64,000 nt of DNA from the sequence record OR538032.1; one strand, written 5' to 3'. The number at the start of each line of letters is the position of its first letter. Within the stretch, counting starts at the first letter, position 1. The translations under genes were made by a program, and so were the position numbers. The notes below the pieces were generated by a model, which saw only the letters and a program-made list of their open reading frames with translations, was not told the DNA's origin and ran no database searches. Shown here in pieces: positions 1 through 64,000 of the stretch.

Positions 1-1
1 G

Positions 2-127
2 CCAGAAATCGGTTACTTAAAGTACGAAACTCACAGTTTAGCACTTGCTTATGTGAATCGTATGTTGAGAGAACGCGGTTCTGAACACATGATATTGACG
101 ATAATTGATTGGAGACGTAAGGCATGA
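2..127 (+). CDS. 3' end of a hypothetical protein (partial)
   Basis: Open frame from the window edge to TGA at 125-127, overlapping the next ATG (ATGA). Confidence 0.6.
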   Translation, partial: PEIGYLKYETHSLALAYVNRMLRERGSEHMILTIIDWRRKA

Positions 128-387
128 TTATGAAAGCCGAAGAAGCACGAGCCCGCAGCATCAAAGTAATGGAAGAGAAATTTCCAGTTGACGATCTAGA
201 ACATCTAGATGAGCGCATTGCACAAGCAACCGACGAAATGCGTTTTGGTATCAATATTCGAATTCGCGACGAAATGCCGGGTATCAATAGCCACAGTCTG
301 AAACGACTATTGATTGAATATCTGCGTTTGCACAATTACAACGCATTTTATGTTGATGACATCTTGGAGATTCGATGGCAAATTTAA
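124..387 (+). CDS. hypothetical protein
   Basis: ORF coupled to both neighbours. Confidence 0.75.
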   Translation: MIMKAEEARARSIKVMEEKFPVDDLEHLDERIAQATDEMRFGINIRIRDEMPGINSHSLKRLLIEYLRLHNYNAFYVDDILEIRWQI

Positions 388-1103
388 AGGTTTATTACTG
401 TAGTGATATTCATAACGATTATCACGATGAAAACGCGCTAGAACGCATTACAGGCGACAAAGACGCTGTATTGGTAGTAGCGGGTGACATTAACAGCAAA
501 GGGCGAACAGTGCGCGACTTAGAAGCTGTCGCAGACCGTTGGCGTGCTGTTATCGCAGTGCCGGGAAATCACGATTGGTGGGGTCTTGCGATTCACGAGC
601 GACACAAATTTGAAACTTCGGTTGACAATGTTCACGTATTGCTTGAAGATACAGTTCAGATTGACGACGTGACATTCTGCGGGACTACGCTGTGGCACGA
701 AGTCAATGACTGGTTTGAAGGTCAACGCTGGAAAGAAAACATGAACGACCGTCGTAAGATTCGCGGCCCTCAATGGCGACCTTTGTATGGTGAAGATGTT
801 CACGCGCTTCATTGCCAATCAGTAAAATTTATCGAGAAATGTCGCGAGATTGAAGGTAAGAAAGTGTTAATAACACATCACGCCCCGTCTCTGAAGAGCA
901 TTTCATCTTACTATGCGTACTCAAGTACGAATAGTTTTTATTGCACTGACCTTGAGCATTTGCTTGAAGGGTTCAACTTTGCAATTCACGGTCATGTTCA
1001 TCAAGAATTTGACTATCACGTAAACGACTGTAATGTACTGTGTAACCCACGTGCATACGGCTCAGAAAACCCGGATTACGGGCTTAGGATTTTCGACATA
1101 TGA
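375..1103 (+). CDS. calcineurin-like metallophosphoesterase
   Basis: Motifs SDIH, AGDI, GNHD, THH, GHVH. Confidence 0.9.
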   Translation: MANLKVYYCSDIHNDYHDENALERITGDKDAVLVVAGDINSKGRTVRDLEAVADRWRAVIAVPGNHDWWGLAIHERHKFETSVDNVHVLLEDTVQIDDVTFCGTTLWHEVNDWFEGQRWKENMNDRRKIRGPQWRPLYGEDVHALHCQSVKFIEKCREIEGKKVLITHHAPSLKSISSYYAYSSTNSFYCTDLEHLLEGFNFAIHGHVHQEFDYHVNDCNVLCNPRAYGSENPDYGLRIFDI

Positions 1104-1288
1104 CTTTTTTTCTTGGTTACTTACTAATCGGTGCTTTGCTTACTATTGCTATCAACCCTCAATTGAGTAAGCACTTTAAGCAAATGGGTGGCGAAAGCAT
1201 CATTCTTATGAATGTAGCATCGGTAGTACTATCGCCATTATTCGTAGTTATCCTGCTGATTAAAAAGCTGTTTGGTAAACTAAAATAA
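1100..1288 (+). CDS. small membrane protein
   Basis: Two hydrophobic segments; ATGA overlap. Confidence 0.7.
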   Translation: MTFFLGYLLIGALLTIAINPQLSKHFKQMGGESIILMNVASVVLSPLFVVILLIKKLFGKLK

Positions 1289-1333
1289 CGTATTAAATAC
1301 GTGCGTCTAATAATAACGTAAAAGGTAATACAA

Positions 1334-1579
1334 ATGACGCACGATTTGAATATGCTTCTTGAGCAGTACAACCTCGCGAATTACGATTGCGACGGTGATT
1401 TTGAAGACTATTACTGGTCGGTGGCAGAATGGATTGGTCAGACTGTCTTCAGTCACGGTACAATTCGTAAACACGATATTCTTGAGCTGCTTTGCGATTT
1501 ACTTGAAATCTCTGAAGACCAAATCAACGTAGATGACGTTGACGATTTTCTAACCGAAGTTTATGAGGTGATTGAATAA
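1334..1579 (+). CDS. acidic hypothetical protein
   Basis: SD AAGG; ORF. Confidence 0.75.
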   Translation: MTHDLNMLLEQYNLANYDCDGDFEDYYWSVAEWIGQTVFSHGTIRKHDILELLCDLLEISEDQINVDDVDDFLTEVYEVIE

Positions 1580-1639
1580 TGAAGAAAATTCATCGTAAGG
1601 AGCTGTTTCACTGAGTAATTTAACTCGGAGAAACAGCAA

Positions 1640-2152
1640 ATGACTGAAGTCAAAAAATACAAAGGCGTAAAAGAAAACGAACTACCAATCTACAATTCTC
1701 GTGAAATGCGCTACAGATACATTTACAAGGTAGATGAAGGTTCATGGGTACCTGAATGGGCTAGAACATACGTTCGTTACGAACGTTTCTGGACGATGCG
1801 TCTAGAAGTCGGGTTTTACATTGCCGACGAAGCAAGTCGCAAACTAGATCTGATTCGCAAAGCCGAACGTCTTGCATCATACAAAGGTAACTACGTTTTC
1901 CGTTACACGCCAGTGCCACATACAGGTGGCTACAAGAACTGGGTATCAACCATTCGAGGGAAAGGGTTGATGTCTGAGATCCATCACAATAAGATTTGCA
2001 AAGACGAAATTGAGCCAGAATACGGTAATGTCGTACGCAAAAAGCGTGATAAACTAGTGCGCTGTCTTAGAGATTGGGATGGTCTAGAGTCGTATCATTC
2101 ACAGCAACGCGGTTGGAAACGTTCTAAGAAGCGTAAGCAGTGGATGAAATAA
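1640..2152 (+). CDS. basic hypothetical protein
   Basis: SD GGAG; K/R/W-rich C-terminus. Confidence 0.75.
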   Translation: MTEVKKYKGVKENELPIYNSREMRYRYIYKVDEGSWVPEWARTYVRYERFWTMRLEVGFYIADEASRKLDLIRKAERLASYKGNYVFRYTPVPHTGGYKNWVSTIRGKGLMSEIHHNKICKDEIEPEYGNVVRKKRDKLVRCLRDWDGLESYHSQQRGWKRSKKRKQWMK

Positions 2153-2164
2153 TGAAGAAAAGGG

Positions 2165-2193
2165 TTGCAATTCGCAGCCCTTTTTAGTATCAT
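2165..2193 (+). promoter_or_regulatory. class I sigma70-type promoter inside a terminator hairpin
   Basis: TTGCAA-N17-TATCAT within AAAAGGGTTGC..GCAGCCCTTTTT. Confidence 0.7.
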
Positions 2194-2221
2194 ACAGTAG
2201 ATTCACATTGAGAGATATATT

Positions 2222-2818
2222 ATGACTGATAAGAAACAAAAACCAACTCTAATTTTTGACGTGGATGGTGTTCTAATTGATTGGGCAAGCCAGCTACCGT
2301 TATTCTGCAAACGCTGCGGAATCGACCCTGTTCGTGCGCTGAAGCATTTCACAGCGAAAGAACACGTTGACGTACGCGACCTATTCGGCGTTGAACAACG
2401 CTCAATTGCATTCGATTTGCTTGAGAAATACAATCTCGAACATGGCAAATACATGACTGCTTTCCCAGATGCTGTCGAGCACGTACACAAAATCGCCAAA
2501 GAGTACAATCTAGTCGCATTGACTAAATTCGGTGACACTACAGATCACTGGCTAGTTCGCAAGTTTAATCTTGAGACGTTCTTCCCTGGGTGTTTCAGTG
2601 AGTTGATCACAATTCGCGGTGATGAGAGCAAAGTCGGGTATGTTGCTGCATTACAAGCAGATCATAATGTAGTTGGTTTTATCGACGACCAGCTTGAGAA
2701 TATTCAAGCAATCGGTCGAGCAACGAATCTAAAAACGATTCATCTAAACCGCTACGATGAACGCGCTGATGTTCATCACATGTCGAAGCTATTAGACTTT
2801 CTTCACGAAAAAGTTTAA
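2222..2818 (+). CDS. 30.2: HAD-family hydrolase, T4 gp30.2-like
   Basis: PTLIFDVDGVLIDW motif I and FIDD motif IV; upstream of ligase. Confidence 0.75.
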   Translation: MTDKKQKPTLIFDVDGVLIDWASQLPLFCKRCGIDPVRALKHFTAKEHVDVRDLFGVEQRSIAFDLLEKYNLEHGKYMTAFPDAVEHVHKIAKEYNLVALTKFGDTTDHWLVRKFNLETFFPGCFSELITIRGDESKVGYVAALQADHNVVGFIDDQLENIQAIGRATNLKTIHLNRYDERADVHHMSKLLDFLHEKV

Positions 2819-2842
2819 TACAGCAATAACTCATCGTATAAT
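2813..2842 (+). promoter_or_regulatory. class II promoter (GTTTA box)
   Basis: G-TTTAAT-N17-TATAAT. Confidence 0.65.
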
Positions 2843-2863
2843 AAAGCTCCGTTTGGGGCTTTT

Positions 2864-3175
2864 TTGGATTCGAAGATGATTAAACGAGCTTATATTATTC
2901 ACGCAGATAGCGCACTTGCAAAACGCGCAGTCGCGCTTGACAAACGAGAAGCAAAAGGTAAACCGTTCTTCACTAGTAAAGAAGAGTGGGAAGCTGAACT
3001 GCAAACGGATTGGCAAGAATGGAACAAGGAAGCATGTGATTACATCGTTCACATATACGGCGATCATATCGCTGGGAAAACATTCTTAGTTACAATTCAA
3101 GACGGCAACGTATATTTTGAGGAAAATGATGTTTGCTATACTAATGAAAAGCAACCAAGAAGTGGCGATTATTGA
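2864..3175 (+). CDS. hypothetical protein (start may be ATG 2876)
   Basis: ORF. Confidence 0.65.
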   Translation: MDSKMIKRAYIIHADSALAKRAVALDKREAKGKPFFTSKEEWEAELQTDWQEWNKEACDYIVHIYGDHIAGKTFLVTIQDGNVYFEENDVCYTNEKQPRSGDY

Positions 3176-3347
3176 TCTCGGTGATGTTACAATGCCTGCA
3201 TTGTACATGAAAGAAGATGACGCGCTTCGAGTGTTGTACAAAAATGATTTACACGACCGTTGCTTTGTTGCACGTGTTCGTCCTGAAATTTATATAGAGG
3301 GTCCAGATGATTCTACCGATTCTAAACAAACTAGCAGCAACGACTAA
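3126..3347 (+). CDS. hypothetical protein
   Basis: SD GAGG before ATG 3126; overlaps the ligase start. Confidence 0.65.
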   Translation: MMFAILMKSNQEVAIIDLGDVTMPALYMKEDDALRVLYKNDLHDRCFVARVRPEIYIEGPDDSTDSKQTSSND

Positions 3348-4650
3348 ACGTACTGAAAAAGAGAAGATTTTGAAGTCTGAAGCAAGCAACGAATTGCTGA
3401 AGCGAGTCTTCCAACTTGCGTACACGCCAACATATCAGTACAACATGAAAAAACTGCCTGAAGTTTGTCATGAAACTGCTGCTCTACACGTCGATTGCTA
3501 TCTTCCGCTTGAAGAAGCACTTGAGCATGTGTTTGATGCGCTAGTGACTAAACAAACTCGCGGTCAAGCTGCTCAGACTGTTGTCTCTAACATCTTGAAG
3601 CAAGTAACTGCTGATGATGCTGAGGTGATTCGTCGTGTGATTCTACGCGATTTGCGCACTGGTTGTACTGGCAGCACTGCTAACAAAGTGTGGAAGAAAC
3701 TGATTCCTGAGCAGCCACAAATGCTTGCAAGTGCGCATAACGAAAAGCTAATCGACGCGATTCTGACTAAAATCGCATACGCGGAACTAAAAGCAGACGG
3801 CGCACGCTGTTTCGCTCACGTTGATCTTGACGGTAATATTACGCTGACATCGAGAAACGGCAAACCGTATCTTGGTTTACAGAAAGTCGAGAAAGCATTG
3901 ACTGCAATGGGCGTGAATGGCTTTGTAATTGACGGTGAGCTTGTCTATGCACCGAATGGTCTCCACGCAGTTGAAGACCGTTCAACTGGTAACGGCATCG
4001 TTAACAAAGCAAGCAAAGGCACGATTTCTCTAAAAGAGCAAGCTGACATCATCTTCCAAGTATGGGACATCATCCCAGAAGATGTGTACTTCGGCAAGTC
4101 AAACGAACTCAACATGGCGTACAGCAAGCGTAAGCGTGTTTTAGCAGATGTTGCGCTTAAAGCAAAGGGTGTCATTGAGCCTATTCCGTGGCAAACAGTT
4201 TCGACTAAAGAACAAGCGTCTGAAATCTACAATCAGTACGTTGCTCAGGGTCTAGAAGGAATCATCTTGAAAGATCCAGATGCGCTTTGGGAAAACAAGC
4301 GAAGCAAATCACTTGTGAAGTACAAAGAAGTGCATGACGGTGATCTTGAGATCATTGAAGTCATCGAAGGCGACAAGAAGAATAAAGGCAAGATGGGTGC
4401 TCTTCTATTGCGTTCAGCTTGCGGTAAGTTGATTACTAAAGTTGGTAGCGGGTTCACGGACAAAGATCGCGAAGAAATTTGGGCGCGTCGTGATGAAGTT
4501 ATCGGCATGATTGTAGAAATCAACTACAACGCGATTACTCGCGCAAGAAACAAAGACACGTGGTCATGCTTCTTGCCGATTTTCGTGCAATTCCGTGACG
4601 ACAAAGACGTTGCGAACACGCTTGAAGAAATGAGCGGGTTCAAGGGTTAA
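3307..4650 (+). CDS. 30: ATP-dependent DNA ligase gp30
   Basis: ELKADGAR (motif I), IDGELV, EGIILK, LVKYK, KVGSGF. Confidence 0.97.
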   Translation: MILPILNKLAATTKRTEKEKILKSEASNELLKRVFQLAYTPTYQYNMKKLPEVCHETAALHVDCYLPLEEALEHVFDALVTKQTRGQAAQTVVSNILKQVTADDAEVIRRVILRDLRTGCTGSTANKVWKKLIPEQPQMLASAHNEKLIDAILTKIAYAELKADGARCFAHVDLDGNITLTSRNGKPYLGLQKVEKALTAMGVNGFVIDGELVYAPNGLHAVEDRSTGNGIVNKASKGTISLKEQADIIFQVWDIIPEDVYFGKSNELNMAYSKRKRVLADVALKAKGVIEPIPWQTVSTKEQASEIYNQYVAQGLEGIILKDPDALWENKRSKSLVKYKEVHDGDLEIIEVIEGDKKNKGKMGALLLRSACGKLITKVGSGFTDKDREEIWARRDEVIGMIVEINYNAITRARNKDTWSCFLPIFVQFRDDKDVANTLEEMSGFKG

Positions 4651-4651
4651 T

Positions 4652-4675
4652 AAAAGGGGCGAAAGCCCCTTTTTT
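4652..4675 (+). terminator. intrinsic terminator
   Basis: AAAAGGGGC-GAAA-GCCCCTTTTTT. Confidence 0.9.
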
Positions 4676-4677
4676 CG

Positions 4678-4685
4678 TATAAATA
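4678..4685 (+). promoter_or_regulatory. T4-type late promoter
   Basis: Exact TATAAATA. Confidence 0.85.
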
Positions 4686-4708
4686 CTTTCATTTAGAGAG
4701 AACCGAAA

Positions 4709-5590
4709 ATGATTATATTCGAAGATATTAATCCGCTGTGTGAAGCATTTGATCGCCCAGCACCATACAAATGGGATTCTATGTACAACGAAGCCCGATT
4801 TACGGTTGGGAACGTGCAGTATGTTGCGTTTATCAAAGATAATGACACAGCAAGAGGTTTAAGTCTGTATGTGGCATTTCAGCGTCGTGATAACGCAACT
4901 GGTCAATGGACTCACTCACTTGCTAAAGGCTCGCCGAAAGACGCAATGACGGTATTGAGCACAATACTGGCAGCAACATTTGACAAGGCATCAAAAGTTG
5001 AACCGAATGAAATTACATTCAGTGCATTTCGTGACGCAGAGGACGAAGACGCAAATAAGCGTTTTAGACTGTACAAGCGTATGGCTGAGCGATACGCAAA
5101 GCAAATGAATTACACAGTTCATATCACTGGTAATAGCTTCACACTAACAAACAACAATCCACCTAAGATCAGACGACTGCACAATGACGGCATTCACAAA
5201 GAAGATGAACTTACATACGTAAATTTCCCTGCTTGTAATGCATTCACATGGGCGAAGATTTTCTGGCTCGACAATGACGGCGATTACATCAAACTTACAT
5301 TGCCTCACGGTCGTATTCACATTGTGAGAAAATCAAGTGACGTGATTGAAATCGAAGCAATTACACCGAAAGGTCGTTTTGACAATCTAGATTCAGATGA
5401 GATTTGGATGTCGATGTTATCTGATATTAAAGTGAAAGCTAGAGGCGGAAGCACATTTACTATATCAGAGAAAGGCGCGATTTTAGATGCCGGTGATATG
5501 ATTTTGTGTGAGCAAGGTACGTTTTATTACCTAAGTTCTGAAGATGATTTCAAAGAAATCTGGGGATATGAAATCGACTCGATTGAATAA
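4709..5590 (+). CDS. putative internal head protein, paralog family member A
   Basis: Late promoter; N-terminus MIIFEDINPLCE; shares SLAKG..KDAMTV and KRFRLYKRMAER with 40523. Confidence 0.75.
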   Translation: MIIFEDINPLCEAFDRPAPYKWDSMYNEARFTVGNVQYVAFIKDNDTARGLSLYVAFQRRDNATGQWTHSLAKGSPKDAMTVLSTILAATFDKASKVEPNEITFSAFRDAEDEDANKRFRLYKRMAERYAKQMNYTVHITGNSFTLTNNNPPKIRRLHNDGIHKEDELTYVNFPACNAFTWAKIFWLDNDGDYIKLTLPHGRIHIVRKSSDVIEIEAITPKGRFDNLDSDEIWMSMLSDIKVKARGGSTFTISEKGAILDAGDMILCEQGTFYYLSSEDDFKEIWGYEIDSIE

Positions 5591-5591
5591 G

Positions 5592-5618
5592 AAAAGGGAG
5601 CAATTTGCTCCCTTTTTT
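5592..5618. terminator. bidirectional terminator
   Basis: AAAAGGGAGC-AATTT-GCTCCCTTTTTT between convergent genes. Confidence 0.9.
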
Positions 5619-5620
5619 GA

Positions 5621-7285
5621 TCATGGTGTCAGAGGACTACGTTCTTTCACTTTGCGGTCTTCGTCGATTTCAATATCAACAACTCGCATGAAGTTAGCAA
5701 CTTGCGCTAACTCACTCAAACGTTCCTGCTTTTTGTAAGCAGACAGGACGCCGCTTTTCGATGAATTGTCTTTGGCTTTCAAGCGAATCACCGCATCGAA
5801 TTCTGATAATTGAACAACGTCGGCTTCGAACATCGTATTACGGTTGATGATGAAATCACAATCGCCTTTCTTCCCGTATTTGCCTGGTGCTAAAACAGGT
5901 AACCCGTCAGACTCAATAACAAACACAACGTTCAGTTTTCTGTCAGATTCGAGCATATCACGCATAATTGATTTGCTATTCTTGCTCGTCGCGTTGACGA
6001 TTGTTTTCGCGCTAGATTCAACAAAGTCACATACAACAAATGGATCAGTTGATGATGTGATGAACGCAGTTGAAACGAACGCGCCAGATTCAAGAATCGA
6101 GCCGACACGTTTGCTAGACATTTCACAACCACGATATAGCGTAACGCCATTCGACACCTTACCAGCTTCATAGAAAGCTCGGTCTAAGCGAGAAATTGCA
6201 TCCCTAACCTTTTCATCACCTGCGCCGTGAACTAACTCTTCATTGACCTTCCACGAATAACGAGACGCAGAATAGCGAGAAATTGCAGCTTGAGTAAGAG
6301 AAGATAGACCAGCATATGAATCTTCTTGCATCATTTGCAACGATAATTGGTCATATTGCTTCTCAAACGCACGTGAACGGGCTTTTAACAGTGCGCCGCA
6401 TACTTCGCTAATCAAGTTAGCTTTAACGCCCTCAGAGCGTGCAGCGTCGATATATGGGTTCATTCGTTCTGCTACATCAACAAGGTCGATGTTCATATCA
6501 ACAATTGCTTGAGCAGCGTTAGCCAATTTCGTTAGACCGTCAGTTGCTGCCGCTTCTGTTAATTGCTGCTTGATAGATGCACTGACCCGCGCTTCCATTT
6601 GTGGCATTTGTAGAATTTGATTTGGGACGCGAACGGCAGGGTTTTCTTCTACCCATTGACCTAGAACATCATCTTCATAATCATCATAGCCAGCATCGGC
6701 AGTCACGATGATTGTTTTCTTGCTTGAAATGTCAGTCTCTTTCGCCATTTTAGCAGCAAGAATATTGATTGTTTCTTCGGTTGCTTCGACGAGTTTATCA
6801 GCGTCATAGCCGGGTTTCGTGATCACGAAGAAGCTGAAATCTTCAGCCATTTCATTATCACCGACGTTCATGATTTTAGTCGTTTCGCAGCCGTATCGAA
6901 GTTTCTTGAACAGCGTTTTAACACGCATGTCGAACATTTTACCGCTACCGATCTTTTGAATACGCATAGACACAGCGTTGGCACGTGTTTTCAACATGAA
7001 ACTTTGGATCAATTTAACCAATGTTTCTTGAAACTTTTCTTGGTCTCCCATGTCACGGATGGTTAATCCGCCTTTTTTGCCTCGCATTGCTGAGACAGTA
7101 CAGAACCACGAACGTTTTCCACGATTTCCGATGTCTGATTTTGTTTTAGTTGTGAACGAAACTACAACGTCACGAGCTTCGCCTTTCATATCGATCACAA
7201 AGAATTTGTTTTCTTTGGTCGAGCGAGCCGGATAGTAGTCGTACGTTGCGCTCATGTTTTCAGTTAATTGTTGAAATCCAATCAT
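5621..7285 (-). CDS. alt: Alt-like ADP-ribosyltransferase-fold protein
   Basis: C-terminal ART motifs TLYRG, FITSS, PG...DCDFIINRN; next to g30 and antisense, as for T4 alt. Confidence 0.75.
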   Translation of the reverse strand: MIGFQQLTENMSATYDYYPARSTKENKFFVIDMKGEARDVVVSFTTKTKSDIGNRGKRSWFCTVSAMRGKKGGLTIRDMGDQEKFQETLVKLIQSFMLKTRANAVSMRIQKIGSGKMFDMRVKTLFKKLRYGCETTKIMNVGDNEMAEDFSFFVITKPGYDADKLVEATEETINILAAKMAKETDISSKKTIIVTADAGYDDYEDDVLGQWVEENPAVRVPNQILQMPQMEARVSASIKQQLTEAAATDGLTKLANAAQAIVDMNIDLVDVAERMNPYIDAARSEGVKANLISEVCGALLKARSRAFEKQYDQLSLQMMQEDSYAGLSSLTQAAISRYSASRYSWKVNEELVHGAGDEKVRDAISRLDRAFYEAGKVSNGVTLYRGCEMSSKRVGSILESGAFVSTAFITSSTDPFVVCDFVESSAKTIVNATSKNSKSIMRDMLESDRKLNVVFVIESDGLPVLAPGKYGKKGDCDFIINRNTMFEADVVQLSEFDAVIRLKAKDNSSKSGVLSAYKKQERLSELAQVANFMRVVDIEIDEDRKVKERSPLTP

Positions 7286-7318
7286 TTTTATAGACTCACC
7301 CTTTAGAAAATATATGAG

Positions 7319-7326
7319 TATTTATG
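7319..7326 (-). promoter_or_regulatory. late promoter variant
   Basis: CATAAATA on - strand upstream of alt-like. Confidence 0.6.
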
Positions 7327-7376
7327 ATGCACATAACACCCGTTGAAAATATTTTAAACTTTTTCGCAAAAAAAGG

Positions 7377-7406
7377 TTGCACAACGATAGTGTTGTCTCC
7401 TATTAT
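7377..7406 (+). promoter_or_regulatory. class I promoter
   Basis: TTGCAC-N18-TATTAT, then ATCGAAACGA. Confidence 0.7.
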
Positions 7407-7446
7407 TATCTCATCGAAACGAATTAACAAACAAGAGAGAATAATT

Positions 7447-7950
7447 ATGAATGCACAATCAATGACTAACGCTCAAATCGCTGAACTATTCGACATGACA
7501 GTTGACGCAAACGGTTTTCAAGCAGTTGATGCGAAAGGTCGTCGTCATTACCTGACCGACTTACGTCAAAAAGCAATGAAAGCTGCTAAGACGAAGAAAG
7601 CACGTAAAGTACGCGCTGAAGCACAACCTAAAGCAACTGCCGAAGAACTACTTGCAGAACTACAAAGCGAGTCGTCAGATTTCTGGGAAATTCGCGAATC
7701 TCAGCCAGGGATGGACTCTGAAGAACACGGTCTGAACGTGTACGTGACTGCTGGTCTGCCTGATCGTCACCGCGTAATGATTCGCTCAAGTGTTTTAACA
7801 AACAAAGAGCTTGATCGTGAACTCGGCTACCTGAATCCATCAAAGCAGAAAGAAGAACAGCGTCGCAAAAAATCGACAATTATTTTCTCAAACCGTTCAG
7901 CGAAAGAAATCGTTGAAATCATTGAAAAAGTGAAGTCAATTAGTGAATAA
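7447..7950 (+). CDS. early hypothetical protein
   Basis: AGAGAG RBS before ATG 7447; the longer ORF call runs through the promoter. Confidence 0.75.
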   Translation: MNAQSMTNAQIAELFDMTVDANGFQAVDAKGRRHYLTDLRQKAMKAAKTKKARKVRAEAQPKATAEELLAELQSESSDFWEIRESQPGMDSEEHGLNVYVTAGLPDRHRVMIRSSVLTNKELDRELGYLNPSKQKEEQRRKKSTIIFSNRSAKEIVEIIEKVKSISE

Positions 7951-7985
7951 TGTGAACTAACTCACGAAAAAGTAGTTTTCGGGTA

Positions 7986-8014
7986 TTGACAATAACACAT
8001 CAATACCCGATAAT
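7986..8014 (+). promoter_or_regulatory. class I promoter inside an inverted repeat
   Basis: TTGACA-N17-GATAAT; IR CGGGTATTGA/TCAATACCCG. Confidence 0.7.
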
Positions 8015-8058
8015 AAACACATCAAGACGAGATACGAACTACTTAAAGAGAGAACATT

Positions 8059-8871
8059 ATGACAATCACTAAAGCAGAAATGAAAGCAATCGCACTTGAC
8101 CTAATGAGCGGTAACAATCTAATGCAACGCGATTTGATTGCTGAAGGTTGGTCTTTCGAATTCTCAACTCGCAAAGCTGCACTTGGTGACTGTAACTACC
8201 GTACTAAAGTACTACGTCTTTCTGAAGTGTACTTGAATGCTCGTACTAAAGAAGAGCAAATCAACACAATCACTCACGAAATGGCTCACGCAATCGCGTA
8301 CACTGATTTCAACGAACGTGGTCACGGTGCTATCTGGAAGCGTGTGCATCGTCAACTAGGTGGTACTGCTGAACGTTGTTCAACTGTTTCAAATCCTGAA
8401 GCCGTAGACAGCAAGTACGTTGTTTTCTTCGAAAACGCTCAAGGTGAACTAGAAGTAGTTCAAAAAATGGATCGCATGACTAAGCGTTTTCAACCAGTAC
8501 ACATCAAGTCTCTATACTTGAAAGGTCGCAAAGCTGAAACTGAAGGTCAACTTCGTTGTGTTTCTTCAGCGACGTTCAAAGCTATCAAAGCTGATTTAGA
8601 AGCTAAGAAAGCTGATAACGCTGAAGCATCAAAACCAGTTGCACCTAAAGCTAAGAAAGCTGAAACACCTAAAGCTAAGAAAGTTTCAGCACGCGGTCAA
8701 GCTGCTCGTGACGCAATCGCAGAAATCGTGATGACTACTACTCATAAAGGTTGTAAGTCAGTGTCTTTCGAACAGCGTGGCAAATACAAAGACTGGTACA
8801 TCATGATTGAACTAGAAGCTCACACAATCGAACAGCGTCTAGACACTTTCAAAAAGAAACACAGCCTGTAA
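8059..8871 (+). CDS. SprT-like zinc metalloprotease domain protein
   Basis: LGDCNY...ITHEMAHA...GHGAIWK; K/A/P-rich linker with a 17-bp direct repeat. Confidence 0.8.
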   Translation: MTITKAEMKAIALDLMSGNNLMQRDLIAEGWSFEFSTRKAALGDCNYRTKVLRLSEVYLNARTKEEQINTITHEMAHAIAYTDFNERGHGAIWKRVHRQLGGTAERCSTVSNPEAVDSKYVVFFENAQGELEVVQKMDRMTKRFQPVHIKSLYLKGRKAETEGQLRCVSSATFKAIKADLEAKKADNAEASKPVAPKAKKAETPKAKKVSARGQAARDAIAEIVMTTTHKGCKSVSFEQRGKYKDWYIMIELEAHTIEQRLDTFKKKHSL

Positions 8872-8881
8872 TCTCTCATTT

Positions 8882-8902
8882 AGCCCCGAAAGGGGCTTTT
8901 TT
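8882..8902 (+). terminator. intrinsic terminator
   Basis: AGCCCC-GAAA-GGGGCT-TTTT. Confidence 0.9.
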
Positions 8903-8907
8903 AGGTT

Positions 8908-8975
8908 TGAGCCGGAAAAATTCCGTCTCATCTTAGTAGAATTAGTGCTTTTAGTAATATTAGAAGTATTAGTAA
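8908..8975 (+). repeat. hairpin plus 5x TTAG at 9-bp period (copy 1)
   Basis: TGAGcCGGAA-AAA-TTCCGtCTCA; TTAG at 8933, 8942, 8951, 8960, 8969. Confidence 0.9.
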
Positions 8976-8980
8976 GATTT

Positions 8981-9010
8981 GTTTAACAAACACCTTGACA
9001 GCCGTATAAT
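8981..9010 (+). promoter_or_regulatory. class II promoter
   Basis: G-TTTAAC-N17-TATAAT. Confidence 0.65.
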
Positions 9011-9028
9011 ACACGTCGAGGTGATGAA

Positions 9029-9268
9029 ATGATAACGATATACACAATTCCTAACTGTGACGGTTGTCGTCACGCTATCGCCCTCTGTAAGTTCAAACAC
9101 GTCCCGTATACTGTAATCGAGTTACAGTCACAGACTGACATCGACCAATTACATCAAAAGCTTGGTGGCAATCGCAATATTCGCGTTCCTCTGGCTATGC
9201 ATGGTGACACATACATCGGTCACCTGCCTGAATTGAAGAAATGGGTTGATGAACAGACGTATAAATAA
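9029..9268 (+). CDS. glutaredoxin
   Basis: IYTIPNCDGC active site; VP motif; YIG. Confidence 0.9.
   Translation: MITIYTIPNCDGCRHAIALCKFKHVPYTVIELQSQTDIDQLHQKLGGNRNIRVPLAMHGDTYIGHLPELKKWVDEQTYK
9260..9267 (+). promoter_or_regulatory. T4-type late promoter
   Basis: Exact TATAAATA. Confidence 0.85.
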
Positions 9269-9326
9269 AAGAAATTACGTACATTCTCTCCGCTGAAATG
9301 CGGCAATAAATTAAAGGAATCAAACA

Positions 9327-10223
9327 ATGACTGTATCTAATAGTAACGGTTTACCAGACATTGTTACTGTTCAAAAACGACTATATCCGCTGATCTTCAC
9401 GGAAATCGTTTCTGAACAGCCAACAAAGCAACCCGTTGCAACTGCTTACGGCTTTAAAGCTGTACCTGAAGCTGATGACGGCAGCGGCTGGACACAATTT
9501 GGGTTTAGACTTGATCGTTGGTATGCTCAAGTTGAATCTTCAAAAATGAAGACTGAAATCTCTCTTGAAACGCTGCAAGATATGCAAGCACTTGGTGTTA
9601 GTAATTCAGTGATCGTAGACTCACTAGCTGACCAAATTGCTGATGAAATCAATACGTCGATTATCGGTGCGTTGAATAGCATTTCAACTGTTGGTGCTGC
9701 ACTAACTCTGACGGGTAATACTGATTTTGAAAAAGGTCAAGATCTTTATACGAAAGTACACCTAGCAGCGTCTGAAATTGAAAAAACAACTGGTTGTAAA
9801 GGCACATATGTCGTTGCGGGCGGTAAATGTTTCGGTTATTTGACTGGTTGTGGTGTTGTACAGCGAGTTGGCGAATCGGACGTTTACAAAGCATGGTCTG
9901 GTTTATACATCGTACACGACAAATACGCAACAAGCGATTACGTGACTGTAGGTGTTAAGAAAGACATGGGTGATTATGAAATCTCAAGTCTAGTATTCAG
10001 CCCGTATCAATTCGACCAAGCGAATGACGGTGCGATTGCTTATCAATACAAGGGCACTGACCCGAAATCATTCCACCCTGTGTATGGTGTTATTGCTCGT
10101 TACGCACTAACTGTTCCGCCACTAGAAGACAATCAGACTGGTGCAGTTGAGATTGATTGGTCGAACTTAGGTGCGCTTGCTAATAGCTCAAAGCTTTCAT
10201 ACACATACGCAGTAACAGTATAA
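9327..10223 (+). CDS. 24: gp23/gp24-family capsid protein, probably head vertex gp24
   Basis: Segments resembling gp23/24 (IVSEQPTKQP; ISLETLQDMQAL; LADQIADEIN); late promoter. Confidence 0.7.
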   Translation: MTVSNSNGLPDIVTVQKRLYPLIFTEIVSEQPTKQPVATAYGFKAVPEADDGSGWTQFGFRLDRWYAQVESSKMKTEISLETLQDMQALGVSNSVIVDSLADQIADEINTSIIGALNSISTVGAALTLTGNTDFEKGQDLYTKVHLAASEIEKTTGCKGTYVVAGGKCFGYLTGCGVVQRVGESDVYKAWSGLYIVHDKYATSDYVTVGVKKDMGDYEISSLVFSPYQFDQANDGAIAYQYKGTDPKSFHPVYGVIARYALTVPPLEDNQTGAVEIDWSNLGALANSSKLSYTYAVTV

Positions 10224-10231
10224 GGTGTGAC

Positions 10232-10744
10232 ATGAAAAATCATTATGTAGATAATAAAGCTCTATACGCATCACTATGCGAATGGAAAGACGAAATGAAT
10301 AAGAATCCTGATGCGACAATCCCAGTACCTGATGTGGTCGCGATTAGCATCATGAAGATTAGCGAGAACCTGTCTCGCCGTTACAACTTTAGTGGTTACA
10401 CTGCTACGTGGAAAGAAGAAATGATTGGTGACGCAATCGAACATTGCTTGCGTTACATCAAAAATTTCGATACTGATAAGTACAATAATCCACACGCTTA
10501 CATCACTCGTATCTGTTTCAATGCGTTCGTGCAACGCATTAAGAAAGAAAGAAAAGATACAGCGATTAAATATAAAGTATTCTTATGTGATTCGTCTAAC
10601 TACACAGTTGAAGGCGAAGAGACTGATTTCGAGTTTCTTCAGCAAATGTTAGAGCGTGTCAATTCTTACGAGTCTGGCAAAACGGCTAAAGCTCAACCAG
10701 ATGAACAGAAAGAACCACTTAACTTACAGAAATTTTACGATTAA
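10232..10744 (+). CDS. 55: late transcription sigma factor gp55
   Basis: HYVDNKALY, FSGYTATWKEEMIGDAIE, NPHAYITRICFNAFVQRIKKE. Confidence 0.97.
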   Translation: MKNHYVDNKALYASLCEWKDEMNKNPDATIPVPDVVAISIMKISENLSRRYNFSGYTATWKEEMIGDAIEHCLRYIKNFDTDKYNNPHAYITRICFNAFVQRIKKERKDTAIKYKVFLCDSSNYTVEGEETDFEFLQQMLERVNSYESGKTAKAQPDEQKEPLNLQKFYD

Positions 10745-10753
10745 GGAATTAAC

Positions 10754-12199
10754 ATGTTAGGTAACTTTGACTCATTTCTGAGTGAAAATCGCCGTCAAAC
10801 TCAGGGTGGAAAAATCTACCCTAAGTTTGGTCAAGTTATTGTTGAGCTAGGCACTGCATCTACTGAGTTCAGCAAAGGCAAAGGCGTTGAAACAACTATC
10901 GGCATGATGGAGAAGGCAAATGAGCTTAAATCTATCATGAACAATAAACTGGCTGAAGATAAAAACGTCGATGAGAAACATTTCGACATCAATCTGAGCG
11001 AGAACGTAAGCACGGTTAACCTGCTTATGGAAAACGAATTCTTGGCGCTGCCAGCTCATGAGCTACAGCAAGTCAAATCAATGATCATGTGTACTGAAGC
11101 ACGTCTTCCTAGCATCGTGATTAAAGGCGGTTCATTGGATCAAGTTGTAGCTGAAGCAACGAAACTAGGCTACAAGAAAAGTGACATTCACGTTGTTTTC
11201 CCGATGCGTGAAATGAAAATCAATCTTGCTGACTCTGACAAGCTTGTTATTGAATCTCTATCAATTGACGACAATTCAGCGTCTGAGATTCTTTCAATGG
11301 CTGAAAACATCGAGCTTGGTGACGTTTATGTGACTGTAGAATCGGTTGATTCTAAGGCTGAACTGTCTGAAATCACTGAACTGAAGATTAAATCTGGTAA
11401 AAATGCGCTGACACTAGCTGCACTTAACCGCAAGATCATGGATCAGTTTATCGTGAAAGAAGCGAAAGAAGTTTCATATGCACGTGAGCGTAAAGAAGAC
11501 ACTGGTCTCCCAATGCTTGAAGGGTTCAAGGCATACGATCTGAAACAGAACATCACCATGATTGAACATGCTCAGAACGCATTCACAAAAGAGATTACAG
11601 TAGCTCCGCTATCTTCGACTGCGTGGCAAAATCTTGTTGATGTTAAAGAAGCTTACTTCGATAACGGTTGGAAACTGAAGCACAACAATACAAGCATCGT
11701 TCTAACAAACGCTGAACACGCAATGCGTGCTGGTCGTGTTTGTGAAGAATATCGAGTCGAGCTATCTGAAGCAGGTTATCCTCTTCTTGATATGATCGCA
11801 ATGATGGAAAGCAAAGGCATGACTCGCTTTGATTGTAAATCATTTGCTGAATCAATGATGAAATTCGACGGCTGTGTTACGCCAGAGCGCCAGACTGTGA
11901 CTGCATTTGTTACTGAATCTGCTAGTAATCGCGTATTTCACCCGAATATTATGTCAAGCCTACGTCCTGTGACCGAAATGGTTGATGATGTTGACGGTCT
12001 AATTCGTGCGCTTGCTAATGATCAGTTCAGTACGTTCAAAATCGGACAATCATTCTCTGAATCAATGCTTGACCAAGAAACGCTATACTCTATGATGGAA
12101 AGCATTGTTTCTGATGGTGTTGATGTATCAGTGGACGGGACTTTGATTGAATTCAAAGTGAATGCAACCAATTACCTAATCAATATCGACATCAAATAA
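10754..12199 (+). CDS. hypothetical protein, putative internal head protein
   Basis: N-terminus MLGNFDSFLSE; downstream of the late promoter. Confidence 0.7.
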   Translation: MLGNFDSFLSENRRQTQGGKIYPKFGQVIVELGTASTEFSKGKGVETTIGMMEKANELKSIMNNKLAEDKNVDEKHFDINLSENVSTVNLLMENEFLALPAHELQQVKSMIMCTEARLPSIVIKGGSLDQVVAEATKLGYKKSDIHVVFPMREMKINLADSDKLVIESLSIDDNSASEILSMAENIELGDVYVTVESVDSKAELSEITELKIKSGKNALTLAALNRKIMDQFIVKEAKEVSYARERKEDTGLPMLEGFKAYDLKQNITMIEHAQNAFTKEITVAPLSSTAWQNLVDVKEAYFDNGWKLKHNNTSIVLTNAEHAMRAGRVCEEYRVELSEAGYPLLDMIAMMESKGMTRFDCKSFAESMMKFDGCVTPERQTVTAFVTESASNRVFHPNIMSSLRPVTEMVDDVDGLIRALANDQFSTFKIGQSFSESMLDQETLYSMMESIVSDGVDVSVDGTLIEFKVNATNYLINIDIK

Positions 12200-12207
12200 G
12201 GTGAATC

Positions 12208-12855
12208 ATGAAACAATTTTGTAATTTTTTAGCTGAAGTTCAGAAATACAGTTCAGCGGCTACGTCGATTCGCGGCAAAGAAGTTGCTGCATTGGTTAAA
12301 TTGTTCAAGTCAGGCATGTTCGTGCCTGGCGGAACAGCACTTGACTACGGCGCGGGCAAATACGGTCGTAATGCTGAATTTCTTCGCAGTGAAGGCATTC
12401 GCACTTACGCATACGACAAATTCAATGGGACATCGGCTGATGGTTGGAACGCAGTTAGCTTAACTATCCCAAATGGTGAGACATTCGATACCGGCTTCAC
12501 GTCATACGTATTGAACGTTGTTCCTGAAGAAATCGAAGCAGAAATCATCCGTGATGTTGAGTCTCGTACACGCGGTAAAGTGTTCCATATTACACGCGGT
12601 ACTGACATCACTCAGACTGTATTCAACGTAATCAGCGGTAAGAGCAAGAATGACGTAATGATGCAATTCATTGCTCAAGAATATCCAGAGATTTACGGTC
12701 AGATTGTCGCGAACGGTGGGACGAAAGAATTGGCTAAAGAGATTGCAACCCGTGGAGTTGTAACAGCTAAAGACAGTTTCCAACGTATTCCAGACCTATC
12801 GAAATACGGTTACAAGAAATCTGGTTCAGGTGCTTCGGTAGTGTGGACAAAATAA
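12208..12855 (+). CDS. class I SAM-dependent methyltransferase, putatively virion-packaged
   Basis: ALDYGAGKYGRN, AYD, SYVLNVV; N-terminus MKQFCNFLAE. Confidence 0.8.
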   Translation: MKQFCNFLAEVQKYSSAATSIRGKEVAALVKLFKSGMFVPGGTALDYGAGKYGRNAEFLRSEGIRTYAYDKFNGTSADGWNAVSLTIPNGETFDTGFTSYVLNVVPEEIEAEIIRDVESRTRGKVFHITRGTDITQTVFNVISGKSKNDVMMQFIAQEYPEIYGQIVANGGTKELAKEIATRGVVTAKDSFQRIPDLSKYGYKKSGSGASVVWTK

Positions 12856-12879
12856 TTTTAATTTATTTGAATAAAAGGG

Positions 12880-12908
12880 TTGCTTCGGCAACCCTTTTTG
12901 CGTATTAT
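12880..12908 (+). promoter_or_regulatory. class I promoter fused to a UUCG terminator
   Basis: TTGCTT-N17-TATTAT within AAAAGGGTTGC-TTCG-GCAACCCTTTTT. Confidence 0.8.
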
Positions 12909-12943
12909 AGCTACATCGAAACGAGATACAAAGAGAGAACGTT

Positions 12944-13204
12944 ATGATGATTACTGAATACCTACGCAATAATACAGTTCGCGAAATGCTAGATTGCCCT
13001 GCTACTTCGCTTGCATTCTGGTCACAGGAATTCATGATCATCCCTGATGAAGATCTAACTTTTGTTGAAAACGATGAAAACGTTCTAATCAAGATGAACG
13101 AAATCGAAGTTGTTGTGCCGTACAATATGACGCTTGAAGTTCTTGAGCAAATGTTCGGTGACGCACTAAGTGAACATGTTAGAAAGATTAAAGAACGTGT
13201 TTAA
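12944..13204 (+). CDS. early hypothetical protein
   Basis: AGAGAG RBS. Confidence 0.75.
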   Translation: MMITEYLRNNTVREMLDCPATSLAFWSQEFMIIPDEDLTFVENDENVLIKMNEIEVVVPYNMTLEVLEQMFGDALSEHVRKIKERV

Positions 13205-13228
13205 CATCGGTTTATCTCATCCTATAAT
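13199..13228 (+). promoter_or_regulatory. class II promoter
   Basis: G-TTTAAC-N17-TATAAT. Confidence 0.65.
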
Positions 13229-13251
13229 AATCAAACATTGAAGGAAATATT

Positions 13252-13710
13252 ATGATCTACATTGAAACAAGCAACATCCTTTCTGATGACACTCTCGGCT
13301 TTGCAATGGCTGCCGCGCCTCAAGTTGATAAACTTGAGAAAAAAGAGCGTGACAATGTGCTTAACAAAGCTGTTGAAGTCAAGCTATACGAACGTCTTCC
13401 ATCGACTGCTGTACTTGATTTTCTCTTGAATCAAAAAATTCCCTTCATCGCCGTACTGAGCAAAGTAGAAGTTATTGCTGAACAGCAACGTGCGTGGTTT
13501 GATGCAATTGGCAAGCACTTGAATATTGATGTGATGTACACAGATTTTCAAGAAGTCGAGCACAATCTCGATACGCTGTTGATTGCTGAAGATCGACATG
13601 AACTGAAACGTCACGCTCAAAATAACGGTAGAATTCTACCATTCACAACTGAAACACAATTTCAATTCATTATCGATCATTTATCTTCGGTCGACAATAA
13701 GGAGCAGTAA
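13252..13710 (+). CDS. hypothetical protein
   Basis: SD AAGGA. Confidence 0.75.
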   Translation: MIYIETSNILSDDTLGFAMAAAPQVDKLEKKERDNVLNKAVEVKLYERLPSTAVLDFLLNQKIPFIAVLSKVEVIAEQQRAWFDAIGKHLNIDVMYTDFQEVEHNLDTLLIAEDRHELKRHAQNNGRILPFTTETQFQFIIDHLSSVDNKEQ

Positions 13711-14060
13711 TGCAAGAGAAGCCAGATTTACTCAAAGACGACGAAATTGTTGATGTAGTCGAAGATCAAGAAGTTCTTGACTATCTTGATGAACTGCAAG
13801 CTCAACGTCGTGCGCTTGTTGAGAAAGAAGCACATCGTCGTATCAAGAAAAACTCGCGTGAGATTAAACGTCTGCGTAAACATGCTGAAAAGTGTCTAAT
13901 CGAAGGTAACAAAGCGGGTTACGTCTACGCAATCGGCAAACTTCGTTCTATTACTGGTCAGACCGTGGGTGACGATGTACTTGAAACGCTATGGGAAACG
14001 AGTCGTGAGCAAGTACTAACAATCGCACGCTCATTTGCAGAAGCGAAAGCAGGTCAATAA
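13710..14060 (+). CDS. a-gt.4: T4 a-gt.4-like protein
   Basis: IKKNSREIKRLRKHAE...YVYAIGKLR...ETLWETSR resembles T4 a-gt.4. Confidence 0.7.
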   Translation: MQEKPDLLKDDEIVDVVEDQEVLDYLDELQAQRRALVEKEAHRRIKKNSREIKRLRKHAEKCLIEGNKAGYVYAIGKLRSITGQTVGDDVLETLWETSREQVLTIARSFAEAKAGQ

Positions 14061-14524
14061 TGGACATTAAATCAGGCGCTGGTTATCCAGCCAGTGCGCT
14101 GTCAAACTTTGCGCCTCACGCATTCGTTGTGCGTGGTGTTGAGTGTGCTTCTATGGAAGGGTTTCTTCAGTCGTTGAAGTTCAAAAACCCAGAAATGCAA
14201 CGTGAAGTCTGCAAACTCGTGGGTAAAGTTGCTAAAGCACGCGGTTCAAAGAAAAATTGGCAACGCACTCAGACACTTTATTGGCAAGGTGAGCCGATTC
14301 AGCGTGCTTCGGTTGGGTATCAAACGTTGCTCGATGACGCATACGCTGCATTAGCTCAGAACGTCAAATTTCAAAAGGCACTGCTTGCTACCGGTAAAGC
14401 TACCCTTACACATTCAATCGGGCGTAAGAAGCAGGCAGAGACGGTTTTAACTGTACAAGAATTCTGTAGCCGATTGACAGTGATTCGGGAACATTTGCAG
14501 AATGAAGCTGATGAATGTAGTTAA
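14060..14524 (+). CDS. 30.3: NADAR-family protein, T4 gp30.3-like
   Basis: ALSNFAPHAF, EGFLQSLK, TLYWQG, FQKALLAT, ETVLT. Confidence 0.8.
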   Translation: MDIKSGAGYPASALSNFAPHAFVVRGVECASMEGFLQSLKFKNPEMQREVCKLVGKVAKARGSKKNWQRTQTLYWQGEPIQRASVGYQTLLDDAYAALAQNVKFQKALLATGKATLTHSIGRKKQAETVLTVQEFCSRLTVIREHLQNEADECS

Positions 14525-15014
14525 ATTAATGATTCGTGCGATTGCTCGTGCGAAGAAAACAGACAAGCCTATCGTATACATTGACATGGACAACGTGCTG
14601 GTCGACTTTCAGAGTGGAATAGATTCTCTTTCTATCTGGGAAAAGAATCAGTATGAGGGTCGATATGACGAATGTCCGGGTATTTTCGCTCATATGAAGC
14701 CGATGAAAGGTGCGATTGCTGCATTTGAAGTGTTGAACAAACACTTTGATTGCTATATACTGTCTACCGCCCCGTGGGATAATCCTGGGTCATGGCAAGA
14801 TAAGCGTCTGTGGGTTGAACGCTACTTAGGCAAAGGTGCTTACAAGCGACTGATCTTGTCACATCACAAGCAGTTAAACTTCGGTCATTATCTCATCGAC
14901 GACCGCACGAAAAACGGTGCAGGTGAGTTCATGGGCGAACACATTCACTTTGGCACAGACGAATTCCCTGACTGGTTTTCGGTTGTGACTTATCTTACGA
15001 GTGAGAACAAATGA
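14502..15014 (+). CDS. 5'(3')-deoxyribonucleotidase (NT5C, HAD)
   Basis: IDMDNVLVDF, ILSTAPW, LIDDR. Confidence 0.9.
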   Translation: MKLMNVVKLMIRAIARAKKTDKPIVYIDMDNVLVDFQSGIDSLSIWEKNQYEGRYDECPGIFAHMKPMKGAIAAFEVLNKHFDCYILSTAPWDNPGSWQDKRLWVERYLGKGAYKRLILSHHKQLNFGHYLIDDRTKNGAGEFMGEHIHFGTDEFPDWFSVVTYLTSENK

Positions 15015-16051
15015 AAGTAGCATTGCTAGGTGACTTACATATCGGCATCAAAGATGACGACATGTGGGTACAAAATTACCAGCGCAAGTTCTTCGACTTT
15101 ATGTTCGCAGAACTAGAAGAGCGCGGTGTAAAAGAAATAATTCAACTCGGTGACTGGTTTGACGTACGTCGAGGAGCAACGCAAGAAACACTGATGTTTC
15201 AGCGAACGTATCTGAATGGCATGTTGAAAGGTCACAATACACACGTTCTAGTGGGTAACCATGACATGCACTTGCGTGAATGCATTGTACCGAATACTCC
15301 GTATGAAGTATTGAGCGTTGTACCAGACGTTACAATCTACGAGCACCCGACGACTGTTGAGTTTGATGGTGTTAAAATTGACATAATTCCGTGGATTTGT
15401 AAAGAAAATGCAGTCGAAATCGACGAATTCATTAAAAATTCAACGTCTGAATACTGTGTCGGTCACTTTGAGTTGAACGGGTTTGAATTTCATAAAGGTC
15501 AAAAAGCAACTGGCTGTCTTGATGCTGGTTTCTTGAAGAAATACAAACAAGTTTGGTCTGGACACTTTCATACTCAGTCTGAAGCGGGCAATATCAAGTA
15601 TCTCGGTACGCCGTATACATTGACTCTTGCAGATGCTGATGATAAACGTGGTTTTTGGTTGTTTGATACTGAAACACACGAAATGGAGTTCATTGAGAAC
15701 CCCGATTGTTGGCACACCAAGCTGTATTTTGACGCTGAAACGTTTGACGCGAAAACAATCCCGTCATATGAAAATCGCAACGTCAAGATTATCGTTGAAC
15801 GTCGTTCAAGTGACAAGCGTGAAATCTCTTTTGATGTAGTCGAAGATCGCATTGCGCAAATTGCACATGCGTGTCAGACTCTCGATGAGCTAGACATCAA
15901 AAAAGACGTAGCAGATGACATCAAATCTATTAAAGATATTGATGATTATGTTGCTGAATATGCAGATACTCTAGACGAATCGACTGAAGTCAAGTCAAAA
16001 GTCAAAGCAATCTTCTCGGCGCTTCGTGCTGAAGCTCAGGAGAATGCGTGA
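15011..16051 (+). CDS. 47: recombination nuclease gp47 (Mre11/SbcD-like)
   Basis: GDLHIG, GDWFD, GNHD, GHFE, SGHFH. Confidence 0.95.
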   Translation: MKVALLGDLHIGIKDDDMWVQNYQRKFFDFMFAELEERGVKEIIQLGDWFDVRRGATQETLMFQRTYLNGMLKGHNTHVLVGNHDMHLRECIVPNTPYEVLSVVPDVTIYEHPTTVEFDGVKIDIIPWICKENAVEIDEFIKNSTSEYCVGHFELNGFEFHKGQKATGCLDAGFLKKYKQVWSGHFHTQSEAGNIKYLGTPYTLTLADADDKRGFWLFDTETHEMEFIENPDCWHTKLYFDAETFDAKTIPSYENRNVKIIVERRSSDKREISFDVVEDRIAQIAHACQTLDELDIKKDVADDIKSIKDIDDYVAEYADTLDESTEVKSKVKAIFSALRAEAQENA

Positions 16052-16275
16052 TGGAACGTGATTTGGTTAGTCCTTGTAAAATATGCGGTAAACTCCCGTT
16101 CATTCATAAGTCGCCAGTAATGGCGAATGGTTGTTCATTCACAGCTTGGATTGTTGAGTGTGACAATGACGACGATGATCAGCGCACTCCACCTTTTGTT
16201 GAACATAGTCTAGTAGTCTATGGTGCTACAAAAGAAGAAGCAATTGACCGATGGGATGAAATAGCGAATGATTAA
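16048..16275 (+). CDS. Lar-like (restriction alleviation) zinc-ribbon protein
   Basis: PCKICG...IVECD...TKEEAIDRWD. Confidence 0.5.
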   Translation: MMERDLVSPCKICGKLPFIHKSPVMANGCSFTAWIVECDNDDDDQRTPPFVEHSLVVYGATKEEAIDRWDEIAND

Positions 16276-18505
16276 GTTCAAAGAAGTGACGTATAGCAAT
16301 ATCATGTCGGTTGGTAATACGCCGATTACGATTAAGCTAGACGAATTTAACAAAACGTTGATTACTGGCACGAATGGTGCTGGTAAATCAACGTACATCG
16401 AGGCAATCTGTTTCGCACTGTATGGAAAACCATTCCGTAACATCAAGAAAACACAGATTGTCAATGCTGTGAACAAGAAAAAGCTATTGGTTGAAATTAC
16501 GTTTCAAGACAATAAGCACGTGTACAAGATTGTTCGCGGTATCAAACCAAACAAGTTCGAGATTTACAAAGACGATGAACTGATTCCGCAAGAAGCCGCG
16601 GTTGCTGATTACCAAGACATGCTTGAAAAGAACATCTTGAAGATGAATCTGAGCACGTTTAAGCAAATCGCTGTTCTCGGCACTGCGGGTTACACGCCGT
16701 TTATGTTGCTTCCGGCTGCGAAACGTCGTGAAATCGTCGAAGACTTGCTTGATATTGGTATTTTCAGTGACATGGCAGCGTTAAACAAAGTCGCACTGAA
16801 GCAACTCAATGAGCAGATCAAAGACACCGAAGCGGATATCGAACGTCGAATGGGCGAATTGAAGTTGCACATTCAGTTCCAAAAAGAACAGCAAGATAAT
16901 CGCGACGGCGATTTGGCACAGCTTGAAGCACGTAAATCAGAAGCTGAAGCTGAACTCGCACCACTTTCATTCGAAATTTCTCAACTTGAATCGCAGATCA
17001 GCGAAGATAGCAAGAAATTGCGTGACTTGAAAGAAAAATTGGCATTCGAGTTGTCTGCGGCTGAAGAAGAGCAAGCAACTGAACTGATTGCACTTGATGC
17101 TGAACATCAAGCAAACATCGAAAAGATTGAAGCTGAACAAAAAGCTGAAATCGACGCGCTAAAAGCCAAGCAAACGAGTGAGCAGAACGTCATTGATGAA
17201 CTCAATGAACAGGCGGTGTTAGATCTCGATAAAGATCATTCACAGGCTCTAATTGATTTTGACGCTGAGACTAAACTGAACACGCCGGAAGCACCGGATG
17301 CTGATGAGATTGCTGCTGACACCTCTACGGTTTTGAGCAACAAGAAAGAAATCACGAAACTCAAAGAGAATAAAGAATTCTTTGAGAAGAACGGTGACTG
17401 CGAGTGTTCGACGTGTAAGCAAACAATCTCGTCTGATTTTGCGCAAAGTGTCATTGATATGGCAGACGCACAGATCGCAACGCTGACTGAAGAAACGAAA
17501 GTTCTGGCTGAGAAGATACGTGCAGCGCAAGCGCAATCTAAAGCACGTAGTGAGTATCTTAGCACTCGCGCTAGTGAACGTTCAGCTTTAGAAGAAAAAC
17601 AGCGTACAGAGCGTTCTACGCTCATTAAAACGCAATCAACTGAACGTATGCGAGTCGTAGATGCGCAGCGTGAAGCAATGTCGAGCTTAACAAGCACATT
17701 CAATGAGGCTCTTTCTCTATTGCGCAATACGCAATCGAAAGCTCGTTCTGAACTTGTATCGCAACATGCGACGATTAATGCTGAGTTGACGAAGAAAGGT
17801 GCGAGTGAGCGTGAAACGCTGACTGAAAACATTGGCAAATATCAAGCTGATCTAGCGAAGATTTTGGCTGATGAAAAGAACCTGACGTCCAAGATCGCAA
17901 CGGTTGAATCAGATATTGCTGATGTTAAAGCAAAAGCTGCAACTGAAGATCGTACGGACTTAATCAAGAAATTGACGGCTGAAGTTCGTGATGTTAAGAA
18001 AGGCTTACAAACTGACATGCAGACTAAGCATTGTCGTACCATTGTCGGCACGCTGTTGAAAGATGACGGTGTGAAATCAATGATTGTTCGCCAATACATC
18101 CCGATGATCAACAAGTACATCAATGATTACTTGAAGACCATGAATGCGAACTACAACTTCGTGCTCGATGAAGAATTCAACGAGACTATCAAATCTCGTG
18201 GTCGTGATGACTTTAGTTACACGTCATTCTCTCAAGGTGAGCGTTGTCGTATCGACTTGGCATTGCTGTTTGCTTTCCGTGATTTGGTTAGCGCACGTAC
18301 TGGCTCAATGACTAACTTGTTGGTTCTTGATGAGGTATTTGATTCAGCGGCTGACTCTGACGGTGTTGATTCTATCAACCAGATTCTAAGCAGCATTAAA
18401 GACAACGTGTTTATTATCTCACACAGCGAGAAGCACGAACAAAGCATGTTTGATAAGCATATTAAATTTGCGAAAAAAGGCAACTTCACAAGAGAGGTCA
18501 AATGA
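16268..18505 (+). CDS. 46: recombination ATPase gp46 (Rad50/SbcC-like) with extended coiled coil
   Basis: GTNGAGKST, zinc hook CSTC, FSQGE, LVLDEVFD, SH. Confidence 0.97.
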   Translation: MIKFKEVTYSNIMSVGNTPITIKLDEFNKTLITGTNGAGKSTYIEAICFALYGKPFRNIKKTQIVNAVNKKKLLVEITFQDNKHVYKIVRGIKPNKFEIYKDDELIPQEAAVADYQDMLEKNILKMNLSTFKQIAVLGTAGYTPFMLLPAAKRREIVEDLLDIGIFSDMAALNKVALKQLNEQIKDTEADIERRMGELKLHIQFQKEQQDNRDGDLAQLEARKSEAEAELAPLSFEISQLESQISEDSKKLRDLKEKLAFELSAAEEEQATELIALDAEHQANIEKIEAEQKAEIDALKAKQTSEQNVIDELNEQAVLDLDKDHSQALIDFDAETKLNTPEAPDADEIAADTSTVLSNKKEITKLKENKEFFEKNGDCECSTCKQTISSDFAQSVIDMADAQIATLTEETKVLAEKIRAAQAQSKARSEYLSTRASERSALEEKQRTERSTLIKTQSTERMRVVDAQREAMSSLTSTFNEALSLLRNTQSKARSELVSQHATINAELTKKGASERETLTENIGKYQADLAKILADEKNLTSKIATVESDIADVKAKAATEDRTDLIKKLTAEVRDVKKGLQTDMQTKHCRTIVGTLLKDDGVKSMIVRQYIPMINKYINDYLKTMNANYNFVLDEEFNETIKSRGRDDFSYTSFSQGERCRIDLALLFAFRDLVSARTGSMTNLLVLDEVFDSAADSDGVDSINQILSSIKDNVFIISHSEKHEQSMFDKHIKFAKKGNFTREVK

Positions 18506-18966
18506 AACTCGTACCGATGACGGTCGATTACAGTGAGGATATTTACACGATGTGTAAGTATCTTCTACTTAACGACGCACACCCAGACTGTCCAGAAACT
18601 AAGATCGGGCGCTTTATGCTCGGTCGTGCAACTGGTCACACAACTTCGATGGTAAAGGCGGCAGAACGTCTACGTCGTGAAGGCTACAACGTCCTTGAAG
18701 TCTATTACAACGAAGCAAATCGCGCAATGAATCGCCGTGGTTGGAATCATGATATGGCAACGACTTATGATAAGATCGTGCGTGATGGATTCTATCACAA
18801 CGCATTTGTAGGTCGTGGCAACGCGAACATGCCAGACATCATCTTGTTTGACACATATTCGTTTGCTGAACAACGCATTCGCGGTGTATCTACGAAAGTA
18901 GATGAACTGATGCATATTTTGCATCGTGAGTTTAACAAGAAAACTGCGTTTTTCTTCATTCAATAG
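18502..18966 (+). CDS. hypothetical protein with degenerate P-loop
   Basis: GRATGHTT and IILFDT. Confidence 0.65.
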   Translation: MKLVPMTVDYSEDIYTMCKYLLLNDAHPDCPETKIGRFMLGRATGHTTSMVKAAERLRREGYNVLEVYYNEANRAMNRRGWNHDMATTYDKIVRDGFYHNAFVGRGNANMPDIILFDTYSFAEQRIRGVSTKVDELMHILHREFNKKTAFFFIQ

Positions 18967-18967
18967 T

Positions 18968-18997
18968 GTTTAGACCGATAAATAGCTGTGCTAATAT
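18968..18997 (+). promoter_or_regulatory. class II promoter with a nested late-type GATAAATA (18977-18984)
   Basis: G-TTTAGA-N17-TAATAT. Confidence 0.5.
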
Positions 18998-19022
18998 GAG
19001 CGCAGCTATTGAGGAAATACAC

Positions 19023-19232
19023 ATGAACTTAGACAATCACTTATCAATGCCAGAGATAAAGCACTGGGTCATCATTGACAGCTTCACTGGCCAAGAAAAA
19101 ATTCTCCCTGAAACTCAACTGCTTGAAGCGTTTGGTCAAGAACGTTGGCAGAAAATCACTTCTGGGATTGACGACTACTTTACAGCTTACGAGTATAACT
19201 TTGAATATACTGAACGTGGCTTTAAACTGTAA
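19023..19232 (+). CDS. small protein, possibly gp45.2-like
   Basis: SD GAGG before ATG 19023; lies between g46 and g45. Confidence 0.6.
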   Translation: MNLDNHLSMPEIKHWVIIDSFTGQEKILPETQLLEAFGQERWQKITSGIDDYFTAYEYNFEYTERGFKL

Positions 19233-19266
19233 TTGAAGACTATATCATAATTTTGAAGGTAAAAGA

Positions 19267-19932
19267 ATGAAACTTAACAAATCTACAATCGAAGTACTGA
19301 AGAACTTTGCAGGCATCAACAACGGTATGGTTATTCATGCTGGTTCACGTATTCGAACTCAAGACAACTTGAACAAGCAAATCGCTTATGCTGACATCGA
19401 AGATTCGTTCCCTGTAGAATTCGCAGTGTACGATCTGGGTGAGTTTCTGAGCGCATTGAATCTTCTTGACAATGCTGAACTTGATTTCCAAGAAAAATTC
19501 GTTGTTGTTACTGGCGACGGTGGCACTAAGCTGACTTTCCAATACGCAAACGCTGAGTTCGTGACCGAAGCTCCTGAAAAAGTGAACTTCCCAACTGAAC
19601 TAGACGGCGGTGCTGAATTCGACCTTAAAGGTGAAGATCTACAGCGCGTTAAGAAAGCGTCTGCGACTCTTGGTCTGTCTGACATTTGTGTACGCACTGA
19701 AGCGGGTAGCACTGCAATCACGCTGTCAGCTACTGACGCACAAGGTTCCAGCAAGCACACGTTCGAAATCAACGTTGGCGAAGCTGATGTTGACACTGAA
19801 TTCAAATTCTTCTTCAAATCAGAGCGTTTGAACATTGTCGACCAAGACTACAAAGTTTCGATTCACCCAGCGGGTATTTCTCGATTCCTTGGTCTTTCAC
19901 TTGAGTACTTCATTGCAACTGAAGCACTGTAA
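19267..19932 (+). CDS. 45: sliding clamp gp45
   Basis: MKLNKSTIEVLKNFAGIN, AVYDLGEFL, LEYFIATE; synteny. Confidence 0.95.
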   Translation: MKLNKSTIEVLKNFAGINNGMVIHAGSRIRTQDNLNKQIAYADIEDSFPVEFAVYDLGEFLSALNLLDNAELDFQEKFVVVTGDGGTKLTFQYANAEFVTEAPEKVNFPTELDGGAEFDLKGEDLQRVKKASATLGLSDICVRTEAGSTAITLSATDAQGSSKHTFEINVGEADVDTEFKFFFKSERLNIVDQDYKVSIHPAGISRFLGLSLEYFIATEAL

Positions 19933-19953
19933 GAGCTAGATTTTGTAAGTTAC

Positions 19954-19976
19954 GGGGCGTAACAGCCCCTTTTTTT
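19954..19976 (+). terminator. intrinsic terminator
   Basis: GGGGC-GTAACA-GCCCC-T7. Confidence 0.8.
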
Positions 19977-20003
19977 GAATATTTTATTATGGGAAACGAC
20001 TAA

Positions 20004-20960
20004 ATGGCAATTCAATCAGTAGCAAATGAACTTCTTTGGGAACAAAAATACCGTCCGCAATCAATCAAAGATTGTGTACTGCCTGAACGTGTTCGTAAAC
20101 TGTTTCAGAAAATGGTAGACGACAATCAAATCCCAAACATGCTGCTATGTAGCTCTTCACCGGGTACTGGTAAAACGACTGTTGCTCGTGCAGTACTTGC
20201 AGATATGGGTTATGAAGTTCTATTTGTTAACGCATCATCAAGCCGTGGTATTGGTCTTGTTCAAAACGACTTACCGGCATTTTGCTCAACTGTTTCATTC
20301 TCTGGTAATCCAAAAGCGGTTATTCTCGATGAGGCAGACAACTTAACTCCAGACGCTCAAAAAGCTCTACGTGGTTTGATTGAACAGTACAGCAAAAACG
20401 TTCGATTCGTTCTAACGTGTAACTATGCTCAGAAAATCTTGACACCGATTCGTTCACGTCTGCAAGAATTTGAATTCGTGTACAACAAAGAAGAACAGCT
20501 ATCTTGCGTTAAGCAAATGATTGTTCGCTCTATGCAAATCTGTAAACAAGAAGGTGTATCGGTTACTAACGCTGCTGTTCTCAAAGAGCTTGTGAAGCGT
20601 AACTACCCAGATAATCGCAAAACCATCGTTTCATTGCAAAACTACGCACGAAACGGCGTGATTGACGAAGGTATTCTGTCTGAAATCACCGCAAATGACG
20701 ATATTTCTGAAATGCTCGACGCATTGAAATCGAAAGACTTCAAAACTGTGCGTAGTTTGATTCCGAAATACTCTGGTGACATTGCATCGTTTCTGCATAA
20801 TCTTTACAAAGCAGCATACACGCATTTAGACGGCAATAGCATCCCTGTTTTCATCCAAATTGTCGGCGAAGCAAACAACAACGCGACCACTTGTGTCGAT
20901 ACTGAAATACTACTAGCGTACACATTGGTTCAGATCATGCTTGAATGTACTTTCGCATAA
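20004..20960 (+). CDS. 44: clamp loader ATPase gp44
   Basis: WEQKYRP, SSSPGTGKTT, ILDEAD, LTCN, IRSR. Confidence 0.97.
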   Translation: MAIQSVANELLWEQKYRPQSIKDCVLPERVRKLFQKMVDDNQIPNMLLCSSSPGTGKTTVARAVLADMGYEVLFVNASSSRGIGLVQNDLPAFCSTVSFSGNPKAVILDEADNLTPDAQKALRGLIEQYSKNVRFVLTCNYAQKILTPIRSRLQEFEFVYNKEEQLSCVKQMIVRSMQICKQEGVSVTNAAVLKELVKRNYPDNRKTIVSLQNYARNGVIDEGILSEITANDDISEMLDALKSKDFKTVRSLIPKYSGDIASFLHNLYKAAYTHLDGNSIPVFIQIVGEANNNATTCVDTEILLAYTLVQIMLECTFA

Positions 20961-20969
20961 GGGGGTTTG

Positions 20970-21458
20970 ATGGACATTTTTGAACTACTCGCGAAAGGTG
21001 AAGAAGCTGAGAAAGCAGCGCAGAACGAACAGGCTGAGTTCGAAGCTGAAATGAAGGCGGCGAAAGTCAAAAAACTCTCGCCATTTGACTTTCTCAATAG
21101 CTTGTACATGAAAGACTACATCATGAACGATGATGTGAAGAGTCAATATCAAGCATTCATGGTGAATCGCGGCATGTCGAATGGCATCGACACAGTGGTT
21201 CATGCGTACATCATGGATCAAGTCGGTAGTAAACTGCCACCTGATATGCAATATGATTACTATTATCATGCAGTTCGAAAAGGTAAGCGATACAACTCGT
21301 GGGCGAAAGAAACGAAATACGAAGCAGTTGATATGATCATGGAAATCTATCAAATCAACAAGCAAAAAGCTATTGATGTGCTTCATCGTCTGACCGCTGA
21401 TGAGCTTGAGCAGTTGACTACATGGTTTGAATCCCGAACAGGGGGCTTAACACGCTAA
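20970..21458 (+). CDS. 62: clamp loader subunit gp62
   Basis: SPFDFLNS, FMVNRGMS, KGKRYNSWAK; synteny. Confidence 0.9.
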   Translation: MDIFELLAKGEEAEKAAQNEQAEFEAEMKAAKVKKLSPFDFLNSLYMKDYIMNDDVKSQYQAFMVNRGMSNGIDTVVHAYIMDQVGSKLPPDMQYDYYYHAVRKGKRYNSWAKETKYEAVDMIMEIYQINKQKAIDVLHRLTADELEQLTTWFESRTGGLTR

Positions 21459-21492
21459 TAAATATGTTTTTATTATGCTGTTGAGATTAATC

Positions 21493-21873
21493 ATGGACAT
21501 TATTAACAAACTTGAAATTCAATTACCAGATGACGATGCCTTTCTAAAGATTCGCGAGACTCTAACGCGAATTGGCATCGCCAATAACAAAACAAACACT
21601 CTGTACCAGTCATGTCATATTCTTCAGAAGCGTGGCGTTTACTTTCTGGTACACTTCAAAGAGCTTTTAGCACTTGACGGTCGTTGTGTGGAAATCACTG
21701 CTGAAGACATTGAACGACGCAACAACATCGCCAAGTTACTCGAAGATTGGAACTTGTGTAAGATTGCTCATCCTGAGTCACATGAATTCACTGGTGACAA
21801 TAAGTTCCGCGTAATTTCGTTCCGCGATTCTAAAAACTGGAATCTAAGGTACAAATACAAAATCGGTGGCTAA
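21493..21873 (+). CDS. regA: translational repressor RegA
   Basis: FLKIRETLTRIGIAN, LYQSCHILQKRG, HFKELL. Confidence 0.97.
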   Translation: MDIINKLEIQLPDDDAFLKIRETLTRIGIANNKTNTLYQSCHILQKRGVYFLVHFKELLALDGRCVEITAEDIERRNNIAKLLEDWNLCKIAHPESHEFTGDNKFRVISFRDSKNWNLRYKYKIGG

Positions 21874-21906
21874 TATGCGCAGAGAAGAAGACTGGTTTTA
21901 ATGAAT

Positions 21907-21926
21907 AAGGGGCATTCGCCCCTTTT
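21907..21926 (+). terminator. intrinsic terminator
   Basis: GGGGC-ATTC-GCCCC-TTTT. Confidence 0.8.
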
Positions 21927-21942
21927 ATTTGAGGAATACACT

Positions 21943-22461
21943 ATGAACAACGAACGTTTTCAAGAACTACTACAATTCGGCGGCGAATTCGAAGCTGCTG
22001 TTGAGCCTAAGATAGCAAGAGTGTTCTGTCACGCTGACCCAGACGCAATGCTAATCAATACGGCAACATCCAAAACAGACCAGAAACATAAGCGCGGTCA
22101 ACGCCTCATGTACTGTCAAGACACATCCGCAAGCTTTATGCTACCTGACGTGTTTGTTTTCACAAAAGGCAAACAATTCTGCGTAGAAATCAAATGCAAG
22201 AAACGCTTTTACCGACACACTGATGGTAAATTATATGGCGTAATCGACACCTACAAAGTTCAAGAGTATCGCGACGCAGTTCGCCACATGGGATTTGATG
22301 GTATTTTCTATGTGTTCGGTGATGAAGAAACACGCTCGGTTTATTTTGCAAAAGACGACCCGATTGACATCAAAATACCTGCGTTTCGCGAATACAAAAA
22401 CAAAAAAGGCGAGTTTAAAGCCTGGCTAATCGACGATTTGCACTTTTTAGGGAAATGGTAG
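21943..22461 (+). CDS. putative PD-(D/E)XK nuclease
   Basis: LPDVFVF...CVEIKCK; SD GAGGA before ATG 21943. Confidence 0.6.
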   Translation: MNNERFQELLQFGGEFEAAVEPKIARVFCHADPDAMLINTATSKTDQKHKRGQRLMYCQDTSASFMLPDVFVFTKGKQFCVEIKCKKRFYRHTDGKLYGVIDTYKVQEYRDAVRHMGFDGIFYVFGDEETRSVYFAKDDPIDIKIPAFREYKNKKGEFKAWLIDDLHFLGKW

Positions 22462-22490
22462 TTTAGAACTGCATTTTTCTCTGATAGCAT
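22461..22490 (+). promoter_or_regulatory. class II promoter for g43
   Basis: G-TTTAGA-N17-TAGCAT. Confidence 0.55.
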
Positions 22491-22521
22491 AACAGCACGT
22501 AACAACTTGTGAAGGAATAAC

Positions 22522-25074
22522 ATGACAATCTATACATCAATTGAACGAATCGGCTCTAATCTTTGCGAACGCTACATCGACGACGACGGTTTTGAGCATA
22601 TGCGCAAAGTGAAATACGAACCGACGTTGTTCATTCACTGCAATGAAGAAACTGGATACAAAGACATTTACGGTCGCAACTGTCGCCCTAAGATGTTTGA
22701 CACAATGGGCGAAGCGAGTAAGTACATCAAAGAAACGAAGCAGTTCAACGAAGTGCTTGGTATGGATGATTTCATCGTTACGTATATCTCAGATGTGTAT
22801 AAGCAGCGTGAATTCGATATGTCTCGCATTCGCATTGCTAACATAGATATTGAAACTCCGTCTGTGGAGTTCCCTGAAGCAGCACATGCGCCAGTGCCAA
22901 TCACGTCAATTGGTCACTATGACAACATCGACGATAAATTCTACGTTTACGGTATCCCGTCAAACACTGAGTGGAAACGCGAAAGCAGCATCGTTAAGCC
23001 AGAGCTTCTAGAAAAGACTGTTTACATTCGATGTGCTACAGAAAAAGAGCTACTTGTTAAGTATCTTCAATTCTGGCGTGAGAAAACACCAGCAATCGTA
23101 ACAGGTTGGAACATTGAATCGTTCGATATGCCGTACATCGTCAACCGATACAAGAATCTGTTTGGCGAGAAAGTGATGAACAGCTTGTCACCATGGGGTA
23201 AAGTTCAAGTATCAACTACAGTCAACGATTACGGTCAAGAAATATGTAAAGTGAATATTCTCGGCGTATCTGAACTCGATTATCTTCAACTTTACAAGAA
23301 ATTCACGTATGTGACACGACCATCATATCGTCTAGATTACATCGGTGAAGTTGAGCTTGATGAGAAAAAGGTCGAGTTCGAACAAGCGAACTACCTTGAG
23401 TTCTATGAGCAAGATTATCAGAACTTCATTGACTACCAGATTCAAGACGTTAACTTGGTTAAGCGTCTAGATGAGAAGCTTCAGCTAATGCTTTTGACTA
23501 TCTCTCTAGCGTACTACGCGGGTATCAACTATCAAACGGTATTAGGCACAATCAAACCGTGGGATGCAATCATCTTTAACAGCTTGAAAGCTGAGAAGAA
23601 GGTTGTTCCGATGATGCGTTCACACGAAGGTGGACGATTCATGGGTGCGTTTGTTAAAGCGCCTCAAGTGGGTTATCATCGTGGAATTGGCTCATTCGAC
23701 TTGACATCACTATACCCGTCGATTATTCGCGAATGTAACATTTCACCAGAAACAATCGTTGGTCAGCTTGACTACGAAGGGTCTCTTGAAGATCGTATCG
23801 ACAAGATTGTTGAAGGGTTGATCACGTTCCCTGCTGATGAGTTATCAAACAGCGCGAACGGTATGCAGTATCGCAAAGACGTACGCGGCGTGATTCCAGT
23901 TGAAATTGAGAAAGTTTTCTTCCAGCGTAAAGCGAATAAGAAGAAAGCATTCGAATACGAGCAACAAGCAATCGACATCCAGAAACAGATGGATGAACAA
24001 GGTGAAACGCCTGAACTGCGTGCAGCGTATGAAGAAGCGAAACATCAAGCGAAGATCTACGACGTACAGCAAATGGCTCGTAAGATTCTTATCAACTCAC
24101 TCTATGGTGCGTTAGGTAACGAATACTTCCGATTCTATGACTTGCGTAACGCTGAAGCAGTAACAGCTTATGGTCAGCTTGCAATCAAGTGGGTAGCGCG
24201 TGATGTGAACATTTGGTTGAACAAAGTTTGTAAGACAACTGACAAAGACTACGTGATTTACGGTGATACCGACTCAATCTACGTTAACTTCGATCCGTTG
24301 CTTGAACTGACAGGCATCAACAAGCTTGAGGGTGACGACTACACAGACAAATTCGCTAAAGTATGTGAGACTGTTGAAACGAAAGTTATCAACCCGTCAT
24401 ACGAAGCACTTCACAAGTACATGAACACGTACGAGCGTCAAATGTTCATGGATCGTGAGGTACTGGCACGTACTGGCTTCTTTATCGCGAAAAAGCGTTA
24501 TGCACTTGACGTACAAGATAACGAAGGCATTCGTAAACCGAAGCTGAAAATCATGGGTATTGAGACTCAACGTAGTTCAACACCACCACTTTGCCAAAAA
24601 GGTCTTAAAGAAGCAATTCGATTGATTCTGCAAGAAGGCGAAGCGAAGCTTCAAGAATTTGTAAAGGGGTATGAGAAAGAGTTCAAGGCAGCTCCGTATC
24701 AAGAAGTGTCATTTGTATCTAGTGCAAACAACATGAACAAATACTCTGATGATAAAGGCAATCCAGGTAAGGGATGCCCAGGTCACGTGAAAGGCGCGCT
24801 GTACTACAACAAGCTTGCTGAAGAGCACGGGTTCGACAAGATCAACGAGGGTGACAAAATCGCTGTTGTGTTCTTGACTCGAAACAAGCACGGTATTGAC
24901 CGTATTGCTTACCCGTCTGGTGGCAAACTGCCTGAAGCAATCTCATACTTGATTGATCACGTTGATTACAATCGTCTGTATGAAGATAAGTTCATCAAAC
25001 CGTTGAGCGCGATTTCTGAAGCAATCAAGTTCGACTACAAGAAAACTATCACATTGGAGAGTTTCTTTGGCTAA
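22522..25074 (+). CDS. 43: family B DNA polymerase gp43
   Basis: DIET (Exo I), [31 protein letters not shown]. Confidence 0.99.
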
Positions 25075-25375
25075 TGTAGATAAATTTGCAATCGGGGGCG
25101 CAGAAATGCGCCCTGAGATTGGCGACGTGTGTCGTGACCACTTTCCGACTTCGAGAAATTGGCATGAGGATTGGAACACGACTGCGATTAATTACGTGAA
25201 ATACGAGAATGATATTCACCTCGACATTTCATCTTGGTACGTAGATGCAGAGAACAATGTTCTGTCAATCACGTTGAAAAATGAAGAGCCGTCGATTCAC
25301 GGGATGATTGTTCCACCTCGTGTTTGCCTTGACCTGACTAAGGTCAGAGAAATAATCACAGAAATCTTGAAATAA
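25067..25375 (+). CDS. hypothetical protein
   Basis: TTG start overlapping the g43 end. Confidence 0.6.
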
Positions 25376-25379
25376 GACG

Positions 25380-25408
25380 TTGACAGTGTGCATGAACTCG
25401 TGTACACT
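25380..25408 (+). promoter_or_regulatory. sigma70-type promoter inside an inverted repeat
   Basis: TTGACA-N17-TACACT; IR ACAGTGTGCA/TGTACACTGT. Confidence 0.65.
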
Positions 25409-25438
25409 GTTAAAAGACTATTTTGAGAGGAAAAGACA

Positions 25439-26584
25439 ATGACTACACAAGAACTATACAATCATTTGATGACACTGACCGAAGACGCCGAAGGCAAGTT
25501 CTTCTTTGCTGATCACATTTCACCGCTCGGTGAGAAACTTCGCGTGTTTAGCTATCACATTGCGTCGTACTCTGACTGGCTGCTGCCGGGTGCTCTTGAA
25601 GCGCGTGGTATCATGTTCCAGCTTGACGAACAAGATAAGATGGTTCGTATCGTGTCTCGCCCGATGGAGAAGTTCTTCAATCTGAACGAGAATCCCTTTA
25701 CGATGGATCTTGACTTGACGACTACTGTTCAGCTAATGGACAAAGCTGATGGTTCTTTAATCAGTACGTATCTGACTGGTGAGAACTTCGCGCTGAAGTC
25801 AAAAACAAGCATCTTCTCTGAGCAAGCCGTTGCAGCGAATCGCTACATCAAATTGCCAGAGAATCGCGACTTGTGGGAATTCTGTGACGACTTAACTCAA
25901 GCAGGTTGTACAGTCAACATGGAATGGTGCGCGCCAAATAACCGTATTGTTCTTGAGTATCCAGAAGCGAAGCTGGTCATCTTGAATATTCGTGACAACG
26001 AAACAGGTGATTACGTGAGCTTTGACGACATCCCGCTACCTGCGTTGATGCGTGTCAAGAAGTGGTTAGTCGATGAGTATGACCCTGAAACTGCACACGT
26101 AGACGATTTCGTTGAGAAATTGCGTGCGACTAAAGGCATCGAAGGCATGATCTTGCGCCTAGCAAACGGTCAATCGGTGAAAATCAAGACTCAGTGGTAT
26201 GTCGATCTGCACTCGCAAAAAGACTCTGTGAACGTTCCGAAGAAGTTGGTGACAACTATCTTGAACAATAATCACGATGACCTGTACGCGCTGTTTGCCG
26301 ACGACAAGCCGACAATCGACCGCATTCGTGAGTTCGATTCTCACGTATCGAAGACTGTATCTGCATCGTTCCACGCTGTAAGTCAGTTTTACGTGAAAAA
26401 TCGACATATGTCGCGCAAAGATTATGCAATCGCAGGTCAGAAAGCACTTAAACCGTGGGAATTTGGCGTAGCAATGATCGCGTATCAGAAGAAAACCGTC
26501 GAAGGCGTGTACGAAGCTTTAGTCGGTGCGTATCTGAAGCGACCAGAACTACTCATTCCTGAGAAGTATCTGAATGAGGCATAA
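25439..26584 (+). CDS. rnlA: RNA ligase 1 (gp63)
   Basis: ARGIMF, EKFFNLNE, KADGSLI, EGMIL, KIKTQWY. Confidence 0.95.
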   Translation: MTTQELYNHLMTLTEDAEGKFFFADHISPLGEKLRVFSYHIASYSDWLLPGALEARGIMFQLDEQDKMVRIVSRPMEKFFNLNENPFTMDLDLTTTVQLMDKADGSLISTYLTGENFALKSKTSIFSEQAVAANRYIKLPENRDLWEFCDDLTQAGCTVNMEWCAPNNRIVLEYPEAKLVILNIRDNETGDYVSFDDIPLPALMRVKKWLVDEYDPETAHVDDFVEKLRATKGIEGMILRLANGQSVKIKTQWYVDLHSQKDSVNVPKKLVTTILNNNHDDLYALFADDKPTIDRIREFDSHVSKTVSASFHAVSQFYVKNRHMSRKDYAIAGQKALKPWEFGVAMIAYQKKTVEGVYEALVGAYLKRPELLIPEKYLNEA

Positions 26585-26857
26585 ATGCACCACTTTGTAT
26601 TTCAAAACGGGGAGCCGATGCGAGTCGGCAACCCACAAGAGTTCATAGAAAAATTCAACAAATATTTCCTACCAGAGCTGCAAAAACGATTAGATGACGA
26701 CCCGAAAACTCGCGGTGGTCGAATCGTGTATGCGGGCCCTTCTAAAACAGACACTATTCAAGGCATTGATGTTCAAATAATGGACAAAGATGGTATCGTG
26801 TCTACGTTTTACGTGAATGTCTTCACACAGACGTTCAGTCCTGTCTTCTACCAGTGA
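26585..26857 (+). CDS. hypothetical protein
   Basis: Coupled ORF. Confidence 0.7.
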   Translation: MHHFVFQNGEPMRVGNPQEFIEKFNKYFLPELQKRLDDDPKTRGGRIVYAGPSKTDTIQGIDVQIMDKDGIVSTFYVNVFTQTFSPVFYQ

Positions 26858-26863
26858 TAAATA
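26856..26863 (+). promoter_or_regulatory. late promoter variant for the spanins
   Basis: GATAAATA upstream of the spanin pair. Confidence 0.65.
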
Positions 26864-26893
26864 CTCCCGTATGAATAATATGGGAGTAATATC

Positions 26894-27277
26894 ATGTTCG
26901 CACAATACAAAATCTATGTGCTATTGGCTATTGCTGCTGTGTTCATTGGGTCTATTGGTTATCTGAAGTATGAGAATGTTAGTCTTGAGAAAGAACTAGT
27001 CACTCAAATTGCTGAAGTCGAACGACTGACTGGTGATAATGAACGCTTGCACGCGACTGTTGAAAGCAAAGACCGCACAATCGAGAACTGGCGTTCAGTT
27101 TACAACGAGCAAGAGCAGTATCGAAGCAAACTTCAGAAAGATCTAGACGAACTAACCGCAACTATAGACACGTATAAGTCACGTCAAGACATCGTGTTTA
27201 AAAAGCCAGGTCTAGTTCAGATTAAAGAGCAGAAGGCTCTTGATAAGTTCTTTGATGAGGTGCGTAATGGTCAATAA
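26894..27277 (+). CDS. pseT.3: inner-membrane spanin (Rz-like)
   Basis: N-terminal TM, coiled coil, KPGLV motif; position near pseT. Confidence 0.85.
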   Translation: MFAQYKIYVLLAIAAVFIGSIGYLKYENVSLEKELVTQIAEVERLTGDNERLHATVESKDRTIENWRSVYNEQEQYRSKLQKDLDELTATIDTYKSRQDIVFKKPGLVQIKEQKALDKFFDEVRNGQ

Positions 27278-27596
27278 AATCATAGCTATTGCTCTATGCT
27301 TAACGCTGGTTGGGTGTATCGGTACACCAAAAGAGCCAGTACCAGAGCCGCCAAAGAATGAAATCGTTCATCCGAACATACCGACCCCGCCGCCAAATCC
27401 CGGTGTTAAAATATTGGTCATTACGACGGACACTATCAAAGCTAATACAGCTTACGTGGGGTTTGAGTACGACGAGTGGCTAGATTTCGCGAAATGGATG
27501 CACTCGTACAAGTCATATAACCAAGATTTGCTTGAAGTTATTCGACTGTATAAAGAGCAAGATCCGAACATTCAGAAAAAAGTTGAAAATAATTAA
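27267..27596 (+). CDS. pseT.2: outer-membrane lipoprotein spanin (Rz1-like)
   Basis: Lipobox LVGC; Pro-rich region. Confidence 0.85.
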   Translation: MVNKIIAIALCLTLVGCIGTPKEPVPEPPKNEIVHPNIPTPPPNPGVKILVITTDTIKANTAYVGFEYDEWLDFAKWMHSYKSYNQDLLEVIRLYKEQDPNIQKKVENN

Positions 27597-27605
27597 AGAA
27601 AAGGG

Positions 27606-27634
27606 TTGCTTCGGCAGCCCTTTTCTCGTATTAT
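27606..27634 (+). promoter_or_regulatory. class I promoter fused to a UUCG terminator
   Basis: TTGCTT-N17-TATTAT, ATCGAAACGA at 27641. Confidence 0.8.
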
Positions 27635-27675
27635 AGCTTTATCGAAACGACATCGACTAACAAAGAGAGCATATT

Positions 27676-27975
27676 ATGATTCAATTCAAACGCAGAAATC
27701 TTGTACCTGACAATCAATCTCCACTATGGGCATATGATTCAGTTGACGCGCTTAAAAGCGACGACTTGAATGAGCGTAACTTTTACAACAACGTAACAGG
27801 TGAAACTCACAACAAGCTGCGTATCACTCGCGGTCGATTCGACAAGAAATGGGTTCTTCGTGCTACGTCTAAAGACAACGACTTCAAATTGTTAGTTGTC
27901 GCTGATGACTTCAAAACGAAGAAAGAAGCAATTGAATACGTAAATGACGTTTACTTAAACACAAAAGGGCTGTAA
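27676..27975 (+). CDS. early hypothetical protein
   Basis: AGAGAG RBS. Confidence 0.75.
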   Translation: MIQFKRRNLVPDNQSPLWAYDSVDALKSDDLNERNFYNNVTGETHNKLRITRGRFDKKWVLRATSKDNDFKLLVVADDFKTKKEAIEYVNDVYLNTKGL

Positions 27976-27976
27976 G

Positions 27977-28210
27977 ATGAACGAACTTATTGATGCAACA
28001 AACGAAGCGCGTACTCAATACGAACAGTATGGTGCATGTAGTGCTTTTCAAATTGAAAGTCTACTCGCTGAACTCGAAAAGCACGCTTCTGACAACGCTG
28101 TTGTGAAGTCTGCACGCACTGAGTTCGACGATTACGATAATTTGACTGGTACACGTATTGATCAACTACTGACAGTCGCTGAAGTCACCATCTTTAAAAC
28201 AAACAAGTGA
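27977..28210 (+). CDS. hypothetical protein
   Basis: Coupled ORF. Confidence 0.7.
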   Translation: MNELIDATNEARTQYEQYGACSAFQIESLLAELEKHASDNAVVKSARTEFDDYDNLTGTRIDQLLTVAEVTIFKTNK

Positions 28211-28220
28211 GAAAAGCTTA

Positions 28221-29138
28221 ATGAAACTGATTGTAACCGTCGGTGTGCCTGCGTCCGGCAAAACTACGTGGGCTGAGAAATTCTGTGCAAACGGAAAAGC
28301 AGTAAATGTCAATCGCGACGACACTCGTCAAGAACTGTTCGGTCCTTTCAAGTGGGGCGAATACAGCTTCAAGAAGCAGAACGAAGAACTTGTGACGAAA
28401 GTCAACAAAGACAAAGCTATGCTTGCCCTACGTTCTGGTAAAGACGTTGTAATCTCTGATACTAACCTTGTGCCAGAGCGTCGTGAAGAGTGGCGTAATA
28501 TCGCTAAACAGCTTGGTGCTGAATACGAAGAGAAGTTGTTTCATATCTCTTTCGATGAAGCATTTGCACGCGATAAAGCTCGTGAAATGTCAGTTGGTGG
28601 TAAAGTTCTAACAACTATGTTCCAGAACTACCACAAAAACAACCGCGATTTGATTATCGCGCACTTCAAATCACTGCTTGAGCCTCTTTGGGAAGCAGGT
28701 ACTGAGTTGTGCGTATTGTCTGACATCGACGGCACAGTTGCTGAAATGCACAAAGGTGTTAAAGGTCGTCGTAGCCCATTTGAATGGCTACGTGTTGAAG
28801 AAGACTCACCGCGTGACACCGTAATCGAAATGCTAGATCTTCTAAGCGCCCACTATCCAATCATTTTCATGAGCGGTCGTGATGGTGTTTGTGAAGAGCA
28901 TACACGCCGTTGGCTATTGAAGCATATGCCATTCGCGTATTCAAGTGGGTTTGACTTGGTCATGCGTGGTAAAGGCGATTCACGCCCAGACTGGGTAATC
29001 AAACTAGAATTGCTACTAGAATTAGCAAAACGTGGTTATCGTCGTCCTATCGTGATGTTCGATGATCGTGATCAAGTAGTCAATACTCTACGTGAAGTAG
29101 GTGTTGAAGTGTTCCAAGTACAACCAGGTAACTTTTAA
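28221..29138 (+). CDS. pseT: polynucleotide 5'-kinase/3'-phosphatase
   Basis: GVPASGKTTW, NRDD, DIDGT, SGR, RPD..IK, FDDR. Confidence 0.96.
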   Translation: MKLIVTVGVPASGKTTWAEKFCANGKAVNVNRDDTRQELFGPFKWGEYSFKKQNEELVTKVNKDKAMLALRSGKDVVISDTNLVPERREEWRNIAKQLGAEYEEKLFHISFDEAFARDKAREMSVGGKVLTTMFQNYHKNNRDLIIAHFKSLLEPLWEAGTELCVLSDIDGTVAEMHKGVKGRRSPFEWLRVEEDSPRDTVIEMLDLLSAHYPIIFMSGRDGVCEEHTRRWLLKHMPFAYSSGFDLVMRGKGDSRPDWVIKLELLLELAKRGYRRPIVMFDDRDQVVNTLREVGVEVFQVQPGNF

Positions 29139-29147
29139 GGCAAAATT

Positions 29148-29693
29148 ATGACTGAAGTATTAATCACAATCGCTGCAATTGCATTTGTAGCACTCGTAGT
29201 AACACTGATCGTACGTGCTCGTACCAAGCAAAAAGAAGAAGCTGCGAATGCATTGTCAATGCGTGAAGCTGCGGCTAATCGCACACGTGAACAACTCGAA
29301 TCAATCAGCGCAATGAGTAACGGTGCTTCTCGTATGAAGCCTAAAGCTCCATCACGACCTGCGAGTTCTTCTCGACATAGCGCACCATCACGTTCTCGTA
29401 CGCGACGTGACGACGATGACATCATCACGAACCCGCTGCACCCGTTAAATCCGATTACTGACCCGGTCGGTCTGTATGAACGCGATGAACCGGTACGTGA
29501 AACACGCTCAGAACCAAGCTACTCTGCACCTGAGCCGAGTTACAGTGAGCCAGAACGTAGTCCGAGCGTATCAAGCCCAGGCAGCTACTCATTCGGTGGT
29601 AGTTCGGATAGCGGCTCAAGCTACTCAAGCTCAAGTGACAGTGGTTCAAGTTACTCAAGCAGCGATAGTAGTTCAGGTGGGAGCTTCGACTAA
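29148..29693 (+). CDS. membrane-anchored protein with Ser-rich low-complexity tail
   Basis: N-terminal TM; SSDSGSSYSSS repeats. Confidence 0.75.
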   Translation: MTEVLITIAAIAFVALVVTLIVRARTKQKEEAANALSMREAAANRTREQLESISAMSNGASRMKPKAPSRPASSSRHSAPSRSRTRRDDDDIITNPLHPLNPITDPVGLYERDEPVRETRSEPSYSAPEPSYSEPERSPSVSSPGSYSFGGSSDSGSSYSSSSDSGSSYSSSDSSSGGSFD

Positions 29694-30205
29694 TGATTGT
29701 ATCTGAAATTCGTGGCGACTTGGTCGCCACCCTTGCTCAAGCAATTGAAAATCCGAATCATCAACGTACGTTTATCATGGGGCAGGGTTGTAACTGCTTT
29801 ATCAGACAAGGTTCTGGCATTGCAGGTCAGCTACGGCGTTTCCCTGAAGTATATCAAGCTGATATTGACTACGGTCGTGAAGGCGATCCGTTGAAACTTG
29901 GTGAATTCTCTGTTGCATTGTTCGACAAACACGGAACTGTTCCACAAGCTGCTGTGTTCAACCTGTACACGCAGTTTAGTATGGGGACTCGTGAGCGTCA
30001 TGCTGAATATTCAGCAATCAAAGAAGGCGTTCGCGCTATGGTTCGCTACCTTGAAGACAATGACGACAAGATCTACTTGCCATTAATCGGTGCTGGATTA
30101 GCTGGCGGCGATTGGGAAATCATTCGCCATATCATCGACAAATCAAGTGGAAATAAAGAAATTGTCATTGTACATTTCGAAGAAGGCACACTAATCGACT
30201 GGTGA
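29693..30205 (+). CDS. tk.4: macrodomain ADP-ribose hydrolase, T4 tk.4-like
   Basis: GCNCF..QGSGIA, NLYTQF, PLIGAGLAGGDW. Confidence 0.88.
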   Translation: MIVSEIRGDLVATLAQAIENPNHQRTFIMGQGCNCFIRQGSGIAGQLRRFPEVYQADIDYGREGDPLKLGEFSVALFDKHGTVPQAAVFNLYTQFSMGTRERHAEYSAIKEGVRAMVRYLEDNDDKIYLPLIGAGLAGGDWEIIRHIIDKSSGNKEIVIVHFEEGTLIDW

Positions 30206-30208
30206 TTT

Positions 30209-30379
30209 ATGTTTACCTCAGCATTTGTGTATAACGCACTGATTTTTCTCGCTATTCTATCTGTTGGTGCTATTTTTGCATATTTTATCGCGAAAATGCT
30301 TGACAAGAGTGAGGAGAAACGTGTTAAACTACGTCACAAGCTCATAAGACAACGAGCGAGAAAGAGACTACCGAAATGA
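30209..30379 (+). CDS. 56-aa single-TM protein (not in ORF track)
   Basis: MFTSAFVYNALIFLAILSVGAIFAYFIAK; ATGA overlap with next gene. Confidence 0.65.
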   Translation: MFTSAFVYNALIFLAILSVGAIFAYFIAKMLDKSEEKRVKLRHKLIRQRARKRLPK

Positions 30380-30606
30380 GTTTTGAAACAAACAAAAAGC
30401 TTGCCGAAGCATTTGACTCATGGCGTGTAGTGCCTAGAATTTTAGTTGCACTGTACTGTTACTTACTGTATACTACAGCAATATGGTTCATGGCACTGCC
30501 TGATCCGTCAGCAACTCAATCAGCATTCGTATCGACAATTGTCGGTGCGGGTGCTGCAATCTTCGGCTTATACACTAATTCTGGAAAAGGAAAGACTAAT
30601 GGCTAA
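30376..30606 (+). CDS. two-TM small membrane protein
   Basis: DSWRVVPR followed by two TM helices. Confidence 0.7.
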   Translation: MSFETNKKLAEAFDSWRVVPRILVALYCYLLYTTAIWFMALPDPSATQSAFVSTIVGAGAAIFGLYTNSGKGKTNG

Positions 30607-30790
30607 ACGACTATACCCACATGAAGTTGATCACGAACTACAGCGTCGCGACGTTTGGTTGAAAGCGTGGTGTCATACTGCTAACGCTAATGACTGTAAA
30701 GAAACATCAACTGCAACAAGCTATGCTGATGCGTGTCTGGCTGCATTTGACCGTCGTTTTGAAGCTATCGAGGTAATTAAACATGACTGA
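30599..30790 (+). CDS. hypothetical protein
   Basis: SD before ATG 30599. Confidence 0.65.
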   Translation: MAKRLYPHEVDHELQRRDVWLKAWCHTANANDCKETSTATSYADACLAAFDRRFEAIEVIKHD

Positions 30791-31181
30791 TTTTGATATT
30801 GCACTACTTAACCCGACTATCATCAAGTCAACTGAAATCGCAGGTCATAACTTCGGTAACAAAGTTATCGAGATTGTGAGTGATCACATTGACGGCGATG
30901 ACATGGATAACTTCATTGAATTCATCGTTGAAGCTGAAGCACGAGAGCGTGAGCACCCATATGTGGGTCATTTCTACGGTGATTTGTTAGTCATGAGCTT
31001 GTCTGAAGACCGTCATCACTTCGAAGCACGTATGTCTGACGAAGACATTGCGAATCTGACAATCGCGATTGATGATGCATTCATTCAATACACAAATGAG
31101 TTTATTGAATGGTACAAGCAGAAAGCGCGAGAGTTCTTCGATGACGATGAATTGGAATTCATCATTGAAAACGAAATCTAA
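30783..31181 (+). CDS. acidic hypothetical protein
   Basis: SD GAGG. Confidence 0.75.
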   Translation: MTDFDIALLNPTIIKSTEIAGHNFGNKVIEIVSDHIDGDDMDNFIEFIVEAEAREREHPYVGHFYGDLLVMSLSEDRHHFEARMSDEDIANLTIAIDDAFIQYTNEFIEWYKQKAREFFDDDELEFIIENEI

Positions 31182-31182
31182 C

Positions 31183-31210
31183 AAAATCCCGTCTTAATGG
31201 CGGGATTTTT
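31183..31210 (+). terminator. intrinsic terminator
   Basis: AAAATCCCGTC-TTAAT-GGCGGGATTTTT. Confidence 0.85.
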
Positions 31211-31218
31211 AGTTTTCA

Positions 31219-31226
31219 TCTAAATA
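31219..31226 (+). promoter_or_regulatory. late promoter variant
   Basis: TCTAAATA directly after the terminator. Confidence 0.6.
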
Positions 31227-31253
31227 GAAGAAACAACACAAAAAGGTATCATA

Positions 31254-32708
31254 ATGAAACTGTTTACTGAATTTTATCAAGAAGTTCGTCTTGACGAAAT
31301 CTCAGATCGTGCGAATATCGACATTGATTGGGATTGGGGTCATGAGAACGGGACGGGAGAAACCTCGGCGAGATTTGATGCAGCCGGTGAGAAATTTCAA
31401 GTTAGCGTTGACGAGAGTAACCCGGGTTATTTCACGATCACATTCCAGAACTCTAGTGGCTATTCTCAGACTGGTAGAGCGGGACACTCTGCGGCTGCTG
31501 TATTCTCTGGCGTATTGACGACTTTACGTGAATTCACCGAAACGTACGAAGAAGAAATGGGCATGAAACCATATGAATATGACTTCAGCGCAGCGTACGA
31601 ACTACCGCGAAATCACGACTATTACTCATTGGTTAACAATCGTCGCGAGGCAACTCGTTTAGATGAAGAAAGCAAGAAAAAGCTATTGAAAGACTTGATT
31701 TCTCGCCCTATGCTTTACTACGCACTATCGTTGACTTTTGGTAAAGAATACGGCTATTCAACTGAAATTAGCGACCGCTGGCTTGCTCGTCTTGCAGGGG
31801 GCGCGAATGATTTCCGTTCCGTTCGTAAGAACGTGACTCGAAGCATTCTGTCGATGAATGACAACGACGTTAACCAAGCGTTGATGAACATGAGCGGTTC
31901 TGTTTCGTTCACTCTTACCAACGAAAACGAACGTCCTAGCAGCTACGACACAGCATTCGGTGGCGGTCCGTCTCTTGAAGACTACGTTGATGAAGCAGAC
32001 CAGTACCAAATCGAAGCGTGGATCAATGATGGTCGTGAAGATGAAATCATCGAACATGCTGATTGGCAAACTCTAGTTCGCATTGCGGAATGGGGTCTGA
32101 TGCACGATGAACTGATTTTCCATGATGATGAAGACGTTCGAAACGCGGTAATCCGCACAGACTACGAAATGGGCGAGAAACTAGCCGAATCGCCTGAGTG
32201 GGAACATCGTAAACAAGCTGCTGAAAATGGTTTTGGCATTTGGGATCTTGTTCTTGACTCTGACGAAGACGTGCGCGAAGCTGCATGGGACTGGTCGTTT
32301 GAAAATGACGATGCTGATACTCGAATCACATACGCGAAACGCTACGAAGGCAACTTCGGTCGCGCAATGGCTGAAGACGTGTGGGATCGCATGATCGACG
32401 ATTCAGATGACTATGAAGAGCGTCAATACGTAGCTGAACAAGGTTATCGTCTTGAAGAACTTCTAGCAGACCATGACGAAGACGTGCGTTCTTCTGCAAT
32501 CAATGCTGTATTCACGGTAATGGGTCTGGATGGTCGAGAAGCGGCTGAGTTCTTGATGGAAAACTCTGAACCTTACCAAGAAGAAGTGTTTGAATACGCG
32601 ATTAACGGTAACTTCGGTCCATCTTTCGATGAAGCACTAATCGAAATTGCTGAAGAAAACGGCGTTGATGTTTCTGAGTACAAAGAAGACGAAGACGAAG
32701 ACGAATAA
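31254..32708 (+). CDS. putative internal head protein, family member B, with acidic HEAT-like repeats
   Basis: MKLFTEFYQEVRLDE; repeats L..D.DEDVR..A. Confidence 0.75.
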   Translation: MKLFTEFYQEVRLDEISDRANIDIDWDWGHENGTGETSARFDAAGEKFQVSVDESNPGYFTITFQNSSGYSQTGRAGHSAAAVFSGVLTTLREFTETYEEEMGMKPYEYDFSAAYELPRNHDYYSLVNNRREATRLDEESKKKLLKDLISRPMLYYALSLTFGKEYGYSTEISDRWLARLAGGANDFRSVRKNVTRSILSMNDNDVNQALMNMSGSVSFTLTNENERPSSYDTAFGGGPSLEDYVDEADQYQIEAWINDGREDEIIEHADWQTLVRIAEWGLMHDELIFHDDEDVRNAVIRTDYEMGEKLAESPEWEHRKQAAENGFGIWDLVLDSDEDVREAAWDWSFENDDADTRITYAKRYEGNFGRAMAEDVWDRMIDDSDDYEERQYVAEQGYRLEELLADHDEDVRSSAINAVFTVMGLDGREAAEFLMENSEPYQEEVFEYAINGNFGPSFDEALIEIAEENGVDVSEYKEDEDEDE

Positions 32709-32719
32709 TGAAAAAAGGG

Positions 32720-32749
32720 TTGACAGATGTCAGCCCTTTCGTGTATTCT
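32720..32749 (+). promoter_or_regulatory. class I promoter fused to a terminator
   Basis: TTGACA-N18-TATTCT within AAAAAAGGGTTGAC..GTCAGCCCTTT. Confidence 0.7.
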
Positions 32750-32776
32750 ACGTATAAGAAATCAACGGAGAGTAAT

Positions 32777-33040
32777 ATGAACATCCAAGACTTAACTGAA
32801 ATCTTTATCAATTTTCATGACGAAAATTATGAAGTTGATGCAACACTTGACCGAATTGAAGACGTAATCGACCGAGAAGACGTGCATGGCGTAATGCTGC
32901 CATTTTCTCAAGGCGTGAGCATCTTTATTGAAAAGGTCGACAATACCGATCTTACCATTGCTGAATATGAAGCATTCGTTGTTGAAAAACTTGAAGAAGA
33001 GTTCAACGACGAAATTGGCGAAATCGAATTCATTTACTAA
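32777..33040 (+). CDS. acidic early hypothetical protein
   Basis: SD GGAG before ATG 32777. Confidence 0.75.
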   Translation: MNIQDLTEIFINFHDENYEVDATLDRIEDVIDREDVHGVMLPFSQGVSIFIEKVDNTDLTIAEYEAFVVEKLEEEFNDEIGEIEFIY

Positions 33041-33050
33041 GAGAGAAAAC

Positions 33051-33674
33051 ATGCTTCTAGCTGACTACATCAAACACGCAATGCAAGAATATCACACGAT
33101 TTTCCCGACACGATTTTCTGTGCTTGAACACCTTTTCGCTACGAATGGGAATGGAATCACGCTCAAAAACGGTTATATTTATGATCGCGAGACCCGTGAC
33201 GTAAAGCAAAAGCCCTTGCTATCGCGTGAAGACATCATTCTAGAAGTGAAAGACGCTTCTGAGCATTCTCTAGGCATGTGGGCTCGGTTTGTCAAAGAAC
33301 TCGGTGATGAACACCCAGAGCTAGTCGAAAAATTCAAGAAGAAGATCGACGCACAGCTTGAAGAAGATGAACGCACGGTCGAAAGACTATGTAACATCGA
33401 CGAAGCATACAAAATTCATCCAGATTTAACCAATCTGCATGTATATGCATGGGGCGGGGATCGTCGATACATTCCAATGTATGACTTCGAAAACTCGAAG
33501 TACGATGACACAATCGAGCAACTTGAGTACTTCAGAGATTGCATTGCCAACGCAACTGTACGCGAAGTCACAGAAGACGACTCACAAACCGATCAGTTCT
33601 ACGCTCGTGGACTCGTATCGTGGAAAGAAAACATCGGTGAAATCGACAAAATCATAGAGAAGCTTCGTAAGTAA
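33051..33674 (+). CDS. hypothetical protein
   Basis: AGAGAG RBS before ATG 33051. Confidence 0.75.
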   Translation: MLLADYIKHAMQEYHTIFPTRFSVLEHLFATNGNGITLKNGYIYDRETRDVKQKPLLSREDIILEVKDASEHSLGMWARFVKELGDEHPELVEKFKKKIDAQLEEDERTVERLCNIDEAYKIHPDLTNLHVYAWGGDRRYIPMYDFENSKYDDTIEQLEYFRDCIANATVREVTEDDSQTDQFYARGLVSWKENIGEIDKIIEKLRK

Positions 33675-33675
33675 T

Positions 33676-33705
33676 GTTTAATCTCTCTTGTTTATTGACT
33701 ATAAT
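33676..33705 (+). promoter_or_regulatory. class II promoter
   Basis: G-TTTAAT-N17-TATAAT. Confidence 0.65.
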
Positions 33706-33731
33706 TTAAGCATAACAAGAGAGGTGAACAA

Positions 33732-33947
33732 ATGGGACATTACGATTGCAAAGAATGCGGCACTTTTGGTTGTTTCGGTGAGTGTCAAGAGCCAGCAAAC
33801 GTCGAGCGAGAAAAGCAACGTGTAGAGCGTCAAGCACGTGCTGACAAATACGCTGCGATTCTTGAAGCTGAAGAGAGACGAGTACGCGACTTAGAAAAAG
33901 CACGCGCATTCTTCTTGGTGCACGATAGAAAAGGGAATCCGATTTAA
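33732..33947 (+). CDS. small Cys-rich protein
   Basis: CKECG.FGC..EC; SD GAGG. Confidence 0.7.
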   Translation: MGHYDCKECGTFGCFGECQEPANVEREKQRVERQARADKYAAILEAEERRVRDLEKARAFFLVHDRKGNPI

Positions 33948-34324
33948 TGCTGCACAAGTATTCAACAAATCGTTTCATGAACATGGTTAATTACATGAGT
34001 TCTCAGTTCGTACAAGGTACGATTTTCTTGGGATTCATGCCGATTACAGCGCCTGACGATTCTTGGGGAATGAACGTACCTGAGAGTGACCATCGTTGGT
34101 GCGCTGTCCATTTATTCGATTCTGAGCAACAAGCTACACGCTCAGATGAAGAAGAACGCGAACAGAAGCGAATCAATAAAGGTTATGAGTGGTTGGTCGT
34201 GCTTTATGGAACTGACAACACATCGTACATGAAACGCTTTAAACGTCGCGAAGACGCAATCGCGTGGTTCTTCAATGAAGAATCGGTAAAAACACTAGAT
34301 GGGCTATTTTTCTACAATAGTTGA
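33947..34324 (+). CDS. hypothetical protein
   Basis: TAATG coupling. Confidence 0.7.
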   Translation: MLHKYSTNRFMNMVNYMSSQFVQGTIFLGFMPITAPDDSWGMNVPESDHRWCAVHLFDSEQQATRSDEEEREQKRINKGYEWLVVLYGTDNTSYMKRFKRREDAIAWFFNEESVKTLDGLFFYNS

Positions 34325-34334
34325 ATAAAAAGGG

Positions 34335-34363
34335 TTGCACTGTGCAGCCCTTTTCTATATCAT
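34335..34363 (+). promoter_or_regulatory. class I promoter fused to a terminator
   Basis: TTGCAC-N17-TATCAT within AAAAAGGGTTGCAC..GTGCAGCCCTTTT. Confidence 0.75.
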
Positions 34364-34392
34364 GAGCACATCAAAACGAAAGAGAGACGATT

Positions 34393-35013
34393 ATGAACGT
34401 TGAACAAACACTACGTGAATTGAATATCACCAACAACCAAGTTTACACACGAATCGTAAATGAAGTAATGAAACCGAACATTCTTTCAATTTATGAACAC
34501 ATGAGATTGAAAATCGGATATAATCAAGAAATTTGGTATGGTGATGCTGATGTGTATGTATCAATCGAGCCTGCATTCGAGAAATACAGAGAACAGCATG
34601 ACGTTTTGATCATCAACAACGTTGTATCGTGCTTTGATCGAGCAATTGTCATTGCAATTATCAACAAAGAGACTGGCGACATACCATTGTGTAAATGTGT
34701 CGAGGGTCAAGGTGTGAAACACGAGGGTTGGAATTTCGGTGATCATCGTGATTGGAAGATTGAAGGTCTCGATACGCTTCGCGAACACAAGTGGAGATTT
34801 GGTTACGAGGATTTGCGCGACGACTCGCTTGTATTTCAGCTAGATTCGATTTGGGCTGATATTCGACCAGATAAGCCGTATAACGGCTGGCATCGTTCGT
34901 CTTATGGTTGTGGGTTTCATGTTGAGAATCTACTGTACGCAGAACGCGAAATCAGATGGGCATTCAGTTCTGTTGTTGAAGAAGAAGCATATACAATTTG
35001 CGAAAAAGAATAA
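34393..35013 (+). CDS. early hypothetical protein
   Basis: AGAGAG RBS. Confidence 0.75.
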   Translation: MNVEQTLRELNITNNQVYTRIVNEVMKPNILSIYEHMRLKIGYNQEIWYGDADVYVSIEPAFEKYREQHDVLIINNVVSCFDRAIVIAIINKETGDIPLCKCVEGQGVKHEGWNFGDHRDWKIEGLDTLREHKWRFGYEDLRDDSLVFQLDSIWADIRPDKPYNGWHRSSYGCGFHVENLLYAEREIRWAFSSVVEEEAYTICEKE

Positions 35014-35039
35014 AAAAAGGGGCGAATGCCCCTTTTTTT
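35012..35039. terminator. bidirectional terminator
   Basis: A7-GGGGC-GAAT-GCCCC-T7 between convergent genes. Confidence 0.9.
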
Positions 35040-36093
35040 ATGGTCTGTAGATCATGTGATTTGAACCCATTCGTTCCCATGTACCTAGATTCATGCGATT
35101 TTTCATTTCAACGAAGAATGCGGGGTTTGCTCTAATGTCATCAAGTGGCAGTGCAACAACACCTTCAGTTTTATGCGCCAATAGCTCTAGTTTATCAAGC
35201 AAATCAGACGTTGTACGACCGTCATATTTGAATTGACTGAACCAATAACCAATCTTACTGAATTTCGTATCTCTTGTGTATTTCACATCAAAGCCTTTCA
35301 GAGCATACGCTAAGTTACTTTCTTTACCGTGAAACGGCTTGCGATATGCGCTATGTTCAGCACCAGCACGAGCAAGCAATCTCTTCTTAGCTGCGTCTGG
35401 TAGATTGAACCACCCATCAAAGTTTTTCTTGAAGTTCAACATCCATGCTTCTGGCGTAGCTGGTGAGCCTTTGAAGTATGCTTTCGTATCAGCAATGGCT
35501 TGTGCATAGCGTGCGTTAATCTCATGAGAATAGTTCTGATATTCGTCGTGAGACGCTTCGTGACCGCTTTTAGCGTGACGGATGAACTCTTTATCAATGT
35601 ATCCGCGTTTACGCCCTGAGTGTTGATACACGCCCTCTGCGTCGCTTGTCTCGAAGTCTTCAATGTCACCAGAACGATAGTTGTCGTAAGCGTGTTGCAG
35701 TTCATGTAATGCAGTGCTATACAACTGTGGTTTCTGCAATCTGAATTTCGCCATGATTTGACTAACTGCTGTTACTCCAGTTATATCCACGACAAGCTTG
35801 AGATACCCTGCTTCTGTGATCGAGTCGTCATGTAATTTGCCATTCCAAACACCGAGTTCGGTTGGGTTATTATTGTCTAACTTCAGATATGCTAGAATAC
35901 CTTCAGCTAGTAATGCATCGAACTCACTCTCACCAGTTCTGATATTCAGAGTTTTTGTGTTGACGGATAGTTTATTTGGATCCCATGGTGCTTTACTTAG
36001 AGCGCCTTCTAACTGGCGTTCCAATGTATCGACGATGGTTTTTGACGCTTGTTCTAATGCGCGTTGTGATTGTACGTTTTCAAAAATAATCAT
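35038..36093 (-). CDS. zincin-like metallopeptidase, putative internal head protein
   Basis: LHELQHAYD...SHEINAR; N-terminus MIIFENVQ; CCTAAATA at 36126-36133 (-). Confidence 0.7.
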   Translation of the reverse strand: MIIFENVQSQRALEQASKTIVDTLERQLEGALSKAPWDPNKLSVNTKTLNIRTGESEFDALLAEGILAYLKLDNNNPTELGVWNGKLHDDSITEAGYLKLVVDITGVTAVSQIMAKFRLQKPQLYSTALHELQHAYDNYRSGDIEDFETSDAEGVYQHSGRKRGYIDKEFIRHAKSGHEASHDEYQNYSHEINARYAQAIADTKAYFKGSPATPEAWMLNFKKNFDGWFNLPDAAKKRLLARAGAEHSAYRKPFHGKESNLAYALKGFDVKYTRDTKFSKIGYWFSQFKYDGRTTSDLLDKLELLAHKTEGVVALPLDDIRANPAFFVEMKNRMNLGTWERMGSNHMIYRP

Positions 36094-36111
36094 CTTTTTT
36101 CTCGAATTCGG

Positions 36112-36140
36112 TTGACTGTATTACTTATTTAGGTTAATAT
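36112..36140 (+). promoter_or_regulatory. class I promoter overlapping a divergent late-type box
   Basis: TTGACT-N17-TAATAT, ATCGAAACGA at 36148. Confidence 0.7.
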
Positions 36141-36170
36141 CTCTCTCATCGAAACGAAAGAGAGAACATT

Positions 36171-36866
36171 ATGACTAATGCAGCACGCAAATATGTATAC
36201 GACATCTTCCATGATGAGCTTCAAAAGCCGGTTGTGAATCTAGACGTATTTAAAATCAAGGGTTCAGATGGTAAGCCAGTGATTAACTATCTATCGAACC
36301 CGCACCTACGCAAACAACGCTTTATTATGTTCGTGAATAAACGACATAACATCAAGTATGGACGTTCTTTTTGGTCGCATGATATTCGTGATGATTGTGA
36401 CAAAATCGAAGGTACTTGGTCGAGCGTGGCTAAGGAAATCATCAAACGCAAAGCCGAATACGCAAATTACGTGACTAAGACGTATCTTGATTACGACTAT
36501 GGTGTTGAAGAGCCGACCCTTGCAATCATCGACAAGATGCTGAACAAGCCGAAGCGTTTTCACGTTGCAAAGTACATCAATAATGAACTGTGTGTCAGTT
36601 CGACGAACAATTCAACTGTGCTAATTGATCGTGATACTGGTGTGAAATTCGTTGCGAAGATGCAAGATTATCGCCATACTAGTGATATAATGCGACTTGC
36701 AACACCTGAAAAAGTGTTTACACCTAACGAAGAAAAAGCACTTTGCAGTGCAATTACACATCTTGTAAATTCTCGCATCAACGATATTCGTGCTAAGAAA
36801 CGTGCGAAAGAAGAGAAACGCCGCCAAGCAAAACGTCAACAACTAATCGAAGCATACGGGGCATAA
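36171..36866 (+). CDS. early hypothetical protein
   Basis: AGAGAG RBS. Confidence 0.75.
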   Translation: MTNAARKYVYDIFHDELQKPVVNLDVFKIKGSDGKPVINYLSNPHLRKQRFIMFVNKRHNIKYGRSFWSHDIRDDCDKIEGTWSSVAKEIIKRKAEYANYVTKTYLDYDYGVEEPTLAIIDKMLNKPKRFHVAKYINNELCVSSTNNSTVLIDRDTGVKFVAKMQDYRHTSDIMRLATPEKVFTPNEEKALCSAITHLVNSRINDIRAKKRAKEEKRRQAKRQQLIEAYGA

Positions 36867-36868
36867 TC

Positions 36869-37261
36869 ATGGCATACGAAGTAATCAACGGCAAATTGCG
36901 TAAAGTAAAGAAAAACAAGCCACGCGACTATGATAAAGAATGGTCAAAGATGCACGAATCTGCCAAGAAGCAAGTCGAAATCATGGATCGTATTCATGAA
37001 CGTGAGCGCATTGACCGTCTAGGTACTCGTGAGCGTCACGAAGCAATGATTGACCTTGCTAAACGCAATGAGCGTAAAGGTAAGAAAGGCGGTGACTGTA
37101 ACGTAACTCAGTGTCAAAAGCCAGGCGCAAGCTCTTACAACACTGCAATGAGAGCGTATTACTGCGAGTCTTGTGCTCACGATATTTGGCAAGCAGGTCA
37201 ACGCGACGGTCGTGACTTCATTCGACCAACACCAGATTACACATACAAGTACGAGGGTTAA
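36869..37261 (+). CDS. hypothetical protein with CxxxxC/CxxC zinc finger
   Basis: CNVTQC...CESC. Confidence 0.7.
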   Translation: MAYEVINGKLRKVKKNKPRDYDKEWSKMHESAKKQVEIMDRIHERERIDRLGTRERHEAMIDLAKRNERKGKKGGDCNVTQCQKPGASSYNTAMRAYYCESCAHDIWQAGQRDGRDFIRPTPDYTYKYEG

Positions 37262-37265
37262 TCTC

Positions 37266-37505
37266 ATGGGCGATTTTCTATTGGCAATGTTTATCTTCTC
37301 GTTCGTAATGGCAAACATCGGTTCGATTTTCATTTGCTTGTATGCGGCATTCAATCGCCAATACAACGTACCGATGATCTTAGTTGCACTGTACGGGTTC
37401 ATGGGTACATTTGTTGTCGGCATCGTGTTCTTTCTGCTGTTCATCTTTGCCAAAATCGAAGAAACGAAATTCTGGCAAAAACTGTCTAAAATGAGGGAAT
37501 TCTAA
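37266..37505 (+). CDS. two-TM membrane protein
   Basis: Hydrophobic; SD GAGG before ATG 37266. Confidence 0.7.
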   Translation: MGDFLLAMFIFSFVMANIGSIFICLYAAFNRQYNVPMILVALYGFMGTFVVGIVFFLLFIFAKIEETKFWQKLSKMREF

Positions 37506-37837
37506 TGCAACAAACTGTATTATTCATCGACTTCCGCAACCCACACACTGCGATTGTCGCCAACACGACATTACGAGACAAAAACTTCGATTTGTCGGGT
37601 ATGGGATTGCGTCGAGCTTGTCAGTCGAACTATATTGCACTTGAGAAGCAAGGCAAATGGCGTTTAGTGAAATGTCGTTACATGTTTGGGTTCGAATCTA
37701 TGGAATTCAACACGCTCGATGGTGTTGTTGCATTCATCAACGCGATTAACATCGACAACAATCAACCATTGATTCGTGAAGTTGTTGTTGAAGAAGTCGC
37801 ACCCGTGTACACTAACATTAAAGTACGAGGTTTATAA
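37505..37837 (+). CDS. hypothetical protein
   Basis: TAATG coupling. Confidence 0.7.
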   Translation: MQQTVLFIDFRNPHTAIVANTTLRDKNFDLSGMGLRRACQSNYIALEKQGKWRLVKCRYMFGFESMEFNTLDGVVAFINAINIDNNQPLIREVVVEEVAPVYTNIKVRGL

Positions 37838-38118
37838 TGGGATTTGAAACAAAAATTATCTGCTATGCAGCGCACGTAACTGAATTTGAGCCAGGATGGG
37901 GAACTCGACCAGATGGTTACATCATTGCCAAGACTGAAGCTGATGTTCTGGCAAAAGGCGAGCACATGCGAGAGATCGCTAAACAATCCAAACACGGCTA
38001 TGAGTATATCGGTGAAGTCTTTAAGTTCGAACCGACTCAGAAAGCTATTGATGAATTAACCGACCGTGACTATATCTGGACTGGTCGAAACTTTGATGAA
38101 TGGGGTACTGTACTATGA
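37837..38118 (+). CDS. hypothetical protein
   Basis: TAATG coupling. Confidence 0.7.
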   Translation: MGFETKIICYAAHVTEFEPGWGTRPDGYIIAKTEADVLAKGEHMREIAKQSKHGYEYIGEVFKFEPTQKAIDELTDRDYIWTGRNFDEWGTVL

Positions 38119-38348
38119 CAATCTTTCTGCTTGTATCATTCTTTCTAGGCGCTTATTTCATGAGCGAACTGCCACCAGAATTGCGATACAAAACAACATC
38201 GCCTAAGAAACTATGGGCTTCTGCATCACGACTGCAACAAATTGCACTTGTTGTCGGGTTTGTCGGCGTGCTGTTCTTCTACTTGATTCTAGCTATCCTA
38301 ATTGGATGGACTAAAGTTAAAGAATCTGACTGGAATCGCAAGGCATGA
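38115..38348 (+). CDS. two-TM membrane protein
   Basis: Hydrophobic; ATGA overlap. Confidence 0.7.
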   Translation: MTIFLLVSFFLGAYFMSELPPELRYKTTSPKKLWASASRLQQIALVVGFVGVLFFYLILAILIGWTKVKESDWNRKA

Positions 38349-38515
38349 TAGTTCTTCAGCACGAGACTGACGGGTATATCGTCCAAATTGGATGTGACAT
38401 TTGTTGCACCCCTGACATTGACAAAGCATCCATGTTCGAAACTGTTGGTGTCGCACAAGAATTCAAAGATCAATGGGACTTATGGGACTGGGAAGTTAGA
38501 GAGGTCGGCTTATGA
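38345..38515 (+). CDS. 56-aa hypothetical protein (not in ORF track)
   Basis: MIVLQHETDGY...; ATGA overlaps at both ends. Confidence 0.65.
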   Translation: MIVLQHETDGYIVQIGCDICCTPDIDKASMFETVGVAQEFKDQWDLWDWEVREVGL

Positions 38516-38700
38516 TGCGTAGGCATGAAATTCAAGAACTAGTTGAGCGTCGCGGGTTTGAATTTCGCGAAGCAATCAATGAATACAGCGAATCACGTTG
38601 GCAAGTCATCGACAATGGTACAGTGGTCTACGAATCATACAATGAATACTGCATTGAAGCATTCTTGCTTGGCGTAGATTACATCACAGACGCAATTTAA
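38512..38700 (+). CDS. hypothetical protein
   Basis: Coupled ORF. Confidence 0.7.
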   Translation: MMRRHEIQELVERRGFEFREAINEYSESRWQVIDNGTVVYESYNEYCIEAFLLGVDYITDAI

Positions 38701-38720
38701 GCCGCATTTCGCGGCTTTTT
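38700..38720 (+). terminator. intrinsic terminator
   Basis: AGCCGC-ATTTC-GCGGCT-TTTT. Confidence 0.8.
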
Positions 38721-38729
38721 GAGGTTCAT

Positions 38730-39032
38730 ATGAAGAAACAAATATTAAACATTCAGCGCGACGATGCGAAATTCGAGCTATATCGTCAAGGTCAAGCTGC
38801 ACGTCATGCACGTGCTGAAATCATCCGACACGTTGCGAAGAATCATAACCCATTTCTAGTTGGTCAATACACGCTTTACAAAGAGCACGACGTGAAAATC
38901 GTTCGTCAGTTGCTGCGTTATGCTGAGATAGATGCTGATGTGCGAGTTGTCCCTACGATTGGTCGTTTACCAGACTGTTTGAACGAAATTCACGGAATCG
39001 GGTTCGAGGTAACGCTAAATAATGATAGTTAA
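38730..39032 (+). CDS. hypothetical protein
   Basis: SD GAGG. Confidence 0.7.
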   Translation: MKKQILNIQRDDAKFELYRQGQAARHARAEIIRHVAKNHNPFLVGQYTLYKEHDVKIVRQLLRYAEIDADVRVVPTIGRLPDCLNEIHGIGFEVTLNNDS

Positions 39033-39306
39033 CATTGCTCATCATTCTTTTGATGTGTACATTGGTCGCGGCACACCGTTCGGAAATCCATTCAAAGCAG
39101 GGATCGACGGCACTCGGAGCGAAGTTATTGAGCTTTATCGAGAGTGGTTGCGCATTCAATTACAAGACGACGAATTTAAAAAGCAGTTTATGCAACTAAA
39201 AGGAAAGATTCTCGGCTGTCATTGTAAGCCAAAAGCGTGCCATGGCGATGTAATTCTCGAAGAACTTGATAGATTGAGCAGCCCACTAAACAATTTTATA
39301 GGTTAA
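39022..39306 (+). CDS. DUF4326-like protein
   Basis: DVYIGRGTPFGNPF, LKGKILGCHCKPKACHGDVI. Confidence 0.8.
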   Translation: MIVNIAHHSFDVYIGRGTPFGNPFKAGIDGTRSEVIELYREWLRIQLQDDEFKKQFMQLKGKILGCHCKPKACHGDVILEELDRLSSPLNNFIG

Positions 39307-39309
39307 TCT

Positions 39310-39603
39310 ATGAGAGAAGCAATTGCATTATTAAGCAACACGAGAATGGGATATACTGACATTAGCGCATTTGGCGATCCAGTATTATATGTTCATGCGG
39401 GACATGAGACGGTATTAAAAGTGCAATACACTGAAGATTGCTACTCATTTTACGACTACAGAAGCAAGTATCTTTATACAGAGCAGTCCATCGACGACTT
39501 AGAGATACATTTGAAATCAATAGATGTCGGGTTAGACGATGATCTACCGTTAAATGGGAACATCGACAAAGACACGATACCAGACGGGGAATTTTTAGAA
39601 TGA
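39310..39603 (+). CDS. hypothetical protein
   Basis: ORF. Confidence 0.65.
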   Translation: MREAIALLSNTRMGYTDISAFGDPVLYVHAGHETVLKVQYTEDCYSFYDYRSKYLYTEQSIDDLEIHLKSIDVGLDDDLPLNGNIDKDTIPDGEFLE

Positions 39604-40520
39604 AGTTTAGTGAATATCAAAGAATAAACGAATCTCTGGATCGCCCTGCCAATTATAAACTGGTTAGAGAACTCCCAAACTTAAACGTGTATGCGTTTCA
39701 AGTTGATGGTGTTTATTATGAAATAGACATTCAGAAATCAAACATACGAGAGCCTAATGGGATGCAGTCAATGAAAGCTGAAGTCTCATTCAAAGCACTC
39801 GACGGTAGTGGTTATCAACTAACCAAAAAAGACGATAAAACGGCACGAATTGTACTATCAACCGTAGTTGATGCTATCTTCAGCTTCGTACGCGAATACA
39901 ATCCTGCTCAAATATTATATTCTGCATTCAACGATGCTGATCCGTCAGATGCGGCTAAACGACTTCGTTTATATCAGATCATGACTAAAGCAAAACTGCG
40001 TGAATTCCCCGAATATGATTTCCGAAACGTTGGGCGTGATTTCATCGTATACGATGTCAATTACCAAAAACGAGTCGAGGAATTTTCAAGAAGAGCACGT
40101 AGACCAGTGGGATATGAAGAAAGATCAGACCACGTTGAAGTGAATTTATCACATGCCAACGCCTTTGCGTTTATACGAGCGTTTGGGGTAAATGAAGGCG
40201 ACTCGAAGAGCGGCGTACTAGGTAAAGGTCGAGCTTTCGTAGGAGCAACAAACGAAATTAAAGCACGTCTGAGAGTAGATCGTGTGGTGTATGAAATGTC
40301 TGACAGAGAAGGGTGGCTTGCGGCTCTTCAGCACCCTATTTTTGACTATGGCGAGGGTCCTGAAGTTGATCGAACATATCTAGTCGGGGCATTTAAAAAC
40401 TTCTATATCGTGTTGACTAGTCAAACAAGTCTAAAAATATACACCGATGATGCTGCGTTTACAAAATATGTGAATGCTTTCGACGCGCCATGGTTAAACC
40501 CAGAAATAATGGAATCTTAA
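39600..40520 (+). CDS. putative internal head protein, family member C
   Basis: MKFSEYQRINESLDRPA; YSAFND.D..DA.KRLRLY. Confidence 0.75.
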   Translation: MKFSEYQRINESLDRPANYKLVRELPNLNVYAFQVDGVYYEIDIQKSNIREPNGMQSMKAEVSFKALDGSGYQLTKKDDKTARIVLSTVVDAIFSFVREYNPAQILYSAFNDADPSDAAKRLRLYQIMTKAKLREFPEYDFRNVGRDFIVYDVNYQKRVEEFSRRARRPVGYEERSDHVEVNLSHANAFAFIRAFGVNEGDSKSGVLGKGRAFVGATNEIKARLRVDRVVYEMSDREGWLAALQHPIFDYGEGPEVDRTYLVGAFKNFYIVLTSQTSLKIYTDDAAFTKYVNAFDAPWLNPEIMES

Positions 40521-40522
40521 AA

Positions 40523-41374
40523 ATGAAATTTAGCGAATATCAAAACGAGCTAACGGAAGCATTTGATCGACCTGCACAGATCACAGCACGTCGTGGCAAT
40601 CAGAGTTTTTTCATGATTGGTGACACTGAGTACATGGTCGGGTTGTATTACGACGACTCGAAAAAATCACTCGGAGTTGACTTCATGCATAAGCCAGGTG
40701 ATTCAGCAACGTACCACTACAGCTTAGCCAAAGGCAACTCAAAAGACGCCATGACTGTTTTTGCAACCGTGATTGCAGAAATCAAGCGACTTATGAACGA
40801 CAAACCGGTCAATCGAATCAGCTTCAGTGCGTTTCAAGACTCTGACAGTTCAGATGCTAAAAAGCGTTTTCGATTGTACAAGCGCATGGCAGAACGCTTC
40901 AGCAAAGAACTCGGGTTCAGAATGACCACTTATGGTGATTCTTTCGTATTGACACGTGTAAACCCTGTTGCAGTCAACGTAGAAGAACCAACTGGTTATG
41001 ATACAGCGTGGGGTACTGAAATGCTCGATCTGCGTGAAGTCAACGACGCTGCAATTGCCAAAGTCACAGAAGGTGATGGTGAATGGCGTTTGAATAACTG
41101 GAACAAGCTGATTGTTCGCAACGGAAAAGTAACGCTAACATCGGGTCCAATTCGAATGTCAGACGCTTGGTACGATGCGTTTTACGACTTAGAATGGTAT
41201 CACGATGAAGAAGGCGAACAATGGTTCGATGATGAACAGAAGATCGCGATCATCAATGGTAAAGTTTGGGTCGTCAATGACATGGAAATTACTATTTGGC
41301 CAAGTATTGAGAAATTAGAATTGCAAAGTGACTCGGAATTATCAAGCGGGACACGTCAATTGCTTGGATATTAA
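40523..41374 (+). CDS. putative internal head protein, family member D
   Basis: MKFSEYQNELTEAFDRPA; FSAFQD.D..DAKKRFRLYKRMAER. Confidence 0.75.
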   Translation: MKFSEYQNELTEAFDRPAQITARRGNQSFFMIGDTEYMVGLYYDDSKKSLGVDFMHKPGDSATYHYSLAKGNSKDAMTVFATVIAEIKRLMNDKPVNRISFSAFQDSDSSDAKKRFRLYKRMAERFSKELGFRMTTYGDSFVLTRVNPVAVNVEEPTGYDTAWGTEMLDLREVNDAAIAKVTEGDGEWRLNNWNKLIVRNGKVTLTSGPIRMSDAWYDAFYDLEWYHDEEGEQWFDDEQKIAIINGKVWVVNDMEITIWPSIEKLELQSDSELSSGTRQLLGY

Positions 41375-41378
41375 TCAG

Positions 41379-41403
41379 AAAGGTAGCTTCGGCTACCTTT
41401 TTT
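41379..41403 (+). terminator. intrinsic terminator
   Basis: AAAGGTAGC-TTCG-GCTACCTTTTTT. Confidence 0.9.
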
Positions 41404-41424
41404 CGTTTTCAGAGCAAAAAACGG

Positions 41425-41453
41425 TTGCATGAAATGCTCAAAACCCCTATTAT
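41425..41453 (+). promoter_or_regulatory. class I promoter
   Basis: TTGCAT-N17-TATTAT, ATCGAAACGA at 41460. Confidence 0.75.
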
Positions 41454-41483
41454 AGCTTCATCGAAACGAAAGAGGAAAACGAA

Positions 41484-41783
41484 ATGGATGTAACATCAAA
41501 ACTTGAATTGTCGATGAAAGAATTCGTTGACGTTCCATACAACGAGCACAAAACTCATTCTCTTGTTGGTCAAGCAAGTGAGCACATTAACTCGTACTAC
41601 AATAATCCGGGTGAAATCGTGACTTCAAACGTCATGTACGTTGAAATCAACGGTGGTATTGTGTATGCTGTAACGCACTCTAAGAGTCGCTACCAGCTAA
41701 CCAATGTGTCTCATGATGAGATTGCACAAATGGTTAAAGCCGCAAGCGAACGCGGGATTAATATTCCGCTTTACAAAAACTAG
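41484..41783 (+). CDS. early hypothetical protein
   Basis: SD GAGG. Confidence 0.75.
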   Translation: MDVTSKLELSMKEFVDVPYNEHKTHSLVGQASEHINSYYNNPGEIVTSNVMYVEINGGIVYAVTHSKSRYQLTNVSHDEIAQMVKAASERGINIPLYKN

Positions 41784-41843
41784 AAAAATTGCTTTAATAC
41801 AAACTGATTCACTACTTTTGATTACTTTTGAGAGAAATATATT

Positions 41844-42158
41844 ATGACTACTATCGTAAACTTCACTGCTGCAATCGAACTAACTACTAAAGCTCTTGTT
41901 GAAACTAACCGTATCGAGGGTCGTTTCTACAACTCACGCATCGGTCACGAGCAAGGTGAGCAAGCGAAAACTGACGCAGTTCGAGCGTTCAAAGTAATCG
42001 ACAACAAAGTATATGCTGAAACTCGCAACTGCGTGTTCCATCTTCGCAATCTGTCTGCTCTTGCCCTAGCTGACTTCAATACTATCAACGCACCAGTGTA
42101 CATGAAGAAAGCCGATGCTGAGTTCGACGAAATGGTTAAATCAGCCCTGTTCTCGTAA
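41844..42158 (+). CDS. hypothetical protein
   Basis: GAGAG RBS. Confidence 0.75.
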   Translation: MTTIVNFTAAIELTTKALVETNRIEGRFYNSRIGHEQGEQAKTDAVRAFKVIDNKVYAETRNCVFHLRNLSALALADFNTINAPVYMKKADAEFDEMVKSALFS

Positions 42159-42610
42159 TGTACCCGAAGAATAAAAGCTATTATGACTTGGTGTATCTTG
42201 ACATCGCCAAGTCATTTGCTAAGAAAAGCACCTGCAAACAGAAGCAAGTAGGTGCTGTCATCGTCAAGAATGATCGCATTATCTCACACGGTTACAATGG
42301 TACGCCGTCAGGCATGCTTCACTGTAAAGATACCGCTGACTTCGGTGATCTAACTCACCGTCAATGGTCAGAAATTCACGAGATTCATGCTGAACAAAAC
42401 GCGATTTGCTACGCTGCACGCGCTGGCATATCTACTGAAGGCGCGACTATGTACGTCACAGCGTCGCCGTGTCATAACTGTGCCAAGCTGATAGTCGCGG
42501 CTGGTATCAAAATTCTCATTGTAGGTTCGATTTACAGCGGTTCGCAACCCGATTGGTGGCACTGGCTACGTGATCGCGGTGTGAAAGTTATTATGTTCGA
42601 AGACGAATAA
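42158..42610 (+). CDS. cd: dCMP deaminase
   Basis: QVGAVIV, GYNG, HAEQNAI, SPCHNC. Confidence 0.93.
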   Translation: MYPKNKSYYDLVYLDIAKSFAKKSTCKQKQVGAVIVKNDRIISHGYNGTPSGMLHCKDTADFGDLTHRQWSEIHEIHAEQNAICYAARAGISTEGATMYVTASPCHNCAKLIVAAGIKILIVGSIYSGSQPDWWHWLRDRGVKVIMFEDE

Positions 42611-42611
42611 T

Positions 42612-42640
42612 GTTTAATATAAGTAATTCGGACTTATAAT
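42612..42640 (+). promoter_or_regulatory. class II promoter
   Basis: G-TTTAAT-N16-TATAAT. Confidence 0.6.
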
Positions 42641-42664
42641 AGAGCTTTAACAAGAGAGAAACAT

Positions 42665-43591
42665 ATGAAAAGTACAATGTTTTTGAACAACATCACATGC
42701 ATCGACCATGCATGGGTTGATGATATGGGTGAAATGAATGGTAATAGCTACAATCTATGTGTAGAAATTACCGGTGAAGTTGACGAGACTGAACAAGTTG
42801 TTATTGATTTCAGTGGTTGTAAGAAAGCAATCAAACATCTTGTGGATGATTCTGAATTCGCCATTGATCATCGTCTAGTCGTCGTTGACGGGTTTAGTGA
42901 TGCAGTTCTTTCTCAAGTCGAAGATCGACTACGCATTCAAATCGACACGCCGGTCTTTCATGCAGTGTCCACGGTTGACGACTGGTATCAAGTCATCAAG
43001 CCGAGCGAATTGATTGAAGCCGACTTTAAAATCCCTAGCGATTCTCTGTACATGTCGTATGTTACTGAGTATCTTGAAGATATGCTGCTTGAACAGCTAC
43101 GCAAGCAAGGTTATCCCGTTACACACGTCGCTGTAGAGCTTTCAGAGTCGTTTGACTTACCATCATGGGCAAACAGTCACGTTGAATTCAATTACGCTCA
43201 CGGACTGCGTTCAAGCACATCATACGGATGTCAGAACATTGCACACGGTCATCGTTCATTCATTGCAGTAGATCAGCATTTGAACAGTAACGGTCGCAAG
43301 GTGCTGAAGCGCATTGCTAAAGAAATGAGCGGTTATATTGCTTGGTCAGAAAACATTCGCAAAGAAGATGAAGTGTCTTACACTTCAAAACGCGGCAACT
43401 TCTACTTGAGACACAGCAATATCAAAGTAATCCCGACGGAAACTACAGTCGAAAATCTAGCCAATTACATTGCAACTACATACGAAGAAGAGTTCCAACG
43501 AATGGGAGTTCAGCGTGTGTGGGTATCTGAGGGTCTATCAAAAGGCTCGGTTGTAGACATCAAAATCAACAAAGAATTGCTCTATAAGTAA
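42665..43591 (+). CDS. queD: 6-carboxytetrahydropterin synthase-like, tandem T-fold
   Basis: VIDFSGCKK, IDH, CQNIAHGH, TTVENLA; cluster context. Confidence 0.8.
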   Translation: MKSTMFLNNITCIDHAWVDDMGEMNGNSYNLCVEITGEVDETEQVVIDFSGCKKAIKHLVDDSEFAIDHRLVVVDGFSDAVLSQVEDRLRIQIDTPVFHAVSTVDDWYQVIKPSELIEADFKIPSDSLYMSYVTEYLEDMLLEQLRKQGYPVTHVAVELSESFDLPSWANSHVEFNYAHGLRSSTSYGCQNIAHGHRSFIAVDQHLNSNGRKVLKRIAKEMSGYIAWSENIRKEDEVSYTSKRGNFYLRHSNIKVIPTETTVENLANYIATTYEEEFQRMGVQRVWVSEGLSKGSVVDIKINKELLYK

Positions 43592-43604
43592 TCAACAAAT
43601 TAAT

Positions 43605-43634
43605 GTTTAGTAGCACGTCTCGGCGTGCTATTAT
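43605..43634 (+). promoter_or_regulatory. class II promoter with internal hairpin
   Basis: G-TTTAGT-N17-TATTAT; IR TAGCACG/CGTGCTA. Confidence 0.6.
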
Positions 43635-43659
43635 TGTTTTCTATCAATGAGGAAATAGA

Positions 43660-44328
43660 ATGTTAGACAAAAATAAAGTAGATCCAGTACTTGGACAAAA
43701 AGTTGAAGCGCATCTTCGTAAAATCGGGATGCACACGCCGACTGTTGAAAACGGTCTAACTGATGATGAAAAGAAAGCTATTCTTGAAGATCGTTTCACT
43801 GACATCATGCAAGCTCTTGGTCTTGACTTATCAGACGATTCATTAGTTGATACTCCGAAGCGTTGGGCTAAGATGATGGTGAATGAGCTTATGAGCGGTC
43901 TATCGCCAGATATGTTCCCGAAATGTACTGCTGTAGACAACAAGATGAACTACGATCAGATGGTTTGTGAAAAAGGAATTACTGTTCTTTCTCAGTGTGA
44001 GCATCACATCGTAACAATCGACGGCTTTGCCACTGTCGCATACATTCCGAAGAACAAAGTTCTTGGTCTGTCGAAAATGAATCGCATCGTTGAGTACTTC
44101 GCTCGTCGTCCGCAGATTCAAGAACGTCTGACTGTTCAAATCGCTGAAGCACTGAAGTTCATTCTTGAAACTGAAGACGTAGCGGTATTGATCGACGCCA
44201 AACACTATTGCGTGAAAGCACGCGGTGTTGAAGATAACAACTCAAGCACAGTGACTAGCCACTTATCTGGTGCTTTCCGTAACGAACCAGAGGCTCGCGC
44301 TGAGTTTATGTCACTTGCACGAGGGTAA
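43660..44328 (+). CDS. folE: GTP cyclohydrolase I
   Basis: DTPKRWAKM, SQCEHH, GLSKMNR, RPQIQERLT, HYCVKARG. Confidence 0.97.
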   Translation: MLDKNKVDPVLGQKVEAHLRKIGMHTPTVENGLTDDEKKAILEDRFTDIMQALGLDLSDDSLVDTPKRWAKMMVNELMSGLSPDMFPKCTAVDNKMNYDQMVCEKGITVLSQCEHHIVTIDGFATVAYIPKNKVLGLSKMNRIVEYFARRPQIQERLTVQIAEALKFILETEDVAVLIDAKHYCVKARGVEDNNSSTVTSHLSGAFRNEPEARAEFMSLARG

Positions 44329-44331
44329 TTG

Positions 44332-45708
44332 ATGATAATTGAATACGTTATGTCTGCGACGGGTCATGCTCGTCTCGGCGCAGCACATAAGCTAATGGAC
44401 GTGGTTGACACGTCCTATTTGCGCGACATTTTAAATGCAGCGCAAGATCTCGACGGCGTTCACAAAATCAGTATGCTGTACAATGCATATACTGAAAAGA
44501 AAGTCGGTCATCAAATCAATGACTTGTTCGGTGATTCTGTATACAAGGTACACGTCGATTCGGGTGGTCTACAGATAGTCAACTTGGGTTTAGAGAACAC
44601 GCCCGAACTTCGCAAAGCAGTATACGAGAATCAAGCAGAATCTGGTGATATTGGCATGTGTTTTGACGAAATCCCATTGCACAACGAAGCAAAGGGTGGT
44701 GGCGCTGCTCGTATCAACACGAAAGACAAGGTCTTCATGTATGATCTAGCGTACAAGTACGGCGTCAAAACAGGTAAGAACATTCGCGCACAAATCGAAA
44801 CTTATATCGAGAAGGGTAGCAAATGCAAACCGTATATCATCTTACAAGGCAACTCAGACGACGACTTTAAAGCATTCAGTGACGGGATTATGTCTCAACT
44901 CGAAGGCGTTGAAGATCACATTGCTGGTTGTGCTGCTGCCGATACATGCATTGGTAATGGCGTACGTGAGTCTATCGACATGATGAGCGTCATTCCGAAA
45001 CTCAACATCCCAGAGAAAGCAAAGAAATCAGTGCATATGCTGGGAGTTGGCTCAGTTAAACGTCTATTGCCTGCTGTAGCACTTATCAGAAGTGGTTATT
45101 TTGGTGATGACTTTCATATCAGCTATGACTCATCAACGCATACTGGATGTCTGACTAACCGAGAATACACAGACAAGCTTGGTCGCCGTCGTAAAATCTC
45201 AGGTCACGGAATTATGAAAGATGGTAAGAAATTGCCTTCTCGTGAGCTTGATGAAATGCTAGATGAAGTGTGGGGTCGATTCGGTCATACTCTACCGCGT
45301 AGCAAAGAAGAGTTCAAGGAATTCGCGACACGTCTGTGGTTGAAAGAACTCGACAAAGAAACAATGACTGACGAAGATATTGTGTTTGAAGTTGCTTGCA
45401 ACTTGTGTATAATCTTATCACAAGTCAACAACTTTCAAGCGATTATCTCTGAAACGTTTGACTTGAATACGCCAAAAGCTGCTGATTTGTCAGCGTTCTT
45501 CGGTGGTTCTATTGAGAAAAAAGAGCCGCAAGAGGGATTCAAGAAGTGGTCAGCGATTCGTCGTCTTGATGTTCTTGATAAACTACTTGACGTTAAAACT
45601 ATCGAAGCATATGATCGCTGGCACAGTAGCTATGTTGATAGACTACCGTCAATGCGCATTCGTCGCGGCACAACTGCTGAATTCCCAGCTTTCAAAGAAC
45701 AAGAATAG
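44332..45708 (+). CDS. TGT-fold guanine transglycosylase (DpdA-like)
   Basis: VDSGGLQ, MCFDEIP, ILQGN, VHMLGVG, YDSSTH; embedded in the que cluster. Confidence 0.75.
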   Translation: MIIEYVMSATGHARLGAAHKLMDVVDTSYLRDILNAAQDLDGVHKISMLYNAYTEKKVGHQINDLFGDSVYKVHVDSGGLQIVNLGLENTPELRKAVYENQAESGDIGMCFDEIPLHNEAKGGGAARINTKDKVFMYDLAYKYGVKTGKNIRAQIETYIEKGSKCKPYIILQGNSDDDFKAFSDGIMSQLEGVEDHIAGCAAADTCIGNGVRESIDMMSVIPKLNIPEKAKKSVHMLGVGSVKRLLPAVALIRSGYFGDDFHISYDSSTHTGCLTNREYTDKLGRRRKISGHGIMKDGKKLPSRELDEMLDEVWGRFGHTLPRSKEEFKEFATRLWLKELDKETMTDEDIVFEVACNLCIILSQVNNFQAIISETFDLNTPKAADLSAFFGGSIEKKEPQEGFKKWSAIRRLDVLDKLLDVKTIEAYDRWHSSYVDRLPSMRIRRGTTAEFPAFKEQE

Positions 45709-45726
45709 CGCCTTCGGGCGCTCTTT
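45708..45726 (+). terminator. weak UUCG terminator inside the que cluster
   Basis: GCGCC-TTCG-GGCGC-TCTTT. Confidence 0.55.
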
Positions 45727-45737
45727 ATGAGGTAAAC

Positions 45738-46646
45738 ATGAGCAATTATGATCAAGTTTCAGCTATTGCTGCTGAACATTTAGGTAAAAAAGCTGGCGAT
45801 TACAGCGATTTCGTTGACATCGTAGAAGTTCGCCCTGATTTACTCGTGCCAATCCCGCGTGAACTGAATCGAACTGACTACGGTATCACAAATGAAGACT
45901 TTGCAGGGTTTGATACGTGGCATGGCTTCGAAGTTTCTGCACTGACTGAACAAGGTCTGCCTGTATCAGGCATGGCTAAAGTAGTGTATCCGAGTGATTC
46001 ACCGAACATCGTTGAAAGTAAATCAATGAAACTGTACTGGAACAGCTTCAACATGGCTAAAGTCGCTGCGACTCGTGCTGAAGTGAAAGATGCAATTGAA
46101 GCAATCGCGTCGCGTGATCTATCTGAAGTCATCGGTGCGCCTGTTCAAGTAAGTTTCTTCACTGAAAAACTAACTCAACCGCATGGTATGACTGGCTTTG
46201 CTGAACTCGACAAATATGTTTCTGAATCGACTGTGTTTGACTCTGAGAGTGGTGCTGACGCTGATCTATTGCAAGAGTCGCACATCAAGAAACTGAAAGT
46301 GTTCACGCCTAATCTGCGTTCAAACTGTCGCGTTACACATCAACCCGACTTCGGTGATTTGTACGTATACATGAGCGGCGAAAAGACTCCGACTGTTGAT
46401 AGTCTGATGCAATACATCGTTTCTTTCCGCAAAGAGAATCATTTCCATGAAGAATGCGTTGAAATGATTTACAAAGCGTTGCTTGACAAGTTCGACCCGA
46501 CTGAACTGATGGTCACAGCGTTATACACACGTCGCGGTGGATGGAATATCTGTCCAGCACGAGCGACACACGAAGAGCTATTGCCAGAAGCACTTGGTAG
46601 TAAATCTGTCTCGCACACTAACGGAAGTTGTTTATTCCGTCAGTAA
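45738..46646 (+). CDS. queF: preQ0 nitrile reductase, class II (two-domain) QueF
   Basis: ESKSMKLYWNSF (QueF motif), RSNCRVTHQPDFG, FHEECVE, YTRRGG. Confidence 0.93.
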   Translation: MSNYDQVSAIAAEHLGKKAGDYSDFVDIVEVRPDLLVPIPRELNRTDYGITNEDFAGFDTWHGFEVSALTEQGLPVSGMAKVVYPSDSPNIVESKSMKLYWNSFNMAKVAATRAEVKDAIEAIASRDLSEVIGAPVQVSFFTEKLTQPHGMTGFAELDKYVSESTVFDSESGADADLLQESHIKKLKVFTPNLRSNCRVTHQPDFGDLYVYMSGEKTPTVDSLMQYIVSFRKENHFHEECVEMIYKALLDKFDPTELMVTALYTRRGGWNICPARATHEELLPEALGSKSVSHTNGSCLFRQ

Positions 46647-46701
46647 TAAGAGCTATGATGAGTGTTCAATTGTGAGCACTCATATACTTGAGAGGTTAAA
46701 A

Positions 46702-47418
46702 ATGAAAGTAGTATCTGTTCTAAGCGGTGGCTTGGACTCAACAATCCTTACGTACAAACTAGTTGACGAATTCGGCAAAGACAATGTGTTTGCATTATCG
46801 TTCTACTACGGTCAAAAACAGTCGATTGAGCTAGAAAAAGCTAAATTGACTTGTCAAAAGCTCGGCATCGAGCATCGTCTAATTGACATTTCATTCTTAG
46901 GTGAAGTCGTCGCGCCAGTCTGTGCGAATATCGCTGGTTCAGATGTTGCTATGCCAACTATTCAAGATGTTCTCGGTGACCCTCAGCCACCAACTGAAGT
47001 TCCATATCGTAACATGCTATTGAACACAATCGCGTTCTCATTCGCACAAGCAAATGGTTGTTCAGCGGTGTTTACGGGTATTCAAGTGCATGACGCATAT
47101 GGTTATTGGGACTGCACGCAAGATTTTCTTGACGGTATGAACAAAATTTCAGCACTGAATCGTCAACACGAAATCACATTACATGCGCCGTTCGCTCAAA
47201 TGTCAAAAGCTGATGAAATCGCTATCGGTGTTGAGCTTGGTGTGCCGTTCGAGGATAGTCTGACTTGTTACGACCCGAACGAAGCTGGCGAAAGCTGTGG
47301 TAAATGTCCGTCGTGTGCTGAACGCATCATGAACTTCGGCAAAGCTGGTATAGTCGATCCTGCGCCTTACTCAATTGACATCCCGTGGAAGCAAGTATTT
47401 GCTAAGGCAGGTCATTAA
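46702..47418 (+). CDS. queC: 7-cyano-7-deazaguanine synthase
   Basis: SGGLDS, YGQK..EL, VPYRN, YWDC, CY...CGKCPSC. Confidence 0.95.
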   Translation: MKVVSVLSGGLDSTILTYKLVDEFGKDNVFALSFYYGQKQSIELEKAKLTCQKLGIEHRLIDISFLGEVVAPVCANIAGSDVAMPTIQDVLGDPQPPTEVPYRNMLLNTIAFSFAQANGCSAVFTGIQVHDAYGYWDCTQDFLDGMNKISALNRQHEITLHAPFAQMSKADEIAIGVELGVPFEDSLTCYDPNEAGESCGKCPSCAERIMNFGKAGIVDPAPYSIDIPWKQVFAKAGH

Positions 47419-48026
47419 TGTGTGGATTATTTGCTGCTAGAAGCAAGCAAGAGCTTATTGAATTGTCAAAAAGCAACATTCATCGTGGTTCGCGTACTCA
47501 CTCTGTGAGTACGTTTAAGAACGGTCACGTGACGATTCATAAGTTTACAGGCGCGTTTGACGCGACGAATGTTCCCGATAGTGCAGATTTTTATATTTGT
47601 CACGTACAAGCACCGACGGGAACAAGTGCTCAAGCACATCCCGCTATTGTGACAATCGAAGAGAATGGCCAATTACACGATTCACACGTGTGGCACAATG
47701 GCATTCTTAAAGATCATTACATGAAAAAGCAGTCTCAAGATTGGGATACTGCACACATTGCCGAAGCAATTTGCTACGGAAAACTAAACGAACTTGACGG
47801 TACATTTGCTTGTTTTCACTTCATAAACGGTCATTTGCGTGTATTTCGCAATGAAATCAGCCCGCTGTTCATGAGTGAAGACGGGACATCGTTTAGCAGC
47901 ACGCGAACGATTCTCACGCCAGAGCATGTTGAGCCGAATAAAGTGTTTAACATCGACTTGAAGACGTTTAAAATGTCAATCGTAAACGAGTTCAAGACTC
48001 TAGAAAACCCCTATTTCTTTATGTGA
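47418..48026 (+). CDS. class II (Ntn) glutamine amidotransferase
   Basis: N-terminal MCGLF, RG, HP, HNG, LDGTFA, RN..PL. Confidence 0.8.
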   Translation: MCGLFAARSKQELIELSKSNIHRGSRTHSVSTFKNGHVTIHKFTGAFDATNVPDSADFYICHVQAPTGTSAQAHPAIVTIEENGQLHDSHVWHNGILKDHYMKKQSQDWDTAHIAEAICYGKLNELDGTFACFHFINGHLRVFRNEISPLFMSEDGTSFSSTRTILTPEHVEPNKVFNIDLKTFKMSIVNEFKTLENPYFFM

Positions 48027-48034
48027 GGTAAAAC

Positions 48035-48310
48035 ATGATTGAAGTGAATATCGACGACTTGCTTAAAAACGGCAAAGTCACATTTGAATTTGAGAAAGCA
48101 GACGGTACTATCAAGACAGTGACTGGTACGCGCAATCTCGATTTCATCCCTGCTGAGTTTCACCCGAAAGAAAAGCCTTTAGCTGAAGGCGAGACGAAGC
48201 CAGAGAAAACAGAAAAGCAAAAAGCAACATGCGGTTATTTCGATCTTGAAGCTAACGGCTGGCGCTCATTCAAACGTGCAAATCTTCGCGAAGTAAAATC
48301 GTTTGTATAA
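48035..48310 (+). CDS. WYL/SH3-like beta-barrel protein (DUF2693-like)
   Basis: TFEFEKADGTIK..GTRN; YFDLEANGWRSF. Confidence 0.7.
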   Translation: MIEVNIDDLLKNGKVTFEFEKADGTIKTVTGTRNLDFIPAEFHPKEKPLAEGETKPEKTEKQKATCGYFDLEANGWRSFKRANLREVKSFV

Positions 48311-48503
48311 CGACCCGTTTGCTGAACAATTGCGCGTCGGACAGTGGATTCTTCACAAGAAGACGGGTAATGTGTATATAGTAACGAGTAAAGGCAAACT
48401 CAAGTTCGACGGTAAATGGTATAATTCTGTCACTTACACGAGCGAACTAGGCGACGTATATACAAGAACATACGACGACTTCCGCGGGTTTGAACTAGCA
48501 TAA
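48303..48503 (+). CDS. DUF1653-like small protein
   Basis: HKKTGNVY, VTY...VYTR. Confidence 0.55.
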   Translation: MYNDPFAEQLRVGQWILHKKTGNVYIVTSKGKLKFDGKWYNSVTYTSELGDVYTRTYDDFRGFELA

Positions 48504-48608
48504 GTCCGCACTGAGAGACGGTCGCAGTGCGCTGATAAAACAGCGATCAACAAATAGGAGTGATGGGCCCTAACTCATCAATTCATCAACTTTCGTGAGA
48601 TCTATATA

Positions 48609-48815
48609 ATGGCTACAGATAAAGAATTACTCAATGACGTAAACAACTTCTGGATTGGTTGGGATCAACGCGGTCCCGAGAGTCGAGATTACGATGTTGA
48701 GCACGGTAATATGCGCAAGAAATGTCGTGAGTTTGAAGAGCGTAAGAAAGCTACAGACGAACGCATTGCAGCATTTGAAGAAACACGAAGCAAATACAAA
48801 AGACGAGAGAAATAA
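48609..48815 (+). CDS. hypothetical protein
   Basis: ORF. Confidence 0.65.
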   Translation: MATDKELLNDVNNFWIGWDQRGPESRDYDVEHGNMRKKCREFEERKKATDERIAAFEETRSKYKRREK

Positions 48816-49153
48816 TGACACTTAAAGCATACGCAATGGGCGAACAAATCATCATCGACACAAAAGCTGTTAAAGAAGGTGAAGAAATCAAATCCGAAGG
48901 CGGCATCGTTCTAGGACGTGCAACACAAGGTGAAGTTCCGCTACACGGTATCGTAATTTCTGTCGGTGAAGACGTTGACCAAAACGTCATCAAAGTCGGT
49001 GATAAAGTTCTATTACCACAAGGCAATATGAAAAACGTTCCAGATCCACGCATTATCGCAGGTATCATGAAGCCAGATGATCAAGACCGCGCACTCTGGG
49101 TACACACTCACTACAAAAATATCGCGGCTGTGTATCGCGACGACGAGGAATAA
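48815..49153 (+). CDS. 31: GroES-like co-chaperonin gp31
   Basis: Mobile loop SEGGIVLG, VISVGEDV, KVGDKVLLP, VPDP, HYKNI. Confidence 0.92.
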   Translation: MTLKAYAMGEQIIIDTKAVKEGEEIKSEGGIVLGRATQGEVPLHGIVISVGEDVDQNVIKVGDKVLLPQGNMKNVPDPRIIAGIMKPDDQDRALWVHTHYKNIAAVYRDDEE

Positions 49154-49154
49154 G

Positions 49155-49544
49155 ATGAACGACAACTTACGAATGATTGAAGTTTCAGCAACTGGTTACT
49201 ACAGCAACGCTACAGCGGCACATACTTGTTGGGTGACTGCTGAATTCGTTGAGAAGTACGAAGACGAAATCAGAAAGTTCGATTTCTACTTCAGCGACCT
49301 TGATGGTAAGCATTCTGAAACTCATGCTGATATTGAAATCTACTCTGACCAACGTGATATGGCATTGGCGTGGAGCGAATCTCAAGGTGAAGATTGGTCA
49401 ATTACTGAAATCATGTTCGACCAAGATGTGTTTGAAGATGCTGATATTGAAGAAATGATCAGCTTGAACGAAGACATGAACAACACGATTGAAGTCAAGA
49501 CACAAACAGTCATCACAATCGGTACTGAAACTATCGTTGTATAA
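49155..49544 (+). CDS. acidic hypothetical protein
   Basis: SD GAGGA before ATG 49155. Confidence 0.7.
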   Translation: MNDNLRMIEVSATGYYSNATAAHTCWVTAEFVEKYEDEIRKFDFYFSDLDGKHSETHADIEIYSDQRDMALAWSESQGEDWSITEIMFDQDVFEDADIEEMISLNEDMNNTIEVKTQTVITIGTETIVV

Positions 49545-49573
49545 TTCAGCGAAAAGTGAAAGTATAGTTACAC

Positions 49574-49599
49574 AAAAGGGAGCTAATTGCTCCCTTTTT
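49574..49599. terminator. bidirectional terminator
   Basis: AAAAGGGAGC-TAATT-GCTCCCTTTTT. Confidence 0.85.
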
Positions 49600-49600
49600 G

Positions 49601-50110
49601 CTATTCATCATCTTCGGCGTAACCATACTTGTTGTTATCAAAGTCACAACGCGGGTTATGCAAGAAACTCTTTCTATAAATCTTCTCTAAATCACTCTTC
49701 TTAGCGTTGTCTGGGTACTTAATACCAAGACTGTCCAGGTGTTCCTTTTGCTCTTGTAGCTTCAAACGACTGAAGATCTTAGTTTGGTCTTTCGGATGTT
49801 GTGGATGATAATCATTATCTGAGTAATCGGCTTCTAGGTAATCAACGAGATTACGCAACCACTGAACGTAATTGATTCCACGACCCTTCAAACCAGAGCG
49901 AGTGAACTTGTGAATAACAACACCTTCGTAAGTGTTGCACGCACGACAAAGAACGCCACGGATATGCCCAGTATTATGGTCATGATCAGTATGCGGTGTG
50001 CTCTTCTCTTCACTCAGTTTCGTCCCACATAACACACAACGGTCAAGTTGGCTCATGATGAGTTCGTTGCGGCATTCGGTCAGTTCTGATTGTTTTAATT
50101 GCTTGCTCAT
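49601..50110 (-). CDS. 49: recombination endonuclease VII
   Basis: CVLC, HTDHDH, IRGVLCRACN..EG, KFTRSGLKG. Confidence 0.93.
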   Translation of the reverse strand: MSKQLKQSELTECRNELIMSQLDRCVLCGTKLSEEKSTPHTDHDHNTGHIRGVLCRACNTYEGVVIHKFTRSGLKGRGINYVQWLRNLVDYLEADYSDNDYHPQHPKDQTKIFSRLKLQEQKEHLDSLGIKYPDNAKKSDLEKIYRKSFLHNPRCDFDNNKYGYAEDDE

Positions 50111-50130
50111 GTATTTTTCTCAAAAAGTTA

Positions 50131-50159
50131 TTGACTATACTCTTGTTTATATGTACAAT
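50131..50159 (+). promoter_or_regulatory. sigma70-type promoter with a divergent TATAAACA (-, 50144-50151) in its spacer
   Basis: TTGACT-N17-TACAAT. Confidence 0.7.
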
Positions 50160-50189
50160 GAGAAGGCAAATTCGTATAAGGAATATAAC

Positions 50190-50444
50190 ATGGCAGCAAG
50201 ACTATTAAGACAACGACTTGAAACACTCGCGTTGTGTGAGTTTAGTCAAGTTGAAGTGCGATACTTCGAAAACGGTAGCGAACGCTACAAAACACCCGAA
50301 CTGACATTCGATGTAGATGCGAATTCAGCAATCATTGTAATGTCAGACTCAGCCGGTCGAGTTGAATACTCAGACACTGAGATTGAAAAACAAATCGCGA
50401 GTCTTGAAGAACTCGCACATCGTGAACGCTTTTTAGGAATTTAA
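50190..50444 (+). CDS. hypothetical protein
   Basis: SD AAGGA before ATG 50190. Confidence 0.7.
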   Translation: MAARLLRQRLETLALCEFSQVEVRYFENGSERYKTPELTFDVDANSAIIVMSDSAGRVEYSDTEIEKQIASLEELAHRERFLGI

Positions 50445-50453
50445 GGTAAATTT

Positions 50454-51461
50454 ATGAGCTTTGTGAAATACACATCATTAGAAAACAGCTACCGTCAAGC
50501 ATTCGTAGACAAATGCGACATGCTTGGCGTTCGCGAGTGGGTAGCACTTGAGAAGATTCATGGTGCAAACTTCAGTTTCATCGTCGAGTTCAAGCCGAAT
50601 GAAGCACAAGACGGCGCAGAATTCACTGTAACGCCCGCTAAACGCACTTCTACTATCGGTGCTAACGTTATGGGCGATTACGACTTCTACGGCTGTACGA
50701 GCGTTGTAGAAGCTCACACAGCGAAGATGGAAGCAATCTCAAACTGGCTGTGGGCGCGTGGGATCATCAATGTAGGTGAAACAATCATCGTCTACGGTGA
50801 ACTTGCAGGCAAAGGCGTTCAGAAAGAAGTGAACTACGGTGATAAAGACTTCTGGGCTTACGACATCTTGCTGCCTGAAACAGGCAAGTTTCTAGATTGG
50901 GATGTCGTGCTCGAAGCGTGTGAGTTTGCAAAAGTCAAGACGACTCACGAAATTGCTCGTGGCACACTCGATGAACTACTTCGAATTGACCCCCTCTTCA
51001 GAAGCTTTCACACGCCCGCTGACGTTGACGGTGATAATGTAGCAGAAGGGTTCGTTGTTAAGCAATTACGCAATGAGAAACGCTTACACAACGGTTCTCG
51101 TGCAATTCTGAAGGTCAAGAACGATAAGTTCAAAGAGAAAAAGAACAAAGCAGGTAAAACTCCGCGTGCTGCTGTTGTTCTTACTGAAGAGCAAGAGAAA
51201 CTACACGCTGCGTTTAGCTGCTACTTAACGGAAAACCGTTTACGCAACGTGCTAAGTAAGCTTGAGACTGTGACACAAAAGCAGTTCGGGATGATCAGCG
51301 GTTTATTCATCAAAGACGCCAAAGATGAGTTTGAGCGTGACGAACTCAACGAAACGGCAATTGCTCGTGATGATTGGGACGTGATCAAGCGTTCACTGAC
51401 GAATATCGCCAATGAAATTTTACGCAAGAACTGGCTGGATATTCTAGACGGGAATTTCTAA
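50454..51461 (+). CDS. rnlB: RNA ligase 2
   Basis: EKIHGANFSF, YGEL.G, EGFVVK, LKVKNDKFKE. Confidence 0.95.
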   Translation: MSFVKYTSLENSYRQAFVDKCDMLGVREWVALEKIHGANFSFIVEFKPNEAQDGAEFTVTPAKRTSTIGANVMGDYDFYGCTSVVEAHTAKMEAISNWLWARGIINVGETIIVYGELAGKGVQKEVNYGDKDFWAYDILLPETGKFLDWDVVLEACEFAKVKTTHEIARGTLDELLRIDPLFRSFHTPADVDGDNVAEGFVVKQLRNEKRLHNGSRAILKVKNDKFKEKKNKAGKTPRAAVVLTEEQEKLHAAFSCYLTENRLRNVLSKLETVTQKQFGMISGLFIKDAKDEFERDELNETAIARDDWDVIKRSLTNIANEILRKNWLDILDGNF

Positions 51462-51463
51462 AC

Positions 51464-51658
51464 TTGAAAAAGCGTGCGTGGTTCTTTGTATTTTGCGGAA
51501 TCGGTGCTATAAGCTACTTCGGTGGCTTATTCTTAGCGTCGCTGCTTATCTCGAAGTCAATCGAAGCATCTATAATGTTCATCGGAATCGTGTTTCTAGC
51601 CCTCTTAAATACAATCAGAGCGGGCATCGAAGAAGATGAAAACAACAAAGCCCCTTAA
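51464..51658 (+). CDS. two-TM membrane protein
   Basis: Hydrophobic; TTG start. Confidence 0.55.
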   Translation: MKKRAWFFVFCGIGAISYFGGLFLASLLISKSIEASIMFIGIVFLALLNTIRAGIEEDENNKAP

Positions 51659-51671
51659 TTGGGGCTTTTTT
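51647..51671 (+). terminator. intrinsic terminator
   Basis: AAAGCCCC-TTAATT-GGGGCTTTTT. Confidence 0.8.
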
Positions 51672-51685
51672 ATGGGTGAAAGAAA

Positions 51686-52234
51686 ATGGCATTTATGAAA
51701 AAAGAGAAAGACGCAAAAGACATTACCGAAGCAGATATGCAGTACGCAATTGCAGTACAAAGCGTATGGATTCACAAACGCTACACAGCGATTATTCCAA
51801 ACTGTTACACCAAATGGGATAATGAAGCTGATCTGTTTGCTATTCGTCCAAGTGGTCTTTGTGATGAGATTGAAATCAAAGTATCCAAAGCTGATTTTCG
51901 AATTGATGAGCAAAAATCAGTAAAGGTCATCGACGAAAGTACACCAAATCTACGATGGCATCGTTACGAAGACGTTCCAAAACGCACAGCATTGCAAGAT
52001 GGTAAAATGTCGAACTACTTCTGGTATGCATTCCCTAAAGGGCTTGTAGACCACTCTGAAGTCCCAGAATGGGCTGGTATAATCGAAGTGGATGGATTTC
52101 TGAACGCCAGAGAAGTAAGAATGCCAAAACGTCTGCATGGTGGCAAGATGACAATCGAAGAGCAACTAAAACAAATCAAGAAACTTGGCTATCGCTTCTG
52201 GAATCTGGTTAAAAAGAACAAAAAGGAACAGTGA
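51686..52234 (+). CDS. PD-(D/E)XK-fold protein, MmcB-like
   Basis: EADLFAI...EIEIKVSKADF..D; NYFWYAFP. Confidence 0.6.
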   Translation: MAFMKKEKDAKDITEADMQYAIAVQSVWIHKRYTAIIPNCYTKWDNEADLFAIRPSGLCDEIEIKVSKADFRIDEQKSVKVIDESTPNLRWHRYEDVPKRTALQDGKMSNYFWYAFPKGLVDHSEVPEWAGIIEVDGFLNAREVRMPKRLHGGKMTIEEQLKQIKKLGYRFWNLVKKNKKEQ

Positions 52235-52306
52235 GGCGGAAAAATTCCGCATCATCTTAGTAGAATTAGTAGTTTTAGTGAAGTTAGGGATATTAGTAGT
52301 ATTAGG
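52232..52306 (+). repeat. hairpin plus 6x TTAG at 9-bp period (copy 2)
   Basis: TGAgGCGGAA-AAA-TTCCGCaTCA; TTAG at 52257, 52266, 52275, 52284, 52293, 52302. Confidence 0.9.
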
Positions 52307-52332
52307 AGACTGTCAATGACTTGAAAAAGTTG

Positions 52333-52361
52333 TTGACAGTCTCCTTTTTTGATCGTACTAT
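52333..52361 (+). promoter_or_regulatory. sigma70-type promoter in the 3' arm of a 12-bp inverted repeat
   Basis: TTGACA-N17-TACTAT; IR GGAGACTGTCAA/TTGACAGTCTCC followed by T6. Confidence 0.7.
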
Positions 52362-52386
52362 ACAGTCCTTGAAACAAATTATGTGA

Positions 52387-52923
52387 GTGAAGACTATGAA
52401 CTTGAGTGAACGTGAAGAAGAGCTAAAAGCATTAGCGATTGACCATGTGTGTGACGATGAAGTTGCTGTCACCGTTTCATGCGCTGGTATGAGTAATTAC
52501 TACACTGTTTGCCCGTCAGAGTTCAAAGACTTTTTGGACAACCATGAGGGAACATCTTATGTAGCATTTGAATGGCACAACATCCCAGATGATTTACAAG
52601 ATGAAGAACTAGACTTCGATGGTCTACTTGCTTGGTTTAATCTAGATGAACATGAGCGTGAAATCTGCGAAGCATTGTATGATAATAACGTTTGTATGTC
52701 ATACGAAGATGCAGCCGAGAAAGTCAGTGACTGTTGGGTATTTGAAGGCACACGCGAAGACTATGCAAGACATGTAACGTCTGAATTAATGGGTATTCGC
52801 TTAGAAGATATGCCTGTCATTGTAAGCAGCAACATCAACTGGGGTGATGTATTCATCGACCTTGACGCAGAGGGTAGTATCTACGAGATTGGTCGCGACA
52901 AATACTTAACAGTACACGGTTAA
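52387..52923 (+). CDS. ArdA-like antirestriction (DNA mimic) protein
   Basis: Very acidic; EDYARHV...MP..VSSNINW..VFIDL resembles the ArdA C-terminus. Confidence 0.6.
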   Translation: MKTMNLSEREEELKALAIDHVCDDEVAVTVSCAGMSNYYTVCPSEFKDFLDNHEGTSYVAFEWHNIPDDLQDEELDFDGLLAWFNLDEHEREICEALYDNNVCMSYEDAAEKVSDCWVFEGTREDYARHVTSELMGIRLEDMPVIVSSNINWGDVFIDLDAEGSIYEIGRDKYLTVHG

Positions 52924-52924
52924 A

Positions 52925-53503
52925 ATGAGTAGCACAAAAGGTAACGTTAACAAAGACGATTACTACGCTACGCCAGACTGGATTGTTGAAGAGTTTCTTG
53001 AAAATTTCGAGAGACGTATACACACAACTCATCATTTGAGTATGTCTGCTATGCATGTTCTTGACCCATCATGTGGTGGTTGTTCTGAACACAAAGCAGC
53101 ATATCCAGTAGCTTACAAGAAATTGTATCATGTCGATATTGACACAATGGATATTCGTGAAGACAGTCACGCGCAAATTATCGCGAACTATCTCGAAACT
53201 GATGTTCAGAAGAATCATTACGACATGATCATGACGAACCCGCCGTTCAGCTTATCAGTTGATTTTGCTGAGAAAGCATTGAGTGAAATCAAGAACGGTG
53301 GTTATGTCGTCATGCTACAGCGTCTGAACTGGCTAGGTAGTATCAAAAGAAAGCCTTTCTGGGACACAATGCCCCTGAGAGCAGTGATGGTTCACCATCG
53401 TCGACCGTCATTCCATGGTACAAAAGGCACAGACTCGATTGAGTACGCGCACTTTGTATTTCAAAAAGGTTACGCAGGTAAAGCAGAGATTATAGTAATA
53501 TGA
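52925..53503 (+). CDS. amino (N6-adenine/N4-cytosine) DNA methyltransferase
   Basis: DDYYATP, VLDPSCGG, MTNPPF. Confidence 0.88.
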   Translation: MSSTKGNVNKDDYYATPDWIVEEFLENFERRIHTTHHLSMSAMHVLDPSCGGCSEHKAAYPVAYKKLYHVDIDTMDIREDSHAQIIANYLETDVQKNHYDMIMTNPPFSLSVDFAEKALSEIKNGGYVVMLQRLNWLGSIKRKPFWDTMPLRAVMVHHRRPSFHGTKGTDSIEYAHFVFQKGYAGKAEIIVI

Positions 53504-53709
53504 TTACTTCAGTTGAAACTTATGAAGGTCTACTAGACACATTCGAAAAACCACAACCAATGAAAATTGTGACTGGTGAGATTCACTATTCATTATTTGG
53601 CATTCCGTTGCTTCGTCGCAAATGCGAACTATTGCTAGAGACTTACTTAGTTTCAACTGACTCTATGCTCGGTGATGTTTACATGTGGGACGTGGCAAAA
53701 CGTTTATGA
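53500..53709 (+). CDS. hypothetical protein
   Basis: Coupled ORF. Confidence 0.65.
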   Translation: MITSVETYEGLLDTFEKPQPMKIVTGEIHYSLFGIPLLRRKCELLLETYLVSTDSMLGDVYMWDVAKRL

Positions 53710-54083
53710 GAAAATTATTAAGGGAACTTATGTCCAATTTCAAAGCAAATCTAAAAAGTCGCAGTACAATTAAGATCAATGGTACTGAGTATCACGGTAC
53801 AAGTGTGACGATCAAAAACGGCAAAGTCGTCGTTGACGGTCGTTTGCAAGGTGACATTGATGATCGCGTGGTGAACGTGTACATTGATGGTGACTGTACG
53901 CTTGTTCAGAACGAGAACGGCAATATTGCATGTCGTAACGTACAAGGTGACGTGTCAACGACTAATGGCGATATTGAATGTGACGATGTTAACGGTTCAG
54001 TATCATCAACGAACGGCGACATTAAATGCTGTGATGTTGGCGGGAACGTAAGCACAACCAACGGGGATATTATCCGAAAATGA
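53706..54083 (+). CDS. beta-strand repeat protein (DUF4097-like)
   Basis: Repeats V.G.V(S)TTNGDI.C. Confidence 0.7.
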   Translation: MRKLLRELMSNFKANLKSRSTIKINGTEYHGTSVTIKNGKVVVDGRLQGDIDDRVVNVYIDGDCTLVQNENGNIACRNVQGDVSTTNGDIECDDVNGSVSSTNGDIKCCDVGGNVSTTNGDIIRK

Positions 54084-54352
54084 AAGATCAAACTCGAATC
54101 AAAGAAGTAATTGACGGCGCGATTGAGAAAATTGAATCACAATCGACACAAAGTTTCAGCGTGCAAGAATTTACGCCATGTGATGTTGTCAATTACTTGC
54201 AGGAAATCGGCTACGAAGCTCATGAACTTGAGACAAACGGTTGGCAAGTTGACTTCTGGCAAGATTTCAGCAAAGACGGCTGCAAGACACTTACCTTTTC
54301 AGGTAGCTGGTACTTTGGTCAAGCAACCTTGAGTGAGGCATACAATGACTAA
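54080..54352 (+). CDS. hypothetical protein
   Basis: ATGA overlap. Confidence 0.7.
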   Translation: MKDQTRIKEVIDGAIEKIESQSTQSFSVQEFTPCDVVNYLQEIGYEAHELETNGWQVDFWQDFSKDGCKTLTFSGSWYFGQATLSEAYND

Positions 54353-54647
54353 GCAAACAGATTTCTTTGATCGTGAAATCAAAGATGGTGACTTTGTTCT
54401 GCGTGCTAAGAACTCAGGTCGTACATATACTATGAGCGTGCTTCATGTTGTTGACTTGCCAGACGGTAAGCGCAAGTATCTTGAGCTAAGTCGTTGGGGT
54501 GGCAGCGGGATCAGTCGTAATGCTAAATTGCCTTGCGGTAGTTCATCTACTATCGTTGAAGCGTCGATTGTTGAAAGAAAATACCCTGAAGCGTATCGCG
54601 CTGCATTACAAGAAGCTGAACTTCTTCGCATGCCAATCCCGCAATAA
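54345..54647 (+). CDS. hypothetical protein
   Basis: SD GAGG; DFFDREIKDGDFV. Confidence 0.7.
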   Translation: MTKQTDFFDREIKDGDFVLRAKNSGRTYTMSVLHVVDLPDGKRKYLELSRWGGSGISRNAKLPCGSSSTIVEASIVERKYPEAYRAALQEAELLRMPIPQ

Positions 54648-54650
54648 TGC

Positions 54651-54678
54651 TTGACACGTGTTGTCAGTCGTGTATAAT
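54651..54678 (+). promoter_or_regulatory. sigma70-type promoter for the rII operon
   Basis: TTGACA-N16-TATAAT. Confidence 0.7.
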
Positions 54679-54702
54679 TCTCTGTAAACATAGGAGAGCA
54701 AT

Positions 54703-54840
54703 ATGATTGACAACATGATAAAAGACATGATCGAGTCAGAAATTGATGTTAACGACATCGTTGATTGTCTAGTTAACCAGTACAACGTATCTCACGATGA
54801 AGCACTCGAAGCGATTCACGAGGTACTTAACGAAATGTGA
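54703..54840 (+). CDS. 45-aa acidic protein (not in ORF track)
   Basis: SD AGGAG; MIDNMIKDMIESEIDVND... Confidence 0.65.
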   Translation: MIDNMIKDMIESEIDVNDIVDCLVNQYNVSHDEALEAIHEVLNEM

Positions 54841-54847
54841 GAAATAT

Positions 54848-56917
54848 ATGATTATCCATACCCCTGATAGCACAGTACAAACATCTGGCAAGATGCGCAC
54901 TGCTGGATTTAATATGAAAGCAAGCGCAAAAGGATTCCGCATCATTTCAACAACCCTATACAAAGATCCAATTCTAGCCATTGTACGCGAATTGACGTGT
55001 AATGGTTGGGATGCGCATCAAATGAACAAAAATCTCGATACTCCGATTCAAGTACACTTACCGAATCAGTTCGAGCCGTGGTTTAGCGTGAAAGACTTCG
55101 GTTGTGGCATGAGCGACGATGAAATCTTTGGTGTGTACACGACTGTGTTTGATTCAACGAAAGATGACTCAAACGACGTGATTGGTGCAATGGGTCTAGG
55201 CTCAAAGACGCCATTCAGCTACAACAACGGTCAGTCGTTCACTGTTAAGTCAACGAAGAATGGTCTGAAGGCTGTTTACTCGGCGTATCTAGACAAAGGT
55301 GAACCTGCAATCACATGTATGTCAGAGCCTGCGCCGACTGATGAACCAGACGGTGTTGAAGTCATCGTGCCAGTGCGTAAAGAAGACTTCAGTCGCTTTA
55401 AAGAAGCTGCAAATCAAGTAATGCCGTACTTTAAAGCACCTGCTGTTGAGACGAACATCACGCTTTCTGAGCGTAAATTCACTCACATGGACGGTTATTT
55501 CACTGAAAATAAGAAGAATTCATGGCGTTCTGGTGATGTCTATGCAGTAATGGGCAACGTTTGTTATCCGTTGAGCGAAAGTCACATCAAAGACATTCAG
55601 CTTGTGCGTAATTACTTCAAGAACTCTGACCTCTTCATTGAGTTTCCGATTGGTGAGCTAGATGTAAGTGCGTCTCGTGAAGAACTTCACTATGACGATT
55701 ACACAATTGAAAACATCAACAAGCGTGTGAACTTAATCAACACGAAGTTCCTCGATGAAGCACAGAAATGGGTCGATGACCAGAAATTCTCGCACATCGG
55801 TGATGCGTACCGCGCTTGTGACAATCGCTTCAATGATGTTGTAATGAAGAAGCTGACATTTAATGGCGTGTCTGTAATGACTTACTCGCAAAATATGCTG
55901 AAAGATTTTGCGATTCTAGGTAAAGTTGTTCAACTTCGCCCTGAATACAGCAACAAAGAAGGTGTTCAGCGTCGTACTAACTTTGCTCGTCCGTATGATC
56001 TTGTGAACCCTCGCAATGAATACGCGAAAAGTCCAATTCATATTATTGTCGATGATATGAAATCAGGTGGTGTTGCTATCGCGAAAGAATACGTTCGTGA
56101 AGAAGGTCAAGTGGTGTTTTATCATCACGACGATAAGCCGTCAACGACTGCTGCTCTTGCATTCTTCAAAGAACGTCTGCGCGATTGCGAATACAAAGTG
56201 TTGAAGACTTCTGAACTGAAAGCTAATTACACGCCACAGAAGAAGACTGTCAAGAAAAAGCCAGTCTCACCGACTATTCGCTTGTATGAAATGCGAATCA
56301 ACGAAGACGGTGTTCGTACAGTTCAAGCGTCTGACGTGAAGCGCGAAGTGCTGAAGAACGACGAACTGTATTACGTGAGTTTGTTCCGCGATTACATTGA
56401 GAAAACGCCAGAGTGTGGTCATGGTCTAGATTACCATCGTTCTCTTGGAATGATCGAAGAGATTATGCGCATCAAAGGTCTTGATGTTGTGTACATTGCA
56501 CGTCGTCCAGAGTACGCACACATCAAAGACAATAAAAACGCTGTGAATATCTTCGATATTAAGTTTAACAAGCGTGAGTTGCGTAGTAAAATTGACTGGA
56601 AATCATACACAGTTGATAACAATCTGTACGGCTATCGCAGTTCGCTAGAGAACACGTGGGCTAACACTGCTGTTCGTGACCATTTCGGTTACCCGCAGTC
56701 TCGTAATACGTGCTGCCAGACGATTGATCGTCTATGTGATAACTTCCCTGCTGTTCGTGAAATTCGCAAAGCAGAGCAAGAAAAGCACTTGGAAAAGTTA
56801 CAAACTATCCAAACTGCTCCGAAATACAAGTTGCTGTTTGATTTGGTAAGTTCAAACACCAACACTGAATCAACGCAAAAACTAATTAAACTCTTGAGAG
56901 GAAAACGCAATGGTTAA
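54848..56917 (+). CDS. rIIA: rIIA protein
   Basis: GHKL-like N-domain: LYKDPILAIVREL..NGWDAH, VKDFGCGM, GAMGLGSKTPFSY. Confidence 0.93.
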   Translation: MIIHTPDSTVQTSGKMRTAGFNMKASAKGFRIISTTLYKDPILAIVRELTCNGWDAHQMNKNLDTPIQVHLPNQFEPWFSVKDFGCGMSDDEIFGVYTTVFDSTKDDSNDVIGAMGLGSKTPFSYNNGQSFTVKSTKNGLKAVYSAYLDKGEPAITCMSEPAPTDEPDGVEVIVPVRKEDFSRFKEAANQVMPYFKAPAVETNITLSERKFTHMDGYFTENKKNSWRSGDVYAVMGNVCYPLSESHIKDIQLVRNYFKNSDLFIEFPIGELDVSASREELHYDDYTIENINKRVNLINTKFLDEAQKWVDDQKFSHIGDAYRACDNRFNDVVMKKLTFNGVSVMTYSQNMLKDFAILGKVVQLRPEYSNKEGVQRRTNFARPYDLVNPRNEYAKSPIHIIVDDMKSGGVAIAKEYVREEGQVVFYHHDDKPSTTAALAFFKERLRDCEYKVLKTSELKANYTPQKKTVKKKPVSPTIRLYEMRINEDGVRTVQASDVKREVLKNDELYYVSLFRDYIEKTPECGHGLDYHRSLGMIEEIMRIKGLDVVYIARRPEYAHIKDNKNAVNIFDIKFNKRELRSKIDWKSYTVDNNLYGYRSSLENTWANTAVRDHFGYPQSRNTCCQTIDRLCDNFPAVREIRKAEQEKHLEKLQTIQTAPKYKLLFDLVSSNTNTESTQKLIKLLRGKRNG

Positions 56918-57947
56918 TTTGCCAATCGAAACAAAACAGTCAATCGTTAAAGCATCTGCAAACGGCATGACACAGAAAGACAACGCGGCGAAGCATGGTA
57001 CTTCGCCAACCACCCTGCGCCGTGTGCTTGCTGAACACCGTGAAGGCAAATTCAGCTTAAACACTGCGAAGCAAGTTGTTAAGCGCCCGGCTAAAGTGAA
57101 ATCACTTTCGACTGACTTCAAAGCGAATCTAGACGAGTTGCTAGACGCTACTGGCACTAAAGAAGAGCCAAAGACGAAAGCGCCTGAGCCTGAAAAGACT
57201 CTTGACCAGAAGCTAGACGAAGCGATTGAAGATTTCGCTTACGTGATTACGCCAGTTAACGTGTCATTCACGTTCAAAGGTCAGGCATTTTCTGCTGACA
57301 TCACAGCTCCGAACTACAGCAAAATCGTTGCTGCATTGCTAGACAACGACGGCGAGCTTGCAGTTTCATTGCTTGATGTTGCGAAAGGCATCGAAGAATT
57401 CATGCTTGGCAATGTAGTTGTTAAGGGTGGCGTGGTTAAGTACAAAGATCTCGACATCGACGGTGGTATGACTGGTCGTATTCTTGAAGCAATGGAAGCA
57501 GGTGACAAGTCTCAAGTGACTAAGCTTGTTAAGTTCTTCGAAAATCTCATCGAGAACCCATCACGTCGCGCTGTTGAAGAGCTTTACGGCTTCTTGGAAG
57601 CTGCTGACATCGAACTTACCGATGACGGTCACTTCCTAGCGTACAAAAAGATTCGCGACAACTACAAAGACATTCACAGTAACACTATGTGCAACAAGCC
57701 AGGCACTCGTGTGTGGATGCTACGTCACCAAGTGAACGACGACAAAGATCAAACGTGTTCGGCTGGTCTTCATGTATGTTCGAAAGGCTACTTGCCACAC
57801 TTTGGTGGTGCTGCTGGTAATCGTATCGTGCTTTGTAAAGTGAACCCACGTGATGTTGTGTCTGTACCTACTGACTACAACAACACCAAGCTTCGCTGTA
57901 GTGAATATCTGGTTCTGAAAGAGCTAGACAAAAATACTTTGAAATAA
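56910..57947 (+). CDS. rIIB: rIIB protein
   Basis: ENP....EELYGFL, DGHFLAYK, CSAGLHVC, KVNPRDVVSVPTDYN..KLRC. Confidence 0.95.
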   Translation: MVNLPIETKQSIVKASANGMTQKDNAAKHGTSPTTLRRVLAEHREGKFSLNTAKQVVKRPAKVKSLSTDFKANLDELLDATGTKEEPKTKAPEPEKTLDQKLDEAIEDFAYVITPVNVSFTFKGQAFSADITAPNYSKIVAALLDNDGELAVSLLDVAKGIEEFMLGNVVVKGGVVKYKDLDIDGGMTGRILEAMEAGDKSQVTKLVKFFENLIENPSRRAVEELYGFLEAADIELTDDGHFLAYKKIRDNYKDIHSNTMCNKPGTRVWMLRHQVNDDKDQTCSAGLHVCSKGYLPHFGGAAGNRIVLCKVNPRDVVSVPTDYNNTKLRCSEYLVLKELDKNTLK

Positions 57948-57960
57948 TGTAAAAAAAGGG

Positions 57961-57990
57961 TTGACTACGGTCAGCCCTTTCTTGTATTAT
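57961..57990 (+). promoter_or_regulatory. class I promoter fused to a terminator
   Basis: TTGACT-N18-TATTAT, ATCGAAACGA at 57997. Confidence 0.75.
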
Positions 57991-58027
57991 TCTCATATCG
58001 AAACGAAACACCGAAAGAGAGAATAAT

Positions 58028-58342
58028 ATGAAATCTGACCTACGCACTATCCAAACTCTAGTAGAACAAAAAGATGTAGCAATCGTTGTTAAAGAACAGT
58101 ATCGAAATGCACTTGCATTCGCATACGGCTGCATGACTGGCGTTCAGCGTCAAGTATACCGAGACTACCACATGAGCGTGCTGGTTGAGAGATTTGACCT
58201 TGAATTCTGTGAAGCAAACGAAGTTGTCTTACCTTACGGTGAGTTGAAGTCTGCAATCAAATTCATCAAAGATAGCTTGAGCGCGTCTGACTATGACGAA
58301 CTGAAAGCACTATTTCAATTCAACATTAAACTGCCAGAGTAA
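58028..58342 (+). CDS. early hypothetical protein
   Basis: AGAGAG RBS. Confidence 0.75.
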   Translation: MKSDLRTIQTLVEQKDVAIVVKEQYRNALAFAYGCMTGVQRQVYRDYHMSVLVERFDLEFCEANEVVLPYGELKSAIKFIKDSLSASDYDELKALFQFNIKLPE

Positions 58343-58347
58343 GAAGC

Positions 58348-59034
58348 ATGAAACGATTTAAGAAACACATTAAAAAGTATGACGAGCATGGCGTAGTTCA
58401 GTATAATATGCTGATGATATTCGCTTTGATAGTCACAATATCAATGTCAATCGCACTTGTTGCGTCAAATATTCTGTTTGCATTTGAGCTTTCAGCTAGT
58501 GACGCTAACATCAAAACACCCGGTGATGCATTCTGGACGGTTTGGATGGCTATGAGTACAATTGGATTTGGTGATCATTATCCCGTAACGACTGGTGGTA
58601 GATTTGTTATTGGTTCTATGTTTGTCGTTGGTGCGTCGCTTATTGGTCTTAACATCGGTATCGCGAATGCGTGGATTACATCTAAGTTCGACAAAAGCAT
58701 ACAGAATCGCGTGTTGAAGAGTCAAAACGATGCTCTATTGCAGAAATTAGATCGTCTTGAGACACATCTAGGCATCGGTCAAGAGGTGTTGTTTTCGAAA
58801 GATGCTCATGGTATAGATACAATGATTGACCAGTATTTTGACAGCAACGACAAAGCAGAGAGATTTGTTACACTCGGTCAAGATGATAGCGGTCGATATG
58901 TCGTGGCAATAAATCAGCAAATCATCGAAACACAAAAGACATCATTGAAATGGCACACGTTCATTAAAGAAGATGATGCGACGAAATTCTACAAAGACAC
59001 AAGTGAACTATTCCACACGGAGCTATTCATATGA
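58348..59034 (+). CDS. 2-TM potassium channel (KcsA-like) with C-terminal domain
   Basis: DAFWTVWMAMSTIGFGDHYPVTTGGR between two TM helices. Confidence 0.9.
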   Translation: MKRFKKHIKKYDEHGVVQYNMLMIFALIVTISMSIALVASNILFAFELSASDANIKTPGDAFWTVWMAMSTIGFGDHYPVTTGGRFVIGSMFVVGASLIGLNIGIANAWITSKFDKSIQNRVLKSQNDALLQKLDRLETHLGIGQEVLFSKDAHGIDTMIDQYFDSNDKAERFVTLGQDDSGRYVVAINQQIIETQKTSLKWHTFIKEDDATKFYKDTSELFHTELFI

Positions 59035-59528
59035 TTCGTAATATCTTATTTGCTGCTCTTGCAGCTATGACACTCGCAGCATGTGATAACAATTCTGCGA
59101 CATTAGACACAAATGCTTACTATGCTGAACAAGAACAGCTATTAGTTGAAGCACCGACGACTGAAATGTTTGATACACAGCCACCAGTTGTTCAACCTGT
59201 ACAACAACCTGTACAACAACCTGTGATTATTCAGCAAGACGACGGGTTTGATCTAGGTGACGCAGCGATTGGTTTTGTTGCTGCTGAATTGATAGATGAA
59301 GTTGGTGATGCTTTCGAATCTAAGCATAAGAAGACTTATGTCGCGCCAGTGAAACAGCCTGTAATTAAGAAAGTTACACCGTATCAAGCGCCTAAAAAGC
59401 CTGTAGTAGTTAAGCCAACTGTAGTCAAACCGAGCACAGTTGAGACGAAACCTGAGAAAAAAGAGGGTTTTTTCAAGAAAGCAGTCAAAAAGGTTAAAAA
59501 AGTTAAGCGTAGTAAACGCAGAAAATAA
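59031..59528 (+). CDS. lipoprotein with Q/P/V repeats and Lys-rich tail
   Basis: Lipobox LAAC; 12-bp tandem repeat CAACCTGTACAA at 59193-59225. Confidence 0.75.
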   Translation: MIRNILFAALAAMTLAACDNNSATLDTNAYYAEQEQLLVEAPTTEMFDTQPPVVQPVQQPVQQPVIIQQDDGFDLGDAAIGFVAAELIDEVGDAFESKHKKTYVAPVKQPVIKKVTPYQAPKKPVVVKPTVVKPSTVETKPEKKEGFFKKAVKKVKKVKRSKRRK

Positions 59529-59553
59529 AAAAGGGAGCATTCGCTCCCTTTTT
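59527..59553. terminator. bidirectional terminator
   Basis: AAAAAGGGAGC-ATTC-GCTCCCTTTTT. Confidence 0.9.
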
Positions 59554-59554
59554 G

Positions 59555-60097
59555 CTATTTGTTTTTTGATAAAACATCTAGAATTCTAGCTAATTCAGAT
59601 TCGATGTGCTCAAGCTCCATTAGATATTCATCCGATTGCTTGATGTCACTACGTAGAAGACCTTTTGAAGTCGCAATATCAACGTCGCTATCTAGACTAC
59701 CACGCAATTTACGTACCAAGAACAACGCACGATTCAAATCACGAGTGAATACGTTCACTGTCTTGTCAGTGATCTTGTCTTCTGGCATACTCTGATATTT
59801 GTTCAGTTTTCTCATGGTTTTCTTCAGTTCTTTGAAGTCTTTACGCGCTTGACCGCCAGCGAATAACACGCCACCAATCAAACCATTAAGTCCCATTGAG
59901 ATACCAGCCCATGCCGCTAATGGCAATGCGATAGAAAGCCCTGCTGTACCCGGTGCTGCTGCAATTGAAGCACTTGCCATACCTACAAAGCCACCCACTG
60001 CTGCGCCGATTGCAGCACTATTCTTAGCCCATTGACCGATAGTTGCTTCTTTCAACTCATCTGAATTCTTGAATTCATCAAATGTCTTTAGTTCCAT
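59555..60097 (-). CDS. putative internal head protein with Gly/Ala hydrophobic hairpin
   Basis: MELKTFDEFKNSDELKE; SD AAGGTGA before ATG 60097. Confidence 0.7.
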   Translation of the reverse strand: MELKTFDEFKNSDELKEATIGQWAKNSAAIGAAVGGFVGMASASIAAAPGTAGLSIALPLAAWAGISMGLNGLIGGVLFAGGQARKDFKELKKTMRKLNKYQSMPEDKITDKTVNVFTRDLNRALFLVRKLRGSLDSDVDIATSKGLLRSDIKQSDEYLMELEHIESELARILDVLSKNK

Positions 60098-60122
60098 TCT
60101 GTTCACCTTGATTCATGCTCAT

Positions 60123-60195
60123 AAAAAACGAGGGAGCGACTATAAGTGGAACCAATACTCGCAGTGACCAATGCGATACATAGTCACTACCCTCG
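60123..60195 (-). ncRNA. candidate structured late leader or small RNA
   Basis: 15-bp outer stem, inner TCGCA/TGCGA hairpin, U6 tract; TATAAACA (-) at 60209-60216. Confidence 0.45.
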
Positions 60196-60281
60196 AAACT
60201 GAGAAAAATGTTTATATGTTATATTTAGTGTTAGCTAGACACTCGTATAGCAATTATCTCTAAGAAAAGTAGAAAAAAATG

Positions 60282-60310
60282 TTGACTAAAGTGTAAAATA
60301 TCCTTATCAT
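60282..60310 (+). promoter_or_regulatory. sigma70-type promoter
   Basis: A-tract, then TTGACT-N17-TATCAT. Confidence 0.7.
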
Positions 60311-60358
60311 AGTGCATATTCTAATGAAACGTACAAAAATACAACAAAAGAGGTTAAC

Positions 60359-60826
60359 ATGACTCCAAAATCAATCATTCGTGCAGCAAATACTCGCGTT
60401 TCCGAGCTTCAAATCTTCAGTGGCGAGAACAGTACAGTCGTAGTTGGTGCACCAGGTAGTGGTAAAAACGCTATGCTGATGGGAATGCTCATGCAACGTG
60501 GTGTTGCTGACTGTACAATGATCGTTACAGAAATGCGTGCTAGTGACATGGCAGAGAAGCTAGGCACAGGTGCTCTTGTGGTCAATGGCGGTCTTGACCT
60601 CGAATCTCTTGTTGGCGCAGTTGCATTTGCGTGTACACAACCACGTTCTGACATCTTTATCGAACATGTGTCACCGATTCTCGGTCACAATATTGTTGAG
60701 ATTCTAGAGTCAATCGCTAAGCCATTCAACAAGCGAATCTACGTCGGTATGCAAGCTGCACGCAGTCATAGCGGTCTAGGTGATAACTATCAAACACAAA
60801 TGATGAATACATTGAAACTGGGGTGA
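60359..60826 (+). CDS. truncated, degenerate RecA/DnaB-like P-loop protein
   Basis: GAPGSGKN, IVTEM, IFIEH, YVGMQAAR. Confidence 0.5.
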   Translation: MTPKSIIRAANTRVSELQIFSGENSTVVVGAPGSGKNAMLMGMLMQRGVADCTMIVTEMRASDMAEKLGTGALVVNGGLDLESLVGAVAFACTQPRSDIFIEHVSPILGHNIVEILESIAKPFNKRIYVGMQAARSHSGLGDNYQTQMMNTLKLG

Positions 60827-61104
60827 TTATGAACTTCTTTCAAATAAGCATGAATCTAGCGACTGATTCATCAATTAACCCAGACGAAGCTTGGGCTGAT
60901 AAGCAATTGATTATTGCTTCTAGTCATGAAATGGCTCGAAAACTTGCCGACGCACGCGAGAAAGGTCGTCATGGTTGGCATGACCCTGATGTGTGCTCTA
61001 TCGACTATCTCTATGAGTTGCGCGATAAAGCACTTGAAGACAATGATCATGTCAGTGTGATGAACTACACTGCAATGATCGCTATGCGGGAGAGTGTACA
61101 ATGA
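60823..61104 (+). CDS. hypothetical protein
   Basis: KLADAREKGRHGW...VSVMNYTAM. Confidence 0.7.
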   Translation: MIMNFFQISMNLATDSSINPDEAWADKQLIIASSHEMARKLADAREKGRHGWHDPDVCSIDYLYELRDKALEDNDHVSVMNYTAMIAMRESVQ

Positions 61105-62141
61105 ACGTACTATTCACGAGTCTATTTGGCTCGAAACTATATGGCACAGACACGCCAGAGTCAGACACTGACTATAAAGCCGTCTATCTACCTGAGTTGC
61201 GAACGCTACTTCGTGGTGTTGCAATAAAGAACTCAGTGCATTCAACTGGCAAATCGTTCGAGAAGAACGGCGCAGACGATGAAGACTTCGAATACATCCC
61301 TGTTCAAGTGTTCATGCGTGACTTTCTGGGCGGTCAGTCATATGCAATCGAGTTAGCATTCAATGCACTACAGAACCCTGATGACTGTAAGCCAGAGTTC
61401 TACAACATGTGTAAAGAAATGACTCGCAAGTACTTGACATCAAACGTCAAAGCAATGACTGGCTATGCGCTTAACCAAGCACAGAAGTACGGCATCAAAG
61501 GTACTCGACTGAACAGCCTTATGCAATTTGCACGTGCTGTAGAGACGCACAACGTCGATCCTAAAGCGAAGTTGGGTTCGAGCCCTGAATTGTGTAAGCA
61601 ACTATGGGAACTGTGTGCAGAAGACGCTCACGTGCGTTTTCAGTGGTATCATGGGCCCAAGACTAAAGACGCAAGCGACTTGAAAGACCCTGCGTTCAGT
61701 GTGCTTGAGAAAGTATTCGGTCTTGAGATCACGTTTGAAGAAGCTGCCGGTCGTCTTGAGAAGATGATGAGCAAATACGGCGCTCGTGCATACCAAGCGC
61801 GTGCTGCAAGTGGCTCAGACTGGAAAGCAATCTCTCATGCTATGCGCGTGATCGATCAAGCAATCGACATACTGACAGTTGGTAAGCTTGAGTTTCCGTT
61901 GAAGCACGCTGCGTTCTATCGTGACGTGAAACAAGGTAAATACAAGTGGGAATACGTGTCTGAAGTGCTGCAAGAGCGCCTTGAATTGCTAGAAAAAGCA
62001 AAAGATACAACGTCACTTCCACATCACACGCCTGATTTGGTTGCGAGATTTTACATCTGGTACGATGATTACCTTGATGAGTTTTATTTCCCTTGTGAAA
62101 TGACTGATGAAGAAGTCAAACAAATGCTAGGCGCGTACTAG
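61101..62141 (+). CDS. pol-beta superfamily nucleotidyltransferase (T4 nrdC.11-like)
   Basis: FGSKLYGTDTPESDTDY (hGS...DxD); YGIKG.RL; WKAISHAMR. Confidence 0.8.
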   Translation: MNVLFTSLFGSKLYGTDTPESDTDYKAVYLPELRTLLRGVAIKNSVHSTGKSFEKNGADDEDFEYIPVQVFMRDFLGGQSYAIELAFNALQNPDDCKPEFYNMCKEMTRKYLTSNVKAMTGYALNQAQKYGIKGTRLNSLMQFARAVETHNVDPKAKLGSSPELCKQLWELCAEDAHVRFQWYHGPKTKDASDLKDPAFSVLEKVFGLEITFEEAAGRLEKMMSKYGARAYQARAASGSDWKAISHAMRVIDQAIDILTVGKLEFPLKHAAFYRDVKQGKYKWEYVSEVLQERLELLEKAKDTTSLPHHTPDLVARFYIWYDDYLDEFYFPCEMTDEEVKQMLGAY

Positions 62142-62142
62142 T

Positions 62143-62150
62143 TATAAATA
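62143..62150 (+). promoter_or_regulatory. T4-type late promoter
   Basis: Exact TATAAATA. Confidence 0.85.
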
Positions 62151-62174
62151 CGTTAAACAAACTAGGAGTTTAAC

Positions 62175-62435
62175 ATGAAAGGTTTTAAAGGTTTCAACGA
62201 TTATTTCAAGAAAGGTGAAGTCAAGCTGCAAGAAACTGAACAAGAGTTTCACGAGCGCGTTGTCAAGCATCGTAAAGTAGATGACAAACGTTATCCAGAC
62301 TTATCTAAGGCTGGACTAGAGGGTCCATACACTGACCTAAATGGTAAAGTGTATTACTATGACCCACGTGAAGGCATGTACTACGATCCAGACACTGACA
62401 TTTACATCACTGCAAAAGATTTACGTTTACCGTAA
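62175..62435 (+). CDS. small late protein with YYDP repeats
   Basis: LEGPY..NGKVYYYDPREGMYYDPDTDIY; MKGFKGFNDYF N-terminus. Confidence 0.75.
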   Translation: MKGFKGFNDYFKKGEVKLQETEQEFHERVVKHRKVDDKRYPDLSKAGLEGPYTDLNGKVYYYDPREGMYYDPDTDIYITAKDLRLP

Positions 62436-62438
62436 CAC

Positions 62439-62461
62439 AAAGCGCCTACGGGCGCTTTTTT
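62439..62461 (+). terminator. intrinsic terminator
   Basis: AAAGCGCC-TACG-GGCGCTTTTTT. Confidence 0.85.
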
Positions 62462-62475
62462 ATTGAGAAAAATAT

Positions 62476-62928
62476 ATGATTACACTAATTCAAGACCAAA
62501 ACTCTCTTCAATTCATGTTCAATGATGACGTGTTGCTGTCTGCAACATGGGAATCATACATCGATCAAAATTATCACTGTGAAGTTTTCCAAACTGCTAT
62601 TGTCGAAATTCCATCCATCGGCTGCACTGTCGTACGCGAAGAACACGAGGCACAGAATCTAATCGAAACGCTTCGTATGCAACGCACGCTATTCCACGAC
62701 GATTATGCTGTCATCACTGATCTATTTCCTCATGTTGTGCTTGAGCAAAAGCATCATTATTGGGAATGTGATTGCTGTGGCGGAGTACACGACGTATCAA
62801 CTACCATTTTCAACAAACATTCTCGCAAGCAATTAGAATATTATCACGAAGATCACTTCGGTAATAGCACTGCGCCCATGCCACATGAATTGCTTGAGTT
62901 CTGTCTATATGGGTGGCTCGTTGTTTAA
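62476..62928 (+). CDS. hypothetical protein
   Basis: ORF with CDCCG. Confidence 0.7.
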   Translation: MITLIQDQNSLQFMFNDDVLLSATWESYIDQNYHCEVFQTAIVEIPSIGCTVVREEHEAQNLIETLRMQRTLFHDDYAVITDLFPHVVLEQKHHYWECDCCGGVHDVSTTIFNKHSRKQLEYYHEDHFGNSTAPMPHELLEFCLYGWLVV

Positions 62929-63295
62929 TCCTCGCGTACTCGTTTGCGGCGGTCGCAAATTTAATGATCGAAAACTTGTTTATGCTGCGCTCGACAAGCT
63001 ATACAATAGCAATTATATCGGTCGAATGACTATTATCGAGGGCGGCGCATTAGGCGCGGATCGACTTGCGCAAGATTGGGCGAATCAAGCGCATATCGAC
63101 GTTGACTTAATAACATGCGAAGCCGAATGGGAAAAGTATGGCGATTCTGCGGGCTATCGACGCAACAAAGACATGGCTGATCTCAGACCAGACATTTGTT
63201 TGGCATTTAAAGGTGGTCGTGGCACTCAGAACATGATAGACATCTGTCGAGAACGTTCAATCAAAGTGCATACAATCAATTGGAAATATAGATGA
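62909..63295 (+). CDS. SLOG-family protein (YspA/DUF2493-like)
   Basis: RVLVCGGR, IIEGGALGAD, AGYRRNKDM, AFKGGRGTQNM. Confidence 0.85.
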   Translation: MGGSLFNPRVLVCGGRKFNDRKLVYAALDKLYNSNYIGRMTIIEGGALGADRLAQDWANQAHIDVDLITCEAEWEKYGDSAGYRRNKDMADLRPDICLAFKGGRGTQNMIDICRERSIKVHTINWKYR

Positions 63296-63306
63296 GGAAA
63301 AGATAA

Positions 63307-64000
63307 GTGGGTTTAACTAATTGCCAACAAGGCGCTATGGATGCATTTCTTGAATCAGACGGTCACATGACTATCTCTGGTCCCGCTGGCTCTGGTAAGA
63401 CATTCTTGATGAAATCAATTCTCGAAGCTCTTGAGTCGAAAGGGAAGAATGTCACAATGGTGACACCAACTCACCAAGCAAAGAACGTACTGCACAAAGC
63501 AACTGGTCAAGAAGTCTCGACTATTCATAGTTTGCTTAAAATTCACCCTGACACATACGAAGATCAAAAGCACTTCACACAATCAGGCGAAGTTGAAGGT
63601 CTAGACGAAATCGACGTGCTTGTTGTCGAAGAAGCAAGTATGGTTGATGAAGAGCTATTTCAAATCACTGGTAGAACAATGCCACGCAAGTGTCGCATTC
63701 TAGCAGTTGGTGACAAATATCAGCTTCAGCCAGTTAAGCACGACCCTGGTGTGATCTCACCATTCTTCACTAAGTTCACTACGTTTGAAATGAATGAAGT
63801 CGTGCGACAAGCGAAAGACAATCCGCTGATTCAAGTCGCAACTGAAGTACGAAACGGTCAATGGCTACGCACTAACTGGTCGAAAGAACGTCGTCAAGGC
63901 GTGCTGCACGTGCCAAACGTGAACAAAATGCTAGACACATACTTGAGCAAAGTGAACAGCCCTGAAGACCTGCTTGACTATCGCATTCTCGCGTACACAA
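63307..64000 (+). CDS. dda: Dda DNA helicase (5' part, truncated by window end)
   Basis: GTG start; GPAGSGKT, TPTHQAK, TIHS.LKI.P, VEEASM, GDKYQLQPV. Confidence 0.95.
   Translation, partial: MGLTNCQQGAMDAFLESDGHMTISGPAGSGKTFLMKSILEALESKGKNVTMVTPTHQAKNVLHKATGQEVSTIHSLLKIHPDTYEDQKHFTQSGEVEGLDEIDVLVVEEASMVDEELFQITGRTMPRKCRILAVGDKYQLQPVKHDPGVISPFFTKFTTFEMNEVVRQAKDNPLIQVATEVRNGQWLRTNWSKERRQGVLHVPNVNKMLDTYLSKVNSPEDLLDYRILAYT

Follow-up and report, generated by a model that had tools for sequence, protein, structure and literature searches.

Ten candidate head-internal proteins with T4-type capsid-targeting tags in a Schizotequatrovirus vibriophage

Ten genes dispersed across the replication-gene region of a T4-like Schizotequatrovirus (record OR538032.1) likely encode head-internal proteins, which would be loaded into the prohead through a T4-type N-terminal capsid-targeting propeptide and ejected with the DNA. 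They lie in the window, by which we mean the whole stretch of DNA analysed (64,000 nucleotides), which shows 100% identity to Vibrio phage PG216 and 99.9% to KVP40. The original prediction of T4-type capsid-targeted proteins is borne out by the tag matches and by the particles of a sister phage, in which relatives represent eight of the nine families; on these grounds, the phage probably brings ready-made proteins into the cell along with its DNA. What we observe is the tag and its conservation, late-promoter boxes, a conserved protease with its specificity, and the particle orthologues; that the proteins bind the core, where exactly gp21 cuts them, that they are ejected and which biochemical activities they have is what we infer. 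Apart from the Alt orthologue, candidates are named after the first position of their start codon (Table 1).

T4-type tags at ten N-termini

Translation reproduced all ten predicted N-termini exactly, and homology, PHROG alignment and ribosome-binding sites favour the start at 40523 over the KVP40-annotated 40490, as well as the ATG at 60097 over the KVP40-annotated GTG at 60106. Gene annotation likewise agrees that three of the four minus-strand genes in the window belong to the tagged set, the fourth, untagged one being gene 49. In T4 IPIII, residues 4 and 7 govern targeting and residues 8 and 10 processing (PMC9026906). Compared with tag sequences taken from the T4 record, the 12208 tag matches all four determinant positions, giving the exact IPIII pattern, and the 10754 tag matches them with a shift of one. 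Pairs three residues apart occur as F4/F7 in 12208, 31254 and 62175, F5/F8 in 10754, F3/Y6 in 39600 and 40523, and F6/F9 in 60097, while 4709, the Alt orthologue and 36093 combine F4 with I, L or V at residue 7. The expected (L/I)xE ending was found at its predicted place in nine of the ten tags, which range from 5 to 20 residues in this phage; the exception is 36093, with A-L-E at residues 12-14 and I-F-E at 3-5. For this protein, A-L-E is an unlikely cut site, because the segment past residue 6 is a conserved helix.

Table 1. Candidate genes, neighbouring head-assembly genes and transcription signals in the window, with orthologues in phage 6E351A and their particle counts.
Feature	Coordinates	Strand	Description	Predicted tag end	6E351A orthologue	Counts
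Exact T4-type late box TATAAATA	4678..4685	+	31 nt before 4709 ATG			
4709	4709..5590	+	DUF6934-family paralogue 1, 293 aa, phrog_6387	LCE	VP6E351A_0094	16/61
Alt orthologue	5621..7285	-	554 aa, phrog_802 (E = 7e-89)	LTE, residue 9	VP6E351A_0095	122/233
Late box CATAAATA	7326-7319	-	upstream of Alt orthologue			
Front of conserved four-gene block	9260..10744	+	late box, gene 24-like, gene 55			
Late box	9260-9267	+	upstream of gene 24-like			
Gene 24-like	9327-10223	+	head protein		detected	90/145
Gene 55	10232-10744	+				
10754	10754..12199	+	481 aa	L9, E11	VP6E351A_0102	not detected
12208	12208..12855	+	215 aa, predicted class I SAM-methyltransferase fold	L8, E10	VP6E351A_0103	31/79
Terminator	31183-31209	+				
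CTAAATA box	31220-31226	+				
31254	31254-32708	+	484 aa, acidic	LDE, 13-15	VP6E351A_0134	58/109
Terminator	32714-32739	+				
Terminator	35041-35010	-				
36093	36093-35038	-	351 aa, HExxH		VP6E351A_0140	18/25
CTAAATA box	36132-36126	-				
39600	39600-40520	+	DUF6934 paralogue	INE, residue 11	VP6E351A_0154 (phrog 6387; single orthologue of 39600 and 40523)	37/51
40523	40523-41374	+	DUF6934 paralogue, tandem with 39600	LTE, residue 12	VP6E351A_0154	
Terminator	41377-41402	+	after 40523			
60097	59555..60097	-	180 aa, hydrophobic segments about 27-48 and 52-75	LKE, 15-17	VP6E351A_0188	7/21
Exact late box TATAAATA	62143-62150	+	before 62175			
62175	62175-62435	+	86 aa	LQE, 18-20	VP6E351A_0192	6/13

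The tag is preserved in diverged relatives, with variation in the surrounding residues, and the cut motif is present in all relatives examined save one 10754-family member (Glu to Ala). The 10754 tag, for example, is retained at 37% overall identity, and in the 12208 family four non-determinant positions of the ten-residue tag vary, followed by a conserved sequence at the beginning of the mature part. The same genome carries annotated genes for the prohead protease and scaffolding core (gp21, gp22, gp67 and gp68), gp21 has LIE at residue 8, and the LNE↓A at which gp23 would mature lines up with the T4 site. In the assembly pathway that we propose, the first 5-20 residues, with their aromatic/hydrophobic pair three apart, would bind the scaffolding core (gp22, gp67, gp68, gp21) during prohead assembly, and gp21 would cleave after the Glu of (L/I)xE, releasing the mature protein within the shell, where it would remain in the DNA-filled head. 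Upon ejection with the DNA, the Alt orthologue and the methyltransferase-fold, HExxH, DUF6934 and other proteins would act ahead of any phage gene expression.

The three DUF6934 paralogues place the tag in a wider family. They score 17-22 bits against the Pfam model (PF22028), under its 27-bit cut-off, and a profile built from them retrieved 1187 proteins, those tested matching DUF6934 well over the cut-off. Across the alignment, tag length differs by 7 residues and (L/I)xE always stands immediately before AF(D/S/T)RP; the predicted propeptide of 4709, for instance, begins MIIFE and is followed by the conserved AFDRP. Metagenomic stand-alone members have the tag consensus M-K-T-F-K-Q-F-I-T-E, the pattern of the T4 IPII/IPIII tag, with which it shares 7 of 10 residues, and I or L lies three residues ahead of the predicted cut in 57 of 66 N-terminal junctions. 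Since an (L/I/V)xE-AFD junction also opens internal repeats of large DUF6934 proteins, it may in part belong to the domain itself and not solely mark a protease site.

Enrichment over chance was assessed with a motif modelled on the T4 determinants (an aromatic residue at position 3-6, a hydrophobic one at +3, followed by an (L/I)xE that ends no later than residue 21). It occurred in 9 of the 102 genes in the window, where internal decoy positions matched at a rate of 2.15% (binomial p = 4e-4), and its strict aromatic/aromatic form in 6 of 102 against 0.63% (p = 5e-5), p-values that are indicative only because the motif was defined with the data already in view. One of the nine matches is the DNA polymerase, by chance, and the count becomes 10 of 102 when the 40523 start is used. 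As a control, the strict motif finds IPI, IPII and IPIII (3/3) in 54 kb of T4; in the remaining 180 kb of the vibriophage genome, the motif matches 11 of 394 ORFs, about as many as chance would give. That the tags are chance resemblances in a gene-dense genome would fit the loose (L/I)xE test, which alone gave no enrichment (23 of 102 window genes versus 17% of decoys), and the matches of the DNA polymerase and, also by chance, T4 lysozyme to the loose motif; this explanation is practically refuted by tag conservation together with the particle proteomics described below.

Relatives in the particles of a sister phage

Published particle mass spectrometry is available for the Schizotequatrovirus 6E351A, whose authors remarked on Alt only (bioRxiv 10.1101/2024.12.24.630238, Supplementary Tables 3 and 8). 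In these particles, which come from a related phage and were PEG-precipitated, not gradient-purified, eight of the nine candidate families have detected orthologues, compared with 11 of about 101 other genes of the syntenic region (p = 1.5e-6). Ranked by counts, candidates fill six of the first seven places among the proteins of that region, second place going to the gene 24-like head protein, and the detected orthologues bear the same tags. The 10754 orthologue was not detected in the particle list. The list includes low-count bystanders (ligase, dUTPase, FolE, spanins), and the counts of the 60097 and 62175 orthologues fall in their range.

Such bystanders bear on a further explanation, in which the tag likeness stems from the A/T-rich early codons (K, I, F, E) common to well-translated late genes and the detections from abundant late proteins carried over into a crude preparation, with no specific targeting involved. 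The tags are indeed made up of A/T-rich codons, and the PEG-precipitated preparation contains non-structural proteins; we nevertheless regard this account as very improbable, given that the strongly expressed late genes for gp23, gp22, gp18, fibritin and gp25 start otherwise, that the (L/I) three residues ahead of Glu survives insertions and deletions, and that the tag agrees with four experimentally mapped T4 positions. Additionally, the candidates rank above the bystanders by counts, and a metagenome-wide family bears an almost T4 tag.

The set of head-targeted candidates exceeds the ten described here, with at least three further genes of the same kind elsewhere in the genome. G299_136 was chosen by motif and late box, and its orthologue was afterwards found in the 6E351A particle list, as was that of G299_156, picked likewise; phrog_13829, a motif match without a late box, was not detected in that list.

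Late transcription signals

Our model has the tagged genes transcribed late, either starting at gp55-type boxes of their own or reached by transcripts that read through from the late promoter of gene 24. TAAATA-core boxes, some of them weak or distant, had been noted upstream of all ten; half of the genes have an own, well-placed box, the others a distant one or none. The core precedes the ATG by 29-39 nt in 4709, the Alt orthologue, 31254, 36093 and 62175, by 130 nt in 60097, and by 187 nt in 10754, where it falls within gene 55; no own TAAATA core was found for 12208, 39600 and 40523. Overall, five of the ten have a well-placed box, two lie behind the gene 24 late unit and three have no box nearby. 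A core 25-45 nt upstream is present in 5 of the 10 candidates and in 2 of the other 92 genes (p = 6e-5).

Exact TATAAATA boxes number three in the window, where they precede two candidates and gene 24, and 12 genome-wide; eight of those outside precede gp25, fibritin, gp18, gp22, gp23, a helicase and two unnamed ORFs, and one more precedes another tagged gene. The 4709 box, which directly follows a GC-rich hairpin with a T-run, and the 62175 box with its tag are kept in F86 and 6E35-1b. Terminators insulate 31254, 36093 and 40523, and, judged by these signals, 31254 and 36093 are each a predicted self-contained late unit. The four-gene block headed by gene 24 and gene 55 also bears the tagged genes 10754 and 12208, and is kept in the rearranged phage D479.

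Predicted cargo and comparison with known systems

Most of the labels originally given to the cargo agree with our analysis. The ART-fold protein is Alt-like, falls in PHROG 802 and shows homology to T4 Alt along its length (BLASTP E = 5e-6 across the ART core, with the N-terminal region aligning too). In this low-identity alignment the catalytic Arg (YRG) and a Ser-rich motif have counterparts in both proteins, and opposite the E-x-E of T4 Alt stand D-C-D in this phage and E-N-E in F86. For 12208, the predicted model (pLDDT 81; residues 1-25, spanning the tag, disordered) gave 167 Foldseek hits in the PDB at E <= 1e-3 with methyltransferases on top, the best being SAM methyltransferases (probability 1.00, TM 0.45-0.54), which points to a class I SAM-methyltransferase fold; the family has an invariant D-x-G-A-G motif, Y-A-Y-D is also seen, and Pfam returned nothing above threshold. 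The zincin label of 36093 stands as far as the invariant HExxH goes: HELQH and HEINAR are invariant (H130, E131, H134, H190, E191) and lie on helices in the model (pLDDT 87; residues 1-6 coil, 7-33 helix), which had no fold match in the PDB at E <= 0.001. The acidic label suits 31254, with a net charge of -70 and a weak HEAT match, and 60097 has the two hydrophobic segments of the hairpin protein foreseen.

These features also bear on whether the tagged proteins, although addressed to the prohead and cleaved by gp21, help to assemble the head or condense the DNA like gp67, gp68 and gp22, and are then degraded or retained in the head, not delivered to the host as effectors. The gp68 of this phage has a similar tag, with an ISE end at residue 6; the extremely acidic 31254 resembles T4 core-derived peptides, which are acidic; and 10754, by its place in the gene 24-gene 55 block, its nine (L/I)xE sites and the absence of its orthologue from mature particles, looks as expected for a degraded core protein. 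We consider such an assembly role unlikely for the set, as the family of the Alt orthologue is known to be ejected (PMC9026906), the methyltransferase fold and invariant HExxH suggest enzymes with substrates, not scaffolds, eight families persist into mature particles, and the fast-diverging, multi-copy DUF6934 proteins suit host interaction better. Delivery of the tagged proteins with the DNA is the reading that we favour.

The Dar proteins of phage P1 and the ejection or inner-body proteins of the giant phages phiKZ and SPN3US are N-terminally processed and co-delivered with DNA, some with enzymatic domains. The vibriophage resembles these systems in its many head-carried proteins, for which processing and delivery are here proposed; those systems use other proteases, cut motifs and head lineages, and we found no sequence relation between their proteins and the cargo except a weak link (28% identity, E = 2e-4) of the DUF6934 domain to a protein that mass spectrometry had found in particles of phage PA5oct.

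Compared with T4 Alt, an RNA polymerase ADP-ribosyltransferase that is carried in the head and ejected, the vibriophage protein is 128 residues shorter and its gene lies on the strand opposite to the DNA ligase gene, yet in both phages the gene is near that for ligase, and the vibriophage protein likewise has a short predicted propeptide ending in (L/I)xE and an orthologue plentiful in particles. Unlike the T4 internal proteins, most of the cargo is large (180-554 aa), non-basic and, by sequence, enzyme-looking, its tags run from 5 to 20 residues, its genes are dispersed among replication genes instead of clustered, and no sequence relationship links it with IPI, IPII or IPIII. T4 ipI adjoins tRNA genes and 57B; in these vibriophages, too, the tRNA region encodes small basic proteins, and their tag is nearly identical. 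Shared with the T4 internal proteins are an N-terminal tag, about ten residues long, that has aromatics at 4 and 7, I/L at 8 and Glu at 10, late-promoter signals (here at half of the genes), a genome that also encodes the gp21 protease and a scaffolding core, and the combination of a common tag with unrelated mature parts.

Tagged N-termini and the T4 yardstick

The window, the final 64 kb of the Vibrio phage PG216 record, matches PG216 at 100% and KVP40 (NC_005083.2, about 26980-90980) at 99.9% identity, making it T4-like Schizotequatrovirus DNA, and it covers a region of genes for replication and nucleotide metabolism (ligase, genes 47/46, 45, 44/62, 43, rnlA, pseT, 7-deazaguanine genes and rIIA/B) with nearly all genes on the plus strand. 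Aligned with KVP40 84923-87414, the stretch at about 57950-59550 of the window is without about 0.9 kb holding the GIY-YIG homing endonuclease gene KVP40.0146; a 228-aa ORF of the window is unannotated in KVP40. Ten genes, the Alt-like gene and nine named here by their start positions, had been proposed to carry a T4-type capsid-targeting propeptide (tag), closed by (L/I)xE for cleavage after Glu by the prohead protease gp21, and to form an injected payload. All ten N-termini were reproduced on translation, and three of the four minus-strand genes do fall within the set, the fourth being gene 49. The closing (L/I)xE is present in nine of the ten; 36093 has A-L-E at the predicted place, though I-F-E occupies its residues 3-5, and a cut at A-L-E (residue 14) is improbable, since this site is part of a conserved helix modelled with confidence. 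The KVP40 annotation places two starts further upstream, at 40490 and at a GTG at 60106, while PHROG alignments, homologues in the outgroup F86 and in 6E35-1b, and the RBS favour the predicted starts at 40523 and 60097. Several database starts in all lie upstream of the tag, namely those of KVP40.0116, KVP40.0150, F86_0088, F86_0178 and the 6E35-1b counterpart of 0391 (start pairs: window 40490/40523 and 60097/60106; F86 regions L012 9605/9653 and L014 12673/12739; 6E35-1b region L022 4439/4469), and in two of these the annotated ATG falls ahead of the late box or overlaps it.

In T4, residues 4 and 7 of IPIII are needed for targeting and residues 8 and 10 for processing, gp21 cleavage follows L/I-X-E, and virion-protein propeptides range from 7 residues (Alt) up to 65 (gp23) (PMC9026906). 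We defined a loose motif as an aromatic residue at 3-6, a hydrophobic residue three positions on, and (L/I)xE ending by residue 21, and drew comparison sequences from the T4 record. With both motif forms shaped post hoc, the loose form fits 9 of the window's 102 genes, or 10 if 40523 is taken as a start, versus 2.15% of internal decoy positions (p = 4e-4), and the aromatic/aromatic form in 6 of 102 versus 0.63% (p = 5e-5). (L/I)xE alone was not enriched among window genes, and DNA polymerase is one chance match of the loose motif. Given the post hoc motif, independent checks were sought: the 180 kb of genome outside the window stays at chance level (11/394 ORFs), and the strict aromatic/aromatic form finds IPI, IPII and IPIII in 54 kb of T4. 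T4 gp2 and gp24.2 fit the tag motif as well, gp2 being a head protein delivered together with the DNA. An internal Met at 30903, a short way upstream of the 31254 unit, precedes a perfect ten-residue tag pattern (F4, F7, I8, E10), which may be chance or an alternative start.

Genes for gp20, gp67, gp68, gp21, gp22 and gp23 are present in the phage. LNE/A of its gp23 (slash, cut) aligns with the T4 maturation site, LIE occurs at residue 8 both in its gp21 and in that of T4, and its gp68 opens with a similar tag; the protease specificity required by the hypothesis is therefore conserved.

Particle proteins, late-promoter boxes and tag conservation

PEG-precipitated particles of the related Schizotequatrovirus 6E351A have been analysed by tandem mass spectrometry, with 94 particle proteins listed in Supplementary Table 3 and a PHROG per gene in Supplementary Table 8; the authors' comments cover Alt, FolE, Acb1 and NARP2 only, with no mention of targeting tags or gp21 sites (10.1101/2024.12.24.630238). 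Mapping window genes to 6E351A by PHROG, size, position and strand placed eight of nine candidate families in the particles, versus 11 of about 101 other genes of the syntenic stretch (p = 1.5e-6). Ranked by abundance, candidates take six of the top seven places in this stretch, the gene 24-like head protein being second. Bystanders mark the noise level (for example ligase 0/2, thymidylate synthase 1/3, dUTPase 7/10, FolE 13/7), and the counts of 60097 and 62175 lie near it. The proteins detected have the same tags and boxes in the sister phage 6E35-1b. The exception among the families, 10754, may be a component of the core that undergoes degradation. A possible eleventh member, with conserved ITE/A after an N-terminus of variable sequence, was dropped because its PHROG orthologue VP6E351A_0175 was undetected in particles and a terminator separates its TAAATA box from the ATG.

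Coordinates of candidate genes and other features, with 6E351A orthologues (VP6E351A_ gene numbers) and particle counts in two replicates; positions are those of the window unless a genome is named, and L numbers denote sequence regions
Feature	Coordinates	Orthologue	Counts
4709	start 4709	0094	16/61
Alt-like	5621-7285(-)	0095	122/233
10754	start 10754	0102	not detected
12208	start 12208	0103	31/79
31254	start 31254	0134	58/109
36093	35038-36093(-)	0140	18/25
39600 / 40523	starts 39600, 40523	0154 (single)	37/51
60097	start 60097(-)	0188	7/21
62175	start 62175	0192	6/13
G299_136	PG216 64347-65465 (L007 14347-15465)	0357	18/4
Small tRNA-region protein, PG216	80369-80575(-) (L007 30369-30575)
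Small tRNA-region protein, PG216	81430-81609(-) (L007 31430-31609)
Small tRNA-region protein, 6E35-1b	L022 4215-4469(-)
Small tRNA-region protein, 6E35-1b	L022 5164-5412(-)
Rejected eleventh member	51686-52234	0175	not detected
Box-less motif match, PG216	25333-25830
Box-less motif match, PG216	12184-12618
ORF with internal Met 30903	30783-31181
228-aa ORF	58348-59034
F86 262-aa gene	L012 40762-41550
PA5oct EST35_0349	L013 2495-2920
T4 gp2	L004 4062-4886(-)
T4 gp24.2	L005 11651-11929(-)

Exact TATAAATA boxes number twelve genome-wide and only three in the window on both strands, where they stand before 4709, 62175 and gene 24. Those outside the window precede gp25, fibritin, gp18, gp22, gp23, a helicase and three further ORFs (a tail-fibre-adjacent protein, a short unassigned ORF of 71 aa and one more small tagged gene). 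Five candidates have a TAAATA core 29-39 nt ahead of the ATG, versus only 2 of 92 other genes (at 36-40 nt), one of them a spanin (p = 6e-5), and the boxes are retained in F86 and 6E35-1b. The 31254 gene forms a complete unit of terminator, box, gene and terminator, 36093 one of box, gene and terminator, and a terminator closes the 39600/40523 pair; 10754 and 12208 could be transcribed by read-through from the gene 24 late promoter. The original prediction that all ten genes lie downstream of TAAATA boxes was too strong, as 39600, 40523 and 60097 have no convincing late box upstream.

Comparison with VH7D, D479, F86 and 6E35-1b shows which tag positions are retained. The ten-residue tag of the 12208 family varies at positions 3, 5, 6 and 9 and retains F/L4, F/Y7, L8 and E10, and a highly conserved stretch opens the mature protein right after it. 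At overall identities as low as 37%, members of the 10754 family still share F5, F/Y8 and L9, and only one of them lacks E11. DUF6934-family tags have either five residues and end IFE, or twelve and end LxE, and in every member compared (L/I)xE directly adjoins a conserved AF(D/S/T)RP. The block of gene 24, gene 55, 10754 and 12208 is retained in D479 despite rearranged surroundings. F86 has an extra gene, in the place of KVP40's second DUF6934 paralogue, whose 262-aa product has a tag ending LNE at residue 9 and no PHROG or Pfam match.

Further tagged genes and the nature of the candidate cargo

A whole-genome tag scan, suggested with the original prediction and run in six frames with a tight ten-to-twelve-residue pattern, gave five occurrences: 10754, 12208, G299_136, G299_156 and one internal Met. 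G299_136 adds a cargo gene beyond the window; it encodes 372 aa with a ten-residue tag (L4, F7, M8, E10), has a TAAATA core 27 nt upstream, and its orthologue is found in particles. G299_156 (68 aa, net charge +11) has a late box, and its orthologue 0380 is in the 6E351A particle list. A third DUF6934-family paralogue of 6E351A (0242) is likewise in particles. In 6E35-1b, two further small proteins of the tRNA region, also found in particles, have tags 2-4 positions from the T4 IPII/IPIII tag. Late boxes stand 31-37 nt upstream of the genes for the small tRNA-region proteins (59-84 aa), which lie outside the window; among these proteins, one is strongly basic, with a net charge of +9 to +11. 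All orthologues that could be mapped appear among the 6E351A particle proteins, the 59-aa protein being left unmapped. Their tags come nearest to those of the T4 IPs, and they rank as the best candidates for internal proteins of the classical type. Box-less motif matches elsewhere were taken as chance; one was mappable, and its orthologue is not among the 6E351A particle proteins.

The Alt-like protein shows homology to T4 Alt along its length, and its gene lies two genes from the ligase gene, comparable to T4 alt near gene 30. Its activity is uncertain because, opposite the E-x-E pair of T4 Alt, the alignment has D-C-D in PG216/KVP40 (about residues 470-480) and E-N-E in F86; judged from this alignment, activity may be altered or lost in the PG216/KVP40 orthologue. 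The 12208 protein has a glycine-rich motif I and a modelled class I SAM methyltransferase fold (pLDDT 81, residues 1-25 disordered), and Foldseek returned 167 PDB hits at E <= 1e-3 with methyltransferases on top. An IMG/VR search with the single protein found close relatives only, and one with an alignment found four distant homologues lacking tag-like N-termini, so that the methyltransferase domain also occurs untagged elsewhere. In the 36093 family, invariant HELQH and HEINAR lie on helices of a confident model. Because Foldseek found no PDB match to this model at E <= 0.001, we infer only a putative metallopeptidase. Two distant homologues of this family (P0015 and P0017) have a C-terminal NUDIX fusion and longer N-termini. 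Among the remaining proteins, 31254 is very acidic with a weak HEAT signal, 60097 has two hydrophobic segments, and 10754 and 62175 stay blank. PDB-chain searches gave nothing significant with the sequences of 10754, 31254, 36093 and the Alt-like protein and nothing with a 12208 profile, and PADLOC and NCBIfam had no match for any of the ten.

DUF6934 proteins and comparison with T4

An N-terminal DUF6934 domain is common to 4709, 39600 and 40523, and a profile search found 1187 proteins among 1.84 billion representatives, the matches tested scoring well above the PF22028 threshold. Nearly all stand-alone members (about 150 residues) have a tag followed by (A/S)(F/L)D-x-P. The Glu is most often at position 9 or 10, and the residue three before it is I in 33, L in 24 and V in 4 of 66 such proteins. 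The consensus of the ten-residue tags, M-K-T-F-K-Q-F-I-T-E, has the same pattern as the T4 IPII/IPIII tag, with 7/10 residues identical. This link was apparently unreported in the literature searched, and it gives DUF6934 a first functional context. In PA5oct (a Pseudomonas phage; MK797984.1), EST35_0349, a 141-aa protein that mass spectrometry detected in particles, shows weak similarity to the 4709 DUF6934 domain (28% identity, E = 2e-4).

Other members (P0046, P0053, P0056, P0058, P0063 and others) contain two to five repeats in up to 2215 aa, each internal repeat opening with (L/I/V)xE and then (A/S)(F/L)D-x-PYPY. This (L/I/V)xE may be part of the domain, or the proteins may be cut into units by the prohead protease. 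We tentatively put forward, as a rather doubtful proposition, that the T4 capsid tag is a portable label loading arbitrary enzymes across marine T4-like phages, with DUF6934 as the most widespread cargo and the multi-repeat proteins as polyproteins cut into many units by the prohead protease inside the head. If true, head cargo would be predictable from sequence alone in thousands of uncultured phages.

The targeting and packaging part of the original prediction is well supported by two independent kinds of evidence new to it; core binding, exact cut sites, ejection and function of the tagged proteins are what we infer. Full-text searches, with the KVP40 genome paper (PMC180978) outside their reach, found no paper linking KVP40 to capsid targeting. 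Ready-made phage proteins decide the first minutes of infection, before phage genes are read, which is the period in which restriction and further defences act. In a vibriophage group that is widely used and has a broad host range, about a dozen hypothetical proteins become testable candidates for host takeover or counter-defence, and short tags are suggested as a means of packing foreign proteins into heads of this large size, as already done with T4.

The known T4 cargo consists of three small proteins and Alt. Here, the rule of a tag plus a late box selects at least thirteen genes in one genome, including a methyltransferase fold and a possible metallopeptidase, and particle proteomics backs most of the window families. 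In mechanism the set follows T4, and the finding is therefore a new, larger set, with an unusual enzymatic make-up, of an already known kind of proteins.

Follow-up and report, generated by a model that had tools for sequence, protein, structure and literature searches.

The window, a stretch of 64,000 nucleotides from sequence record OR538032.1, corresponds at 100% identity to positions 26980-90979 of NC_005083.2, the genome of Vibrio phage KVP40. An earlier sequence-only reading drew attention to four open reading frames within it, which were taken to be a polymorphic family of paralogs having a common N-terminal domain and exchanged C-terminal domains. These are the genes KVP40.0058, KVP40.0097, KVP40.0115 and KVP40.0116, and they are found in the following context:

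4678..4685 (+): T4-type late promoter motif TATAAATA, 23 nt upstream of the KVP40.0058 start
4709..5590 (+): KVP40.0058, 'type A', 293 aa
4709-4744 (+): predicted leader of KVP40.0058, residues 1-12, ending L-C-E
up to approximately residue 150 (5158) (+): DUF6934/GNAT-like domain of KVP40.0058
5159-5587 (+): beta-rich C-domain of KVP40.0058
5621..7285 (-): KVP40.0059, Alt-like ADP-ribosyltransferase, 554 aa, annotated as hypothetical in the record
31219..31226 (+): near-consensus late-promoter-like motif TCTAAATA, 27 nt upstream of KVP40.0097, following a terminator hairpin
31254..32708 (+): KVP40.0097, a diverged member of the family, 484 aa; leader ending L-D-E at residue 15, DUF6934-like domain (approximately residues 34-170, insertion included), then an acidic C-region with HEAT-like repeats
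36112..36140 (+): candidate sigma-70-like (early-type) promoter, upstream of the co-directional block 0104-0116
39600..40520 (+): KVP40.0115, 'type B', 306 aa; leader ending I-N-E at residue 11, DUF6934 domain, then a C-domain homologous to that of KVP40.0058
40523..41374 (+): KVP40.0116, 'type C', 283 aa from 40523; leader ending L-T-E at residue 12, DUF6934 domain, then a beta-rich C-domain
41377..41402 (+): intrinsic-terminator-like hairpin, directly 3' of KVP40.0116

The start of KVP40.0116 at 40523, as originally read, is preferable to that at 40490 annotated in the record, because the PHROG alignments leave out the first 11 residues of the protein as annotated; the start annotated for its orthologs is equivalent to 40523. 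Just 2 nt separate the stop of KVP40.0115 from this position. The two genes are adjacent paralogs, but a recent tandem duplication was rejected as their origin, since their identity is just 29%; furthermore, 1.081.O has a different arrangement and 6E35.1a lacks it. A fifth member of the family, KVP40.0371, lies outside the window.

All of the motifs by which the family was first recognised are present in the four proteins. The N-domains of the three members of approximately 290 aa align far above chance, BLASTP comparison of KVP40.0058 with KVP40.0116 giving 41% identity over 147 aa (E 1e-32), that of KVP40.0058 with KVP40.0115 an E value of 2e-16 and that of KVP40.0115 with KVP40.0116 one of 3e-15. 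As this similarity spans a folded domain of about 150 aa, the possibility that the common motifs represent nothing but a leader peptide was rejected. Neither pairwise comparison with the other members nor an HMM of three sequences gave a significant match to KVP40.0097. An HMM constructed from 319 instances of the domain matches all five KVP40 members, including residues 34-217 of KVP40.0097 (E 9e-8 among 439 ORFs of the window), where it aligns with an insertion of approximately 30 aa. Because this deep HMM pairs exactly the motifs previously named in KVP40.0097, the 'diverged version' of the N-domain suspected there is real, and the alternative that this is an unrelated protein is contradicted. 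On the basis of these alignments, the four genes and KVP40.0371 are real paralogs.

A search using a profile of the KVP40 N-domains yielded 1502 protein-cluster representatives, and 47 of the 54 sampled match the Pfam family DUF6934 (PF22028), at up to 162 bits (best E 8e-48). DUF6934 is also the best Pfam match of KVP40.0058 (17.1 bits), KVP40.0115 (21.8 bits) and KVP40.0116 (18.5 bits), although these scores are below the gathering score of 27 bits, while the Pfam search found no match between KVP40.0097 and PF22028. By transitive homology, the KVP40 N-domain is to be placed within DUF6934. The family had rightly been said to have no described function: Pfam gives none for this domain, and the sole paper found merely lists its name. 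The domain occurs in one to five copies per protein in approximately 1500 protein clusters, and the contigs examined are those of large marine phages. Its metagenomic and jumbo-phage fusions include Zeta-toxin kinase, poly(A) polymerase/HD, GGACT, amidoligase, ParB and deaminase; the proteins concerned reach 1600 aa and have CTS-like N-termini. The proposal that it acts as an N-terminal carrier does not agree with its position, which is C-terminal in KVP40.0371 and both internal and tandem in hundreds of metagenomic proteins. A word-indexed protein search detected close orthologs only, a scan of IMG/VR returned KVP40 and VH7D alone, and tblastn with a metagenomic stand-alone domain found matches in Vibrio phages only.

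The best PDB fold matches of the domain are GNAT-fold proteins, but they are weak (Foldseek E 0.012-0.1, target TM 0.3-0.5) and none is significant; a PDB sequence search with the domain profile likewise found no match below E 0.19. The order of strands and helices corresponds to beta2-beta7 of the GNAT fold, and the top matches are mostly GNAT proteins or GNAT-like non-enzymes (among them the ICL2 regulatory domain, Naa50, antizyme, AtaT/TacT and AcrVA5). By contrast with this fold, the KVP40 domain lacks helices alpha1 and alpha2, and its members have no recognisable CoA pyrophosphate-binding loop (R/Q-x-x-G-x-G/A before alpha3).

The C-halves, which had been considered to share no evident similarity, are indeed dissimilar by BLASTP, but profile-profile comparison and AlphaFold models reveal a relationship between those of KVP40.0058, KVP40.0115 and KVP40.0116. 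The first two are matched by hhalign with a probability of 92.6% (E 4.6e-7, 77 columns), while the profile-profile match between KVP40.0115 and KVP40.0116 is marginal (E 4.4e-4, 100 columns). The models of KVP40.0058 (mean pLDDT 90.1) and KVP40.0116 (pLDDT 86.8) have an identical order of secondary-structure elements; the C-domain models were compared by this order and by Foldseek matches, rather than by superposition. The three C-halves are divergent homologs of one fold. The architecture differs only in KVP40.0097, the C-region of which scores 24.9 bits with Pfam HEAT (cut-off 23.5), and in KVP40.0371, with its C-terminal domain. Comparison of orthologs reveals that the N- and C-parts diverge alike (with identities of, for example, 53/57, 52/38 and 40/45%) and that there is no breakpoint at the junction. 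Even the very divergent allele of type A found in phages of the ValKK3 group differs along the whole gene, and not from the junction onwards (P0160). Searches of Pfam and PADLOC, the latter producing no matches at all that would bear out the counter-defence role originally suggested, failed to find a toxin domain in the C-halves, or any enzyme or toxin domain in the KVP40 members, and no ART domain was matched in KVP40.0058, KVP40.0097, KVP40.0115 or KVP40.0116 using PHROG and Pfam. The analogy with polymorphic toxins therefore fails, because three of the four C-halves are homologous, the N- and C-halves co-vary without a breakpoint, and purifying selection acts on the genes, which are core and single-copy. 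What likeness there is lies in the broad concept of a common N-part and C-parts that differ, and no immunity-like partner was identified in these domain searches.

More of the original description survives at the N-termini, where leaders resembling the T4 capsid-targeting sequence (CTS) had been noted: stretches of 9-15 residues end in L/I-x-E, the Glu being residue 12 of KVP40.0058, 11 of KVP40.0115, 12 of KVP40.0116, 15 of KVP40.0097 and 9 of the Alt-like KVP40.0059, in which the motif reads L-T-E. This is the published motif of gp21, and T4 propeptides are 7-19 residues long (PMC9026906). It is present at the T4 cut sites in KVP40 gp23, gp22, gp21 and gp68. In those metagenomic relatives in which the first DUF6934 domain begins more than 25 residues into the protein, [LIV]-x-E occurs near the N-terminus in 64%, against 20% of background ORFs, and a stricter leader pattern in 20%, against 0.9%; scanning the KVP40 genome with a loose N-terminal pattern was non-specific. 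The motif Glu is also nearly invariant at internal repeats (173/175), jointly with one Arg and one Tyr of the domain, so that its role may be structural or catalytic instead of marking a point of cleavage.

The closest parallel for such leaders in T4 is with IPI, IPII and IPIII, which likewise begin with a short propeptide that terminates in L/I-x-E; each of the two families is diverse, yet the leader is common to its members, and the presence of the KVP40 family in virions is seen in a relative. We infer CTS-type targeting and cleavage of the KVP40 members. No sequence similarity links these to the IPs, from which they also differ in their greater size (33-56 kDa, against 8-20 kDa) and in being acidic (pI 4.2-6.1) where the IPs are small and basic. 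What the KVP40 members have in common includes a folded domain besides the leader, and they are core, conserved proteins, whereas the IPs are highly variable. Unrelated proteins with CTS-like leaders are known from other T4-like phages (PMC9026906, PMC3012670).

KVP40.0059, which is convergent with KVP40.0058, is identified as Alt-like by its match to PHROG 802 (E 7e-89), despite which its BLASTP comparison with RB69 Alt is not significant. Its N-region (residues 5-133) is collinear with the DUF6934 profile (hhalign E 1.8e-4, probability 48%), and a search of BFVD with the KVP40.0058 model matched Alt proteins from several T4-like phages (Foldseek E 1e-3 to 7e-3), while the domain HMMs did not significantly match RB69 Alt with HMMER. 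The loose likeness of the family to the Alt-like N-region suggested previously is thus upheld, if weakly. KVP40.0058 follows the ligase gene, the same place as is occupied by alt.1 and alt in RB69. The family therefore resembles T4 Alt in having a leader with L-x-E and, in the case of KVP40.0058, in lying in the alt neighbourhood 3' of ligase, but differs in that the four KVP40 genes have no ART domain and resemble the N-region of Alt weakly.

The late promoter motif TATAAATA of KVP40.0058 is directly preceded by the terminator hairpin that follows the ligase gene. The whole KVP40 genome contains 13 exact copies, each of them upstream of an ORF, and the genes concerned include gp24, gp25, wac, gp18, gp22 and gp23 besides KVP40.0058. 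The variant with one mismatch found at KVP40.0097, TCTAAATA, is also ahead of gp48 and KVP40.0372. No late motif was found for KVP40.0115 and KVP40.0116, which lie behind the early-type promoter candidate; this candidate is a consensus match only, in a region where the count of such sites is not above chance.

The particle proteome of the related Schizotequatrovirus 6E35.1a, consisting of spectral counts only from two replicates (PMC12028318, Tables S4 and S8), allows the presence of the family in virions to be assessed. Following a check of orthology, it was found to contain counterparts of KVP40.0058 (VP6E351A_0094, 16/61 spectra), KVP40.0116 (VP6E351A_0154, 37/51 spectra), KVP40.0097 (VP6E351A_0134, 58/109 spectra) and KVP40.0371 (9/14 spectra), while type B is not covered by this proteome. 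For comparison, the Alt-like protein has 122/233 spectra, the tail tube 47/58 and the head protease 17/28, and evident contaminants have 13 or fewer (PMC12028318). The particles were PEG-precipitated and also contained some non-structural proteins, such as spanins and GTP cyclohydrolase (PMC12028318). The proposal that these proteins are packaged is supported by the detection of orthologs of four members in virions, which makes it reasonable to think of them as delivered by the particle. All 18 Schizotequatroviruses in the same study carry the family genes (PMC12028318). Type A and KVP40.0097, the latter as a single copy, are present in 48 of 48 phage records, while the C-domain of KVP40.0115 is found in 25 of approximately 49 related phage records and is absent from about half.

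Because counterparts are found in the particles of a related phage, the DUF6934 proteins encoded by the four genes are probably packaged proteins of KVP40 that have hitherto gone unrecognised, and not toxin-like cassettes in which the ends are swapped. The fuller interpretation, which we consider rather more probable than its competitors taken together, is that the KVP40 DUF6934 paralogs constitute a Schizotequatrovirus family of virion-packaged proteins that follow a T4-like leader route and have arisen by divergence, not swapping. Each protein would be made with an N-terminal propeptide of 9-15 residues ending in L/I-x-E, which would work like the T4 capsid-targeting sequence in bringing it into the prohead core, after which a gp21-type prohead protease (KVP40.0361) would cut the propeptide off. 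The mature proteins would stay in the head with the DNA, beside the Alt-like ADP-ribosyltransferase, and would probably be ejected into the cell when infection takes place. The three members of approximately 290 aa would descend from one two-domain gene that was duplicated and diverged, with no exchange of C-modules, KVP40.0097 and KVP40.0371 joining the DUF6934 domain to other partners. The homology, the identity of the domain, the conservation of the leader motif, the late-promoter motif and the occurrence of the orthologs in virions are observed; the targeting by the leader, its cleavage, the location inside the head, ejection and the role of the domains in the host are what we infer.

Among the alternatives, the one that survives best, though it seems unlikely, is that these are permanent structural or assembly parts, such as accessory proteins of the head core, neck or decoration, which are neither ejected nor play any role in the host cell. 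The family is core, single-copy and strongly conserved, and its abundance in virions is like that of minor structural proteins, with no enzyme or toxin domain having been found. The very low dN/dS of types C and A (0.0003-0.02 in a published table, PMC12028318) fits structural parts better than arms-race effectors. On the other hand, the L/I-x-E leader, the adjacency to the Alt-like gene and the structural likeness to its product resemble delivered effectors, as do the relatives in which this domain is fused to enzymes. To our knowledge, the T4 head structure needs no such internal proteins.

It is less likely still that the family consists of cytoplasmic acyl or acetyl transferases, or binding proteins, of GNAT type, the detection of which in particles represents carry-over. 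In addition to the GNAT-like fold, this would account for the weak Pfam GNAT matches of 5 of the 54 sampled relatives, for the Gly-rich loop ahead of helix 3 that is conserved in the wider family (according to the consensus of the 319-instance HMM), for the position of KVP40.0115 and KVP40.0116 in an early-type gene block, and for the spanins and GTP cyclohydrolase in the PEG-purified particles. However, four members were detected along with Alt, with counts 2-8 times those of the evident contaminants, and KVP40.0058 has a canonical late promoter. Furthermore, the conserved loop Gly of the family is replaced by Lys, Asp or Ser in the KVP40 members, the PDB matches fall short of significance (best E 0.012), and tandem arrays of up to five copies would be odd for an enzyme. 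Least probable of all, and largely refuted for KVP40.0058, KVP40.0115 and KVP40.0116, is the original suggestion of a constant N-terminal carrier with unrelated, rapidly exchanged C-terminal effectors in the style of polymorphic toxins: the HEAT-like region of KVP40.0097, the joining of a similar N-region to ART in the Alt-like protein, the many enzymes attached to the domain in metagenomic relatives, the occurrence of type B in just about half of relatives and the divergent type A allele of the ValKK3 group are in its favour, but the single C-domain fold of the three members of approximately 290 aa, the similar rates at which ortholog halves diverge, the extension of the type A difference over the entire gene, the failure to identify toxin domains or immunity-like partners and the C-terminal domain of KVP40.0371 all argue against it.

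Returning to the interpretation as diverged, packaged proteins, a comparison can be made with polyvalent proteins, the large, virion-embedded multidomain effectors of phages (PMC9503650 and its reference 29). These are resembled by the metagenomic and jumbo-phage relatives with one to five DUF6934 domains fused to enzymes, whereas the KVP40 proteins are small, have two domains and contain no recognisable enzymes; no discussion of DUF6934 as a module of polyvalent proteins was found in the papers searched. A more speculative extension, which we consider unlikely, is that DUF6934 is the signature of an undescribed but widespread group of proteins located inside the heads of marine T4-like and jumbo phages, that the nearly invariant [LIV]-x-E at the start of each repeat is a prohead-protease site, that proteins with two to five repeats are polyproteins, and that the Alt N-region is a diverged copy of the domain. 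If this polyprotein reading were true, proteins with two to five repeats would be cut in the prohead into GNAT-like units of approximately 16 kDa and freed enzyme domains, and the Alt N-region would be a diverged copy of a packaging-associated domain.

These results correct the interpretation of the KVP40 genes as polymorphic-toxin-like cassettes, which was tempting but wrong. In its place, four kinds of evidence, namely the DUF domain, the T4-style leader, the Alt locus and existing virion proteomics, are linked into a testable assignment for five KVP40 genes and approximately 1500 metagenomic protein clusters. KVP40 and its relatives are vibriophages of broad host range and of interest in aquaculture, for which internal or ejected head proteins have not so far been annotated. 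Should the domain mark packaged proteins, it would provide a sequence handle for delivered effectors, even those with multiple enzymes, in uncultured marine phages.

The window is 100% identical to positions 26980-90979 of the record of Vibrio phage KVP40 (Schizotequatrovirus, Straboviridae), in which the four genes considered here and the Alt-like gene beside the first of them are all annotated as hypothetical.

Family genes and the Alt-like neighbour (window coordinates)
4709-5590: KVP40.0058 (0058)
5621-7285, minus strand: KVP40.0059 (0059), Alt-like ADP-ribosyltransferase (PHROG 802, E 7e-89), convergent beside 0058
31254-32708: KVP40.0097 (0097)
39600-40520: KVP40.0115 (0115)
annotated from 40490, likelier start 40523: KVP40.0116 (0116)

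Over their N-terminal ~150 residues, 0058, 0115 and 0116 are clearly homologous (BLASTP E values of 1e-32, 2e-16 and 3e-15; 29-41% identity), and the motifs quoted in a sequence-only reading of this DNA were all found in the ORFs. No match to the N-domain of 0097 was obtained by pairwise comparison or with a three-sequence HMM; an HMM of 319 domain instances detected it (E 9e-8 among 439 window ORFs), pairing exactly the stretches of 0097 which that reading had named, with a ~30-residue insertion that separates the fifth strand from the last helix. The family of these four genes is real, and the same HMM added a fifth member from the KVP40 genome beyond the window, KVP40.0371 (0371; E 1e-23), in which the domain is C-terminal (residues ~165-315). 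The start at 40523 previously proposed for 0116 is the better one: the annotated start (40490-40522) entails a 31-nt overlap with 0115 and 11 extra residues, which are missing from ortholog annotations and from the PHROG alignments, which begin at residue 12, and in PVA8, 1.081.O and 6E35.1a the annotation starts each ortholog at the corresponding Met, immediately behind the gene before it.

Searched exhaustively with HMMER, the KVP40 N-domain profile retrieved 1502 cluster representatives at E ≤ 1e-3 (178 at E ≤ 1e-10), and 47 of 54 sampled representatives matched Pfam DUF6934, a few of the 54 also giving weak GNAT-family matches. The KVP40 proteins score under the Pfam cut-off, hence their DUF6934 membership is transitive. 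AlphaFold models of 0058 (pLDDT 90.1) and 0116 (pLDDT 86.8) fold the N-domain as a four-strand sheet, helix, strand, helix and two-strand hairpin, a fold whose top PDB hits, GNAT or GNAT-like proteins, all fall short of significance (best E 0.012). The domain common to all members is DUF6934, whose fold is GNAT-like; in the KVP40 proteins the glycine that the family conserves in the loop before helix 3 is missing, making cofactor binding doubtful for them. Proteins with DUF6934 contain one to five copies, placed anywhere along the chain, and reach ~1600 aa; the domain also stands alone (~150 aa). Both genomic contexts inspected were large contigs of marine phages carrying T4-type genes. One 1408-aa protein, encoded at 10001-14227 of L006, a 210 kb TARA contig of T4-like jumbo-phage type, contains four DUF6934 repeats; genes for DnaJ and a ClpB-like chaperone lie nearby. 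In cultured phages, BLAST finds relatives only in Vibrio phages, nearly all of them Schizotequatrovirus-like.

In all family members, as in 0059, the first 9-15 residues end in L/I-x-E. The T4 prohead protease gp21 recognises L/I-x-E and cuts after the Glu, and the capsid-targeting propeptides of T4 comprise 10-19 residues in internal proteins and 7 in Alt (PMC9026906). KVP40 encodes gp21, and has L/I-x-E at the T4 cut positions of gp23, gp22, gp21 and gp68. Throughout the wider family, [LIV]-x-E-[ASL]-[FL]-D-x-P starts N-terminal and internal repeats alike, with the Glu present in 86/86 N-terminal and 173/175 internal aligned instances; 0371 has just two L/I-x-E sites, at residue 6 and at the exact domain start (residue 167). 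Where the first domain lies far from the N-terminus, 64% of relatives have N-termini like the T4 capsid-targeting sequence, against 20% of background ORFs (20% against 0.9% with a stricter pattern). The leader motif fits a targeting and cleavage signal, but the invariance of the Glu, alongside that of one Arg and one Tyr of the domain, could equally reflect a structural or catalytic role of this Glu. As T4 gp24 is cut by gp21 (sites in the Fig. 3 legend of PMC9026906), an N-terminal site is expected in KVP40 gp24; this head vertex protein (9327-10223) has no L/I-x-E anywhere, and is flagged in the record as possibly carrying an internal deletion.

The exact motif TATAAATA occurs 13 times in the KVP40 genome against ~22 expected by composition (both strands), and 13/13 copies lie on the coding strand no more than 60 nt upstream of an ORF (window copies at 4678, 9260 and 62143), six of them preceding gp18, gp22, gp23, gp24, gp25 and wac. 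One lies between a terminator hairpin and 0058, 23 nt ahead of the gene, and a one-mismatch variant, TCTAAATA, is similarly arranged at 0097 and also found ahead of gp48, KVP40.0353 and KVP40.0372. Before 0058 (4651-4708) and 0097 (31180-31253), a GC-rich terminator hairpin is followed at once by the late-promoter-like motif. Each of the two may be a self-contained cassette resembling the promoter/stem-loop modules reportedly described in T4-like hyperplastic regions. Neither motif precedes 0115 or 0116, which close a block opened by a sigma-70-like promoter candidate and closed by a terminator.

Particles of the related phage 6E35.1a have been analysed by mass spectrometry in two replicates (Tables S4 and S8 of a 2025 Schizotequatrovirus study, PMC12028318); orthology with KVP40 was confirmed by coordinates and tblastn.

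Spectral counts in PEG-purified 6E35.1a particles, two replicates (PMC12028318)
VP6E351A_0094: 0058 ortholog, PHROG 6387, directly after the ligase gene; 16 / 61
VP6E351A_0154: 0116 ortholog, PHROG 6387; 37 / 51
VP6E351A_0134: 0097 ortholog, PHROG 13195; 58 / 109
VP6E351A_0018: 0371 ortholog, PHROG 16075; 9 / 14
VP6E351A_0095: 0059 ortholog, Alt-like; 122 / 233
VP6E351A_0019: KVP40.0372 ortholog, PHROG 16422; 21 / 34
VP6E351A_0003: comparison protein, tail tube gp19; 47 / 58
VP6E351A_0007: comparison protein, head protease gp21; 17 / 28

As purification was by PEG only and the tables give spectral counts, they establish the presence of the 6E35.1a orthologs in particles, and the predicted processing and location go beyond them. 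A purely structural role would also place the proteins in the particle, and is an unlikely alternative to packaging in the manner of internal proteins, whose targeting signal the leader resembles. That the proteins are cytoplasmic enzymes found in particles by carry-over, which PEG purification might permit, is more improbable still; evident contaminants (spanins, GTP cyclohydrolase, ligase) gave at most 13 spectra (PMC12028318). KVP40.0372, a 197-aa protein encoded just upstream of 0371 outside the window (KVP40 genome piece L012:11775-12368, minus strand), has a 7-residue leader ending in L-T-E with TCTAAATA ahead of the gene, and is another candidate packaged protein, one without a DUF6934 domain.

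The ortholog of 0059 is among the more abundant non-capsid proteins of 6E35.1a particles; 0059 itself matched nothing in Pfam at E ≤ 0.01. The RB69 gene order is 30.2, 30.1, ligase, alt.1, alt, and that of KVP40 is 30.2, 0056, ligase, 0058 and, on the opposite strand, the Alt-like gene, hence 0058 belongs to the alt neighbourhood. Searching BFVD with the model of type A (types A, B and C being the ~290-aa members 0058, 0115 and 0116 with their orthologs) matched Alt proteins of several T4-like phages (E 1e-3 to 7e-3) and large proteins of Atu_ph07, Ackermannviridae and Vibrio phages. The KVP40/VH7D Alt-like N-region and the domain profile form a collinear alignment of 116 columns running from leader to last helix (E 1.8e-4, probability 48%); HMMER gave no significant match between the domain and RB69 Alt. 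The 'loosely similar layout' ascribed to the Alt-like N-region is thus a fair description of these alignments, which are suggestive rather than proof.

The C-terminal halves of 0058, 0115 and 0116 had been read as swapped domains with no evident similarity. BLASTP between them indeed finds nothing, yet they sort into three orthologous groups related by profile-profile comparison (A with B, probability 92.6%, E 4.6e-7; B with C marginally, E 4.4e-4 over 100 columns), and the models of 0058 and 0116 share an element order after the N-domain of two strands, helix, three or four strands, helix, four strands and helix. The top BFVD match of the type A model (E 2e-18) is a full-length alignment to a 279-aa protein, most likely, from its length and UniProt accession series, the type C protein of phage 1.081.O; the E value for a protein consisting of the N-domain alone was 7e-12. 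Ortholog comparison gave similar rates of divergence for the N- and C-halves and showed no discontinuity where they join. Type A and 0097 are single-copy in 48/48 related records; type B occurs in just 25, and in a different position in 1.081.O. These profile links, models, BFVD matches, co-diverging halves and ortholog distribution indicate that 0058, 0115 and 0116 are old, diverged duplicates of one two-domain gene, not module swaps. A different architecture is limited to 0097, whose C-region has HEAT-like repeats (Pfam, 24.9 bits), and 0371. By the refutation test which the swapped-domain reading had itself set, the swap is refuted for the three ~290-aa members.

Relative to KVP40, the type A C-half is ~41% identical in ValKK3, phi-ST2 and phi-Grn1 and 72% in the close relatives VH7D, Va3 and PVA23, while 0097 is ~90% identical across all six; the divergent type A resembles the product of allelic replacement of the entire gene at the ligase-adjacent locus. 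PVA8 (L014:1451-2284) and PC-Liy1 have an extra 834-bp gene just upstream of the 0114 homolog, beside the 0115/0116 pair (window ~39300), and in XZ1 the type B gene is matched by its last 19 codons only.

The polymorphic-toxin model, with a shared carrier and variable counter-defence effectors, is very improbable, the three ~290-aa members being diverged duplicates. No defence or counter-defence model matched. The genes whose 6E35.1a orthologs are listed above are core to 18/18 phages, with dN/dS of 0.0003 to 0.21 (table of PMC12028318). Their best-supported function, which we consider reasonably probable, is as particle-packaged proteins handled like the internal proteins and Alt of T4.

Follow-up and report, generated by a model that had tools for sequence, protein, structure and literature searches.

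The 64,000-nt stretch of DNA analysed here (the window) comes from Vibrio phage PG216 (OR538032.1), a T4-like phage of the KVP40 type, and is equivalent to about positions 26,980-90,979 of the KVP40 genome. Two of its regions, ~43 kb apart, carry a short hairpin followed by an array of TTAG tetranucleotides in a 9-nt register (Table 1), and the segments encompassing them, 8000-10000 and 51800-52800, are both 100% identical to PG216 and 100% and 97.3% identical to KVP40, respectively. Copy 1 lies between a gene for an SprT-like protein and nrdH (ATG at 9029), the -10 and -35 boxes of the nrdH promoter being kept in phages VH7D, 6E35.1a and F86. The hairpin of copy 2 begins inside the TGA stop codon of the upstream ORF (52232-52234), such that the first G of the stem is the G of the stop codon. 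The original prediction, made from the letters of the window, had described both copies. The hairpin and the TTAG positions of copy 1 are exactly as it claimed, with five intact boxes, but the array extends beyond the proposed five units to a sixth, degenerate one. The second copy was recovered as well, with six TTAG units, and the mismatch in its stem is indeed shifted: copy 1 has a C.T at pair 7-21, copy 2 a G.A at pair 6-22. The placement between a terminator and a promoter, also part of that description, holds for copy 1 but not for copy 2, where a terminator-like hairpin follows the array instead and overlaps the promoter. A search of the window with a profile HMM of the element returned exactly these two copies (E 5e-21 and 2e-23), Tandem Repeats Finder reports a period of 9 at both sites, and four TTAG at 9-nt spacing yield 5 overlapping matches in the window versus 0 in 100 shuffles.

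Table 1. Features at the two loci of the window and positions of the six element copies in KVP40 (for KVP40, the first TTAG and the adjoining genes are given)
Feature	Position	Strand	Remarks
Intrinsic terminator of the upstream SprT-like gene	8882..8903	+	AGCCCCGAAAGGGGCT (8882-8897), then T run; context, outside the repeat
Copy 1 hairpin, tGAGcCGGAA-AAA-TTCCGtCTCa	8908..8930	+	-9.5 kcal/mol, z = -3.7; compensatory changes across 25 copies
Copy 1 array, six 9-nt units	8933..8986	+	TTAG at 8933, 8942, 8951, 8960, 8969; degenerate TTTG at 8978
Sigma-70-type nrdH promoter, TTAACA-16-TATAAT	8983..9010	+	11/12 matches; overlaps unit 6
Copy 2 hairpin, GAGGCGGAA-AAA-TTCCGCATC	52233..52253	+	-11.4 kcal/mol, z = -5.0
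Copy 2 array, six TTAG units	52257..52310	+	Starts at 52257, 52266, 52275, 52284, 52293, 52302
Terminator-like long hairpin and T run, PeSL-type cassette after copy 2	52304..52351	+	Overlaps the promoter
Promoter after copy 2, TTGACA-17-TACTAT	52333..52361	+	Overlapped by the terminator-like hairpin
KVP40 copy 1	35,912	+	SprT-like gene / nrdH
KVP40 copy 2	79,236	+	After ORF 0135 (0135/0136), 2.6 kb before rIIA
KVP40 copy 3	129,683	+	ORFs 0251 / 0252
KVP40 copy 4	210,026	+	gp12 / wac
KVP40 copy 5	238,264	-	gp35 / uvsY
KVP40 copy 6	184,013	-	gp3 / gp1

Anatomy, sequence constraints and distribution

The element spans 80-110 bases and consists of a 9-bp hairpin, the trinucleotide ATC and six 9-nt units, each opening with TTAG. 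The gap-free alignment of 25 distinct copies gives the consensus GAGGCGGAA-AAA-TTCCGYMTC-ATC-(TTAG D R N N N)x6. Most copies are preceded, 12-15 nt 5' of the hairpin, by a box of the form AGCG-N1-2-AGCG, with the variants GCGAAGC, GCGCAGC, GCGTCAGC and GCGTTAGC; three of the five occurrences of AGCGAAGCG in KVP40 are found at elements. Within the array, counting five full units per copy, TTAG is retained at 499 of the 500 box positions and all 125 units have a purine at position 6. The near absence of C from the + strand, pointed out from the start, proved correct: C makes up 1.9% of the spacer nucleotides versus 24% for G (P ~4e-12 in KVP40 alone), and KVP40 has five C-free runs of 45 nt or more, every one of them a TTAG array.

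The stem is maintained despite sequence change, with 88% of the cells of the hairpin alignment paired. Pairs 9-19 and 10-18 swap GC for CG jointly (CGG/CCG versus CCC/GGG), F86 has a CTC/GGG variant that includes a U.G pair, and pair 7-21 is split equally between GC and GU, with 11 copies each; the loop varies (AAA, TTA or A7) while the stem persists. The observed covariation score was reached by none of 500 shuffles and falls when the register is slid; given the homogenisation of the copies within each genome, it represents few independent events. In folding with DNA parameters, the hairpin forms and the array stays open as single-stranded DNA. The arrays rank within the 0.03-0.3% least stable 54-bp windows of KVP40 (copy 1 within the 0.03% least stable genome-wide) and are at or near the local minimum of duplex stability within ±1 kb. 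In the TAG frame of the C-free strand, 72% of the triplets have a central A.

Two readings of the array as such can be set aside. Two frames of the array give (L-V-x)n or (S-x-I)n, and ORFs of 38-39 aa are annotated over it in some genomes. However, a coding mini-gene is rejected: frame 1 contains TAA in copy 1 of both 6E35.1a and F86, frame 2 has TAG throughout, the 5' frames disagree between copies, and the variation is not of the synonymous type, given that TTA never varies, whereas positions 5, 7 and 8 do. Thus, there is no consistent reading frame and the element is non-coding, as had been claimed. At the RNA level, the array is predicted to fold back on itself (-21 kcal/mol, z about -4.4 to -5), but this helix arises because UUAG pairs with UUAG through G.U, and it is not a selected structure, with 84.2% pairing versus 83.9% in shuffles and no covariation. 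Rfam 15 returned nothing at the gathering score in the window, only chance-level matches with E values up to 10.

The scan of the whole record of KVP40, a T4-related myovirus (244,834 bp; Straboviridae, Schizotequatrovirus), by regular expression and nhmmer revealed exactly six copies and no partial ones, two of the six being those of the window. All six are co-directional with their flanking genes, including the two on the minus strand. VH7D (83% identity over the query region) carries six copies at the same gene junctions, and so does 6E35.1a, which is ~74% identical to the query over 2 kb around copy 1. With blastn, about six matches per genome were obtained in most of 52 Vibrio phage records, including Mylasvirus nt-1, F86 and 1.081.O, and nowhere else of note. 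Phage nt-1, which grows on Vibrio natriegens, has these six elements as well, and so do CZ01 and QD01, isolated on V. natriegens Vmax. The further copies and the conservation in relatives on which the prediction had been staked are therefore present: six per genome in ~50 related phages, plus a copy in a bacterial island (see below). Between KVP40 and 6E35.1a, the core is 85% identical, compared with 57% and 70% for the 150-nt flanks. There are also signs of homogenisation within genomes. For instance, unit 1 contains TAGTA in all six VH7D copies and TAGAA in four of the KVP40 copies, and stem types move between loci.

The six sites occur at a density of 6 per 245 kb, with gaps of 26-54 kb, and are more evenly spaced than six random points on a circle (P = 0.006 for the minimal gap and P = 0.003 for the standard deviation), the spacing being a single observation common to all the syntenic genomes. 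The extremes of the cumulative GC and AT skews fall at switches of the transcription strand (160.5, 189.5, 231.5 and 244 kb), away from the copies, which speaks against the copies being origins. The element is unannotated in the phage records examined. Generic scans of IMG/VR for TTAG with period 9 gave only tandem-repeat noise from unrelated and giant viruses, among them one weak look-alike without a hairpin in an unrelated AT-rich phage (L150), which is uninformative; the specific patterns retrieved KVP40 and VH7D only in these wider scans, and neither the plasmid collection nor the GTDB species representatives yielded a match. Searchable full text, the KVP40 genome paper excepted, yielded no description of the element when queried for its sequences and for KVP40 repeats, origins and transcriptomes.

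Transcriptional context and comparison with known systems

Copies 1, 4, 5 and 6 begin 4-15 nt past a strong intrinsic terminator and are followed by a promoter. Copy 2 is placed in the same manner in 6E35.1a and 1.081.O, which brings to five of six the loci that, at least in some lineages, come after a strong terminator; in KVP40, copy 2 is part of a 3' UTR, ahead of the terminator. Five of the six copies end 0-27 bp upstream of a sigma-70-type -35 box, which in copy 1 of 6E35.1a and F86 abuts the sixth TTAG. Four of these five promoters belong to the 'TGTTTA-N17-19-TAnnnT' class, which is also represented at ~30 KVP40 sites lacking the element. Copy 5 immediately precedes the uvsY promoter and has genes 34 and 35 as neighbours. 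Copy 3 is located inside an operon, between two ORFs, in KVP40, VH7D and 6E35.1a (all three examined) and has no recognisable promoter; its unit 5 (TTAGGAGTA) doubles as the Shine-Dalgarno sequence of the next gene, which encodes a lipoprotein and the start codon of which follows the array. This copy, embedded in an operon, promoterless and supplying a Shine-Dalgarno sequence, is at odds with an origin. No promoter was recognised between the upstream terminator and the hairpin that could be the element's own, and a terminator follows the element at copy 2 only. An independent small-RNA gene is thereby rejected, and the small RNA decoy, one of the functions initially proposed, fares worst among them, given also that five of the six loci are directly behind a strong terminator, at least in some lineages.

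We compared the element with systems that it resembles. T4 has five origins per 169 kb, which share no motif and only two of which are understood; oriF and oriG correspond to the uvsY and gene 34/35 loci, and their unwinding element is located downstream of a MotA-dependent promoter and acts through an R-loop mechanism (PMC3016281). Similar to oriF/oriG, the element is a ~100-bp non-coding module that combines a phage promoter with an A+T-rich, easily unwound tract, it is present at several sites per genome at a similar density, and KVP40 copy 5 is found at the uvsY promoter. By contrast, the weak-duplex tract precedes the promoter rather than following it, which rules out an origin of the oriF/oriG R-loop type and also counts against the origin reading in general. 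Furthermore, unlike the T4 origins, the six sites share one conserved sequence, with a hairpin and phased TTAG boxes added.

Evenly spaced short direct repeats with variable filler in non-coding DNA are typical of iteron arrays, whether of T4 oriE, plasmids or the lambda type, and an iteron-type origin was the first choice of the original prediction. The oriE iterons are 12-nt repeats confined to one locus, for which a replication role has never been shown (PMC3016281). The units of the element, however, are 9 nt long, as opposed to 12 or 17-22 bp, and are fixed only at the 4-nt TTAG box and the position-6 purine; the element occupies six loci rather than one and displays a single-strand-like asymmetry. 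No initiator-like gene adjoins any copy, no neighbouring gene is common to the loci, and no DnaA box (TTATCCACA with at most one mismatch) was detected within ±200 bp of the six copies, which also weighs against an origin. As for the A+T-rich unwinding region that accompanies iterons, it is provided by the array itself. Thus, the assignment to the iteron class fails on unit length, initiator and DnaA box, whereas an origin in the broader sense survives as the best single reading, on circumstantial evidence.

Bacterial oriC harbours DnaA-trios and an AT-rich tract bounded by a GC-rich cluster, with the gidA promoter firing outward. The element is reminiscent of this unwinding region in its C-free strand, its triplets with a central A, the GC-rich bounding element and the promoter transcribing away from it, but there is no DnaA box nearby, the order of the GC-rich element and the triplets is reversed, and the period is 9 rather than 3. 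In the absence of a DnaA box beside the trinucleotide repeats, DnaA-dependent unwinding of the DnaA-trio kind is rejected. Overall, the element lacks a tested defining feature of each of the iteron, T4 R-loop and DnaA-trio classes and is therefore a member of none.

The PeSL cassettes known from the same phages likewise combine a stem-loop with a sigma-70 promoter in repeated intergenic units. They are numerous, mark indels in hyperplastic regions and are organized in the order AT-rich region, -35/-10, Shine-Dalgarno sequence and stem-loop (PMC4122927). The order in the element is the reverse, hairpin, array and promoter, and its six copies are fixed in position, mostly beside core genes, such that it is not a PeSL cassette.

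At the level of the individual boxes, two groups of protein-binding arrays merit comparison. In the HutP and TRAP operators and in the T4 gene 32 leader, spaced (U)UAG triplets or a nucleation structure are recognised by a ring-shaped or cooperative binder, and the six boxes of the element would suit a hexamer. However, the spacers of the element are 5-6 nt long, compared with 4 nt for HutP and 2-3 nt for TRAP, and these operators reside in leaders downstream of a promoter, whereas most element copies are behind terminators. The ribbon-helix-helix proteins ParG (at parH), omega and MetJ bind short phased boxes, and their arrays resemble the element in combining a short invariant box with a fixed AT-rich spacer, in 5-10 repeats of non-helical period. 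Those sites, in contrast, are duplex, devoid of strand bias or hairpin and located at promoters or centromeres of the genes encoding the binder.

We also considered the arrays as targets of DpdA2, the 7-deazaguanine transglycosylase of the phage. Relatives contain about 350-850 such modifications per million nt (PMC6884629, PMC10516641), equivalent to ~170-420 per genome versus roughly 36-78 G residues in the six arrays. The modification level thus exceeds the G content of the arrays, plasmids without arrays are modified too, and this identity is not supported.

A copy in a bacterial chromosomal island

Outside the KVP40-type phages, scanning of metagenomes uncovered the element in two Ga0207798 contigs that are not T4-like, with a near-identical array and a partly degenerate stem. 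Among the proteins encoded there are a ParA-like protein, a ThsB-type TIR protein and a type I methyltransferase. Using the ParA protein, we reached six bacterial chromosomal loci with a related island of ~17 kb, flanked by the gene for a lipid A acyltransferase and a split gene for an M32 peptidase and encoding a large serine recombinase, an HTH protein, a VapE-like protein, ParA and variable cargo, such as a Cap4-nuclease together with an SMC-like protein. The element copy sits in sense orientation in a repeat-rich intergenic region between the genes for the VapE-like and ParA-like proteins, ~1 kb from the ParA-like operon, and has no recognisable promoter.

The six chromosomal islands are collinear with the metagenomic contigs but lack the ~180-bp segment that holds the element, which makes for a clean comparison of filled and empty sites, with the segment present in two islands and absent from six. 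Neither terminal inverted repeats nor a clear target duplication were found at the insertion, and the homology of the segment to phage DNA is limited to the hairpin and the array. Because all six island genomes read lack it, the element is dispensable in the island, an observation that goes against the origin reading. Two gene families are common to the islands and the phages, phrog_15600 and phrog_15749. In KVP40, phrog_15600 is represented by KVP40.0294, a neighbour of asiA, and in the island by the ORF immediately downstream of the empty insertion site; a small island ORF matches the N-terminus of the KVP40.0297 family. The occurrence of the element in an island that also encodes homologues of two phage genes suggests its exploitation by mobile elements. 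Should the island have captured a site for replication, it might serve for amplification by an infecting phage or, alternatively, for sensing the phage; plasmids carrying T4 origins replicate upon T4 infection (PMC3016281). Such exploitation would bear on the biology of Vibrio phage satellites and phage defence.

Possible functions of the element

Given that it is found at the same six places across KVP40-type phages and in a bacterial island, the element almost certainly serves as a docking site. The avoidance of C on one strand, the conserved, G.U-tolerant hairpin and the strict co-orientation argue for recognition that is direction-dependent or involves a single strand, as opposed to a plain duplex site. 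This agrees with the earlier suggestion, derived from the period of 9 nt being off the helical repeat, that the array is bound as a single strand or by a filament, to which the C/G bias of the spacers, the hairpin tolerant of G.U and the co-orientation lend further weight. The placement behind a terminator and before the next promoter leaves the element outside both primary transcripts. From this placement and the single-strand or direction-dependent reading, together with the duplex instability, the even spacing, the T4-like density, the copy at uvsY and genes 34/35 and the capture by an island, the explanation that emerges as best supported, if still tentative and possible rather than probable, is that the element, which borders transcription units, functions in cis as a strand-specific site for DNA unwinding and loading, akin to an origin. 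Melting, a binding factor and a role in replication are what we infer here from the observed anatomy, conservation, asymmetry, instability, spacing, context and transfer.

Under this explanation, the 54-bp TTAG array would be the DNA that is locally easiest to melt. The upstream terminator would keep incoming RNA polymerase off the array, and the promoter located 0-27 bp downstream, firing away from it, would feed negative supercoils into it. Once the array opens, the adjoining inverted repeat could fold into a hairpin on the + strand, fixing the edge of the bubble, and the GCGNAGC-type box upstream may fold on this strand as well. On the C-free + strand, six TTAG boxes in a 9-nt register would then be exposed to a single-strand-binding factor of phage or host origin that oligomerises or forms filaments, and the bound factor might admit helicase and primase.

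The rival that survives best places the function in RNA. The element would be a cis-acting signal of read-through or polycistronic transcripts in which the hairpin nucleates binding and the unstructured, C-free (UUAGNNNNN)6 tract is occupied by an RNA-binding protein that controls translation, processing or stability at operon borders; the putative binder could be ring-shaped or cooperative, as HutP and TRAP are on UAG repeats or gp32 on its own leader. The co-orientation with genes, the G.U pairs and the avoidance of C fit such a role equally well: the six phage copies and the island copy are all in sense orientation, a G.U pair would be A.C on the opposite strand, and it is C that is avoided, not G, a lack that would keep Rho off an untranslated stretch. 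Moreover, copy 3 and the island copy are inside transcripts, the Shine-Dalgarno sequence in unit 5 of copy 3 is followed immediately by the start codon, and copy 2 of KVP40 is in a 3' UTR. Nevertheless, we consider this role rather unlikely, given that five of the six loci, at least in some lineages, belong to neither primary transcript, that no promoter of the element's own and no Rfam match were seen, that the fold-back of the array lacks support from covariation and that the even genomic spacing would be left unexplained.

Alternatively, the element could be an upstream module of promoters, its six boxes being coated by a duplex-binding regulator or the meltable tract responding to supercoiling, such that the adjacent promoter is tuned or insulated. 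Proximity to the -35 box in five of six copies, with direct abutment in copy 1 of 6E35.1a and F86, the distinct class of four of the promoters and the fixed orientation relative to them would all be accounted for. However, the -35 box follows at a variable distance of 0-27 bp, out of phase, ~30 promoter-like KVP40 sites of the same class lack the element, no promoter is recognisable at copy 3 or the island copy, and binding to duplex DNA explains neither the hairpin nor the avoidance of C on one strand, all of which renders this possibility unlikely.

Very unlikely, in our opinion, is a site for genome architecture or packaging, at which a ring-shaped or polymerising protein (a small terminase, a condensing or a partition-like protein) would organise, cut or package the 245-kb genome. 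The even spacing of the six arrays is compatible with such a role, short boxes with a non-helical period would suit DNA wrapped on a ring, and the island copy is ~1 kb from a ParA-like operon. But T4-type phages package by the headful mechanism and require no pac site, wrapping of duplex DNA calls for neither strand asymmetry nor a hairpin, and the ParA operon is also present in the islands devoid of the element. Finally, a functionless selfish or passive repeat (MITE-like, or a junction of PeSL-like recombination cassettes) homogenised by gene conversion, although in keeping with the within-genome homogenisation, the stem types moving between loci and the ~180-bp segment that differentiates two islands from six otherwise collinear ones, is highly improbable, and a mobile repeat of the MITE/REP type is rejected, considering that genomes diverging by roughly 26% at the nucleotide level keep the element at the six positions, with neither gains nor partial or decayed copies, that neither terminal inverted repeats nor a clear target duplication are present, that the core is more conserved than its flanks and under position-specific constraints, and that dispersed 80-bp repeats should be costly in a highly recombinogenic T4-type genome.

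Taking the DNA unwinding and loading explanation one step further, the six evenly spaced sites might share a single-strand code, namely, a clamp hairpin and one TTAG per 9 nt on a C-free strand, read by a putative oligomeric protein that opens the DNA for replication or loading of the replisome, with a bacterial chromosomal island having captured the same site; as a whole, this scenario is doubtful. If true, it would provide the first sequence-defined set of origins in a T4-like phage. The original description of the KVP40 genome is said to have left the features of early- and middle-mode transcription unidentified, and the origins of T4-like phages are poorly defined in general. A single conserved element in six copies offers a concrete handle for mutation. 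Regardless of its function, the architecture is unusual, with a hairpin of conserved structure joined to six tetranucleotide boxes in a strict 9-nt register on a C-free strand, and the mode of recognition that it would imply is not described for regulatory DNA or RNA of phages in the literature searched. The element can be cloned, deleted, footprinted and used as bait for the binding factor. Among phage proteins, the KVP40.0294 family was considered as a candidate trans-acting factor, and its AlphaFold model is poor, with a pLDDT of 51.6.

Element copies in chromosomal islands

Near-identical copies of the phage element are present in two metagenome contigs, L146 and L147, which are members of one family of chromosomal islands encoding a serine recombinase, VapE-like and ParA-like proteins and variable defence-type cargo (for example, ThsB-TIR, type I RM and Cap4-nuclease/SMC). 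In both, the copy is enclosed by a ~180-bp insertion, which is missing from all six otherwise collinear bacterial chromosomal islands (L163-L168). Two ORFs of one such island, L165, are related to genes of phage KVP40; the ORF directly downstream of the insertion site displays 28% identity to KVP40.0294 over 225 aligned aa. For the 0294 family, the structure predicted by AlphaFold (pLDDT 51.6) is of too low a quality for use.

Coordinates of element copies, look-alikes and associated features
Sequence	Position	Strand	Feature	Remark
L146	4586-4666	+	island copy of element	near-identical to phage element
L147	3608-3690	-	island copy of element	near-identical to phage element
L163-L168	about 9038-9042		empty insertion sites	islands without the ~180-bp insertion
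L165	7544-8515	-	island ORF directly downstream of insertion site	phrog_15600, homologue of KVP40.0294
L165	4513-4746	+	77-aa island ORF	matches N-terminus of KVP40.0297 (phrog_15749)
KVP40	158,949-159,764		KVP40.0294	immediately upstream of asiA
KVP40	160,413-160,988		KVP40.0297	phrog_15749
PG216 window	52387-52923	+	ORF of 175-178 aa	directly 3' of copy 2
6E35.1a	133,814-133,930	-	annotated 'hypothetical protein'	over element
6E35.1a	159,772-159,891	+	annotated 'hypothetical protein'	over element
D-series phages	around 64.5 kb		annotated 'hypothetical proteins'	over element
6E35.1a	224,102-224,141	+	perfect tandem repeat, (TTAGTTCCG) x4.5	within coding DNA
L150	12,154-12,197	-	TCATC, then TTAGT-type boxes	nhmmer E 9e-6

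Concerted evolution and look-alikes

Within each phage genome, the six copies evolve in concert. Unit 1 reads TAGTA in all six copies of VH7D, as opposed to TAGAA in four copies of KVP40, and the CCC/GGG stem type is found in copy 6 of KVP40 but in copies 2 and 6 of VH7D, a distribution which, together with the uniformity of unit 1, implies gene conversion among dispersed 80-bp repeats.

The tandem repeat of phage 6E35.1a fits the TTAG pattern with a period of 9, yet is unrelated to the element, and giant-virus contigs contain similar 9-mer tandem repeats that swamp generic pattern scans. The boxes in L150, a contig of an unrelated AT-rich phage, are spaced by 9, 9, 7 and 9 and lack the hairpin; they may represent a chance resemblance or a distant relative.

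Annotation and promoter-like sites

The 'hypothetical proteins' of 38-39 aa annotated across the element in several genome records are probably spurious calls, running through the array in its two frames that lack stops. The ORF following copy 2 is unannotated in the KVP40 RefSeq record (gap 79,214-79,903) and corresponds to 'KVP40_0136' as cited in the annotation of 1.081.O.

About 30 promoter-like sites of the form TGTTTA-N17-19-TAnnnT are scattered across the KVP40 genome, with an example in the window at 8980-9010. The genes behind them in KVP40 function in replication, recombination and nucleotide metabolism; those named are dsbA, 45, folE, nadV, 0294, uvsY, gene 1 and nrdH. These sites may constitute the middle-type promoter class of KVP40, which was reportedly not identified in the genome paper of that phage.
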